Assembly: GCA_012862495.1 (NCBI GenBank)
Contig: BLSG01000235.1
Span: forward strand, 144,152-208,151
Direction of reading: 5' to 3'
Length of the DNA: 64,000 bases
Source: Thraustochytrium aureum
Taxonomy: Eukaryota
Shown here: positions 1 through 64,000 of the stretch, piece by piece
Layout: each line of letters starts with the position of its first letter
Numbering within the stretch: position 1 is the stretch's first letter
Notes under the pieces: generated by a model
The model's input: the letters and a program-made list of their open reading frames with translations, nothing else
The model's database searches: none
Told to the model about the DNA's origin: nothing
Program-made: the position numbers and the translations under genes

Positions 1-1243
1 CGACAGCCGCACTTTGGAAGAGCTCGTGCTCGGCTTCCCACGCCGCTCTTTGGGTGTGGCTCAGTTTCAGGCTGCCCCAAAGCGCGCGCTGGCGGCCAAC
101 AGCGATCTAGGCGCACCTCTTCGCCCTGGTGCGCTTTGGACAGTCCAGTTGGAGCGCTGCGTCGACGCCGGGGCGCTCTGTGTGCCTCGAAGTGACGGTC
201 GTAGCATCGCGATCGTGGGCTCGCACGGGGGCGATGTCCGCGCCGTCGAGCTTTCTTCTGGCCAGACTGTGTGGGATAGTCGAGTCCAAGGCAGTGTGAT
301 TGCCGCTGCGGCGCAGGGCCTCGAGGGCTCGATCCTCGTCGCCAGCTACTCGCACGACGGGACTGGCTCCTTCTTGAGCGAGCTCGACGCGCTCGCCGGG
401 TCCGTCAAGCGGGTCGTCAGCTTGCCCGGCGACGTAAAGACCTCGCCGGCGGTGCGGGCGGGATTCGCCTGGCTCGGCGGCTCGGCCTCGGCCCTCCATA
501 GGGTTTGCCTCGCAGACTTTTCCTTGACAGCAATCCACGTAGGCGATCCCGACGACGACGCGCAGATTTTGGCGGACGTTGTCCTCTTGCAAGATTGCGA
601 ATCCCCGAGCCTGGTCGTCGCCACGTCGTTCGGGAGGGTGCTCGGACTGAGCGAAGACGGCGCTGCGGTCTGGGACGTCTGGCTCGAGCCCGTGTACGCG
701 AGCATGGCACTGACAGCGCTCCCTTCGGGCGGCCCCGCGGTTGTCGTGGGAACCGTCGGCGAGCGAGTTGCGTGCCTGAGAGCTGCGGACGGGGCGACGC
801 TCTGGTCTGTGCAACTGGGCGCGCCGGTTTTCGCGCCGATCTGTGTGGACGGCGAAACGGTTCTAGTCGGCAGCCATGATAGCAAAGGGCGCGCCCTGCA
901 CGTTCTCACAGGCGACCTACTTTGGTCGACCGACCTGGACGCGGTTGTGACCTCGCGACCCCTCAAGACGCAAGACTACGCAGTGTTCGCCACGACTGCG
1001 GGCTCGATCTACTTTTGTTCGTCGGCCTCCGGTGCTCTTGTGCGCCGGTACTCCACCCGCGGGGAGATCTTTGCGCCACTGCGCAGGGTTTCGAACGACG
1101 TGCTCGTCGGCGCCCGCGACAATTCGCTCTCGCGCTTCTCGGCGGACAGCTCCGTATCGGAAAGCTCCTTCGCGCCAAGCACCAAGCAGTCGAAGCGCAG
1201 ACGCAGCGAAGCGGCGGGGCAAAAGGACGGCCCAGCTCGCTGA
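1..1243 (+). CDS. AASDH: 3' portion of an AASDH/ACSF4-like (beta-alanine-activating NRPS-like) protein; C-terminal PQQ-type beta-propeller; 5'-partial
   Basis: Frame is open from the window edge and the ORF-track start at 14 is a TTG. Repeated PQQ/BamB blades: LWTVQLERCVDAGAL, IVGSHGGDVRAVELSSGQTVW, GATLWSVQLGAPVFAP, VLVGSHD, GDLLWSTDLDAVV, GEIFAP. The W..L..CVDA...VGSH start resembles the AASDH propeller. The adenylation and PCP domains would lie upstream of the window. Confidence 0.7.
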   Translation, partial: DSRTLEELVLGFPRRSLGVAQFQAAPKRALAANSDLGAPLRPGALWTVQLERCVDAGALCVPRSDGRSIAIVGSHGGDVRAVELSSGQTVWDSRVQGSVIAAAAQGLEGSILVASYSHDGTGSFLSELDALAGSVKRVVSLPGDVKTSPAVRAGFAWLGGSASALHRVCLADFSLTAIHVGDPDDDAQILADVVLLQDCESPSLVVATSFGRVLGLSEDGAAVWDVWLEPVYASMALTALPSGGPAVVVGTVGERVACLRAADGATLWSVQLGAPVFAPICVDGETVLVGSHDSKGRALHVLTGDLLWSTDLDAVVTSRPLKTQDYAVFATTAGSIYFCSSASGALVRRYSTRGEIFAPLRRVSNDVLVGARDNSLSRFSADSSVSESSFAPSTKQSKRRRSEAAGQKDGPAR

Positions 1244-2146
1244 ACCCCCAAACCCCATCTCCCAGCTCGCGTTGAAGCGACCCCAAACGGCATCCAGAAA
1301 CGGAGCGTCTCTCGCCGTGCGGGCTTCATCATCCCCGACGCTCTCGCGACTCCCGGGACGGACCACGGCAAACTCGGCCGCGACGAAGAGGCAGATCGAC
1401 CAATCGATCCCAGATCCGGTGCGTTGCAGCAGGCCGGCCGCTCTCGTCACGCCAGGCGGTCCCCGTGACCGAGCGCGCGAGCGAGAGACCGTCAGAGACC
1501 AAATCGCCACGTACAGCTCGTTGTTCTGTGTCCGCTGGGCCGTGCAGGCAGCGGGCAGAGCTCCTTCGACTTGGCTCGCGGGGCNNNNNNNNNNNNNNNN
1601 NNNNNNNNNNNNNNNNNNNNNNNNNNNNNNNNNNNNNNNNNNNNNNNNNNNNNNNNNNNNNNNNNNNNNNNNNNNNNNNNNNNNNNNNNNNNNNNNNNNN
1701 NNNNNNNNNNNNNNNNNNNNNNNNNNNNNNNNNNNNNNNNNNNNNNNNNNNNNNNNNNNNNNNNNNNNNNNNNNNNNNNNNNNNNNNNNNNNNNNNNNNN
1801 NNNNNNNNNNNNNNNNNNNNNNNNNNNNNNNNNNNNNNNNNNNNNNNNNNNNNNNNNNNNNNNNNNNNNNNNNNNNNNNNNNNNNNNNNNNNNNNNNNNN
1901 NNNNNNNNNNNNNNNNNNNNNNNNNNNNNNNNNNNNNNNNNNNNNNNNNNNNNNNNNNNNNNNNNNNNNNNNNNNNNNNNNNNNNNNNNNNNNNNNNNNN
2001 NNNNNNNNNNNNNNNNNNNNNNNNNNNNNNNNNNNNNNNNNNNNNNNNNNNNNNNNNNNNNNNNNNNNNNNNNNNNNNNNNNNNNNNNNNNNNNNNNNNN
2101 NNNNNNNNNNNNNNNNNNNNNNNNNNNNNNNNNNNNNNNNNNNNNN

Positions 2147-4576
2147 CAAGGCAGTCGAGAGCGCGGTAGCTGCATCGCTTGCAGGTCTCGCGCCAAAGCC
2201 GCATGCTGGCCTCGTTCTCGGAGCCGCGCTCGACTGCGCGGCCTGGGCAACTGCGGCCAACGACCCGCTCCTTCGGCAGGGTGCCTTCAAAATTGCAATG
2301 ACCATTGCCGCCAGCGCGAATAATGCGCACGAGCGAGGCCCAGCCAGCATCGCTCTGCGCGCGGTCGCGTCTGCGGCTCTCGGGGACGTGTGGTCAGCTA
2401 CGCGGAAAATTGGCGCGGCTCTGCTTCGAGGCGCTATTTTGGGTGTCTGTTCAACGGACGCAGACGCGGTTGCCGGCGATATCTTCGACGAGCAGCTGGG
2501 CAGGCTCGCAGAGCCCGTATCGGCCTCGGCGCACGCTGGCAACCCGCAAGCGGTAACATGGAAGACACAGGAAGGCTCGCTGATGGGGCTCGCGGTCTTG
2601 CTGAGGGGTTTCCTAGCTGCCGCGCCGCCGGGCGTGTCGCCAGGTGCGAAGCGGCCGCCTTCCGCGCCCTCGCCCACGATCAGCCCTCAGTGCGCACAAA
2701 AGCGCTCGAGCTTTTGGAGAAGATTCTCAAGACCCACCCCGGGAACAACCTCGCTGCACTTGGCAAGACGCTGGTAGCCCTCGCGCAGGGAGGCAACGGC
2801 ATCAACGCCTTTCACGCCGAGGGCCTGCTGGCACTGCTTGACCGCGTCCTCGCGGCGTGCTGCGCCAATGGCGACGCAGTCCCAGCAAGCGCGGTCAGTA
2901 GCTTGGTGAGCCTGCTCGGCCACGAGGCGAGCACAGTCCGCCAGGCTTGCAGCCAGGCGATTGCCTCGCTGGCGCGAGTGTGCAAAGGGGACTCCCCGCG
3001 TGAGCACTGCGCGAAGGGTCTCAATATCTTGCGTGTCGCGCTTGACATTTTCGAGTCGCCTCCTGCTGCGGCCAGGTGGCAGCTGCGGGAAGGATGCATG
3101 CTCGTCGTTGAGCTCCTTGTCACAGCTTTGGCGGCCTTGCCACAGCAGACTGAACCCGCCTCCAGTGTGGAGTGTAGCTTGGGCCGGTCGTTCCGCCACG
3201 AGTCGCTGCGCGCCCTTGCGGCGGCCAACGAAGCAAACTGTGGCACCCAGTTCGAGCTCGTCAGGATGTCTCGACAGCTTGCTCCACGAGCAGTGCGAAT
3301 GATTCTCGCGCACGCGCCGCTTGTCTTGAGCGACGTGTGGGCGGACGCTCTCATTGACGAGTGTGCTGCAGACGCTCGAGCCCGCCAGCATCAAGTGGAT
3401 GCATTGGGGGCCGTCACCGCGGCCCACTATGTGCTCCGGATGGACCTCGATGGCCAGCTTCCCGCGGCCTGTGGGCAAGCCGAGTTTGCCGTGTTGCGCC
3501 CGTGCCTGCTTCGGCTTGTGGAGCGCGCCTGCCTTGCAAAAGGTGGTTTCGGGTTGAGCACGGCGGGCGGCGTTGACGCGTCGCTCGTTCGCGCTTTGGC
3601 GGTTGAGAATGCGTTTCTCGCTCGAGCGATGGCTGCAGAGCGGCTCGGGAGTGCCGACTTGCTCCACCTTGATGCAGCGCAAGTCGTCGGACAGCACTTG
3701 GAAAGCCTTGCGCGGGCTGGCTGCGAGCCACCCGTCGCAGAGTCGTGGACCGATGTGATCGCCTGCTTTGCCCAGCAGCCTGGGACGGGGTGCGAGGCCG
3801 CTACGGCCGAGCTTGCCACCCAATACGGCGTTCAGATACCCTGTTCAACGAGGTCCTTGTCGCATGGCGAAGCGGATTCGTACTTGGATGCCACTGCCCG
3901 TAGGAAGCGTGCCAGGTCACGTTACGACGCTTTACTTGGTGTTCTCTGCGAGCGTCGCGCGGCACTGTTCGCTGCAGTCGACCTCACGGCGATGCGCCGA
4001 CTTGGACCCTTTTTCTTGCAGTGGCTTGAGGTGACAAAGGAACCGCCTGAGCAGCTCGCTGCTTTGGATGTGTTGGGTTTGCTGATGGGAATCAGTAAAC
4101 ATCAGCACAAGCAGCAGCAGACGCTCTCAACCGCAAGTGTGCTGCCAGACGGCGCAGCGCGGCTCGTACTGCGGCACCTGGTCATGGTATTGCCTCGATT
4201 CGAGGCAGCGATGCAACACCGCATACTTGAGATTCTCGTGGCGGCTGCGGACGCTTACCCGGCGGCTCGCGTTGAATTCGAAGCCGCTCTGGCGTGGGCC
4301 GACGAGGCGCTTCCCGCTAAGCACCCTACAGAGCCTGGAGAGCCCGAAATCTCCGCCTCAGACCCCCCAGGTGCCCCTGCTGGCACTGGCCTGGCAAGCG
4401 GCCAATTTTGCGACAGCGCATGCAGCGGAGACGAATGGGATAGCTGGGACGAGGAGGAGAACGATTTCTCGCCAGGGCTCGATGCCGGATGCGTGGCAGA
4501 CGGCATGAGTCAACTCGTGCACGCGCTACGACACTCGGTACGCGGAACTCGGCGAAGCAACCCTAGCAACGAGTAG
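2147..4576 (+). CDS. HEAT/ARM-repeat alpha-solenoid protein; start probably in gap 1585-2146; one apparent frameshift near 2610-2645
   Basis: HEAT-like units ALGDVWSATRKIGA and TWKTQEGSLMGL are in the frame of ORF 1032..2777. They continue as LAHDQPSVRTKAL, LLGHEASTVRQACSQ and RWQLREGCMLVV in the frame of ORF 2390..4576. Acidic tail DEWDSWDEEE; TAG stop ends at 4576. Confidence 0.65.
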
Positions 4577-4831
4577 CTCGAGAAGAAAAGATTGATTTCA
4601 AGATCAAGAGAGTTGAAGACCAAGGCATCCATAGACTATTGCGTCATTTTACGGGCCGGGACGACGAGACGAGGTGGACCGTCGAAGCGGCCAAGCCCAA
4701 TTGCGCCGCGAAGGGAGCAAACAAACAAAATGCCCCAAACGCGCTTCCGCTTTCTCCCCCCTGACGAGCTCCGCGGCCCTGCCCTGCGACTCCGCGCTCG
4801 TTGGACGCTCGGAACCAAGCCGGTCAGGGAA

Positions 4832-6247
4832 TCAGCCCAGCTCCTCGCAAGTGTTCCCAGCCGCCACAGTGTAGTAGCAAGGTGACGAGCCTTTCGCGCG
4901 GCAGCACGAGAAGCCACACGTGGACATTTTCCCGCTCTTTGCCGAGCTGTCGTAAGCCCTAAGGCACTGCGATTTGGCCTTGTACTCTGCCTCTGGGATG
5001 GGTGAGACGTCGCGCCAATTCGCGGCCGGACGCCGCGTTCGGTCGAACGTGCCCTTCTCGAGGCAGGACCCCAGAGCTTGGTCAATTTGAGCTGGGCTGG
5101 GCCAGTCCGAGTCGAGCGAAAACGTCCAAGCGAACAGAGCGCGCTTGCAGGCCCGAAACGCCTCGGTCTGCTGGCAGTCGCGGCCCCAGTTGAACCCGAG
5201 GTTTTCGAGCAGCAGCTTGGTGTTGAGAACATCGTACCGCACGTTGAGCTCGCCGCGCGGAAACAGCTGCGTCTGCCAAAGCTTGTCCAGTTGGGCTCGC
5301 GAGACGCGGGTCTCTTGGCAGATCCGCCCTTGCAGCCAAGAGACTTGGTCTTCGTACGGCGAGAGCACGCCCGGTTCAAGAATGTCGTCCACGTCTTGGA
5401 GGACCAGTGAGCCGTCCCTTCGTGCCATCCACTGGCCCGGCTTGAAATCGGCGAGGAACAGATGCAGCTTGTCGTCCAGCGTTGCGAAGAGCCGCACCGC
5501 GTCTCGCGCGCGCTGCACGCACTGCGCGAGAGACGTGGGCCGTGGGAGCCTGTCGACGTCATAGTCGATGAACTCGACAGCGATGTAGTGAAAGCCCTCG
5601 ATGTCGGGGCAAAAGCCAAACAGCTTGGGGAATATGGGGTCGTCCTCGTTCCTCAGCAGCACTTGGACGGTGTTGCGGAATTTGTCTGTGTGCTGCGTCC
5701 ACTTCGGGTCACGGTTGTAGATGTTGTACATGAGAATCACGAGCTCCTCGCCGCTCTCGGGGTCGCGCGTGTGGAGGACCGGCCTTTTGAGCCAAAAGAC
5801 TGCCCCGTTTCCGTTGTCCTTGCCAGGGACTGGTAGTGGGGCGCCGATCGCCTCGTTCTTGGCCAGCAGGTCTTTGATCCACGAGCACCTGTTTTTGCTC
5901 GACTCGAGCCACGTCGTGGGCGGCGTTGTGGTCGTGGTGGTCGTCGTTGTTGTGGTGGCTGCGTTCCCTCGCAGCCCAGCTGCCTCGAGCACTTGGTTCC
6001 TTCGTTGAACCACCGCAGCTCCGGCGGGAAGCCCGCTCAGCCCGCCGGTTTCTTGGCCGCCTTCGCGGTGACCACCCACGACCGGCCCACTCGAGAAGAG
6101 AACGCTTGTCCATACCATCGTAAGCACGACGGCCAAACACAGGAATGCATTTGTCGCGCTCGCTCCCCTGGCGCCGCCTCGTCGGTGCCCGCCGCTGCGA
6201 AACATTTCTGAAAACGACTTTGGCCGCTCCACGCCTGGTCGCCGCAT
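4832..6247 (-). CDS. Type II membrane protein with a luminal PKDCC/VLK-like protein-kinase fold (possible pseudokinase), ~471 aa
   Basis: In-frame ATG at 6247 (MRRPG). Basic N-terminus, TM segment AFLCLAVVLTMVWTSVLF, poly-Thr stem, then FPKLFGFC, catalytic-loop-like FLADFKPGQW, LVLQDVDD (compare PKDCC DFRPRQF...DLDD) and a Cys-rich C-terminus. Confidence 0.7.
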   Translation of the reverse strand: MRRPGVERPKSFSEMFRSGGHRRGGARGASATNAFLCLAVVLTMVWTSVLFSSGPVVGGHREGGQETGGLSGLPAGAAVVQRRNQVLEAAGLRGNAATTTTTTTTTTTPPTTWLESSKNRCSWIKDLLAKNEAIGAPLPVPGKDNGNGAVFWLKRPVLHTRDPESGEELVILMYNIYNRDPKWTQHTDKFRNTVQVLLRNEDDPIFPKLFGFCPDIEGFHYIAVEFIDYDVDRLPRPTSLAQCVQRARDAVRLFATLDDKLHLFLADFKPGQWMARRDGSLVLQDVDDILEPGVLSPYEDQVSWLQGRICQETRVSRAQLDKLWQTQLFPRGELNVRYDVLNTKLLLENLGFNWGRDCQQTEAFRACKRALFAWTFSLDSDWPSPAQIDQALGSCLEKGTFDRTRRPAANWRDVSPIPEAEYKAKSQCLRAYDSSAKSGKMSTCGFSCCRAKGSSPCYYTVAAGNTCEELG

Positions 6248-7329
6248 TTCGCCAAAAACTTGAGCGAGATGCTCGGCCGATTTCGGCGCGGCACGGCAAA
6301 GCTGCCTCGCACACCAACGCCAAGTGCGAAAACAAAAGACACCGCCTCCTCCGACGCTGCTTCNNNNNNNNNNNNNNNNNNNNNNNNNNNNNNNNNNNNN
6401 NNNNNNNNNNNNNNNNNNNNNNNNNNNNNNNNNNNNNNNNNNNNNNNNNNNNNNNNNNNNNNNNNNNNNNNNNNNNNNNNNNNNNNNNNNNNNNNNNNNN
6501 NNNNNNNNNNNNNNNNNNNNNNNNNNNNNNNNNNNNNNNNNNNNNNNNNNNNNNNNNNNNNNNNNNNNNNNNNNNNNNNNNNNNNNNNNNNNNNNNNNNN
6601 NNNNNNNNNNNNNNNNNNNNNNNNNNNNNNNNNNNNNNNNNNNNNNNNNNNNNNNNNNNNNNNNNNNNNNNNNNNNNNNNNNNNNNNNNNNNNNNNNNNN
6701 NNNNNNNNNNNNNNNNNNNNNNNNNNNNNNNNNNNNNNNNNNNNNNNNNNNNNNNNNNNNNNNNNNNNNNNNNNNNNNNNNNNNNNNNNNNNNNNNNNNN
6801 NNNNNNNNNNNNNNNNNNNNNNNNNNNNNNNNNNNNNNNNNNNNNNNNNNNNNNNNNNNNNNNNNNNNNNNNNNNNNNNNNNNNNNNNNNNNNNNNNNNN
6901 NNNNNNNNNNNNNNNNNNNNNNNNNNNNNNNNNNNNNNNNNNNNNNNNNNNNNNNNNNNNNNNNNNNNNNNNNNNNNNNNNNNNNNNNNNNNNNNNNNNN
7001 NNNNNNNNNNNNNNNNNNNNNNNNNNNNNNNNNNNNNNNNNNNNNNNNNNNNNNNNNNNNNNNNNNNNNNNNNNNNNNNNNNNNNNNNNNNNNNNNNNNN
7101 NNNNNNNNNNNNNNNNNNNNNNNNNNNNNNNNNNNNNNNNNNNNNNNNNNNNNNNNNNNNNNNNNNNNNNNNNNNNNNNNNNNNNNNNNNNNNNNNNNNN
7201 NNNNNNNNNNNNNNNNNNNNNNNNNNNNNNNNNNNNNNNNNNNNNNNNNNNNNNNNNNNNNNNNNNNNNNNNNNNNNNNNNNNNNNNNNNNNNNNNNNNN
7301 NNNNNNNNNNNNNNNNNNNNNNNNNNNNN

Positions 7330-8805
7330 TTTCTCTCGTTTCGAAGGAGCAGCACAGCCGACGCTGAGGCTGAGGAAGAGGAGGAGGAGGAGGAGGAGAA
7401 CATCGCGCATGAGGAGCCGCTCGACGTTGGCGAGGCGGCGGTCGAGCCACTTGCCGGCCAATCAGCGACGGCACCCGTGGGCGCCAAGGTTCTCGCAGTC
7501 GCGGTGGCCCTCGCTACCGTATTAGTTGTGCTTGCAACGATCGTCCCCTTTGGAGAGCTGCGCGAGCGGGCCGCCGCGGCCGCGGCCTTTGAGGGAAGCG
7601 AAAACGCTTCGGCCAGCGGCTATATGGGATCGAGCGAGCCGCCGAACATGATCCAGCTCGACGAGGCGTTCATCCGCGAGATCGCCGCGGAGGAAGCGAG
7701 CCGGGCACGCGCCGACCACGAGGCTGTGCTCGACGCCCTCGAGTCCCAGATCGATGCCCTGTCCCGCAAGACTGAGGCGTGGCTTTCCGTGTACAAGGTG
7801 GACAAGCAAAGTGGTCTAGGCCCCGCCGCGCACGTCGCCATCGACCGGCTGGAGCGTCTCGCTGACCAGATCGACACAAGCGCAGCGCAGCTTCACTGCG
7901 CACAAGTCGCCGAAGACGACCAAGAGGCCATCGCCGAAGCGCGAGCGCGTGCGGCCGCGGCCGAGACGAACGCCCTCGAGTCTGCCGAGCATGTCGAAAG
8001 GCTGCAGTTGCAAGTGGAAGAGTTGGACCTGCGTGTGAGCGCAGCGCTCAGAGAGGCCAGCGCCGTGCACGACCAAGGCGCGGCGGCTGTAGCGGCGGTC
8101 CGCAGGTTTGAAGAGGACCTAGAGCGCCAGCAGCTGGACGCGGACTCGAACGACTCGCTCAGGTGCATGGCTCTCGCAGATGCCCATGCATACTTGGACG
8201 AGCAGCTCGAGACGTTCGCGGCCGATGTAATCGGCCGGCCAGACTATGCTCTCGAGGCGGCAGGGACCGTTGTCGAGCGTCGCAAGGGCCTGACGTCACA
8301 AGACTACTCGCCAGTATCAGGGGAGGCCGCCCTGAGCAACCCCTTTTACTGGCTGCATCGCGTTGCGCAGCCAGCGGAGACCGCTATTCAGCCCGAAGTG
8401 ACAATCGGCAGGTGCTGGGCTTGCGCGCTCCCAAGCTGCAACCTGACTCTTCAGCTGAGCCGCGCGATCGAAATCGAGGCCGTTTCGCTGGACCACATCT
8501 CCAAGCTGGTTGCGCACGACATCACCAGCGCCCCGAACCGTTTCAAGGTCTACGGCGTTCGGCGCCTGCCAGACACGAGCGCCGACGAGAGCGGGCATGA
8601 GCTCCTTGGCAGCTTTTCGTATGACGCGTTGCACGGCGCCCAGGTGCAGACTTTTGAGATCCCCCGAAAGGAGAGGCGCTCTTACCCCTGGGTTAAGCTG
8701 GAGATCGAGTCGAACCACGGCCACCCGGACTGGACCTGCCTGTACCGGTTCCGCGTACATGGGTCCCCAGTACAGGCGAGTGCCCCGGACTCAATTTCCG
8801 AATGA
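7330..8805 (+). CDS. SUN-domain (Sad1/UNC-84) nuclear envelope LINC-complex protein; N-terminus in gap 6364-7329
   Basis: Poly-Glu segment, TM helix VLAVAVALATVLVVLATIV and a coiled coil, then a canonical SUN domain: GRPDYALEAAG, PEVTIGRCWA, VSLDHIS...ITSAPNRFKVYG, LLGSFSYD...VQTF, IESNHGHPDWTCLYRFRVHG. Confidence 0.92.
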   Translation, partial: FLSFRRSSTADAEAEEEEEEEEENIAHEEPLDVGEAAVEPLAGQSATAPVGAKVLAVAVALATVLVVLATIVPFGELRERAAAAAAFEGSENASASGYMGSSEPPNMIQLDEAFIREIAAEEASRARADHEAVLDALESQIDALSRKTEAWLSVYKVDKQSGLGPAAHVAIDRLERLADQIDTSAAQLHCAQVAEDDQEAIAEARARAAAAETNALESAEHVERLQLQVEELDLRVSAALREASAVHDQGAAAVAAVRRFEEDLERQQLDADSNDSLRCMALADAHAYLDEQLETFAADVIGRPDYALEAAGTVVERRKGLTSQDYSPVSGEAALSNPFYWLHRVAQPAETAIQPEVTIGRCWACALPSCNLTLQLSRAIEIEAVSLDHISKLVAHDITSAPNRFKVYGVRRLPDTSADESGHELLGSFSYDALHGAQVQTFEIPRKERRSYPWVKLEIESNHGHPDWTCLYRFRVHGSPVQASAPDSISE

Positions 8806-9124
8806 GCCACGAAAGCAAGGTGAGGTTCTGCGTGGGGCGTTTTGCGGTTTCGAGTTGGCGCTTTTGCGCTGATCGACCAAGAAGAAGGGACGGGCCTTGA
8901 TTTTTCTCTTGCACTTGCTTTCTGTTTCAGTTCCGCCGGCCACGGCCAGTCGCCCGACGTTGTGCGCTGCAACGAAATGATGACTGTTCTTGGCACAAAC
9001 GAGCGCTCTGCGATTCACTCGCCTCGCCGCCTCGCTGACTATCTATTGTATACCTTTACTCGCGAGGACTACTCGGGCATGTATAAAAGTAGGGCCTCGC
9101 ACGATTGACTGCAAGCAACCACCA

Positions 9125-10027
9125 TCAGTCCGAGCGGTCGTTGGAGGCCACCGGGTTGGAGGCGAGGAACTTGACGCCCTCTGGCACCGGCGGCTTGCAA
9201 GGCAGCGGCGTGATGAGCCGGTACGAGCCGTCGCTCTGCTTCTCCATGACGGCAAGCTGCCCATTCTTGAACTTTTCCAGGCGATGGAAGGTGTCGACGT
9301 CCCAGTGAAACCAGCGCGCCAGCAGCGCAGCGATCACGACCGAGTGCGTGATGATGACAAAGTTGTCGGGGCGGTCCACGTGCTTCCACTTGCGGTACAT
9401 GGTTTCCAGAAAGGAGCTCGCGCGGTCGTACACCTCGGCGGCAGACTCGCCGTTCGGCCAGCGGTAGTAAAAGGGGCCGACGCGCTCGCTCTCGCGGCGG
9501 AACTGCTCGACCTTCTCTGGCGCGGTGCGCAAGTGCCAGTCGCCGTGGTCTTGGTTGCGAAGCCGCGGGTCTTCGACGTACTGGCAGCTGGATAGGTTTG
9601 GAAACGAGCCAGACACGTAGGAGAACGTCTGCTTGCAGCTCTTGTACGGCGAGACGAAGAAGGTCGTCGTCTCGTTGCCGACCACGTGCTTCAGCGCGAC
9701 GCCGGCCTTGAGCGCCTGCAGCTTGCCCTCCTCGGTCAGCGGGCGCTCCGTCTCCGGCTTGAGCGCACACACCTGCAGGCCGGCGACCTGGCAGTCGCAC
9801 GTGTGCGAGTACCCGTGCGTCTGTCCGTGCCGCATGAGAATGATCCGCTGCGGCCTCTTATCGCCCCTTTGCCACGCCTTGTGGTTGCAGTCCGCAACGG
9901 CCGTGGCCACCTTGCTGGTCACCGTCCTGCTGTACCAGCTGTCCTCGGGCATCACCAGCCAGGCACAGAACGGCACCGCCCCAACGACGCCGCCAACGAT
10001 GCCCCCGGCCACCACCGCCCTCCGCAT
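9125..10027 (-). CDS. Histidine phosphatase / phosphoglycerate-mutase family protein (Det1-like), ~300 aa, with an N-terminal hydrophobic segment
   Basis: In-frame ATG at 10027 (MRRAVVAGG). RHG motif RIILMRHGQT, PLTEEGKLQA, FFVSPYKSCKQT, EDPRLRNQDHG, GPFYYRWPNGESAAEVYDRASSFLETM, VIITHS, LARWFHW. Confidence 0.88.
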   Translation of the reverse strand: MRRAVVAGGIVGGVVGAVPFCAWLVMPEDSWYSRTVTSKVATAVADCNHKAWQRGDKRPQRIILMRHGQTHGYSHTCDCQVAGLQVCALKPETERPLTEEGKLQALKAGVALKHVVGNETTTFFVSPYKSCKQTFSYVSGSFPNLSSCQYVEDPRLRNQDHGDWHLRTAPEKVEQFRRESERVGPFYYRWPNGESAAEVYDRASSFLETMYRKWKHVDRPDNFVIITHSVVIAALLARWFHWDVDTFHRLEKFKNGQLAVMEKQSDGSYRLITPLPCKPPVPEGVKFLASNPVASNDRSD

Positions 10028-10574
10028 CCTCCCAGCCCCGAGCGCGCCACACCGCCAAACCGCGACCGGCCGCAACCCCGCCCTCGCACAAGGGGAAAGA
10101 ATACCGCGTCTNNNNNNNNNNNNNNNNNNNNNNNNNNNNNNNNNNNNNNNNNNNNNNNNNNNNNNNNNNNNNNNNNNNNNNNNNNNNNNNNNNNNNNNNN
10201 NNNNNNNNNNNNNNNNNNNNNNNNNNNNNNNNNNNNNNNNNNNNNNNNNNNNNNNNNNNNNNNNNNNNNNNNNNNNNNNNNNNNNNNNNNNNNNNNNNNN
10301 NNNNNNNNNNNNNNNNNNNNNNNNNNNNNNNNNNNNNNNNNNNNNNNNNNNNNNNNNNNNNNNNNNNNNNNNNNNNNNNNNNNNNNNNNNNNNNNNNNNN
10401 NNNNNNNNNNNNNNNNNNNNNNNNNNNNNNNNNNNNNNNNNNNNNNNNNNNNNNNNNNNNNNNNNNNNNNNNNNNNNNNNNNNNNNNNNNNNNNNNNNNC
10501 CTCGTCGCATCGGTGCGGCCGGTTGCAGCAGGAGGCGGCTGAGCGCGCGTGGCACGGGATATCGGCGGGCTGCC

Positions 10575-10621
10575 GCTGGCGCGCGATCGCTGGCGCGCGA
10601 TCGCTGGCGCGCGATCGCTGG
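10575..10621. repeat. Perfect 14-bp tandem repeat (GCTGGCGCGCGATC) x3 plus a partial copy, immediately upstream of the ATG at 10629
   Basis: Copies at 10575-10588, 10589-10602 and 10603-10616, followed by GCTGG. Confidence 0.9.
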
Positions 10622-10628
10622 CTGGCGG

Positions 10629-12072
10629 ATGGAGGACGTCGCGGTGCGCAGAGCGTTTGAAAATACGACGTGGACGGGTCCGGGACCATCTCTAAAGATG
10701 AACTCGCGGCGCTCTGCGAGGAGCTCGGCGATGCGCTAAGTGACGCCGAGCTTCGTGAGGCGGCTAGGGCGCTCGACTTGGACGGGAACGGGACCATTGA
10801 GAGGGAAGAGTTTGTGTTGTGGTGGACTGGCCGCGTGGACGGGGCCGTCGGCGACAAGCTCGGCCGCATCGCCGAGCAGGGCAGGAGGGAGAACGCGGCT
10901 GACGTTTTCAGCGCGAGCTGGCTTGGCGATATTGAACTGGTTCGCGAGTTCCTTCAAGTGGAGCCGCAGGCCGCAAGCGCCCAGGATCCGGATGAGTTTG
11001 GTGAAGGGTACACTGCGTTGCACTATGCCGCATACGCTGGGCACGTCAGCCTCGTTGAGATGCTGGTTGGCGAGTTCCGCTGCAGTGTCAACGCTCGAAA
11101 CTCTTCTGGGTGCACTCCGCTATTCCTTGCGAGCCAGCAAGGCCACCGCGCGGTGGTCGAGCTTCTCCTGAGGAGCGGGGCGAGGATCAACATCGCGGAC
11201 CGCAAACACGGCCTCTCCCCGCTCGAGGTCGCAGCTAGCCCAGAGATCGCCGAGCTGCTAGAAGCTGGATGCGACGGCTCGACGCCACGGGCCCCAGACC
11301 GCGCGCCGGCCGTCGACTGCCCCACCTTTGGCTCGTTGACCGTGACGTGGTCCTACCGAGCGGACCAGGCGAGCGGAAAGTCACTCGCAGTCGCTGGCTA
11401 CGCCGTGCGCCTCCTTCGAGCTAAAGCGGCGCCAGAGGAAGAGTCGGACGAGGACAGCGAGGACGAGCAGATAGGGCAGGGCAAGGCGTTGCCAGCCCCA
11501 GGCGAGACAATCAAACAGGTCGAGGTGCAAGGCGCCGACAGTAGTTCCGTCACGCTGACCGCTGTCAAGTACCCGTTTTTGGCCAGGCCCAGGTGGCTGC
11601 ACGGAACGCTGCAGGCCTGAGCGACTGGAGCCTCGCAAGCGGTGGCGTGATGTGCACGAGCGTGCCCACCGTCGAGTCCCCGCCAAGGGCCGTGTGCCTG
11701 GGCAAGTCGACTGTCAAAGTTACGTGGGACCGTGCACTCTCAAATGGACTCAGCGTTGTCGCCTACCGTCTAGAGGTCGCTGAAAGGGTCAGGTGCCAAG
11801 ATGCCTCGGCTGCCTCTGGAGCAGCCGCGCTAGACTGGCATGCACTCAATGTCTACCCGGGCAACGTGCGCGAGGCTCTGATTGAGGGCCTCGCGTCTGG
11901 GCGCACGTTTGTGTTTCGTCTTGTCTGCTCCAACAGGCTGGGCAAGTCCAAGCCCGGGCCGCCCTCACTTGCTGTCCAAACAACGGGCAGTGCTTGGGGC
12001 GGCAGTACAACGGGCAGCCTGGCAGCGACATCGCGGGCGGGGCGGCGCGCGCCGCGACCAAAACCGAAGTGA
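10629..12072 (+). CDS. EF-hand pair + ankyrin repeats + two FN3 domains; apparent single-base deletions near 10661 and 11575-11590
   Basis: MEDVAVRRAFE[K]YDVDGSGTISKDEL and LDLDGNGTIEREEF are EF-hands. GYTALHYAAYAGH, GCTPLFLASQQGH and GLSPLEVA are ankyrin repeats. FN3 motifs LTVTW...GYAV...QVAARNAAGLSDWS and VKVTW...AYRLE...GLASGRTFVFRLVCSNRLGKSKP. Joins ORFs 10670..11620 and 11593..12072. Confidence 0.8.
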
Positions 12073-12326
12073 ATGCGATGCAACAACTGATCTTGGGAAG
12101 AAAAAAAAAAAACGCAGGTTTGCTTGATCAGGACGTTTTGGAATGCCGGCCCGTCTGGGCTTGGTCTGAACGATCCAATCGCCTTTTACATTGTTTCATG
12201 TTGCACAGTTGGACGTGTGTGCGGCCTACAGACGTCCAATGGCGAGACAGTGAGTGCTTCCAATAGCCGCATCATCGACGTGCAAACGATACACAACGCA
12301 CCCAACTCCACCCATCTAATTAATAA

Positions 12327-14139
12327 TCAAAAGTGATCAACAAGCACCGAGCCGCCATCCCCCATTCCCACCCCTGACACTACAGGAAGGAGCTGCTCAA
12401 TCGCGCTAGCCATCGTTGTCTCCAGGTCCACAAAAAACGACGGCAAGGAGGCAAGCTTGTCGTGGACCTCAAGCCCAAGCAAGATGTCGACAGCCTCCTC
12501 CCACTTCTTGTCGCGAAGAAAGTCAATCGCCGGCGCAAGCTCCGGCACCGCGTTGTGCGCGGCCACGGCGTCCCAATGCTTTCTCCACAGCGCAGCGTGG
12601 GTGTAGCTCGTGTGCGCGTCCTCGAAAAGCGCGTTGAGGAAGGAAAGAGCCCTTTGGCGCACCGTCATACCCGAGCTGGCCACCGCGCTCGCAATTTCAA
12701 GAAACGGAGACGACCACTTTCCGCTGGGAGAAAGAGCGCGAGCGACGCGCTGCAGGTGCACTACCCACTCGGCCCCTGCATGCACCGTTTGGTCAAGCAG
12801 CGCTGCGCGGTCGACCACGGCCCGCTGCCACCACCGCAGCATGACATACTGTTCAGCGGGGCCTCGGTTCTTGATTCGCAAACCCGCCAAAATCCCCACA
12901 AGGCTGAGCGTCGGAAGCGCGAAGAGGCCGTCCTCGTCCCGCACGAATAGGGTTTGGTATATGGGCGCCACGGGCGGACTTGCCTCAGGCGCGCCGAGGC
13001 AGGCCAACTTGATGGCGGTGAGCTGCTTGGCAGCGCGCTCGGCACGCGGCGCGCTTTCCTCAGGGCGCTCGTTCGGCGTGCCATCGTCTGCCAGCGCCTG
13101 GAAGGCCAGCTCGAAGAGCAGCTCGCTCACCACCTCGAATCCGAGCCGCGCGAGCTCGCTAAACTCGATCGTCAACACACCAGACGTCCCCACCCAGGCC
13201 TTGAGGGGCGCCAGGACGAGGCTGAGGTGACTCTCCGGCAGGCTTAGCCTTTCCACTAAAAGCGCCCCCAGCGAGTCCGGGAAGAGGAGCCAGTCGTCCG
13301 TTCCTGCTCGGCCCTGCTCAAGCAGGAATAGACGCAGAAGCGAGGGCTTGCCCTCGCTCTCGCCAAGGAGCACGAACCGCAGCGTAGAGCACGATGCAGG
13401 CTCCGTTATGGCGAGCCGGGCCAGCGAGACGCCTCCAGGCGCCTTCTCGCCATCTAGAAGCGCGTTCAAGATGCTGAGCACGACGTCCGGCTGCTCGCGC
13501 TTTTCGCGCAAGACGAGCGCCAAAAGCGGCGGGTCGCCCCCGAGCAGCAGCCGCAAGAGCGACACGTTCTCGGCTCGCTGGGACGTCCGGAACTCGGCCT
13601 CCCGCTCCCGATCAAGGAAAATGTCCAAGACGNNNNNNNNNNNNNNNNNNNNNNNNNNNNNNNNNNNNNNNNNNNNNNNNNNNNNNNNNNNNNNNNNNNN
13701 NNNNNNNNNNNNNNNNNNNNNNNNNNNNNNNNNNNNNNNNNNNNNNNNNNNNNNNNNNNNNNNNNNNNNNNNNNNNNNNNNNNNNNNNNNNNNNNNNNNN
13801 NNNNNNNNNNNNNNNNNNNNNNNNNNNNNNNNNNNNNNNNNNNNNNNNNNNNNNNNNNNNNNNNNNNNNNNNNNNNNNNNCTCGCCCCGAATCAAACAAG
13901 GCGCGCTTGACCAGGCGCGCCACCTGCACTTCCTCGGCTCCTGCCACGCCCGCCCCAAGCAGCCTCCTGACCAGCCTCCACTGCGCAACCTCGCACCCCC
14001 TGTGCCTTGCCGCGAGCAGCCTCGCGGCGCATGGGCTCCCGCGCAGGGCCAGTCTCGCCACGCTGGGCGACCCGCTGCACGCGACGTGCGCCAGCAGCGA
14101 CCTTTCGCGGAGTTCTCGCTCGTCCATCGCGGCCTGCAT
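12327..14139 (-). CDS. Hypothetical, probably alpha-helical protein (~600 aa) spanning gap 13633-13880
   Basis: An N-terminal piece MQAAMDERELRERSLLAH (ATG at 14139 or 14127) lies before the gap. After the gap a long Leu/Ala-rich frame VLDIFLDRE...VLVDHF runs to a stop at 12327. No family recognised. Confidence 0.6.
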
Positions 14140-14191
14140 CCACCACCAGCGCGCGCGCCAACAACGAAGGATGCTTCCGCGGGGCCTCTTC

Positions 14192-14193
14192 TC

Positions 14194-14230
<37 letters not shown>

Positions 14231-14318
14231 TCCCTCCCTCGCGTGCGTGCGTGGCCCGTGCGTGCGTGCGTGCTTGCGGTTGCGGGATGGCAGGCAAGAC
14301 GGATGGATGGATGGATGG
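14192..14318. repeat. Compound tetranucleotide microsatellite (CCAG)n-(CCCT)n, (GCGT)n, (GGAT)n
   Basis: Visible runs ccagccagccag..., gcgtgcgtgc... and ggatggatggatgg upstream of the minus-strand gene starting at 14139/14127. Confidence 0.9.
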
Positions 14319-14725
14319 TACTCAGAGTGCTTGGTCCGGTTGGACGGAGGATGGAAGCTAATGGCGCGGCGCCCGAGGCTGGCGCCGCGGGCGCTGCGGC
14401 TCACCACAGGCTCAGCCAAGCGGCTCCGTAGCGGCCTGGACGCCTGGCTGCCAACCTGTGCATGCCACTGGCCAACAATCACATTCTTTGTCGTTCGTGT
14501 TCGTGGTCGGCGGGTTGGCTGCTGACTGTGCTCTTGATTGAAAGCGCAGTGGTGGCGTTTGGGAACGGCGGCGCGCGACACGGGAGCTGGCAACGGGCGC
14601 TGGCGCGAATTCAATTGAATCATTCGGTTTTGATTGATTTGGATTTGACTCGGCGGCTCACTCAGGTGATTGTGCGCGTATACTCGAGTACTCTAGAGCT
14701 AGTACCTACTTGCGGTCTGGCCGCC

Positions 14726-17700
14726 TTAGGTGGCGCGCACTTCGAGCTGCACGAGGTTCGCGTCCATCGGTTCGAAGGCGCCGATGCCCACGGCGTTGCG
14801 GGCAGCCACACGGACAAAGTAGAGCCGGTTACTGCTGAGCCCGGTAATCGTTCGGCTGAACGACCCGGTGCTGTCGGCCGCAACCTTCACCGTTTGGCGA
14901 TGCGGCATGCCCGAGTTGGAGTTGAACGTGTTGACGATATCGATACTGATGTCATACTCGAGGACCGGGGAGCCGCCGTCCGCCTCGCCGTAGCCAGCCT
15001 GGTCGCGGCCCATGCCGGACGGGCACAACGTCGTTGCCAGGACCGAGTTTGGCCCGCCTCCGCTGCAAGTGACTCCATGGTGGGGAACGATCGGGCTCGA
15101 AAAGTCCACCTTGATCTCCCCGCTGTTACCTCCTGGAGCCACCCGCACATTGTCCGGTTTGCCAGGAACCTGGGCCGCGGGGGCGCGTTTGGTCGGTGTG
15201 GACGCCTGCGTGGGGCCATATCCAATGGCGTTTCTCGCAGACACTCTGACGAACACATTCGTGTTGTTGACCTGGTCCGAGATTGTGTAGCTGCGGAACA
15301 GCATCGCGTCGAGCTCGACCACTCCCTTGAACGGGAGCTCGAAGAGCGAATCGAACGAGGGAGCCCGGTCCCACTCAACGCGGTACATGGTAACGGCCCC
15401 GCCGCCGTTGCTGGCCGGTGGTGCCCAGGCAACGGTGAGCTTGGTGTTGCTCGTGGCGAGCAGGCTCACTTCGGTTGGCGCGCTCGGGACCTCCATGGGA
15501 GCTATTTGGGCCGGCGCAGAGCTCGCCCATGCGCTGCGGCCCTGGCTGTTGACAGCCGCCACCCGAACATAGTAGGGCTGCCCATTCGTCAAGTACATCA
15601 GTGTCACAGAGAACGGCGCCCCGGATCCCAGATAGGACAGCACTGTCTCCTGGGGAGCTGCGAACGCGCTTGTTGTGTCGAACTGTACGACGTACGAAGT
15701 GATCGGGTCACCCCCATCGTCATCTGGCGAGAAAAGCACGCGCAAACTGGTCCCTGACACGATATTCACACTCACGTCCACAGGCGGGGCAGGGACACGG
15801 ACTGGAGCCTTCGAACCTGCAGCTGTCGCAGGCAGGGAAAACCCGATGCTGTTGACAGCGTAAACGCGAGCGTAGTACGCTGTGCCTTGCGTCAGGCCGT
15901 CGATGCGCTGGATTCCGTCACACGCGGGGAAAGTCGCACCGCTGGTCTCCAGCATGACATTGACCTCACAGACACCCACACCGTTGCTGAGGTCGTTCGA
16001 TGCCGAGCTCAGCTCCACCCCGTTGACGTCGTCAAGGAACGTGATCGACCAGATAAAGCCAGTGGTCGTTGGGGTTCGCGACACCTCAACACCGCGGGTA
16101 AGGCCGATAGAGCGCGCCATCTGGTTGAGGTGGCTCTGCATCGATCCTTTTAGGTCGGGACAAGACCCAGAACCAGTGAAGGTGCAATACACGTTGTCGT
16201 CCACCCCATTCTCATCGGTCGCCATGGCCGGAGCGTCGAAATGAACCCTGTGAGTGGTGGACTTGAAGTGGCCACCATACGCAAGCGTGAGGTGGAAACC
16301 GCCAGACGTCACGGCAGCAGCTGTCGGGTCGACCGGCTTGGTCTCCAGTGTGACGACCTCTTTTACAGAAAAGTGCGGGCACCGAAGGAGGAAAGAACCC
16401 GCCGTCCCGCCCGAGGCCACAGAAGTAAAACTCTCGCTGGTGTCGTACTGGACCATGTACTGGTCAACGACGCTGCCACCGTCGCTCGTCGGCGCATCGT
16501 ACGAGATTTGAAGCGCGGTCGAGTCGCCCTCCACAACACTCAGCTGCACGTTGCGCGGCGCAAGTGGAGCCTGGAGCGGAGGAGTGTGCGAGACCCATGC
16601 AGAGGGCGACCCATACCCTTGCTCGTTCGCAGCTGACACGCGCACAGAGTAGCGCACGCCGGGTTCAAGCCCCGAAATGGAGTATGAAGGAATAGCCGCT
16701 CCAGCTGCGACCACATGAAACGCGAATCGCGCCGGGGTTTCGCCGAGCGCGCACTCGATGCAAGCAATCTTGGAATCGTCTTGGCCTCGCCCCTGAGGAT
16801 TCTTCAGCGCAAGGTCTCCGTCAGTGACCGTCACAGAGGCTGTGGCCCCGTCACTGTTGGTGAAAAGGTTCGTCGGGTCCGCCTGCATGCTCGGAATGTC
16901 AAATGAGCTCAGCGAACCTGGGGAGGTAAACGTTACGAGCCACGTGTAGTCCCGCTTGATGGCGCTCGATGGCCCGGATCGCGTGACGCTGACGGTCCCA
17001 ACGGTCGCCAGCGACTCGAGAGCGTCCTCAACCTCCTCGGCGGTCGCATCGTACCGAATTAGCGGAGTCCACTCGCTGCCGCCCAGACTGAGCCTGAAAA
17101 ACCCAGAGATCCCCGCATCGGCAGTCGACGAGGTGGTTTGAACTCGTTGGACTTCATTGTGGCCGCCCGCACGTCTACCACGGTTGCGAATGCTAGTCGA
17201 AGCCGAGACAGCGCCACTTCCAGCAGTGAGCAGTTGCCCGTCAAGCAGGAACTGCGGGTTGGCGCCCGGGTTGATGTCATCATTGATAAAAGTTACGAGC
17301 CACCGAAAGCCCTTGTCCGAGATTGGCTCACGCGAAACCGAAACCTGACCGATGATGGCCCATTTTGTCGAACCATCTCCCAGGCTCATCAGCTGAAAAC
17401 GCAGGTCTTCTGCGGAGATATCGGGGCTGAGAGCGCCGGTTGGCGACCCGTTGAACAGCAGTGTGAACGTGCCGCCCGTTTGCCCGGCCATCGAGTTCAC
17501 CACTTTGATCTCCTGGACCTCAAACACCGGCTCCTCTAGCACGCACCACTCGACGCGGTAGGAGGTGACAGGGGAGCCCCCAACAGCGAGGGGCGCAACC
17601 CAAGCGACTTGCAGCGAGTCGATCGGGGTCGACTGCTCCTCGGCAGAGGAAACGCTAAGCGCGGTCGGCGACCCGGGCGCCTCCTTCGGCGCGACGGGCA

Positions 17701-20700
17701 CAGATGTGGTAAAGTAGTTGCCAAACCCAGTGGCGCCGATGCCATTGTAGGCCGCGACCCGCACGTAGTACGGCGTTCCAACTTGGAGCGGCGCGCAGTC
17801 GACGCCGGTCAGCGCTTGACGGACGGTGAACGAACCGATGTCAAATGCCCAGCGGAGCGGAACCTCGCTGACGACGCGAAGGTTGTCGTTGCCGTTAATC
17901 TCTTGCTCTGTGCTGCAAAACGGGAGCGCGCCGTCAATCGACTTGAAGGTATCGCTTGGGTCCCACTCGATGCGCAGCTTGGTGAGATTGGCGCCGCCGT
18001 CGCGCTCGGGCGAGGTAGTGATCACGCGCAGCGACGTGCCAGAGACGAGGGAAACGTCGACGCCGAACGGCGCGAGAGGGGCTTGATCCGCAGTCACAAT
18101 TGACGCTGGCGTCGAGATCTGCCAGTTCGTGTTCATTCCAAAGTACGGCGGCAACGCGAGCGGGTCGACTTGCTGAGCCGGCACAGCGTTTATTGCAGCA
18201 AGGCGCGCGTAGTAGGTTGTGCTCACGGAGAGGTCCGTCACGAACGCGGTGTACGGCGGGGCTCCAGTGATCGCGCTCTCCCCGACCGTAACTTGCCTTG
18301 GGCTGTTGTTAAAGTCGGCCGTCGTGTCCACTTCGACAACGTACCCGGTAATCAGAGAACCGCCGTCCGTGGCAGGCGGGTAGAACTCGAGAAGGAGGCT
18401 TGTGCTCGAAGCTGTGCTGAGATACACGCTCTGGGGCGCAGAGGGGAGCTGCATCGGCACAACCGTAAGGGAATCGGCGAACAAGCTTGGGCCCATCGCG
18501 TTGCGAGCCTGGACGCGCACGTAGTAGGTCGAGCCTGCCTGCAAGCTCGGGATGTAAAAGCAGTTGTTGCAGCCCACGTTGCGGCTTGCATCCTCGGCGT
18601 GCACAAAGGCCCGCCCACCCCGGATGCGGACTGTTGCCGACCCGGGCGCCAGCGAGTGTCGCGCAGCGACGATTGGCTTCGGCTTCGCTCCTCCAGCCGG
18701 GCGTAAGACATGGATACTGAATTCATAGCCAGCGATGCGCTTGTACACCGCCATGCCCGATTTGGTGGTCGATGTGATGATGGCAGCCGTCTTGTAATCC
18801 GCAACGGTGGCCAACGGGACCTGCGCTGCCGTGTACGTCCCAGAGTGCGCGACGCGGAAAGTCTCGCCGTTGACGTGAATTACGTCCCCCCGGCTAACGC
18901 CAGCGGCTTCCAAGCTCGCTGAGCTCGACAAAACCGCCTGTCCGTGGCTCGCGGACACAGACACGGACGAGATCCGCTCCAACGCGTAGTCCCGGGACAC
19001 GGCTACCGTGTCTAGCCCAGAAAGCGCCTCCAGCGCTGCCCTGACCTCGAACGCAGAAGCGTCGAACGCAAGGGGTGCGGTTTCCTCGCCGTCATAAACC
19101 AGGCTAAAGGTACCCGATAGCTGCTCCCCACCAACGGCAACGCGGATAGTCACGTCCACAGCATTTGACCCGCCGAGGCCGTTGGATGAGACGACAAGCG
19201 AAGGTACATCGCCGGCGACAGCAGCTCCGCTGAATGTTACCTGGAAAGTCATCCCGTGGCCGTCGGCTCCAGTGTGAGCCTCCATCGTCACCGTGACACC
19301 ACCTGGACCAATGTTTGTCAGACCCTCGAGGGCGGTCTGCAACGCAATGGCCCCTCCGTTGGGATCAATTGGGCTAGTGGCACCCCCTCCGTTGCTGGAC
19401 TCGAAGCACTGGGGGCAGTCAGCCACGTTAGTCGTATCGAAAGAGAGAGCGAAAGTCCCAGTGATATCTGGCGCCCCGACGCTGACGAGAGTCTGCGGAG
19501 CCGCTCCCCCAGAGGCGCAGGATGCTGAACCAGCGCAAGTGAAATCAACGCAACCATCGCCGAACCCGCCAAACTCGAGCTCATAGACACCGGCTGCGTC
19601 CGTAAACGTGATATCCCAAGCAAGCCCCAGCCCCGATACTGTTGGATCTGCAATGTGCGCAATCGCATTCAATTTGCTCGCATCAAATGCGAGCACAGCA
19701 TTTTCAATCGCCGTCTTGAGATCCGCGGAAGAAACGTCATGGGCGATGCATGTTGTCGGACGCCCATTGTACGTCAACCGAAACTCGCCGGATGCGATTG
19801 CCAAGGCCGAGTCAGCCACGACCAAGCGTTGGACCTTTGAAGGAGCAGTGATCACGATCTCCTGCACCTCGCGGAGTGGGACCGCCGAGACCGTTACGTG
19901 CTGCTCGCGGTAGAGCAGCTCCGCGGAGTCGAGAGTGTACCACTGCGCGTTGCCCGAGTCAAACCCGGCAGACGTGTCGACCTCCACGGTGTACGCGTCG
20001 ATTGCCTGCCCGCCGTCCAGGACTGGGGCGTTAAAGACGATGCCAGTCTTGGAACCTGTGGCCTCGTTGCCCTTCGTGACCTCTTGCACAATGGCGACCT
20101 TGCCCTCGCCAGTAAGCCCCGTCGCAGATGCAGACATGGACTCGAGGTCGCCGCCATTCATGGGGCTTGTAAAGGTCACAAGCCAGGAGCGCCCACGCTC
20201 TGAGTCGACGCTCTCTGCACTCGTTACTACCGCGCTTTTAACGGTGCTGAGCGACTCGACGGCCGTTTGGACCTCCGCAGCGGTTGCGTCATACGCGATT
20301 GCAGACGTAGTCGCGCCAAGATAGCTCAGCGTAAACGACCCGCCGAGCCAGTTGCCGCGCTGTGTCTCCACAATGGTGACTGCTGAGCCCGAACCCGTCA
20401 AGGAGTTCACCGCAGACATCATGCCGAGATCGCCAATGTCCGAGGTGAAGGTAACCCTCCACTCATAGGCACGCATTTGCTCGTCAACTAACGTGCGAGC
20501 AACATTGACCTTGTGCACACTACCGCCTCCGAGCCCTTCGAGCGCTGCTGCGACTTCCGAGGCTTCAGCGTTGAAGTTGAGGTTCGCTGTCGTCTCCCCG
20601 CCGAATGTGAGCGTGAAGAAGCCACCGAGCTCGTTGCCGTCCGAAATCGTCGCAGTCTCGCAACGGTTCGCGACGCCCAACCCGACAAAGTCAGCGTCGC

Positions 20701-23700
20701 CTGTGCAGCCAAGCTGCATCAAGTTTCCACCTTCGCCTTCAAAGGCCACCGTCCAGATGAACCCACCAGAGGTGTCCGCAAAGGACCGCTTCGTGTGTAC
20801 GGCACTGATGATCGGCAGCTTCTCAAGTTCCGCCTTGAGGCTCTCGGCGGTCATGTCGTGGTCTAGGTCATAGCCAGCCGTGTCCAGCACAGTCGCTTCC
20901 ACAACAAATGTAGCGCCACCGGTATGCCAGGCCTCGCAAGGCGTGGTGTCCGGTCCGTCGACAATGGTGAGTGCGGCAAACGTCACCTGGTCATCGTCGA
21001 AGACAATCGTCCAAGAATACCCGGCGTCTGCGTCGCTCCATGTCCGAACCACGTGAGCGGTTTGGCTTGTGATAGTCTGAACGACAGCTTTCACCTCGTC
21101 CGCGGTAGCGTCAAAGCTGATGCACGAGGATGCGGCAGCGCCACCGTATGACAGAGCAAATCCGCCGACAGTTGCCGTCGTAGATCCGGCAGTGCGATGT
21201 ACGCGCACGACACGTTTTTCCTGGGAGGTTGTCATTGTGTGCATGACGCCGTTTGCCTTACCGGTGAAGCTGAGCGAAAGCGCGCCTGTAGCGATTGGTG
21301 CGGCTAGCCCCGCCCCGGCGATCGTTCGAACTGTTTGCACCTCGTTGATCTTGGTGCAAGACGTAGTCACCGTCTGGATTTCATCGAGGTGCGTCGCAGC
21401 CACGGAGACCATTTGCACCTCATCCACGTGCAGCGCGACGTTGGCCGCAAGGGTGCGCGGGGCGGCAGGGACACCCCGCGCGCGCTCGACTGGGTTTTCG
21501 GTGCTGAATCCGCCAAGTCCAAGTTCGTTGCGCAGAGCGACGCGGAATGCGTAAGGGAGCCCGGGCTCAAGTCCAGTAACTGTGTACGCGTCTGGGAGAA
21601 CGCCGGGGAGGGCTTCGAAAACATCGACGGACCTGCTCGCGCCCTGCAAATGGGAAACATCGCCTGCGACGAGAGGAAGGTCACCTAGGTTGCTGTCGAA
21701 TTTCACGTTCCAGCGGTGTCCTGACACCTTGTAAGCGGCGAGACCCGTCTTGGTCCAGCCCGTGTACTGGGCTCGAGCAGTGGGGTTGCCCGAAACGACT
21801 TCGCCATTTGCGGCCCGCAAGACCTGGCCAAGGAACACCTTGTCGGCGTTTCCGTTGGTGATTGTCTCCACCAATACCGTCGCATCGTGCACACCAGCAA
21901 GGCCCGAGATATCCACGGCAAGCTCGGGGATGTCGCCATTGACCGAGGCGCCCACGAAGGTGACGCTCCAGGTCCAGCCTTCTTTCGTTTCGTCGCCAGA
22001 GACTTCGCGAGACACCTCTACGTTGTAGGCCCCAATGTTGGGAAGAGCATACAGACGCTCGAGTAGAGAGCTCTCGCCCTTCGCGAGATGCGGCATGATT
22101 GAACCGGTTGTGTACTGCGCCTTGACGGCGCACATCGCACAGTTCGTGGTGTCGAGCGTCACGGTCATGCCGGAGCCAAGACTATCCGCGCCGACCTTGT
22201 ACGCCACGCGGTTAGTGCTGCCGCAGTCGTCGGTGCCAAACATCAGCGGGGCGATGCCAGCATCTTGATCAAACGTGATCTCGTAGAGTACCTCGCCAGT
22301 CGAATTGGTCTGGGTGCGCTCGACCGACAGGACCGTAATCGATCCAGCGATTCCAGCAATAGCGCTTCCGACATCAGCTTCAAGCGCGTCCCAAGACAGG
22401 CAACCCGTTTCGCTGCCAGAGCTGCCCCACTTGAGCCTCAGTCCGGCATCTTGCGCATCCGAAACGCTCGCGACTTGGATCATGAACGACTGCGTCTTGC
22501 GCTCGCTTGCCAAAGTTATGCGTTGCACCTCCTTGCGAATCGGCCCGCTCATCTGCCCGTCATACTCTGCAATGACCGTTGCGAGCAATTCCGCACCGGT
22601 GAGCGGCGAGCCGCAGCCACTTGGCTCTAGCAACAGGTCTACGTTATCCTGGAGCAACGTCTCTCCAACAAAGTATACCGAAAAGACATACCCGGCCCCA
22701 GGATTGTCCTCGCTGAACTCGCGGCGCGTGACGACGAGTTCATCTCCAACAAGAGCCTCGAGCGCCGTCTCCATGTCTGCTTCCGAGACCGTCGACGCCA
22801 AGCAAGCTGTCTGTTGGCCCCCCTGCACAACCTTGAACTCGCCGCTCGGAAGCGTACCAGTGCCGTCCGGTGTCTTCAATGTCAGGGCTTGAACCTGCAC
22901 GCCGTCGTTGAGCACTGTAAAGGTTGGCGCAACCCAGTAGATGCGAGCTGCAGAGTTGTCCTCCCCAACAAACGCGCGATCGATCGTGAACTCGTTGGCG
23001 GCTTTGCCCTCGACAGACTGGGCCGCAACTGCAGCACTGGCCCCGTTACCCGACAAGGGAGTGCAACCGTCGTTCGCTGACGCGAGGTTGGGCACGTCGC
23101 CGTCGAATTGGTCGCCCACGAAGAATATCGAATAGGTGTACGCCGAGGCGCCCTCCTCGCGATGCACAATCAAGTCGCCTTCAGCAAGGTCTGCAAGGCT
23201 CTCCAGCGCGGCCTGAACGGCAGCAGCACTGGCGTCGAAGGGGAGGCAGGCGGTCTTCTCGTTCACGAATTGCAAACGATACTCCCCTGCGGTCGGGGGG
23301 CCAGCAAGCTCAACCGTCTGCACCTCGACTCCGTTGTCTACAACCTCGTAGACGTCGGCATCGATGCGAACGAAGTCGCCGTTCGCCAGATAAGGGCGCA
23401 GGTTGGCGCTTGTCTTGACCGTGGTCGCGCCCTTCACCACCGACGCGGTGCCTTGGGGAATCAGCACATCGCCTGTAACGCCAATGTCGGCAAGTCCATT
23501 CACCCCGAGGCCATTGGCGCCGCCGACTCTGATCAAGTCGCCCCGCGAGACGTAGTCGTGCAGGTTCACAGTTGACACAATGTGCCGCGCGAACATGTCG
23601 ATGGACACCATTCCTGGAAGTGGCTGCGCAAGTGCAAGGCTGCGATGAACAGAGACCTCGCCGATCGTCTCGATTCGTTCGAGCTGAGACTTGATGTCTG

Positions 23701-26700
23701 TGTCGCTGATATCATAAGAGAGAGCGTCAGTGGTGACACCATCGTACTCGAGCCGAAAGTGGCCCGACAGCGGCGCGCTACCGGGCACAACCTCGTCCAC
23801 TGCTACGCCCGCCGCGTCGCCACTCAGCGTCGTAGCGACCGCAGCGAGTGAGGACACGTCTCCTGAGCCGGGCGGCCACGACTCGCCCTCGAAAACGCCA
23901 GGGTTGCGTAGGAACGTAACTTGCCACCTGTAGCCGCCCAATTGACCGGGAGGCGACACTGCCACAGCGCCCCAGCCGCCCGACGTCGCTGAGGGGTACA
24001 CAGAACGCGTGACGCGAACATCCATCGAAGAGTGGATCTCGCTCAGCTTTCGAGCCATCTCGTCGGCGTCCTCAGCAAAGTCAACCTCGCGAACCATGTC
24101 GGCCGTGTCAGCGAGCCGCAGCGAAAACGATCCGCTCAGCCCCGTCGAGCCCTTCTGCACCTCGACAACATCCATGGCCTGGGCGGCCGATCCGGCGGTC
24201 TCAAACATGAAGACGGCGTCAGTCGAAATATCCGGATGGTCTCCCGCGCCGGGCGGAGTCTGTCCCGGGTTCTCCGTGAAGCGAATGGTCCAGTACCGTG
24301 CGCCATACTTGTTCCTTCGGGCGCTCACGACCTCTACGCGGTCCACCTCCGGCAAGGCCTCAAGGGCGCTGTCAACTTGAGCGGCACTCGCGTCCCAGGA
24401 AAGGGGCACAGTGTACAAAGAGCCGAGCGAGAGCTTGAAGGTACCACGGAGAATGTTGCCGCGGGTGGCTTCAACGGCCTGGGCGTGGCGGTTCGTTCCA
24501 AAAAGGGAGTTCCCGATGTTGACCTGAAGATCCGGGAGATCGCCTGCGCTCAGGCAAAGCTCGTCCGGGGCGCACGAGTCCTCCAAGAAAGTGATCGTCC
24601 AGGTGTACGCGCCGCTGCTCGTGTTGACACTGCTCCTGCTCACGTCAACATCACCAATATTGGCCATCGCTTCAAGGATTTCCTCTACGCTCTCGCCATC
24701 GCGCAAGGTGAGAGCGGCATTCGCGGCAGTGTCTGGGGCGTTGTGCTTGATGCTGCCCGAAGTAACAGACTGTTTGACGTACATAAAGTCCGACGACGAG
24801 GAGTCAAGCGTCACCGTAAAGAAGCCATTGAGCGGGATTGAGCCGGCTCGATCCTGGACCACATCGCATAAAGGCGTGGCGCTGTCGCTCTTAGCCCTCA
24901 GTGAGCCAGGATTGCAATAGAGAAGGGCGATGTCGCCCACGTTGCGGCCCCAGGCCGTGGAGTAGCCAGATCCCCACACGCTGTTGCCGTGGTCCGTGCC
25001 GTCATGAATCTCGCCATTGATGAAGGTGACTGTCCAGCTGTACGCCTCCGTCTGCATGCCTGCAGGGTCAGGCTGGCTTCGGTGGACGGTCACGGCGCCG
25101 ATCTCCGGATGCGCCTCAAGCGCGTTCTTGAGATTGACTTCGTCGATATTGTGGGCTAGTGCGCCTGTGCTCTCACCCATGTACTGGATTGTGAACGTGC
25201 CTGCGAGCTCGTTGCCAGTCTCGACCGTATCGATAGCATAGCGAGCGCCAGAGCCGGTGAGCTCGCTGCAGCTGCCCTCGTCATGCCATTCTAGTTCCTC
25301 GCCGCAGCCCCCGTCGCTGCAGGTGATTTGCGAGCAGACGGTATAGCTGAAACTGCTCGCAGGGAATCTCGGCTCCACAAACCGCACAATGTAGTCGTAC
25401 CCGAAGCCAGAGCTCAGTGTGCCGTCGCCCACGCGCTCAACCTGAACAGAGGAGATGCCGGAAAAATTCAGAAGCATGTTCTCGAAGGAGTCTTGCGCGA
25501 ATCCCCAAGCTACGCAAGGCGTTTCCTCACCTTCGAAGCCCACCTTAAACGTCCCCCCAGCGATGACTTTGTTCGCCTTGAGCGTCAGCCGTTGCACGCT
25601 CTTGCAGGTGTCAGGTACGTAGAGCTCGTTCACGTCGCCGCCAACTCCGTCGCCGCTGAACGTGACATCATAGGAGCGACCGCCTGCTTGGTCTGTTGCC
25701 GACTCGGTCACTACAACAGAGTCGATGTTGCTTAGCCCGTTCAGAGCGGACTGGACCGCGCTTGCGTCCGCGTCCCAAGCGATGAACCCCGTTTCTTGAA
25801 TGTCTGCGAGCGAGCCCTTCGTCCTGAATGCCAATTTGTACTGGCCGCCAAGTGTGTTGCCTTGCACGAGCTCCACCACATCGCAATTCGCGCTACGACT
25901 ACCACCGTCGTTTGTTTCAACAAGACCGGACGGGTCTACTTGCAGCAAAGCGACGTTTGACGGGGCTGAATCAAACCGAATGGTCCAGTTGTACCCGCCT
26001 GTCCAGCTGTCCAGATCGGCAAGGGGCCGGTAATCGGTCTTTTCGACTTGAAGGGTTCCAATATTGGGAATCGCCTCGAGCGCAGTCTTGACATGTTCAG
26101 CCGAGTCCGTCATGTCGATGGTGATCGGTCCCTCTCCGTTCCAACTCACGTCAATGGAGCCACTCAGAAAGTTCCCATCTTGGACTTCCTCAACCAAGCA
26201 CGAGACACCGTTGCCCGAGGAGTTGCCGTGGGTCGCTCGCACGTTGTGGAGCCCACTGTGCTGCTCGCAAGTCAGGAGGGGCATGCTCCCCGAGGTGCCA
26301 CTGAACGTGATCAAGTACTCGACGCCGTTCACACGGTCGTTGAGGCGAGTAGCACTGACCAACACCGGAGCCGCGATCGGATTCCGACCACCGGCGACCA
26401 TAGCAACGAGCTTCTCTGAAACGGAAGTCCCCAGTACGTCTGTGCTTAGTGCCCGGACCTCGATCGGCTCTGTCTCAGCTTCTCCGAGAACGATCGGCAT
26501 CGACGCCAAGGTGTCGTTGTACTTGAGCGTGTAGAAAGCGTCAGGGTCGATTTCGTTCCCTTGCTGCTCGGTGGTCGGAGTGGATGGGACGGTCGGCTCG
26601 TCGCCAGTCAGGGCATTAGAGGAGGTGATGGTAAGGAGCTCGTTTGGCATGTTGCCGTGCACCTTGTCCCCGTTGAAGGTGATACTCCACGTTTTGCCTT

Positions 26701-29700
26701 CGCCTGCCGTCCCGGTGTGGTCGGTCTCGGTTACGGTGACGTCCATGTTGGCAAGAGCGTTGAGCGCGGTTTGAAGCGCCCCAGGTACGGTGACGTCTAT
26801 TGCGGCAGTCGTCAGCGAGCTGGTAACGCGAGCCTCAGGATCGGACTCCCACCCTGTTTCGGAGCACAGAGTACACAGATTCGTGTCGGCAACAATCTGG
26901 AAGGTCCCGCCCAAGTTCGTTGTTTGGACAGCAACCAAGCCATCACAGGAAGCCCCGCTGCACTTGATCTCCTCGCACGCCTCGAAGCCACCAACAACTC
27001 CATCCCCGTTCGAGACGAGCGAGAGGTCATCGGGCCAGCTTGGTGACGTAAAGGCGATCGTATAGGTCGCCGAGCCGGCCGCTACAACGCCCTGCGAGAC
27101 AGCTACGTTGAGAGGGCTGCCGCCTTCGTCAACGAGGTTGTTCAGGATAGTCTCGTACGAGACCAAACTGCCCGACGCGTCAGCGTTCCAAGCGATGCAC
27201 CTGGAAACTTGCGAGGCGCCGCCAGCGCCGTATCGGAGGCGGAATCCGGCAGTTTTGCCGATATGCTGCTCATCAATGTCGTCAGACACCGCATCTCCGG
27301 TGACGCCCCCCGCGCCAACGACGAGTAGCGGGACGGCGCCCCGCACGGCTGAGCCGGAAAACGTGATGGCAAAGACCCTGCCTTCCCCGTTGCCGGACTC
27401 TGCCGCATTGTTCACAGTCACACCTCCAGGGCCGACGTTGCTCAGAGCTTCGAGCGCAGACGTCACTTCTGTCTCGATTGCGTTGACGGAAATTGCAGCC
27501 GTGGTTTGGTCAGCCCAAACCGCGCACAGCGGGCAGTTTCCTGTCGTGGTCACGAACTGCAGCGTGAAGTTGCCACCTAGGTTCTCCGAGTCGACGGTCA
27601 CCGATTCGCTCGAGCACTCGAGTCCGTTGCAGAGGAACGGGTCGCACCCCGTAACTGACGTATCAACCACCGGCTCTAGTGCCTCCGGGTTCTCGCTTGT
27701 GGAAGTCAAATCAAGCTCAAACTCGTAAGACATCACAGAGTGGGGTGTGAGATCGACCGTAGTTCCAGCGGTGATGTCCGTAATGCCGTTCGTCAGCGCG
27801 CTCGCAAAGGCAGCACCTGGCTCATCGAAGCGGATGCATCTGGTTGATTCAGCAGCGAGGGGCGCCGTCAGTTTGAAACCGCCATAGTTGCCTCGAAAGT
27901 CAGCCAAAACACTGGGGTCTCCGCTTCCACCAGTTAAGCTGAGGGTCATAGCCAGATCCGGGACACTGCCGTACTCGGGCGGAAACTGCACAGTCCACTT
28001 GATGTAGTCAGCCCCATTAGCTTCTCTTGTAACTGCCAGGTTGTCCTTGAACTCGGCAAAGTGCGGCGCAAGTCGGAGCTGTGCCTGAAAATCCGTCCCG
28101 TCGTCGCTGAGATCAATAGGCGCGGACGTCCATGAACCTGTGTTTTCGAGAAGCCCGCCGAAGCCGTCGAGGGCCGAGTTATCCAACGTCACTGTGAAGG
28201 TTCCTGCTAGAGCACCAACAGCCGCGTTAACAACTCTCACCCCCTGCACAGCTCGGACAGTAGAGAAGGCGCTGCCTGCGGTCACCATAACGGTCTGCGT
28301 CTTACGCGGCTCGCTAATCGTGATGACTTGAACAGCCTTGACGTCATCGATGTTGCCGCTGGCGGAGACCGTCACTGTCTGTGTCCTGCGTGGCTCACTG
28401 AGTTCTATGACTTGGATTTCGTCTTCTGCAGTCGCCGTAATGGTGAGCCGCTGGATCTCGCTCCGGTGGGTCGCAGAGGTATAGATCGCCTGAACCTCGT
28501 CAATGTCGGAGGCAGAAACGGTAATCTGCTGCACCTCAGAGACATCCTGTGTTGACGTGGAGATAACCTGGACTTCCGAAACCACCTGGTCGGCTGACGT
28601 CGTGATGGTCTGCACCTCGTCAACTCCAACGACATCAGAGGTGATGTTCTGGACCTCGTTGGTCACCTGAACGGTAGCGGTAATCTCTTGGACCTCATTC
28701 ACAACCACGGCACGCGTTGCCAAGACTTGCGACTCGTGCAAGATGGGCACCTCCGTACGCCCAAGGCTGGTCCCAGAGGTTGAGATCGTCTCGGCTACAG
28801 TGAACGCAGCGCACCCCTCGCGGTTGTCCGAAACGCCGAGCACGTGCCTTGGGGCAACAGGGTTGTGGAACTGTACATGCACAACATGAACGGTACCCGA
28901 GTTTGCCGCGTCTGCCGTGACGCTGACGTCGACAATGCTGGGAGCGAACTCTGTCTCGATGAACGTGGCGAAATCGGCGGGGCTGGCATCCCAGACCAAG
29001 CAGTTTTGAGATGTTGCGTCGCCAAACGTGAGCTTGTAGGAGCCGGTGCCACCCACAAGGGCAGAGCTTGCAGACACGGAAACGCTTTGAAGCGAATCGA
29101 ACTGCGTGCTTGGGTCCCACTCCACGACGAGCGACTCTAGCGAGCGCCCGCCGTCGCTGATGGGCAAGTCCCACGAAAGTGAAACGGCGGTAGAGGAAGC
29201 CACCGACGCCACAAGGTCGACAGGCCTCTGGGGCACGGTGTCGGCCGTCACGGCGCTGGCCGGCGTGGTCGGAAGCGGTGGGCCGTACCCCTCCGCGTTT
29301 CTAGCCGTGACGCGGACTTGGTACGTTTCGCCAGGAACGAGCGGCGAAGAGTACGCGCCGGTGAGGATGTTGCGCTCCCCGATCATGTACGAGGTTTCCG
29401 AGCCGTCCACCAGCGCGAACTGCGCGGAGGGAGGCGACCCAAAGTCGGTGTCCCACTCAACCAAGTAGCCTGTGATCGGCTTGCCGCCGTCGCCGCCAAA
29501 CACCGCGAGGTTGGGGTTGGGTGGGCGCCATGTCACCTCGAGCTGCACGCCGCTGACAGCACTCAGGGTCGCCGATTCCGGCGCGCTCGGAAGGAGGAAC
29601 TGCGGCGCGGCCGAGCGCGGCGCGGACGACCTAAATGAGCCCGGGCCGCGCGCGTTAACGGCGCGAACTCGAACAAAGTACGCGACGGACACGGACGTCG

Positions 29701-32700
29701 TGAGCGGGATGTTGTAGTGGAATGGCCCGGCTACNNNNNNNNNNNNNNNNNNNNNNNNNNNNNNNNNNNNNNNNNNNNNNNNNNNNNNNNNNNNNNNNNN
29801 NNNNNNNNNNNNNNNNNNNNNNNNNNNNNNNNNNNNNNNNNNNNNNNNNNNNNNNNNNNNNNNNCGTCGGTTGGTCGGTCCAGACTGCCTTGATCTGCGT
29901 GTTGCTCAACGGCATGATCGTGAGGGTCTCTGGAAGCCCAGGCACGCCCGAAGGCGTGACCGCTGCCGAAAGGGGGCTTCCTGGGCCACGACCGACGGCG
30001 TTTGCTGCCGTTACTCGTGCCATATAAGTCACCCCTTTCGTGAGACCTGTAATGATGTACGAGTAGGACCCTGGGGCGGCGACGGCCATCACGTGCGATC
30101 CGTATGAGGAAGGCAGCACGCCGAGTCTCGTCGAAGACGCGCGAGCAAGCGCACTCGGCCCAGTGAGCTGGCTTGAGTCCGCGGTCAGCGTGCCGGCTGG
30201 CCCGGAAGTCCCTGTGAACGTCACGTGCCAGTCGAATCCAAACCCGTTGACAGATCGACCAACGTCGACGACCGAAATGGTGTCCAGTCGCTCGAGGGCC
30301 GACTTGAGGTCTTCCGCGCTGATGTCGTGCGCGAGAGGAGGAGTGCGGTCCATCTTGCCTGTGGCGGGATCCTTGTAGCCGACGGAGAATGTGCCGCTTA
30401 TCGGCTGCTCGCCCTCTCGCTCAGTCTTGACGTAAAGGACCACATTTGGGCCTTGCCACCCAGAGCTTGGGACCACTTCAAGGAGGGGCTGGTTGCCAGT
30501 GTGGCCAGATTGAAAGGTGATCGTCCAATCGTATCCGTTTCCCCAGCGGAAGAGCGTGATGTCCGCCGGATTTGAAGGGTGGGTCCCACTAAACGTGGCC
30601 GGGTCAGTGTGATCTGAGTCCAGCGCAAGCGACAACTCGTCGGCCGAGAATGCAGTCGGGCACCCCGAGCAAACCTTAAACTGCACACCAGCAAACCAGA
30701 TGTCGTCGCCCTCGTTCAGAACACTACCGAAGCAGCCCGAAACGACGCAAGAAACGACTTTCCCGTCGCCATCGAGGTTGACGAGCCCTGGCACGGGGAC
30801 ACGAGACCTCGTACGGGTCACGGCAACGTCCCCAATTGTGGCCATGCGCTCTAGCTTGGCCTCAACAGAGGCTGCCGAGTCATCCCACGCAATTGGCTCG
30901 GACAGCTCGCCGCGGAAACGAACGCGAAAGCTTCCCTGGATGATCCCGTCGGCAAAGCTGGTAATCGTTTGCACCTCAGAGATCCCCGGCGTTCCTGACG
31001 TCGTAATGGTCTGCTCTGCCGCAACCCCGTCGGATGTAAACCACTCGAGGTGCATCTCAGTAACTGGTAGCCCCGCGATCGAGCTCTCCAGCGCGCCATT
31101 CGGCGTGTCGAAGGTCAGCCGGAGGCTTGTCGCAGAGTCGACCTGGAGTACGGGCTTCGCAGGCTGCGAGGGCCGTCGAACTGGTTTGACGGTCGACGCG
31201 GTGGAGACGGGCCCAAAGCCGACGAGGTTGAACGCAGATACCCGCACGTAGTACGTGACACCCGTCTTGAGACCGTCGATCCAGACCGAGAGCGGGTTGG
31301 TGCCGCGCACAATTTCGTGGATCCGGACATCGGCGTTCAGTCCAACCAGATTCGTTGAGTCCGCAAGGAGGAGCCCGATATTGCCAGCTCCCTGGATGAC
31401 TTCGTCGAGGAGGTGCGTGAATTCGATCGTCCAGACCATGCCCTTCGAGGCGTCACCAGAGACCACCTCGTATCGGTGCACGTTCACGGTCTGGATGGTC
31501 GACAACGCCTCGAGCGCGGTCTTCATTTGGGAATCGCTTGCGTCAAACGGGATTGCCGCGGTCGTTTCGCCCTCGAAAGTGAGAGCAAAGGTGCCGCTGA
31601 GATCCGAAAGGGCCATGGTTCGCACCGTCTGCTTTTCAAGCGTGAACTGGCCTGGGTATATGTCCTTGGAGCCACGTCGCGTTTCTGAGACCGAGACTCG
31701 CGCGTCGTACCCAGTGAGCTTGGTGTGGTCAGCGTCAAGCAGGCCAATGTCCCCATGCACGCCGGTGAATGTCACGGTCCACTCGAAACCGTTGCCGAGC
31801 GCCTTGCGGCGGACAAGGATTGGGTTAGTACCCTGCTTGTAGGCTCCTGTAATAATCTGCAGCTCCTCCGCAAGGGCGGCTGAAGAGACGTCGTGGGCCA
31901 AATCGCCCGTTGTCCGCCCACCCCACGTCAGAGTGAACGTGCCCGAAATGTCGTCGGCACGCGCAGAAGTGACGATGGTCTGAACCTCATCGACAACCTC
32001 GACGCGCATGCGCTGCTTATACGGAGAGTCAAAGCTGGCTTGGGTGTCCCACTCCACCTCCACTGAGGTGACTGGAGCGCCGCCGTCGTGCAGCGGAGGG
32101 CCATAGCTCACCATGGCCGACGTGTCCGTGTAGAAGCGACCCACGCGGAGCGAGGTGGGAGCCTCCGGCGGCACCGCCGTCTGCGCGGTGGACACGATCT
32201 CAGCAGCAAGCGGCGCTCCGTAGCCGAGCAGCGCGTTTCCTGCTGAGACCTGGACGACATACTCGGTGTTCTCCTGCAATGCGATGTACTTGCTTGCTTC
32301 AGCGGCGAGCGCATACCCGTCGCGAGCGGTGTCGACGAGAACTTGTTCCTCGACACTCCCGCCAGAGCAGGACCCGGCGCCGATGGCAGCTGTCATCTCG
32401 GGGATCGTGTCGGCTCCGCTATAGTCACCCCAGAAATGAACAGTGTACAAGTACCCAAAGAGCCAGTCCGCAGCACCGTCCCCGGAGCGTTCCACAGTTA
32501 CACGATCAATCCCGCTGAGCCCTTCCAAACCGGCCTTCACTTCGGAAGGCGACGCCCCCCAGTTCAAACACCCCGTTACCTCGGCGCCGAACGTCAGCGT
32601 GAATTGCGCAGTGGAGGATCCCGCCGCGCGAAGCCGCACCGTTTGGATCTCGTTGCGGGTGCCGAGTACGTAGGAATGAGGCATCGAGCCGTGCGGGCGC

Positions 32701-35700
32701 GAAACCTTCAATCTAGCACCGATGCCTGCCCAGTGCTTTCGGGGACTNNNNNNNNNNNNNNNNNNNNNNNNNNNNNNNNNNNNNNNNNNNNNNNNNNNNN
32801 NNNNNNNNNNNNNNNNNNNNNNNNNNNNNNNNNNNNNNNNNNNNNNNNNNNNNNNNNNNNNNNNNNNNNNNNNNNNNNNNNNNNNNNNNNNNNNNNNNNN
32901 NNNNNNNNNNNNNNNNNNNNNNNNNNNNNNNNNNNNNNNNNNNNNNNNNNNNNNNNNNNNNNNNNNNNNNNNNNNNNNNNNNNNNNNNNNNNNNNNNNNN
33001 NNNNNNNNNNNNNNNNNNNNNNNNNNNNAACAGAATCCTCCACTCGTAGCCGCCCGCACTCTTTAGAATACGATGGTCGCCAACAATGTCTTCTCCTCCG
33101 GCGAACGCGGCGTTCAGCGGGAAAGCGTTCGCCGAGCATGCAACGCCAGAGGCAGCCCTAACGAGCTCGTTGTCACCAACCCAAAACGTTTCGCCAGCTT
33201 CGATCAAGAGGCACAAGTCGCGGGTTGTTGTCATCGTCGCGCTGCCGATTGCGAGAGACGCTTGGGCGCCTACCAGGACTGGTCGCTTCGAGACGTCACG
33301 AAGCACGGACACGCGGCCGACGCTGTTTAAGAGCTCTAGTGCCTGGAGGACCTCGGTTGATGTGGCATCGTGGGCGAGAGCAGCGGTGCTCTCCGAGCCG
33401 AGTCGGATGGTAAACGAACCCTCAGGGCTCCCCACCTCAGCAGACGTGGTAACGGTGACGGTTTCAAAAACTTGCGCCTGTGCGTCGAGGCCTACAAGGT
33501 CTTCGGATTCGGCGACGAGCCGGGCGACTTGACCGGCGGAGATCGGAAACGTGATGTACCAATGCACCGTCGTCGAATCGGGATCCGCTGCCGAGTACTT
33601 GGTTACGGCCACCCCGACAAGCTCAGTGATCGACTCCACGGCAGCGGCAACCTGGTCGGCGGAGGCGGTAGACGGCAAAGATGCAAGCTTCCCAGCGCTG
33701 AACAGGGCAATCGAGCCCGAGACTACAGGCTCGTTGGCCTCGAGCACAAGGGTCTGCACCGTCGATGCGCCCTCGAAGCAGGCAGGCATGGCCTCGCTGT
33801 CTAGGGAGAGGCCGCAGTCTTGCGCGCCGCCGCGGAGCTCAATGCTGACTAGGTCCGCCGGCGGGGCCCCTTCTTGCGCCACAATGACCTGGCCTGAAAT
33901 AGCGCCATTGTGAGAGACCAAGCCAGACGTGTCAAGCGACAGAGTCTCGAGGTCCCCCAACGAGCTCGAAAATGTCACGGTCCATGCAAAGCCATTGGCG
34001 ATATCCGAGCGCGAGACCGTCACGCCGCGTCGCACGGATCGTAGCTCGTCGATGGCGCGGGCGAGCTCAGTAGCGTCGGCGTCGTGAGCAATGCGCCGCG
34101 AAGTTTGCCCATCAAAACTGAGCTTAAAGTAGCCGGCCAGGTCGCCAGAGGAGCTCGACACGGAAATCGTCTGCTCTTCACGCGTGACGGCCTGCATAGG
34201 ATAGGCTTCGATCATGTAGCGGTCAATGAGCGCTTCGGAGTTTGTGCTCGGAGGCTCCCACACAAGCTTGACTTGAGATGCGCTCAGCGTCTCAACCTTG
34301 ACACTCGCTGGCGCGCCAGGGGGGCGTTGTATGACGCGCGACGCTGGAATTACGCCTCCGTTTGAAAAGCGTGGCGCAGTGCGGCAGTCCACGTCGACCG
34401 GCGCAGTGGTGGGGCACAGGCTTGGCGCATTCCAATCTGCGAGCATTTGCTCCGCATCGGTGTAGATCCCGAGGCCGGCACCATTGCGCGGTGCGGCACG
34501 CACGTGAACCAGCCTGCCTTCAGCGAGGCCATCTGAAAAAGTGGCAACTCCTGGTGGCAGAGCGCCTTTCACTAGCTCGCTGGCGGCAACACTTCCGCCA
34601 GCCGCGAGTGTGTCGTCGATTTCGATTGCGGGAAGGTCTCCGACGTTGCTGAGAAACGTGACAGACCAAGTCGTTGTCCCGGCGTCGGGCTGAGCCTTGG
34701 CAACTGCAACCCGTCCTGTAGTCGGCATTCGCTCCAACCAAAACTTGAGGTCACGCGCTGAAATGTCCACGGCGACTTGGGCAGCCGCCGACCCGTCAAA
34801 CGATACTTCAAACGAGCCCGAGGTCGCAGTGCTCGTGATGACCTGAACCTCGCTAACAGACGCTCCACTGACCAGCGACCCTGCCAGAGCGGAGAAATCG
34901 GGCACAGCTCCGGTCTGAATCGAGGCAACCTGGACTTGTGGACTCGACCCAGTCAGCAACGAGTGGGCCGCGAGACAGCCACTCGCTTGTGTCCCGACAG
35001 ACTCGCAAGCACCTTGGCCGTGGAAAGAGGACATGGTAATCCTCCACAGAAACCCACCCTGCGGATCTGGACCAACACGCGAAACGTCGACTTGCCCAAC
35101 CTCTGGCAGGGCCTCCAAAGCAGCCTTTACATCGCCCGCAGAGGCCGTTGCGCTGAGAGCGGACGTACGCTTGCGCATGTACACTGTGAGCCCAGTGGCC
35201 GAGGCGCCGGGGTATGCCACTTCGAGTGTAATTGCCGAAGCTGATTTGGCGGCGACTCTGCTCTCGTGCGAGCCGACGCGAACAAAGTCGCCAATCGCGA
35301 TGCGCGAATCCGCAGAAGGGTCCCAAGAATTGAGGGCAGTTATGACGAGGCTCTCAAGATCCACCGAGACGCTGCCGATGGCAGTACCCATCAGCTTAGG
35401 AGCCGTCAAACTTGCTCCAGCACGGTGAACAGTCTCCAAAAGTGCAGAAGAAGCGTCCGGAATGGCAGCAACTCGATGCACTTCGCCAGCGATCTCCACA
35501 AAGTCGCCACGACTTACGAGAGGCCGCCAGTCTTCAGATGACGTATCTACCAGTCTCGAGCCGGCGACCACGCTAACATTATTTGACATTGCTGTGTCCA
35601 GCTCGCCGACGAATGAGAGCGACAGCTCAAAGGTTCCAGAGATGGTGCCCGATGAGTCTGACGTACGAAGCTCGTACACTTGGGGCACCGCGCCTTTCGC

Positions 35701-38700
35701 GCCGTCGCGCGTCGTCCCGACCACGACCTGAATGGAGCGCGCTGGGTCAGACAAAGCTTGGCATCCGCCGCTAGCGACATCCTTCGGCACGAGCTCGGCG
35801 ACGTCGCCGTGGGCGAGCGTTGGGCCGGTAAACGACACCTCGAAGGAGCCAGCAGCTACAGAAGCAACTTCGACGCCGTCCACAGCGGCCAAGTTGTTGA
35901 GAGCCAGAGCAAGTTGAGAAGCGGAAGCCGAGACTGGAACGCATGCCGTGTCCTCGCCGTTAAAGGAGAGGCGGAACTCCGCCGCAGGCTCCAAGACTGC
36001 GTCGCCAGTGATGTTGACCGACTGCACTTCGATAATCCGCATCGCGTACTCAATGCGAACGCTCTCCACCGGGTCGCCGCGCGCGCCGTGCGCACGAGTC
36101 TCGGACGGCAGATCATATTCGAATAGAAGGCCGCCATTCATCGCCCCAGAATCCTCGCGAAGCACCACGTTGTCGAGCGCCGTCGGCACGTCAAACATGT
36201 AGAGTGGGGACCCGGTGGCCACGCGAACACGGCCACTGCCAGCCGCGCTCGCGGCGGAGGCGCGAAAGTGGTACACGACGCCAGGAACGAGGTCATAAAC
36301 GATCTTCGTTGACGGGTACACCGTTCCCGCGGTGACAGGATGTGAAACTGTGCGCAGGAGTTCGCTGTCGAACGTGTCGACCACGTCGATTTCAATGTCG
36401 AATCGATCCACTTGGCTTCCTCCCACACTGGCCGGAAGGTTCAATTGGACAGCAGCTGCACCAGCCGCGTGCACCGAAACAGCGACCAATTCCGGCTCGA
36501 GTGGCGTGCGTCCCTCTGGAATGAGCGACGGCGGGTGCGGCGCAGCAAAGCTCCCGGTGCCTCGCTCTGCGTTGAAGGCAGCGATTCGCACGTAGTATTG
36601 CTTTGCGGCGAGTCCAGTAATTCGGTAGCTGAAGTCGAGCCTCCCCGTGGCGCCAAAGCGTTGCTCCTCGACATCAACTGAGCCGTCTGTGACGCCCGGG
36701 TACGAAACCGCCAGGCGAGAATCGTCGCCGAGAGAGCCCGGGTACTTGAGCGCGTGCGAGGCGAAAGTGAGAGTCCAGACAAAGCCAATCTCGGACCCAG
36801 GTCCGCGGTGGATTGTTCGTTCAACAGAGACGGCTCCAGCCCCGACGGTACCAAGGCCTTCGACCGCTTCTCGAATTGCGTCTGCCGAGGCATCCACCGG
36901 AAGGAGCCCCGTCGTGAGGCCATCAAAGGTGATGGAGAAGGTTCCAGCGGGGTTGAGACCCGCGCACCTGATACGCCGAACCTCATCGACCGGGGCGCGG
37001 GCGGAAGCTGAAACCACTGCCGAGCCGAGCTTTGGTGAGTCAAACGACGGGCTGATGTCCCACTCAAGCTCATACTTGGTGACAGCAGCGCCGCCATCCT
37101 CGGCAGGAGCAAGCCACTCGACCAAAAGCTCGCTGTTGGAAACGCTCGAAAGCCGGGCCTGGCGCACGCGGGCTGGAGCGAGCAGCCTCGGGCTCGCCGA
37201 AATGGGATCAGAGAGGCGCGGCGTCGTGCTGAATCCAAGCGAGTTGTGAGCAATCGCCCGAGCAAAGTAGGTCACGCCGCTCTTGAGACCTGCAAACACG
37301 GCCTTGCCAACGCTCCGCACCTGCACATAAGGCCGCTCTGTCGGAACACTTGAGTGCGGGTTCAGGGTTGAGGCAAACACGGGGAAGAGTCGTTGGGCGA
37401 TGCCGCCCTCGTGGAGGGAGGCGAAGGAAATCTCCCATTCGAAGCCGTTGTCGACGGCCACACGAGATACGTCGACACGGCCGACGAAGCCGAGCGCTTC
37501 GACGGCTGCCTTCATGTCGAGAGCCGATGCGTCGTGCGCGACATCGGTGGTAGTCTCGAGCTTGTAGCAAGGCACGTGGGAGAGCCCGTCGCCCTGGTGC
37601 GAGGCGGCCTTGGAGGCGTCCGACGCGTCGGCGAGCGAAAACGAGTTGGCTGTGCGTGAGTTGGTGAGGTGGACGCGGTACGTTGGCCCCGACGAGAGGT
37701 CGCCGATCCGGATAAGGTCGCCGGCAGAGAACGCGGCGCCGACTGCGAATCTCGGGTTGTCGCTTGTCCCGCCAACGCTCAGCGCAAAGGTGCCTGCAAC
37801 GACGCTTCCGCCATTGTCGACTGAGCAGGCCCCGAGCGCGGTGTCGAGGAGAAAGGCCGGGGTGCCCACTGTTACGTCGTCTGCGCCGTTGAAAACCGTC
37901 GACACGGTGGCATCATCTACTTGAGCAAGCGGCAGTTCCGTGGCCGATAGCACATTTGTCATGTGTACGCGATACTCGTTCCCCAAAAAGCTGATGATCT
38001 CACCGCGCGTGACACAACTGTCGAAGCCAGCCGCTCCAGAAGCCTTTGTCAAGGAAGATGCTCCGATGGAGACTGTTACGAGTGCGTCCCCGCAAAGCCT
38101 TTGCGAAAAGACGCCTCGCGAAGCGAAGTCGCCATACTCGAGGCGAAACGTGCCCGACATGCCCGCCGTTACCGAGCTTGTGCGGACGCGTTGGACCGTG
38201 TGCCCGATCGCCACGACCGCACTCTGGAGCGACGCAGAGGCGAAGCTCGTTGTCGTGTCCACCTGAACCTTTACTGAATCGACGACGTCGCCACCAGTTT
38301 CGGCCGGCTCGGCAAAGACGACCTCAAGAGTCTCACCATCCACAACACGTAGCGTTGTGTCGCCTGCTTGTCCCGGGGCACGCTTCGGGCTGAGGCTTGC
38401 AGGCGTGGAAGCAGCTAGCGGACCAAGACCTCGATCAGTCTCTGCGGCCACTTGAGCAAACCACACAGCCCCAACTTCGAGCGAGCCGATGGTGAACTGC
38501 GTGGACGGAGCGTTGACCCAGGCCGAGTTGTGGCCTTGCGGCTTGATCCCAACCTGAGCGACGCCTACGACAATTGACTTGTCAGCGCCACCGAGGAGGT
38601 GGTCGTTGAACGTCAGCAAAGGTTGTTCGCCTCGAACAGATTCAAACGTGATGCTCCATGTGTACCCATTCGCGAGAGAGGCACGCGAGACCGAAACATC

Positions 38701-41700
38701 GCCAACTGAAGGAAGAATCTCCAGGGCAGCCTCGACACGCTCAGCGCTTGCGTCGAAGGCGATAGCGGTAGTCGTGTGTTTACCCATGACAGAGTACGTT
38801 CCCGAGGGCCCGGTGAACGCGCTAGACAGCGGGATCTGGCCCTGGTGAAGGATGCGGGAGGGGTCGGTGGCAACCTGAACTTCGACCCCGCCGACAGAGA
38901 GCCTGTCGCCGCGCAAAACAGCTGCGCTAAGGTCTACTGAGGTGGTGAGAAAGTCTTGATCAAGCGCAACCGTCGCGCGCCCAAGCTCAAACTCATAGTC
39001 GGATCCGAACGACAACGTGAAAAAACCTGAGGTGGCATCCGACGCCGCCGTGGTCACCGTTTCGACGTGCTGGAGTCCAAAGTGCGGCGTCGCCGGCGAG
39101 CGCTGGAACCACTCGACCAAGTAACGCTTGACAACGACGCCGCTTGGCACTGCTGGTGCGGACCACCGCAAGAGGAGCGCGGCCGCCTCGTCGGAGCCGT
39201 TCTCGAGAATGACGTTGCGAGGCTTGCTCGGGATGGACCGCGGAGTCTCAAACTCTGGCAAGGTCCGGACCGCTGCGCCGTATCCTTTTTCTGCGTTGTA
39301 AGCAGAGATGCGCACATAGTACGGAGTCCCGGCGGAGAGCCCAGAAACAACGTAGCGCCAAGAGGCCGACGCAGCGTCCGCACTGGAAATCACTGCCCAG
39401 CCGCGTGAAGTGCTGGAAAAGGCCTTGAGCAGGTCCCACTCGATCTTGTACTGGGCCACGGGAAGACCTCCGTCAAACGCGGGGGGCGCAAAGTGGACCT
39501 CGAGCTCGTCGGCGCCACGTAGCTTGAGAGCAGGGCGTCCGCACGACGCGCTCGACGAGGTGATGTAGGGACTGCACGGCTCGCTAGGCGCCTGCACCGG
39601 GGTCTGCACGCTGAGCGGCGTCGTCTGCAGAGCACGCCCAAAGCCGAGCCGCGTCCTGGACGCGACCCGAGCAAAGTACGTCACACCAGGCTCAAGCCCA
39701 TTTACCTGCATCTCCTGAGCTGCCTCGGCTGCACGGGTTGGGCAGACGTTGTTTGTGGCGCCCGGGCACTTGCTGTAGTCGAATGCCACCACAGACTCGG
39801 TCGTGCAGTCTTTTGCGCCTCCACACTGCATTGGATCGCAGTAGTAGACACCAATCGCAGGGTACACTGCGCGAAGGCCGGGCGCGCCATTCGCAGGGTC
39901 CGAGACCAGAATGTCATACTTGCGATCTTGGTTGCTGGCTGGGGTCGCAAAAGAAACGCTCACGTCCACAAAGCTTGCGTGCGAGGTCTCGATGATTGNN
40001 NNNNNNNNNNNNNNNNNNNNNNNNNNNNNNNNNNNNNNNNNNNNNNNNNNNNNNNNNNNNNNNNNNNNNNNNNNNNNNNNNNNNNNGAATGCAGCTGGTC
40101 GCAGCGCCGTCAGCAGATCGAAGCACATAGGCCCCGCGGCTGCCGTCCGTGGTTGTTGACACGGCGACATTGGTGGACTCGCCGACGAAGAGGAGACCAC
40201 TGCTAGCATCGGCGTCGAAGGCCATCTCCGGAACGTTGCCGAGGCCTGCAAATGTGACCGCGAACTCCCAAGTGTCGATTCCGCTTGCCGTAGATTTCCC
40301 CGCGCTAGAAGCGACAATGTCGTTGCTCCCAACGGCGGCGCGCAGCTCGGTTTCCAAATCAGTCCCGTCGACAAGAACTGAGACCTGCGTGACAGCTTTC
40401 ACCGGGCAGAGGCCACACGTTGTTGTGTCAACCGTCAGAACAAACCTACCCGACGGATCCGTGGAACCTGCAGTGTCAGTGATCACGATGGCTTGAACCT
40501 CGTCGGTAGTCGAAAGGCCCACACTTGATGCGACATGAATCGTCTGCTGCTGGAACGGAACAGTCGCATCAGTTAAGCGGGAGATTGCGACCGTTCCTGC
40601 GACGCTGACTTTGTCAGAAACGACAGGGTCAGGAACAGGCCCAAGCTCGGAGACAAAAGTGATGTCCCATGTGGCTGGGCTGACAGCAGCGGTCACGGTG
40701 ACGTAGCCCACGTTCGGCATGTTCTCAAGGTCGCGTTTGATATCCGTCTGCGAAGCGCCGAAGCGGATGCGCGCAGACTTGTGAGCGGCCTTCACCCGGC
40801 AAGTCGCGCATGCCGTTGTATCCAGAGAAATCCTAAAGGTGTCATCGCTTGCGCCCCCATCAATCGTGAGCTGCCATACAGGCAAGACGAAGAGGTCCCA
40901 CGGGGTGGAGGACCACTCAACAATATGCTCGATGACTGGGCTGCCGCCAGAGTCGGCGGGGGCTTGCCAGCTCACCGCGAGGGAAGTTCCAAGCAGGCTC
41001 AAGTCGTCTCCGACCTCGTCTGTTGTGCGACGACGCAAGGTAGCCGCGGCCGGCGCGTCAGTCGAACGCATTGGAACGGCAGAGTGCGTTGCGCTGGACG
41101 TCCCGTAGCCAAGGCTGTTGCGCGGGGTCACGCGAACGTAGTATGTTTTCCCCTTCTCCAGGTTTGTGATCGCCAGCGAGAACTCGCCTCCGGATGAGCT
41201 TGCCTCAAAGACAACCGGCGAGCCCTCGTTTTCATCAGCGCCTGCCAAGACTTGCCCATCAGAGAGCGGTTTCCCCCCCTTCGAGTCGAACGCTCTGCTC
41301 GTGTCCCATTCGATGCGGTACGCGATATTCGGCACGTTGTCAGCCGTGGAGCCGCTCTTCCAAGTGATCGTCAAACTGTTCTCGGAAAAGGGGTTGATCC
41401 CGTCGTCACCCTCGTTGGACAATGCCACGTCCACCGGAGCAACGGGCAGCGAGCGAGTATGGATGGCTGGGGTGCATCCCTCAATGGAAGGGAGGCACAC
41501 CGCTGCGGCAAGCTGCGCTTCACCGGCACCTTGGTCGTTGTGTGCAATCACCCGCACCTGAAATACCGTGTTTGGCGCCAAACCGGAAACAGTAACCGAG
41601 AAGGCTGTCAAGTCGTCTTGACTCGAAGAGATCGCGACTGTTTCCGTTTTGGAAATGTTTGAGAAGTTGTCCGTGCTGACCTCCACGACATACTGGTGAA

Positions 41701-44700
41701 CACGAGCGCCGTTCGTGGAAGCAGGCGTACCCCACGAGACGAACAGCGCTGTGCCGTCGTTGGAGACCGACCGAGCTTGCACATTCCGCGGCGCTGCAGG
41801 GGGGCTCCGCGGAATAACCCCTACTGCTGGCATGGCCTGCGTTGGAAGGCTCGAGCCAACAGCGTTGACCGACCGTACGCGAACGAAGTACCGAACCCCC
41901 GGCACAATGGTACCGCCGTTCATCACCGTGGATACCGCGACTTGTGCGTCAAGCGTGGCGACAGTCCCGGCGAATGCCGTGCAACTTGAGCTGTCCGGAT
42001 CGAAAGCTAGTTGCGGCAAGTCGGCGTCAGACCCGGTGAACGTGACGCGGTAGAGAAACCCGTTTCCTGGGGCGGCGACAGCTTCCCGAGACACCGCGAC
42101 GCTGGTTTGTGCTAGGCTTGCGAGTTCGACCGCCACGTCAGCGCTTTGAGCATCAAATGCGATACACGCCGACACGACGCCGCCCAGGTTGAGCTTGTAC
42201 TCGCCTGCCGTGATGGCGCCCGCGCCGGCGAAGACGAGGACCTGCTGCACCTCAGCTCCAAGCGCAGGGAGTTCGCACGGCGCGCCGGCACAGACATGCG
42301 GTAAAAGATTGTCACCTTCGACGGTGGCCGCCAGGTAGGAGCCTAGCGGGTTGCCGCCAGCGCCCGAGCCGAAATCTGCCTTGGTGTCCCACTCGACCTT
42401 GTAAGCAAGCAGGGCAGAGCCACCGTCGCCTGCAGGGAAACCAAGCTCGTTCAGCTGCGGCTCTTCAAAAGTGACATGGATATGCCCAGGAATGTCTGAT
42501 GCGCTTACCGTTGCAGCCGCGCTTTCTGGCCGGGCGGGTAGCTGAGCAGCCGGTGCGGTTGCGACAGGAGACGAGCGCGCTCCGGTTCCAAGCTCGCCCC
42601 AGCCGGTTCGCGCGGAGATACGCGCATAGTACGTCACACCCGCATCGAGTCCCGAAATGCGGAAAAGCGAGGCCGTGGAGCCGCTCAAGCTAAGGCGGCA
42701 GTCGTCATTCGCGCCACAAGCCACGTCAAGGCTGCAGCAGGGCCCTAGGGAAAGCAACGCCGTCTCAGCCGAGCTAAAGTCATACGCCTCGGCCCACTCG
42801 ACGACAAAGTGCGTAATTGTGGCGCCCCCGTCGTGCTCCGGCAGCTTCCAAGAGAGGCCAAGTGAGGTATCGCTGACGATCGAGAGATTCACCTCAGTTG
42901 GCACGGTCGGGCCCCGCTCGCCCGTCTTTAGCGTCGATGCAAGGCTTCGTCCCTCGCGGACGACTGCAGCAATCAAGCTGTTGACGTTGGCAAGGCCTGT
43001 GGGGGTGACCACCAAGTCTTCCACATCTCCACTTCCAGGGGCAAACGTGATCTGCCAAGCCCAGTCGTCGCTTGAGGCTGGGAAGTGCAGGCTACGGGAA
43101 ACTTGAACCTGTGCTTGCCGTAGCTGCGGCAACGCGTTGAGCGCGTCGGCCACAGCACCGGCGCTTGCGTCAAGCGAGATTGACGACGTGGCCGAGCCAC
43201 CAAAGCTGAGGGTAAATGTCCCAGAGGGCGACGCGTTACCGTCGAGCGTGATCGTCTGCACTTCGCGCGAATCGTATTCTCCGGAAGCGACGGCAGGCTC
43301 GCTCACGCCGATTGCATTGGTCGCGAGAACGCGGACGTAATACAGCGTGCTTGGGGTGAGGGACGAGACCAGTGCAGAGAGAACGTCTCCAGCAACGGTG
43401 ACTCGAGTTGCCGAAGCGCCAAACGATGAAGTGGAGTCCACTTGGACGACATAGCTTGTGATTGGCGACCCACCCGAGCGTGTTGGTGCTGTCCAGCTCA
43501 CGCCGATCTCCGAGCCAGACAAAACACGAGCATCAACATAGCGAGCAGCAGACGGGGGCGCCAGCCTTGGGGCGGCAGCGATTGCGCTCATCGCCACAGA
43601 GGACGACCCTGTCACAACTGTCGCGGTCACGCGAGCAACGTGCGACACGCCAGAGGCCAGGCCTTCGATAACGTACTCATTTGGGATCCTGCCTCCCGCC
43701 TTTTCGAAGAGGACTTGCGCGCAGGGCCGCGAGCCCGACAGCGAACCGTGGCAGGCGCGTTCGGCCACCGAGACCCCACTGTCAGTGCTGACAAGGAGCA
43801 TTGGCGCTGCGGTGGCGCGGTCAACAAAGGTGACCGCCCACTCCACGCCCGCCGACGACGTTTGCTTGCCTGAAGCCTGCGCAAGCTCGACGCGGCTCAC
43901 AGATACGCTGCTGATACCATCGAGGTCCTCGAGAGCGGCTTTGACAAACGCGGAGGAAGCTGAGAATGGAATCGCAAGGGACAAGTCTCCCAGGAAGGAA
44001 ACCTGAAAGGTCCCGCCGAGGTCGTCCGCTCCATCGGTAGTGACGCGGATTTTCTGGACTGGCGAAGCCCTTTCCAAGACAGCAGACCCCAGCGGAAGTA
44101 CAGTTATGCCGACCGTACCGCTGTCGAATGCAGGGTCCGTCCCCTTGACCGCTTCGACTACGTCGATGCGCGCGTTCGAGCCGGTCAAGCCGCTTGCGTC
44201 CGCGGAGAGCATGGCGATATCGCCAATGTTACTCTGGAAGGTAACTGCCCAAGTAAACCCCTGGTTGCCATGCGCTGAGCGCGACACGGCCACAGTCCCG
44301 ATCATCGGCAAGGCTTCAAGCCCAACCTTCATCTCGCTGGCACTGGCGTCGTGGGCCAAAGGAGACGTGGTCCGCCCCCCGAGCGACAAGGAAAACGTTC
44401 CCTCGCCCCCGGACTGGACAGTCGTGATCATCTGCTGCTCCTGGGCACCAGCGCTCGTGTCCCACTCAACGGTGTACGAGGCGATTGGCGAGCCACCGTC
44501 ATGCGAGGGCTCAGCCCACGAGACACGAAGAGCATCTGAGCCGACAGGTTCCAGGGCAACGTCGCTCACGGGCTGTGGTGCCAAGTGAACGGGGACTGTC
44601 GCAGGAAGCGCGTACTGCGCCCTGCCGTAGATGTTGCCAACTCCATTCCACGCAGAGACACGGACGTAGTAGGATGCGCCGTGAATCAGCGGCTCTGCGG

Positions 44701-47700
44701 CAGCCCCAGCAGACGCGGGGAGCACGAGCGAGAGGAGGCCACCAGCCTCTTGCACGAGGTGCTCGTCTCCAACCGACAATACTGCGCTCTGACGCCTTGC
44801 CGAGTCAAAGCTTGGGAGCTTGCCGACGGCCGCCTCGGCCACAGTCGCGGCGGCGTTCGTTCCCGTCAGCAAACCCGAGCTCACAACGAGAGGAGAAATG
44901 TTGCCAAGGTTGCCCATGAAAACAACCGTCCACTCAAATCCAAACGGACCAGACAGAAGCGACCTGCGGCTCACCCGGACGCTCTCGACCGGAGAAAGCG
45001 CCTCAAGAGCTGCTTTGATCGCTGCTGCGCTCGAGTCTGCAGCAAGCGCTGGCGTAGAGTGGCCGTGGAACGATAGTGTGAACGTCCCACCAAGGTTGTT
45101 AGCATCGGCCTTTGCAGTGACGACCTGCTGCTCGAAACCAGCGAGCGCTTCCACAGTGGTCTCGATCGCGACCTGAGCCCCCGCGCCGGTAAGGGAAGTA
45201 CCTGCGCCCGCAGTGGCGGCAAACGTGTTGCCGCTGTCTGTCGAAACCTCCAGCTGGGCCGCGTTGCCGTGGGATTCCCCAAAGGTGACGAGCCAGACGA
45301 AGCCAATGTTCTCCGTGGCCAGCGCAGCCTCGTCGACGCGCTTGCGGCGCGCAACGACAATGTCATCCGCCACAGTCGGTAAAGCGGCAAGAGCCGCACG
45401 CATGTCATCTGCGGAAATGTCGTGTGCGAGTGGATGAGTAGCATGAGAGCCAAATCGCAGGATGAAGTCCCCACTGAGCGAGTTGTCCGTCGCCGAAGTC
45501 GTAATCGTCTGAACCTCGCGAGTGGCAAAGAGGACAGCGTCGGTTGCCCCGGCGTCAACTGCGTCCTGGCCGGCAACGTCCCACTCGACCATGTACTTCG
45601 TGACCGGCTCACCGCCTTCGTTGGCTGGGGGCGAGAACTGGACCCGGAGCGTGCCGTCTTCCGCTTGCGGGACCGCGCGCAGGGCCCGGGCGACGTCAGG
45701 CTGGGTGCTCGGTTTCACAAACTCGGGCACAGTCCTAGTCGGGCGTGCCGAGTATCCATGTGCGTTGTACGCAAAGACTCGCGCATAGACGATCTCGCCT
45801 TGCGAAAGCGAGGCGACGATGTGGCTGCATGGGGTGGTGGCGCACGCCTTCGCGTCGATCATCGTGACCTCGTGGAACCCGCAACCGGATCCCATCCCGC
45901 TAAAGTCAGAAGCAGTGTTCCACTCGATCTTGTACTTTGTGATCGCTTCGGCCCCGTCGCTTTCTGGCGCATTCCACATCACTTTCACTGATGTCGCCGA
46001 CTGCACTGCAAGCTGAGCGTCGCGGACGACATCCGGTTTCTGCTTCGGCGGCGCAGCAGAGAGGGGCAGGCTCGCCTGTGCTGGGCCATAGCACTGCTCG
46101 TTCAATGCCGAAACACGAGCGAAATACGGTGTGCCCGCGCGAAGCCCGACGATTGTGTAAGCGGTGGCGTCGGCGGCGAGCGAGACCGACCCGTACTCTG
46201 CCGGGAGAACCCCTGCAGTGATGGTCGTGGTCGTCACGGTGACCCCGGAGCTGGCGTCGCCATGGCCAAGTGGCATCCGGTCGCCAAAGTCCGCGTCGAA
46301 CGTCACGGTCCAGGTGAACCCATCCACATGCGAGCTGCGAACCACAGAAACAGACTTGATTCCGCAGAGCGCGTCAAGCGCTGCCTTCATGTTCGGGGCA
46401 GAAACATCAAAGGGAAGAAAGTCGGTCCAGGAGTCATTGTAGGAGACTCTGAAGCTGCCAGAACTCGCTGCCACGGAGATCTCCTGCACTTCAGGCACCG
46501 GGCTCGGCGCCGTGTACCACTCGACAAGGTAGCCCAAAACAGCTGCGCCGTGGGCATCCACCGGCGGGCGCCACGAAACCTGGAGGCTTTGGACCGAGTC
46601 TGCAACGCGCACGGAGCCTCCTTCACCCCCCGAAGAAGCCGAGATGGTGGAAAGCGTAACGAGACCGTCAGGAATCGCCGCCGGGGGCGCCCTGGGCGTT
46701 TCGAACTCGGCCCCGTCGCCGCTGCGCTTGGCGAGCCGAGCAGGCCCGCGGCCCATCCCGTTAACTGCGGCAACGCGAACGGCGTACGCCCGGCCTTGCT
46801 CAAGGTCCTCGATGGTGTACTCAAAGACAGCGTCCCGTAGAGTGGACACAAGGGCAGTATCGGAGCCCTTAAACAAAGTCCACGCTGCGCCGTCTGCTAC
46901 CGGGTACGGCGCCCACTCGATCTCGTACGCAGTCACAGGCGAACCGTTGTCGGCGCCCTCACTCAGGCTCGGCGCCGCCCAGTAGACTTTGAGAGCCGCC
47001 GAGTTCCCTGCAACAAGCAGAATCTCGACATCGGAAGGCGCCGCGGGGACGCTCCGGGGCGTCTCCGCCAGAGGGGCTGCAGGGGCACCGAAGAGGTCGG
47101 CCGACTCGCCATTCGAGGCCGAGACAGTCACAAAGTACTCTGTCCCGGCCACGAGCTTCTCGATTGCGAAGGAATATGCGCGTCCGTGGGAGACGTCCAA
47201 TTCCGCGACGGGGAGCTCAGGGCACGCTTCGCCGCTGCAGTATCCAGTTGGCGCAACGCCAACAGTGACGGCCTCTCCGGCGCACGACCCAATTGTATCC
47301 TTGCAAAGTTCGAGGGTGCTTCCCACAACAGCAACGCTATCCAGGTCCAGCACATTGGTGGCATCGCCGCCGGAGAAGGTGTCGAAGGTGATACTCCAGC
47401 GAACGGTTGTGGGAACAATATCCTTGCTGACGCTGACCATGCCGACGCCAGGAAGAAACTCGAGGGCAGCCTCAACCTCGTGGGCCGCAACGTCAAATGG
47501 CAGCGCAGGGGTGCTGCTGCCCCCAGCCGTGAGCACGAACGAGCCATCAGTTGGAATCCCCGTGCTACGGAGCACCACAACCGTCTTGGAACCCCAGGCG
47601 GTCCACCATTCCACCTTGAAAGAATCAACAGCACGGCCGCCGTCGTAGGCGGGCGCTTCCCACTCAGCAACAAGCGACGCCGAATCACCGATCGAAACCG

Positions 47701-50700
47701 CGAGGTTTTGCGGGGCAGTCGGGGGGACAGCGCGGGGCTCCACAGTGAACGGGCTGCCGCTGATGGGCTCCGCGCCGTAGTAAAGGGCCGAGCTGGGGAT
47801 GACTTGGCTGGGCTGCGAAGCGGAACGCCACAACAGGCGGCAAACGGCTTCGTCCGTATTCTCGCGGAACTCGAGCTTGACCTTGTGGAGGCGACCTGCA
47901 GAGAGTCTGATGACGGAGTCTGCCACCAGCCTCTGGGTGGTCCCGGAGGGCGTCGTGAGGTCAAAGGCGTCGATCAGGAGCTCGTTGTCAACCCACAGGC
48001 GGGCCGCGTCGTTGACCTCAACCTCAAATGTGTAGTCCTCAGAAAACATTGGCTCAACAAAACCAACCCAGCGAACGCTGATGTAGTCCTTGCCCGTCTC
48101 TGTGATGAAGCTCTCCCACTCAAAATCGACGTTGGCGTCGACGCGGGTAAGCACTGGGGCGTCGAAAAGCCACCGGTTGTTAAAGTACTGGCCGAGGAGG
48201 CCGTGGCCGCTGGCCAGGTTGACGTCCATCAAATACGACCCCACACGGGGAGTGAGGTAGCTCGCTGTGTAGAGCCCATTCTCTCCGCTGTAGACGACGT
48301 CACCGGAAAGCTCGCCTGCGCCGCTGAGTGCTACAACAAAGTCGCTCCCCTCCACCCCAGCCTTCGAGCCGGCTGGGCAGACTTCGCTGACGGTAATCCG
48401 AGCACGCTGCCCAGTGAGAAGGTGGCCTTCTGCAAACAGGGCAGGCTCCGACTCGCCTTCGGGCGTGCCCGTGGACTCGAACGTGATCGTCAGTGTTCGG
48501 CCACCTTGCGCGTCCGGGGAGGACGCCTCAACCGTCACAGAGTAGACCACAGCAAGCTCCTCGAGAGCATTCTTTACAGCCGCTGCTGAAGCATCGAAGG
48601 GGATGTCGCTCGTTCGATCGCCCGCGAACTCCAAAGCAAACGTGCCGCCAACCGCCGTTTCTGCAACGATCGTTGCCGTCTGGATGGCACCGCGCGTGCA
48701 GGACACGACAGTCGCGGATGCGTCCGTGCCACCAAGCTGGGTGCCATCAACGATGAGGGCCGCCAGGTCGCCCTTTTCGGAGAGGAACTCCAGGGTGTAG
48801 AGAAAGCCAAGATCGGTCGAGGTGGCAAGCTGCATCGAGGCGCCGAGTGCTGCAGCGCCCCTCCAGCCCGCCGAGTCAGCCAAGGTGATAGAGGCCGCCA
48901 AAGCAGATTCAACTTGATAGACCTCGTCGTNNNNNNNNNNNNNNNNNNNNNNNNNNNNNNNNNNNNNNNNNNNNNNNNNNNNNNNNNNNNNNNNNNNNNN
49001 NNNNNNNNNNNNNNNNNNNNNNNNNNNNNNNNNNNNNNNNNNNNNNNNNNNNNNNNNNNNNNNNNNNNNNNNNNNNNNNNNNNNNNNNNNNNNNNNNNNN
49101 NNNNNNNNNNNNNNNCGCCGTCGACTCGCACGAACGAGCCAGGAGCCACAGAACCCGTGAGGTCTTCACTGGTAGATACAATGCGCGAGCCTGGGATAAC
49201 ATCAACGGTCCCGGAAGTCGGCGCGAGGGCCTCGTCTATCAGCGAGCGACCCACACGGACGGAGCCTATTGTGTTGAGAGCCTCCAAGGCGCCTTTGACT
49301 TGGGCTGCCGTGGCAGCAGCGGCGAGCTTGCCAGTGACCTCGCCCCGGAACGAGAGCGAGAAGCTACCCGACATGGGCCCGCTCGCTGAAACGCGCAAAC
49401 TTTGGACCTCGTTTTGCGGACCAGACAGGATGCGGTTTCCGAACTTGTCGCGCGGCTCGATGGTGAACTTTGCGGTGCGGTCAAAGAGCCCACTTGAGAG
49501 GCCGCCATAGCACTCTGAATCAAAGATTGGGCAGGGGCTAGGCGACGCTGTATCCACGGCGGTGCTGCGAGAGCCATCGATCTCCGCCGGCGCGACAACA
49601 ATGCCTTCAAACGGGGAAACGCCAGCGGCAATCTCTGAAACGCCAACTTGAACGTCTGCAACGGAGCTCGAAGTCAGGTCGACGTTGGTGATGGTCATCG
49701 CGGGCAAATTGCCGTACGCGAGGGTGCTGACCGTGTTTTCTTGAGCGTCTTCCGCGACGAAGGTGACGTCGTAAGCAAAACCGCTGGATGTCTTGGACCA
49801 TTCGCTTACCTCGACGGCGACGACTGGGCGAAGAGACTCGAGGGCAGACTTGATGGCAGATTCGTCTACCGTGTTTGCGTCGATTGGGGCCGTCGTGTAA
49901 GAGTTGTATGAGAGTGTGAACGTCCCCGTCAATGCGGCCGTTCCGCTCACACTGACGCGCTGAACCTCCTGCACAAGAGGCGAGCGGTGCGTCTTGACAT
50001 GAGCTGCGGTGCCCTTTACAATCTCGCTTGGAAAAGCAGCGGCGCCAACAGGGTAAAGAGTCGAGTCTGTGGCCTTGAGGAGGTCGACATCGCCGACGAA
50101 CGTGGCGAAGGTGATCGAGTAGACAAACCCATGGGACCCAGCGTCAACCACCCGCGAAACTGTGACGCCAGCAAGCTGTTCTTCCGTGATCCTCGCTGCC
50201 GAGGAGGTCATGGAGCCGACCAGGTGAGACTTGATGGCGCCCGCGACGCTGTCGGCCGACGCGTCCCACGCGATCGGGTCGGTTTTCAAGCGCTCGTCAA
50301 ATGAGAGTCGATACGACCCAGCTCGGTGCTCAGCCGAAGGAAAGCCCACGGCAATCGTCTGGACCTCTGCAGACTTGCCCAGCAATACGGTGATAGTGTA
50401 TGATCCCGTCACCGTCGGGGTAAACTCTGCGCGGTACAATCCTGCCCCAACGTACGAGATGATAGCTGGGACGATTTTAGCGTCGCTGACTCCCGGAACG
50501 GCGTCCGGAGTACGCGCTGTGGCTGAGATGGCCGACCGCGCCTGCCCGTCTTCCAAGTCATTTCCAAACGCGTCTTTCAGCTGCACGAAGAACTCCGCAG
50601 GGTTCCCGGCCGTAGCTGAGACGAGGCCACGGCCGAAAGCCAGGCTCATAGGCGCATCAGCAGGGCCGGACTCGACCACGNNNNNNNNNNNNNNNNNNNN

Positions 50701-53700
50701 NNNNNNNNNNNNNNNNNNNNNNNNNNNNNNNNNNNNNNNNNNNNNNNNNNNNNNNNNNNNNNNNNNNNNNNNNNNNNNNNNNNNNNNNNNNNNNNNNNNN
50801 NNNNNNNNNNNNNNNNNNNNNNNNNNNNNNNNNNNNNNNNNNNNNNNNNNNNNNNNNNNNNNNNNNNNNNNNNNNNNNNNNNNNNNNNNNNNNNNNNNNN
50901 NNNNNNNNNNNNNNNNNNNNNNNNNNNNNNNNNNNNNNNNNNNNNNNNNNNNNNNNNNNNNNNNNNNNNNNNNNNNNNNNNNNNNNNNNNNNNNNNNNNN
51001 NNNNNNNNNNNNNNNNNNNNNNNNNNNNNNNNNNNNNNNNNNNNNNNNNNNNNNNNNNNNNNNNNNNNNNNNNNNNNNNNNNNNNNNNNNNNNNNNNNNN
51101 NNNNNNNNNNNNNNNNNNNNNNNNNNNNNNNNNNNNNNNNNNNNNNNNNNNNNNNNNNNNNNNNNNNNNNNNNNNNNNNNNNNNNNNNNNNNNNNNNNNN
51201 NNNNNNNNNNNNNNNNNNNNNNNNNNNNNNNNNNNNNNNNNNNNNNNNNNNNNNNNNNNNNNNNNNNNNNNNNNNNNNNNNNNNNNNNNNNNNNNNNNNN
51301 NNNNNNNNNNNNNNNNNNNNNNNNNNNNNNNNNNNNTGCTCGAGTCGGTGCCACTTGCTGGTGGTACTCGAGGACGATCGGGACAGGTGTGCCTGCTTCT
51401 AGCGCGACCCGAGCTTCGTGCTGCCCATTCACCCGCCAGCGACAGGCGCTTCCCACGCGTCGATGACAACACCATCGCCCACCGAGAGGCGGACACCTGC
51501 GTCCGCGCGCACAGCGAGCCGGAACTCGCCCCCCTCGGGGGGGTACCGAGGAACCCGGTCCACCGCGCAGAAAAGAAGTCGGCTGGGAATCCAGCCAGCG
51601 GCCCTGTCGCACCCCAGGTGAAGTCCACTGTGGCATCAAGCCGCGTCGAGTCGCAAGCGACAACGTGCGCTGGGCAGTGAATCGAGGTCGACGGGTGCGA
51701 TGTGGCCTCCTCGGAGGAGACTTGATCTGCAAGCACCGGATCTGTGAGGTCGTCGCCGCGGAAAAAGGTAGCGAGAAGGCCTCCAAGGGCGCGCTGCTGC
51801 ACATTGAGCACGTACCGGCCCGAGATTACAGGAGTGTATGAAACCAAAAACTGCCCGTCGGTGTTGGGCGAGGCGCCCGTCACGTTCGCCGAAATCGTCG
51901 CGGAAGTCGACCGCGGCAAGCGCGACCTGGGGTCGGCAAGACCTTCGAGAGTTACGATGAACTCGTGATGCGGGGCAAGGCCTCCGTCGAGCTCGTTCCC
52001 AAAGCGGTCGATGGCTTGGATCCGGAAGGACTCTACCACACCTTCAACAGCGACTTGTCGTGCGTCGTGCGTGGAGTGCGGCGGACTCGACTCGGCAGCG
52101 GAGACTGTGACTGGCGAAGAAAGGTCTGTCTGAATGCTCTGGCCGCCCACTTGCACGGAGATGTCGTAGTCACCTTTGAGGCTTGGCTGGTAGGTCACTT
52201 CGTAGATGCCAGCGCCCAGCGAACGCTTCGCGATAGCAGCGCGCGAGGACTGCGTCACGGTCACGGATGCGGAGCCGCCTGTAAGGGGTAGTTCCGGGAC
52301 GAGAACAACTTCAAACAGATTCGCAGTCGTGGGCGTGGCAAGCCCTGCAGCGTTGATGGAGAGCGTGATCTCGCAGGTCTGAGCAGCGTCACACACGTTT
52401 GCACAGCCTCCCTGGAATGCTACATTCACAGCGTGCAAATAAGGAGCGGCTGCGAGGGGGGCGAGAGCGCTTTCCAAATCTGCCTGCGAGGCGCTTGCAG
52501 GAATGCTTGCCGTGCTGTAGCCCAGATACTTGAGCTTGAAGGAGCCACTCGATGCGCTGCAAACCAGAATCTGCTTCTCGGCCGACTCAGAGAGGTCGTG
52601 GCTCACAACGCGATGCGAGAGCGACACCGCAATCGAGGACGAGTCGTCGGCGTCCTGCCGAACATTGCCCCTGATTCCGGATACCGTTCGCACAACCGCC
52701 ACCCGAGGGGGCAACTGGCCGTTGGCCGGATAAGTGAGCGCTGAGGCGTCAGCCTCGAAAAGCGGCTGCGGTCCAGTGTTGCTGGGCTCGCTACCACCTT
52801 GATCAAATCGCACGGTCCACATGAAGCCAAGCGGAAGTTCGGCCGCTCCCGACGGGTCGACGCCAATCGGGTCTCGCGATACAGTCACGGCGCCGATGGT
52901 CGAGATCGCCTCCAACGCTGACTTTACCTCTGCGGCGGTCGCGAATGCAGAGATGGCCGCAGTCCTCTCACCCTTGAACGATACCGTGAAGGTTCCTGAA
53001 GCTGGAGCGACGCCAGCCATGTGCTCCGTCACCGAAACAGATCCACTGGAAGGAGAAATGGTCTCGTGCACCTCAATGGTGCCGGAGAGATCGCCCACCA
53101 GGGGGGCGCTAAAGCGGACGATGACGTCGGCGGGTTAGATGCGTCGCACAGGTCTGTTGAAGCAGGGTCGGCGCCCCCGTCGATCGTCACCGAGACGGTG
53201 ATTGAGCTGTCGATGGCGTTGATTGCCGTCTCGAGATCGCTTGCCGTCGCGGTTGCAAGATCGAGGGCTTGGGTGGTTCCATCCAGTGGATAGGGGAGGC
53301 GAAACTCAGCTTGCCCGTCCACCGCAGTGCAGGACACAAGGTGCTCCTCGAGCACCAAAGACACAGGCTCAGCATCGACAAAGATGACCTGCTCCTCAAA
53401 GCGAGGCGCGTCACGCAGTTCGACCTTGAATTTGAACGAGTCACCAGCTGTCCCTGCGACAAGGCCCTGGCCCTCAGCAGTGCTGTCCCGCGCATCGACG
53501 GTCCCCACAGCAACCGTGAGCGCGAACGGGCTGCCCTCGATGTTGAGCCCAGAGGCGCCACCTCGCACGAAAAGGTCAAAGGTGCCAGCAGTCCAGGCCG
53601 TGAACACAATCGGGTACGCGCCTGCTGCCGCAAGCGGTGCGAGAGTGGCATCTGCGCCTGTCCCAGTCAGCCGAGTCGTGTCCACAGTCAGCGCGGACGG

Positions 53701-56700
53701 ATCCCAGTTGTGCAAGTGCGAGGTGAACGTAATTGACCAGGTGTGGCCGGTCGCAGCTGATTGCCTTGTGACGAGCACCTTGCGGCGAGTGCCCGCGACC
53801 TCGACGGCGACATCTTGCTCATACGAGTAGTCGGTATGGAGCTCTTCAAGCACTGCCTGCAGGGCCGAGGCAGAAATGTCTGCAGGGAGAGCCGCGGTTG
53901 AGCGGCCGTCCCACGTCAGGACGAGCAGACCCCCCACTGAGCCGCTCGAGCAGGACGTTACCATTTGAATTACAGCGGAGGAGGCGACAACTGTTTCGAC
54001 GTCCTCGGCGTCCCCCGCGCGGCGTAGCGAAACGACAAATGCGTCCGCTTGGCCGTTCAGGTCAACGTGCGCTCCGTTGCCGATCCGCGGATTCCCGAAC
54101 GCGTCGCGGGCATACACGGTCAGCTCTGCGAGACTGCCAGATGTTGTCGCTGTGAGGCCTGGGCCAGACGCCACGCTAGTCGGGGCGTGGAGCTCGGCGT
54201 GAACGCAGTTGACGGTGGACGAGGCGCTCCCCCCGTTCTGCAGGATCGGCTGCTGCCGGAACGTCGCAGAGACGGAGTAGGCCCCGACGCGCAAAAGCGT
54301 GTAGGTAACCGAGTACCTACCGTCGCCCTTGTCGTGCACGTTTGCAACGATCTCATGGCCGGCAACGGCGCCAGTCCCAACAAGTGCGACCTTGATGTCT
54401 GCCGCCTCGCCTCCGACCTGCCTGGGGTTCCCGAATGCGTCCTTTGCCTGGATCTCAAACGAGGACACGACGCCGGCGGTAGCCGTGCTGAGGCCCTGGC
54501 CGCTCGCGTCGGTTGTTTCGTGGGACGTCGGGCCTGGGCTGACTGACACGAGAAAGGGGGAGCACTTGCTGCTTGCTCCAAGTCCGCAGTAGATGTCGCT
54601 GCCGCCCTTGGTGCGAACGTGCACTTCGTAAGCCCCGCTGGCCATCGCCGTGTAAGAGCCGGCGTACCTGCCGGCGCCTTGGTAAGCCAGCGAAACGGTG
54701 AGCGACTCGGGCCCGGTCAGGAAAACCTCAAATGCGTCCGAACCGGACTCGTCCTCCGAGACGCGGTCGTTCCCAAGCGCATCCCTGCTTTGAATCTCGA
54801 TGTGGGCCTCAATGCCAGCTTGAACGCCCTCGGGCGAGACCCCGGTTCCCCACGCAGTCGAGTGAGGATAGTCAGCTGACCCGGGCGAGACAGTGACGGG
54901 GNNNNNNNNNNNNNNNNNNNNNNNNNNNNNNNNNNNNNNNNNNNNNNNNNNNNNNNNNNNNNNNNNNNNNNNNNNNNNNNNNNNNNNNNNNNNNNNNNNN
55001 NNNNNNNNNNNNNNNNNNNNNNNNNNNNNNNNNNNNNNNNNNNNNNNNNNNNNNNNNNNNNNNNNNNNNNNNNNNNNNNNNNNNNNNNNNNNNNNNNNNN
55101 NNNNNNNNNNNGAGCTGCTTGGCCAGAGAGCTCTCGAAACTCAAGCTTGATGTCGTGAAACGCCCCGGCGCGCAGCGCGACGTCCGCAGCGCGATACTCA
55201 ACCGGAGACCCGTCGGCTGCGTCGTTGGCCTCGGCGTCCGCCCAAGCGTCGATGACGAGGACGTGGTCGATCCAGAGCCGAGCACCATCCAATACTGTCA
55301 AGAAAAATGTGAAGTTCTCCGTGCTTGGCCCGCGGAGCTTGCCCTGCCAGCGCGCCGAAACAAAGTCACGCCCGAAGGGAGTGATGGCACCGTCTGCCCA
55401 CGAAAAGTCGATGAGCGGGTCCACGCGCGAGAGACTCGGCGAGCCAGCGAGCCACTGGTTGTCAAAGTAGTCGCCGAGCAGGCCGCCTTTGGACAACTGC
55501 CGCACCGCGAGCGAATATGACCCGACCGCAGCAGGCGTGTAGGTCCCAAGGTAAGAAGGCAGGCCAGCAACGATCTCCTCAACCGCGAGCTCTGGGATTT
55601 CGCCAGTGAGCGCTTGAGCGCTGCCGTCCTGAACCTCGACAACCGTCGCAGCCGCTTGAGAGCCCTCCAGGCCGGAGGCATCCACAACAATTGGCTCGAG
55701 GTCGCCGATCGTGTTGCGGAAGGTGACCCGCCACTCGAACCGGCCAAAGCCGGCACCAGAGAGCGGACCCTCGCGGCTAACCGAGACGAGGCCGACAACC
55801 GTCGGGAGGGCCTCAAGCGCGGCCTTGACCTGCGCAGCGGAGCTGTCATGGGCAAGTGCCGGCGTCTCCTCCCCTCGAAAGCTCAAGGTGAACGTGCCGG
55901 AGAGCGGGGTGGGAGCACCACCTGTGGTTTCGATCGCCTGGATCTCGTGGCGAACGGGGTGGGCAGTTAGCATGCCAAGGTTACCCAGATTTCGCAGAAA
56001 GGTGATTGTCCAGCGAAAGCCGGCGACGAGCTCCTCACGATGAACGCTCACCGAGTTCACGGTTGAGAGAGACTCGAGGAGGACCTGCATTTCCTTGGCG
56101 CTCGCGTCATAGTCGATGCTGTCGGTGTATTCGCCCTCGAACTCAATCACGAAGGACCCAGCTAGCGGGGCCACGCCCTTGGCGATCTCTTCGACTTCGG
56201 TGCAGCCGGTGCAGCTCAGGGACGATTCGTCTTCGACAACAAGGGGGGGGACGTCGCCAACGGGGTCGACGAACGTGACCACCCACGACCCTGCAGATCC
56301 GGAGACCGATACAGACACAATTGTCGCCAGACTCTCAAGGTTCGCTTTGACGGTGTTTGCGTCTGCGTCATGGGCGATAGCGACTGGGTCGGAGCCGCCA
56401 AAGGAGAGCAAAAAGTTCCCCGTGCCCCGGTGGGAATGTTGATCGTCTGCTCCTCGGCCGAGAAGGGCGCTGCAGCGGAAACAGTGACGGTTTGCACCTC
56501 GGCAACACCACTCTGGAGTTTGGTGACGTAGACGCCAGCACCAGTTCCGACGAGGGTGTGGACTGTTGCACCGGCCGTGGTGAGAGGCGGCAGGTCGCCA
56601 AAGTCTCCCTTAAACGTAACGTCCCATTGCATCTTGCCGTTGCCGAGAGGCGTCCGCTCGACGTCGACGGCCTCGACGTTCGACAACGCCTCAAGAGCGT

Positions 56701-59700
56701 CCTTCACCTCGACAGCAGACGCGTCGTACGCAATTGCCACAGTTTCCTGAGAAGACCCGCTCTGTGCCGCGTAGCTCGAGGTGTCAAAGAGGAGCGAGAA
56801 AGATCCTCCAGTAATGTCCCCAGAGCTCGTGTCGGTGAAAACCCTCTGCACATCGTAGCGCGCCGGAACATACGTGGCAACCCCACCGTCGACGGCCCAC
56901 TCGTGAGTGCCGTCCACAATGCTCGCGTCTGTCGTCCAGAGCTCGCTAAAGAAGAGATCTCCACCCTCAAACCCGGGGAGAGCGCTGACGTCGCGGACAG
57001 GCGCGCCAGACTGTTTCTTGGGCTCGATCGTGAATTGGTTTGCAAAGCCTTTGACGTGCTCGGAAACATGAACAGTGACGGTGAGCGCGTCGACGGGCAC
57101 GACTTGCAGGAGATCCACGTCGCCACGCAGACCCGTGAAGGTCACGGTGAAGACGAAGCCATTGCGCGAGCCGCCGTCATTTACAGCAGTTTTGGTCACG
57201 TGCACGCCTCCAATTACGTTGCCCGATGCGTCTTTCTTGCCTGAGAGAGCCTCGGCGAACGCGGCGGCGCTCACGCTGACGGGGTCAATGACATCAGACA
57301 GCTCTGCGCTGGCGCCACCGACGCGCAGCTGGAAACTGTTTGCAGCCCAGGAGGAAGTTGCAGTTGGGCTCAGAACCTCCACAAGCTGCTCCTCGAACAC
57401 GACACCAGCCGTTCCTTTGGATAGCGCTGAGCCAGACGCAGTTGTGGCATGCGCGGCGGCGCCAGCGCGCGCTACAACGGTCGGAGTGGCCAAGGAGGCA
57501 AGCCCCTCGCCCACGGCACTCAGCGCGGTGACCTTAAAGGCGTAGGTATTGTCGGCGACGAGACCGCGTGAGGTGAACTCTTTCAGCGAAGGCTGGTCGA
57601 ATCCGTCGTACACCAGCTTAGCCGGTGTCCCTGGCTGGGTCTCCGCAACAGCGACCCGCGCGTTGTTGTTATCGTTCGCGCCCGGCACGTAGTCGTGGCG
57701 GACGCCGTACAGCCGCCCCCACGTAGCGCGCATGAGCGGCAGGTCGCCAACATTGGTGTGAAAGGTCACGTCCCAGCGCTGTCCAGGCCGCGCTCCAGCA
57801 ACCGCCACTCGCGAGACGCTGACGGAGCCGATCGTGGGCAGCGACTCGAGAGCGCGCTGCATCTCGAAGGCAGAGCAGTCCACAGGGAGCGGGCGCGTCT
57901 CCGCGCCAAGAAATTGGATCGTGAAGTCGCCGGCAATCGGCGCGATTCCTTTCTCGACCTCCGACACCCCTGCATTGGGCGAAGTCCCGGTGAGACTAGC
58001 AATGTCAACGACGAGTTCTTCGACATCGCCCGCGACTGCGTTGAAGGTGATCGTCCACGAGAACGACGTGCCGCCCCCCGAACGCGTCACGCTGACCCCG
58101 GAGCCCGCGTCTGCGGCCATCGTAGTACTAGCGAGGCTCTCGAGGGCGGCTTTGACGACGGCATCCGCAGCATCAAACGCAATCGGCGCGGTCTGCTCCC
58201 CCTCAATCGCGAGCCTGAACGAGCCGCCACTCGCGCCAGTGATAGAAACGAGCTGGACTTCCGCGACGGGGCTATCAGCTGTGAGCGAGATCGACTGGAC
58301 CTCCTCTTTGACCGGCTCAGGTACCGAGACGGTGTTGGGCGGGACCGCGTCGAAGCGATACACGCGGTACCCGGTTGCAGGAGACCCNNNNNNNNNNNNN
58401 NNNNNNNNNNNNNNNNNNNNNNNNNNNNNNNNNNNNNNNNNNNNNNNNNNNNNNNNNNNNNNNNNNNNNNNNNNNNNNNNNNNNNNNNNNNNNNNNNNNN
58501 NNNNNNNNNNNNNNNNNNNNNNNNNNNTGGAGCGCCTGGATTTGAGGCCGTGAGAACGCCAAACATGGGCGAGCGCTGTGAGAGCCCAACGCTGTTGAGG
58601 GCCCGGACGTAAAACCGATAGGGACGACCTTCGTTGAGACCTGCAGCTGTGTGCGAGAGCGAACCAGCAACGGCACGGCGAACATTGACAACTGGGTGAA
58701 CCGCCGCGTCGGTGCAGACTAGGCCGGCGGCGTCGGCCGTGAAGAGCGGCACAAGATCGAGCCCTCGCGGTACGAGGCCGTTTGCAAAGACGATTGTCCA
58801 GCGACGGCCCTCGGAAGTCGGACGGGTCTCGACTTGAAATGTCACGGGACCACCTTCAGCGGCGGCGAAGGCACTGTCTAAAGCCGCCTTCATCTCGTCG
58901 TCGGACGCATCGAAGTCAATCGGGCCGGAAACGAGCTTGGCAGCCTCAATGCCGTTCGGCCCACTCGAGAAGGCGAGGTCGCCGTCAAGAAACTCCAGAG
59001 TAAATGTGCCGCTTGCCACAGAGTCTCCCGCGCAGCCGACCTCGACAACCTGCACAGCGGGGTCGCCCGAGCCAGAGTGCGTCTTTTCAACGAGCGCAGC
59101 GCCACTAGATAGCGCCCCAAGCTCCAACGCGAGCAGGTCCAGCTCGCCGTGCAGAGTGAGGAACGTAACGTCGTATGTAAAGACGCCCGAGCCAACGTCT
59201 GTGCTTGAGACCTTGACAGTGCCGAGGGACGGGATGGCCTCCAGCGCCGTGGCGAGCGTTTCTGCGGTGGGCAGCGAGTTGCTAGAATCGACAGCAAAGG
59301 TGGGTGAGGCAGTCCCTTGGTAGCTGATGGCCAGGTCGCCCACGGCGTTATTGAGGGTAATTCTTTGCACATCGAGCTGCCCAAACGGCCCCGAAGCAAA
59401 CGTGTCGGTGCCGTCGCCTCCGTCGCGGTAGATTTCGTATCCCACAATGCGGCTCCCGCCGTTATCTCGGGGAGCGTGCCAAAACACCGCTGCCTGCGCG
59501 TCGCCAGCAGCTGCCGTGCCGGTGTGCGTGTTGGATGAGTCCTTGACGGGTTGCCCTGGTGCGGCAGGCACTGACGGCGACGCACGAGCAACAAAGGTGG
59601 ACTCCTCCGAGAACGCCCCGAAGCCGACCGCGTTGATGGCGCGAACCTTGAACTTGTACTTGCGACCTGGTACAAGCGCCCGCTTGCTTGCAGTGTCGAA

Positions 59701-62700
59701 TGCAGTGATCCTCTCGTGGCCGGTTCCATCGTAGACGAGCTGAAAGTCCCCCGCGGCCCACTCGTCCATCCACAGCTCGTAGCCGGTGACCGGCGAGCCG
59801 CCCGACTCGGTCGGGTGCTGCCAGGCCACAATGAGCGAGGAGGCCGTGGAACCGCGGAGGACCGGGGCCTTTGGGGTCCCGGGTCTCCCGTGCGCAGGTT
59901 GTGCAAACTTGGGGGAGGTCGCAGCAAACGCCCCGTAGGAGCAGCAACCCGGACAGGTCGACTGGCACGCTGTGCGAGCCGACACGCGGACAAAGTACGT
60001 CTCCTCCAGCGTGAGGTCCAAAATGTCGAAAACGTACGGGGCGCCGCTGGACAGATCCGTGATCTCGGCAGACCCGTAGCCTGCTGAGCCAGCCCCGCCG
60101 GTTCCTTTCTGCGTCTCGGTAATCTGAAACCTGGCTGGTTCGGTCGCATATCCGCCCGTCAAGCTGTCGCTCACGCCGATCAGCGGCTTTACGTCGCCGA
60201 TGTTGCAGACCGCGTTGCCCGAGCTCTGGCTGGCCCCGCAAGACGAGAACGTAATAGTCCAGGCCACGAACGCGCCCGAGAGGGCATCCTCGTGGCGCGA
60301 GACGAGAACCTTTCCGACTGCGTCTAGCTTCTCGAGCTCAGACTTGAGCCGCTCGGCCGAAGCAGTGGCAGGAATTTCTGCGGTCTGGTGGACCACGCCG
60401 AGGTGGTCCTCAAACTCGAGGCGAAAGGACCCTCCAAGGGGCTCAGAGCCGCTCTGCGTTGTGCTGGCTGTGACGGACGCGGTTTGACCCGCGCCAGTGG
60501 CAGACATGTACGAGTCGTCGACCTCCAGCTCTCCGAGGTCATACGACGCAAACGGGAACGCCCCTGGGTTGGAGAGGAACGTGATCGTCCATGAGAATGC
60601 GCGTCCCGGGGCCAGCGGGCCGGACCGGGCTACACGCACAGTGCCAACATTGGGCAGAGCCTCGAGAGCGGCTTTGACCGCAGAGTCTTCCGCATTGTAC
60701 TGGATCGGCTCAGTGGCGTGTCCGCGAAGCGAGAGCCGGAACGAGCCCTGTGCCGACCCGCCGCGAGCGCTCCCCGCTGCTGCGCAGTCGAGACTTTGCT
60801 GGTTCTCGTCCGTGCAAACCACGACGCGCGCTCCGTTGCCCCGAAGCGACAAAACGTTAGCAGCCTGGATGGCCGGCTGGTCACCGTCAAGGGCATCAGT
60901 GGCGAACGTGACCTGCCACTCTCGCATGCCCACGGTTTGCGTGACGGCGACACCGCCCGCACCGATCGAGGGAAGAGCGTTCAGGGCCCCCGCCACGGTG
61001 CTCGCGTCGGCGTCGACGCTTAGATCTGCGGTGACGTGGCCGCCAAACCCGAGCTTGAAAACGCCGGTGACGCCGGCCGCGCCATCCTGCGAAGTGGAGA
61101 TGGCAACAATCTTGTTGCCCTGGAGAGCCGCAACATCGGCGGTCAGCTCGGGCACATCTCCAGAATAGTTGGGGACAGCGTTGAATAGAATCTGCACCCG
61201 TTCGGGCGGCACCGCGCCAACCGCGTCGAAAGGCCGGCATGCTGTCGACTGCGGCACGCCCGTAGCAGTTGATACAGTGACTGTTACGTCGGTGACTGTG
61301 CCGAGATCTTCGAGTGCCTGCTCCACCTCGAGCATGGTGGCGTCGTGCGCAATCGGGCCGGTCGTCGCGCCGTCAAAGGTGAGGCGGAACCAGCCGCCAG
61401 TAGCATCGCACTCAAAGGTCTGTGTCTCAGAGGTTGAAGCCACCACGCCGGCTGGAAGCACTCGAATCACTTGGACCTCGTCGACATCACCGGAGACCGT
61501 CGTCGTGACGACTTGGGTCTCCTCGCGGAAAGGCACTGTGAGGGTGACAAGCTGAATCTCAGGGACAAGCTCGACCGTGTCCCACTCGACGCGAAACGAC
61601 TCGAGGGCGCCACCGCCAATTCGCGCGGGGGCGTCCATCGCAACTCGCAGCGTTGAGCCGTCGACCACAGTTAGCGTCGCCCCCTCCGGAGCAGAGGGGG
61701 GGAGGTGGTACGGCTCGAGTTGCGGCGGAGCCGACACCTGGTGCAGCCCCTCGCCACTGTCGTTGGTTGCGCTGACAGCAACGTAGTAGGCGACGCCCTG
61801 GTCGAGTCCTGCGATCTCGTACGAGAGCGAGGACATGTCGGTGACAATGGCCGAGTTGGCCACGTCAGCGAAAGCGGGCGCAGCGCCCTTGGTCAGCTCG
61901 GTGACCGCGCTAGTTGAGGCGGCCATGGTGCCAGTGAGGGCGCGCGCATCCAGCTCGAGAGCGGGGAGGTCGCCGTTTCCAGTAGGGCCCATTAGCTCGG
62001 TGAGGAAAGTCACAGACCATTCGTACCCACCGTTCTGGTCTGGGGCGCTGCGCGTGACGTCGACTTCGCCGACCGTGATCAGCGCCTGGATGGCGTCCTT
62101 AACTTGCTGCGCCGAGGCAGCCGCGCTGAGGTACCCCGTCCACTGACCCTCGTAGGAGAGAGCGAAATGTCCGTCAAGCGTTTCAGACGTCCCAGCTGTG
62201 ACGGTTGCGACCGCGACCGAGCCGTCCGACACCGAGCTCGATGCGACAAGAAGCATGCCCGTCAGGTTTCCAGCGTTTGAGTCGAAAGTGAGATGAAGCG
62301 TGCACGCGCCCGTTGGCACAGCCGTTGAAGTGACAGCCACGGAGAGCGGGCCGACGGTGGCCAGGCCTTCGAGCTGGGTCTCAACCTGCGAGGCCAGCTG
62401 ATCGCAGTCTCCTGCGTGGTTGGCCGTAATCGGGTCGGTCGTGGCGGCACCAAACGAGAGCTGGAATGCCCCAGCAATCGCTGTCCCGCCGCTTGCCGTC
62501 GTCGCGAGCTCAAACACGTGCTGGACCGTGCCCTTGTGCACCTCGGCAACAGAAACGGTTGCATCTGTGCCAGTGAGGCTGTGCGTGGCGACGTCGAACG
62601 CGCCAATATCGCCTGTCGCTGAAACAAAAGTGACCAACCACGTGCGCCCGAGGTTGCGGTCCGGCCCGGTCGCTAGGCGGACTTGCACGTCGCCAAGCGG

Positions 62701-63798
62701 AGCCAGCTTGCTCTTCAAGAGCTCTGCAGACGCGTCGAAAGGGATTCCTGTCGCGCGCTGTCCGCCAAGCTCGACCTCAAAGGTGCCCCCGATCTGGTTG
62801 CCTCGGACCGAAGAAACGCCATCGCAAGGCGGCGTCGAGCTACCCGCCGTGCAGACGGTGGCGCGAGCTCCAGCTCCGGTCAGAAGCGTGTCGTCGGCGA
62901 CCAGATCATCGAGCGCTCCGGCATTCTGGTCGGAGACAAAGGTGACAGTCCAGGCGAACCCGTTTTCGCCATCTGGCGCGCTCCTGACCACGTCGACGTT
63001 GCCAACGGTCGGGAGGGCCTCGAGGGCGCTCTTGACCTCGGCTTCGGTTGCGTCATAGTCGAGCGGGGCGGTTTCCGAGCCGCCGAAAGCGAGTGTAAAC
63101 CTGCCCCCGATCTCGTTGCCCTGGACCAGGGTTGCGGTCTGCACGATCGCGCCAGTGCCAATGAGCTCATTGGTGCCCTGGGTCATTTGCGGCAAGTCGC
63201 CGTCCATGTCGTCAAAGGTGATGGTCCACGTCAGGGCGCCGCCGGGGCCAGCGGTCCGCGTCACCGTCACCGTTCCATCGACGTTGGGCATTGCTTCAAG
63301 GATCTCCTGCATGGATGTGCGCGAGTTGCTGCTATCCGCGGCGGTCGCAACTGCGTTGTACATAATATATCCAGACGTGTGGATGCTACCGCCCTGCGCG
63401 GTCGTGTCCAGGGTCACGGTGAACCAGCCGCCGTCCACGGAGGGTGCACCAGACACTGCGATCGTTTGCACTTCGCGCACCTGCGTGGCAGTGGTGCGGA
63501 TCACCTGGACTTCATCGACGTGCGTGGCAGAGGTCGTGATGGCCTGCACCTCGTTCGGGCCCAAGAATACGTCTGTCTTGACAACCTGCACCTCGCGAGT
63601 GCCAGGCTCCGTGTCCCACTTGACCGTGTAGCTCGTCACCTCGCTCCCTCCGTCGCTGAGCGGCGGCGCCCACGACACGGCGAGCGCCTCGCCCGAGACT
63701 CGTTCGAGAGCAACGTCCGTGGGCCGCCCTGGCGCGGCCGCAGCGGCCACGGCCAGGACGGCCGCCACCACGACGAGCCACAGCGCCATCATCATCAT
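14726..63798 (-). CDS. Giant secreted multidomain protein (~16,000 aa): signal peptide, ~37 FN3, ~8 filamin-type Ig, 3 PA14, ~80 nested 'EVQ' modules and ~11 beta-rich insert modules
   Basis: ORFs 58087..63798, 56216..58363, 54717..56411, 53029..54645, 50657..53098, 48574..51804, 39914..48901, 32713..40374, 29655..33059 and 14726..29692 tile the minus strand. Coding sequence runs up to both edges of all seven gaps and several domains continue across them. Frame changes in sequenced DNA occur only at ~56427, ~53132, ~51540 and ~51433, each repaired by adding one base. There is a single signal peptide and a single terminal stop (...VQLEVRAT*). Confidence 0.85.
28228..28738 (-). repeat. Protein-level tandem array of 13 'E(V/I)Q' beta-strand motifs with ~13-aa period
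   Basis: HESQ, NEVQ, NEVQ, DEVQ, SEVQ, SEVQ, DEVQ, SEIQ, DEIQ, RRTQ, KAVQ, RKTQ, RAVQ, each followed by an alternating strand pattern. The array is diverged at DNA level. Confidence 0.9.
47730..57475 (-). other. Central block of ~8 filamin/ABP280-type Ig repeats with three PA14 domains (about 55120-55490, 51340-51785 and 47790-48205)
   Basis: Filamin motifs S.A.G.GL..ATAG...F.IQ.KDAFGN, DKGDGRYSVTY and IEGSPF. PA14 motifs GLLG.YF.N, RVD..(I/V)DF.W, DF.SARW.G, ARLW(I/V)D and H.(I/V)KLEFRE. Confidence 0.85.
63733..63798 (-). other. Signal peptide of the giant protein, beginning with four consecutive ATG codons
   Basis: (ATG)4 at 63787-63798 gives MMMMALWLVVVAAVLAVAAAAA, followed directly by the first FN3 (PGRPTDVALERVSGEALAVSW). 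Confidence 0.85.
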
Positions 63799-63885
63799 CC
63801 CCGCGCCTCAGTCCTCCTCCTCTTCCTCGTCTCTCGCCCGCCTTCTCCGCCTCCCTTGCGTTCGCGTCTGGCTGGCCGCCAAGCA

Positions 63886-63937
63886 CTGCCTGCCTGCCTG
63901 CCTGCCTGCCTCCCTGCCTGCCTGCCTGCCTGCCTCC
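63886..63937. repeat. (CCTG)n microsatellite about 90 bp upstream of the giant gene start
   Basis: ctgcctgcctgcctgcctgcctgcctccctgcctgcctgcctgcctgcctcc. Confidence 0.9.
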
Positions 63938-64000
63938 TGAGGCCCTCCTCCTCGCCCGACGTCCTCGGGGTCTGCTCGACCCTTTCTTTCCTTGCACCTG

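What the first reader, a model, noticed from the sequence alone, without database searches (positions are those of the whole stretch)
18900..63600. The 'N strands then N bodies' rule recurs throughout, with last-in-first-out pairing of subtypes
Seen: 4 strands with 4 bodies at ~63597-63450 (REVQ, NEVQ, DEVQ, REVQ) and at ~61563-61407 (PEIQ, EETQ, DEVQ, SETQ). 3 with 3 at ~21426-21325 and ~19909-19815. 2 with 2 at ~58300, ~56480, ~53390, ~40550, ~31010 and ~22530. Subtype matching supports the stack order. Wherever an EVQ strand is followed by a (K/R)TQ or KVQ strand, the first body is the 'C(I/L).(W/H/F)(D/N)' type and the next is the 'DT..CxxC' type (22530, 19860, and twice within the 13-stack). 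At ~40550 both the strand order (QQQ then DEVQ) and the body order are reversed. Inference: the protein follows a bracket-like nesting grammar and has many side branches of different lengths.
Basis: partly seen in the sequence, partly recalled or inferred. Interest (0 to 1): 0.85.

Follow-up and report, generated by a model that had tools for sequence, protein, structure and literature searches.

The report
Russian-doll stalks in a giant protein
A roughly 16,350-residue, likely secreted protein of stramenopiles (water moulds, brown algae and kin) writes 80 copies of a phage-tail-like domain as matched brackets, up to 13 deep, so that the chain is predicted to run out and fold back into rigid side stalks, a building plan our literature searches did not find described.

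Summary
The finding holds. One minus-strand gene (63798-14726) encodes a signal-peptide protein of about 16,350 aa. It has FN3, filamin and PA14 domains and 80 copies of a Pfam-less domain, each split into a first strand (EVQ) and a body. The curated parse balances 80/80, with 11 stacks and depth 13. Last-in-first-out pairing is supported three ways. (1) Orthologues with 9-strand stacks lack strands 10-13 and bodies 1-4. (2) In orthologues with one domain at block Q, strand 1 directly precedes body 3. (3) An AlphaFold model of one 4-stack (pLDDT 91) assembles strand+body 4+1, 3+2, 2+3 and 1+4. One statistical test was inconclusive. The domain matches the C-terminal-extension-like domain of mycobacteriophage Bxb1 (Z 13.1), whose tail-tip protein also looks nested, three deep, at another loop. 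The protein is likely an extracellular branched scaffold. A Saprolegnia orthologue peaks in cysts (PMC5771568). The function is untested. An unchecked note of this scan reports similar nesting with an unrelated domain in a viral penton (e1-8334639).

The parts
14726..63798 (-). Single giant gene, about 16,350 codons read through 7 N gaps and 3 frameshift sites
   Evidence: The frameshifts at about 56423, 53128 and 51431-51546 are absent from independent contigs. Gaps at 54902, 39999 and 29735 are bridged by 91, 30 and 122 letters, each in frame by my arithmetic. Two gaps are joined with length unknown; two (58388, 50681) are untested.
63733..63798 (-). Predicted signal peptide; no other membrane-like segment
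   Evidence: Only strongly hydrophobic 19-mer, KD 2.63; the next is 1.64. No signal-peptide predictor was run.
61702..63732 (-). Block A: FN3 domain split around a 4-level stalk plus one side domain (62523-62184)
   Evidence: Model pLDDT 74.9, pTM 0.39. The FN3 closes over residues 1-670, Z 12.7, rmsd 1.9, 92 aligned. Strand 4 + body 1 match 9d93_Jb, Z 11.0.
60091..61575 (-). Block B: 4-level stalk inserted in a second FN3
   Evidence: Model pLDDT 91.0, pTM 0.72. Its four domains are LIFO pairs.
57628..58309 (-). 2-level stack in an FN3
55610..56506 (-). 2-level stack, with a third domain inserted in the tail of the outer body
55122..55490 (-). PA14 domain (a second at about 48205-47804; a likely third near 51880-51340, seen by eye)
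   Evidence: Pfam PF07691 E 1e-18 and 7e-19
49117..54900 (-). Filamin-repeat region carrying inserted domains
   Evidence: Pfam PF00630
52669..53403 (-). 2-level stack
39880..40558 (-). 2-level stack with reversed subtype order (CxxC body, then CI body)
30122..31025 (-). 2-level stack, inner body carrying a small beta insert
28255..28745 (-). Run of 13 first strands, mostly 13 residues apart
21592..28210 (-). 13 bodies of the deep stalk, plus side domains at 25603, 23329, 22900 and the 2-stack at 22534
20041..21427 (-). 3-level stack with one domain nested inside its first body
18640..19915 (-). Block Q: 3-level stack in an FN3; one level only in 14 orthologues
14729..18600 (-). C-terminal FN3 run with three single inserted domains

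Best explanation
This is one giant, likely secreted stramenopile protein whose FN3/filamin backbone carries 80 copies of a small alpha/beta domain, many inserted into the turn after the first strand of the previous copy, so that each stack is predicted to fold as a hairpin stalk, and the whole molecule likely serves as a branched extracellular scaffold on motile or encysting cells. Shown: the single gene, the balanced order, and the LIFO register in orthologues. Modelled: LIFO assembly of one 4-stack and closure of a split FN3. Inferred: the domain's two ends lie together, so it can be spliced into a loop at the far end of the next copy. The strands run outward as one extended chain. At about 13 residues per level (about 4.3 nm, from standard beta-strand geometry), the 13-stack would be about 55 nm and the 9-stack of oomycetes about 38 nm. 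The bodies return and each clasps its strand. Folding would zip from tip to base, and the outermost strand would wait about 1,650 residues for its body. Stalk length evolves by inserting or deleting balanced cassettes at the tip. Tips and PA14 domains likely bind glycans or partner molecules. Odds: architecture about 0.93; role as a surface or matrix scaffold about 0.6; role in zoospore or cyst adhesion in particular about 0.4.
For: Orthologue indels at the deep stack (23 orthologues examined). In 14 with 9 strands, the match to window body 5 is the first body. It is second in P0025 (10 strands) and probably P0061, and fifth in P0054 (13 strands). That is rank N-8, as LIFO predicts. Window bodies 9, 10 and 12 keep their order. 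Block Q: 14 of 25 true orthologues have one domain, in which a strand directly precedes the homologue of body 3; in 10 of the 14, by eye, it is of the window's strand-1 type (LLY..Q). C56 in strand 4 and C113 in body 1 of block B are both at least 90% conserved in 28 sequences. In the block B model, solved single domains align to residues 48-168, 31-257, 18-375 and 3-492. By my count of ranges, 46 of 50 rows are LIFO, 0 FIFO and 4 other. Stacked strands are spaced 11-17 residues, median 13. For the role: P0064 is Saprolegnia SPRG_03974, listed as secreted, with expression 0.03 in mycelium and 16.44 in cysts (PMC5771568 Table 1, passage). P0054 comes from a transcriptome assembly.
Against: A predictor of strand from body, trained on un-nested domains, favoured LIFO in 30 of 36 automatic stacks, but these are mostly orthologues of one block. 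It favoured LIFO in only 13 of 20 once the innermost pair was removed, and in 5 of 10 curated window stacks. Six of 23 orthologues were truncated or too diverged at the tip to read. Sixteen strands and 2 bodies were added by eye. Two N gaps were not tested, so one continuous frame is not proven end to end. The functional link is expression data from one orthologue fragment. [quoted passage not shown]
Confidence: 0.7

Rival explanations
1. Same nested architecture, but the protein is a part of the tripartite flagellar hairs (mastigonemes) or their anchoring, with stalks acting as lateral filaments or rulers.
For: Named homologues come from lineages with flagellated stages (from general knowledge): Phytophthora, Aphanomyces, Albugo, Saprolegnia, Discosporangium, Cantina. 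Strand spacing and block order are conserved across them. Saprolegnia expression rises at sporulation.
Against: The supplements of the oomycete flagellar-gene paper PMC3471859 hold no 'fibronectin', 'titin' or 'filamin' (3 files searched); this is weak. Expression peaks in cysts; zoospores are not in that table. There is no EGF hit in the window protein; EGF-like repeats in known mastigoneme proteins are recalled, not checked.
Confidence: 0.2
2. The strands are not used in cis but complete bodies of other molecules (donor-strand polymer), giving a cross-linked mesh.
For: Donor-strand complementation is an established way to build extracellular filaments (general knowledge; PMC12518558 seen as a search listing only). 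Strands of different levels are alike, so swapping is conceivable.
Against: Exact balance within each insert, joint gain and loss of strand and body, and a confident single-chain model all fit cis pairing.
Confidence: 0.05
3. Strands pair first-in-first-out or promiscuously, and the counts merely balance.
For: The strand-from-body predictor preferred FIFO in 5 of 10 window stacks.
Against: 0 of 50 structural alignments show a FIFO range. Under FIFO, an insertion at the tip would re-pair every domain of the stack. Linkers are too short to return from the last strand to the first in a 13-stack (inference).
Confidence: 0.03

Closest known systems
Mycobacteriophage Bxb1 CTE-like domain: tail tip cage gp23, capsid and tail-tube extensions (PDB 9D93, 9D9W, 9D9X, 9D94); phage Patience gp22 (8GIU)
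   Same: Profile hit to gp23 at E 7.9e-39. Fold match Z 13.1, rmsd 2.1, 103 aligned, 35% identity. gp23 shows three N-terminal halves followed by C-terminal halves, and phage Timshel gp27 reads as 3 then 3, so nesting occurs there too. [quoted passage not shown]
   Different: The phage proteins split after the helix and third strand and nest three deep. Here the split follows the first strand and nests up to 13 deep, with branches, in a eukaryotic protein of about 16,350 aa. The Bxb1 paper was not held, so I do not know whether it describes the nesting.
Saprolegnia parasitica SPRG_03974 and other oomycete 'titin-like' or FN3 giants (Albugo CCA13958.1)
   Same: Orthologous: SPRG_03974 maps to window-protein residues about 9,200-13,700 and carries the 9-strand stack.
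   Different: Annotated only as FN3 or titin-like and often as separate fragments. The passages read mention neither the repeat domain nor nesting.
Flagellar cap FliD, flagellin outer domains and phage sheath inserted domains
   Same: Weak fold likeness, Z 5-6.5. They are also built by domain insertion (recalled).
   Different: The Z values lie in the common range. These carry a few different domains rather than recursive copies of one.
Earlier scan note e1-8334639 (11 nested domains in a giant-virus penton)
   Same: The same strands-then-bodies plan, as noted there.
   Different: An unrelated domain, one spike, viral; an unchecked AI note.

Membership tests
Bxb1 CTE-like domain | Sequence homology to the solved domain | tested here: met
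   E 7.9e-39 to 9d93_Ma and 3.2e-5 to 9d9w_Aa; PHROG 10909 hit by 14 of 22 copies
Bxb1 CTE-like domain | Same fold, first strand included | tested here: met
   Three levels of the block B model match at Z 10.4-13.1; this rests on a predicted model
Bxb1 CTE-like domain | Self-association that decorates a virion (recalled) | not testable with these tools
   Recalled feature; source paper not held
Fibronectin type III | Pfam PF00041 and seven-strand sandwich | tested here: met
   the split FN3 closes in the model, Z 12.7
Titin (the label given to orthologues) | Intracellular protein with I-set Ig domains and a kinase | tested here: not met
   No I-set or kinase hit in 10 segments; N-terminal hydrophobic leader
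Donor-strand pilins | Strand donated to another subunit | tested here: inconclusive
   The single-chain model completes all four domains in cis; swapping between chains was not tested
Known stramenopile mastigoneme proteins (Ocm/Sig/PnMas, recalled) | EGF-like repeats (recalled) | tested here: not met
   No EGF family
Known stramenopile mastigoneme proteins (Ocm/Sig/PnMas, recalled) | Located on flagellar hairs | not testable with these tools
   Needs microscopy or proteomics

The most novel reading that the evidence does not exclude
Stramenopiles share an ancient tree-shaped protein of about 1.7 MDa, built from a domain also used on phage tails and capsids. A push-down folding grammar encodes stalks of programmable length up to about 55 nm, and the protein is the unidentified backbone of a stramenopile surface structure (cyst coat or hairs, or flagellar hairs). 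The same grammar builds trees with branches on branches in other giant proteins such as P0052.
Probability: 0.4. Interest if true: 0.9.

Novelty: new variant of a known kind. Interest (0 to 1): 0.76.

Why it matters
Domain insertion is usually one or two levels deep (general knowledge). Thirteen recursive levels with branches, conserved across a eukaryotic supergroup, would be an extreme case. It makes long-range, delayed strand completion during folding directly testable, and it offers a natural module for rods of set length. It also reinterprets a widespread family filed as 'titin-like' or FN3, and it points to a domain with no Pfam or NCBIfam model in my scans although it hits 16,708 clusters at 50% identity. 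Profile tools miss split domains, so such proteins are likely under-reported.

Tried and rejected
No whole genome is held for this window, so the organism and its paralogues were not determined; it is placed among stramenopiles by homologues only. No run on record as RNA was listed; X2 and X3 are only guessed to be RNA. A three-copy complex prediction of the tip domain of block A gave no answer. The strand-from-body predictor was inconclusive. A scan of prokaryote genomes with the domain alignment could not be run, because the alignment has no stretch conserved enough. The small beta insert inside some bodies gave only weak Atlas leads (0.88-0.91) and no PHROG hit; of the three queries, one spanned an N gap and is uninformative. 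Literature searches found no description of the nesting: nested domain/FN3/giant protein, stramenopile/giant/fibronectin/filamin/PA14 (26), Russian doll/matryoshka terms (56, no papers), oomycete/titin-like (79), mastigoneme and nested/domain insertion (122). The library lacks most subscription papers and the Bxb1 paper; bioRxiv supplements are closed. PMC12221091 has no mention of fibronectin, filamin, PA14 or titin in its main text (supplements not read). PMC7409359 (passages) names Phytophthora FN3 genes that I could not link to this family. Pseudogene: rejected, since the frameshifts are absent from independent contigs. Titin: rejected.

Full report
The gene. The minus strand from 63798 to 14726 reads as one protein of 16,352 positions when 7 N gaps and 3 frameshift sites are bridged with X. 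The frameshifts lie in homopolymer runs. Contigs from other runs carry the missing or extra bases at 56423, 53128 and 51431-51546, so these are assembly errors. Three gaps are bridged by 91, 30 and 122 letters, each keeping the frame by my arithmetic. Two more are joined with length unknown, and two were not tested. The protein starts with its only strongly hydrophobic stretch. Pfam finds FN3, filamin and PA14 and nothing for the repeat itself. Named homologues are from Phytophthora, Aphanomyces, Nothophytophthora, Discosporangium, Aureococcus, Albugo, Saprolegnia and Cantina. The window is therefore likely from a stramenopile; the species was not determined.

The observation. A body HMM and a strand matrix trained on homologues recover 78 bodies and 64 strands of 8 bits or more; the shuffle expectation is 2.6 peaks, and 2 further peaks were judged false. 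With 16 strands and 2 bodies added by eye, the count is 80 and 80. Of the pairs, 52 are adjacent and 28 nested; depth reaches 13 and the longest span is 1,656 residues. All 23 segments between FN3 halves balance, against 3.3 (maximum 11) in shuffles. Because that curation was not blind, I also parsed 193 proteins automatically. Of 320 FN3 inserts, 184 are equal, 289 within one and 13 have a strand excess; 111 of 114 equal inserts with two or more domains are proper bracket words, against 35 expected. These proteins include many orthologues, so the inserts are not independent.

LIFO or FIFO. Subtype matching in 2-stacks cannot decide. Across 39 stacked strands, LIFO gives the better strand/body similarity correlation (0.23 against -0.02; random 0.11+-0.06; p=0.026). 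Orthologues are more telling. Of 23 examined, 14 have nine strands that align one to one with window strands 1-9, and their first body matches window body 5. P0025 (ten strands) and probably P0061 have that body second, and P0054 (thirteen) has it fifth; six were unreadable. Growth thus occurs as a balanced block at the strand/body junction, which preserves all other pairs only under LIFO. At block Q, the anchor picked 34 proteins, of which I dropped 9 as non-orthologous. Of the 25 left, 14 have a single domain in which one strand directly precedes the homologue of body 3, and in 10 of these the strand is of the window's strand-1 type. In block B, one cysteine in strand 4 and one in body 1 are both at least 90% conserved. 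Against this, a predictor trained on un-nested domains was inconclusive: 30 of 36, then 13 of 20 without the innermost pair, and 5 of 10 window stacks.

Structure. The block A model (9 sequences, pLDDT 74.9, pTM 0.39) closes the split FN3 around a loop of about 580 residues and pairs strand 4 with body 1. The block B insert model (28 sequences, pLDDT 91.0, pTM 0.72) was aligned to 48,161 solved chains. The ranges fall at about 48-168, 31-257, 18-375 and 3-492; 46 of 50 rows fit LIFO, none FIFO, four neither. Bxb1 and Patience single domains fit three of the levels at Z 10.4-13.1. The outermost level is matched only by weak hits (Z about 5).

The domain. A profile of 22 un-nested copies hits the Bxb1 tail-tip protein gp23 (E 7.9e-39), capsid and tail tube. 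One copy finds 236 Mycobacterium and Gordonia phage records, and the profile finds 16,708 clusters at 50% identity. Atlas neighbours include diatom and actinobacterial clusters. A preprint calls the Bxb1 modules 'CTE-like domains' (PMC13252515, passages). In gp23 and in Timshel gp27, three N-halves precede the C-halves: the same domain nests in phages, at another loop. That later site is where the window's copies often take a small beta insert or whole side domains (seen).

How it most likely works. Each copy brings its two ends together and offers a turn at the opposite end, so copies can be spliced inside one another. A stack then becomes a hairpin: strands out, bodies back. With a median of 13 residues per level, conserved across orthologues, the rise would be about 4.3 nm, and the deep stalk about 55 nm. 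Folding would zip from the tip. The FN3/filamin chain would form a backbone bearing stalks of 1 to 13 levels. These steps are inferred. For the role, the Saprolegnia orthologue fragment SPRG_03974 is listed as secreted and cyst-enriched and was proposed, without proof, as a component of the hair bundles or adhesive matrix (PMC5771568, abstract and passages). I favour an extracellular scaffold (0.6) over a flagellar-hair part (0.2).

Novelty and verdict. Domain insertion is known, the domain's fold is solved, and three-level nesting appears in a solved phage protein. Deep, branched, first-strand nesting in a conserved eukaryotic giant protein was not found in my searches, which miss most subscription papers, the Bxb1 paper and bioRxiv supplements. 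An unchecked scan note reports the same plan with another domain. Verdict: real, LIFO nesting well supported, function untested; a new variant of a known kind; interest 0.76.

Noticed in passing
P0052 (7,591 aa, JGI/IMG): A different giant protein with no FN3 half detected, built largely from this domain: a run of about 14 strands 13 residues apart, whose bodies are interrupted by further stacks of 2-6, a tree with branches on branches.
   Followed up: partly
L001:343-2322 (phage Timshel gp27): Three nested copies of the domain, split after the third strand rather than the first.
   Followed up: partly
window 38982-38782, 30809-30550, 23630-23340, 18985-18780 and similar: A recurring small all-beta insert inside bodies, sometimes doubled and itself carrying side domains; weak Atlas leads to phage proteins only.
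   Followed up: partly
PMC5771568 Table 1: SPRG_05384 (6,547 aa) and SPRG_19863 (9,440 aa) are also cyst-enriched FN3 giants; they may be further pieces or paralogues of this gene. Sequences not seen.
   Followed up: no
P0096 (CAM6003542.1) and P0202: Homologues labelled Sphagnum balticum and Symbiodinium sp. KB8; contamination of those assemblies is possible and was not checked.
   Followed up: no
window 6145-8805 (+): Gene that looks by eye like a SUN-domain nuclear-envelope protein (motif recalled, no scan run).
   Followed up: no
window 10670-12072 (+) and 2-1243 (+): By eye, an EF-hand/ankyrin/FN3 protein spread over two frames, and a beta-propeller C-terminus; not scanned.
   Followed up: no
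ESM Atlas rows 21 and 23; P0038, P0051: The domain also seems to occur with EGF repeats in oomycete proteins (Atlas scores 0.83 and 0.79, leads only).
   Followed up: no
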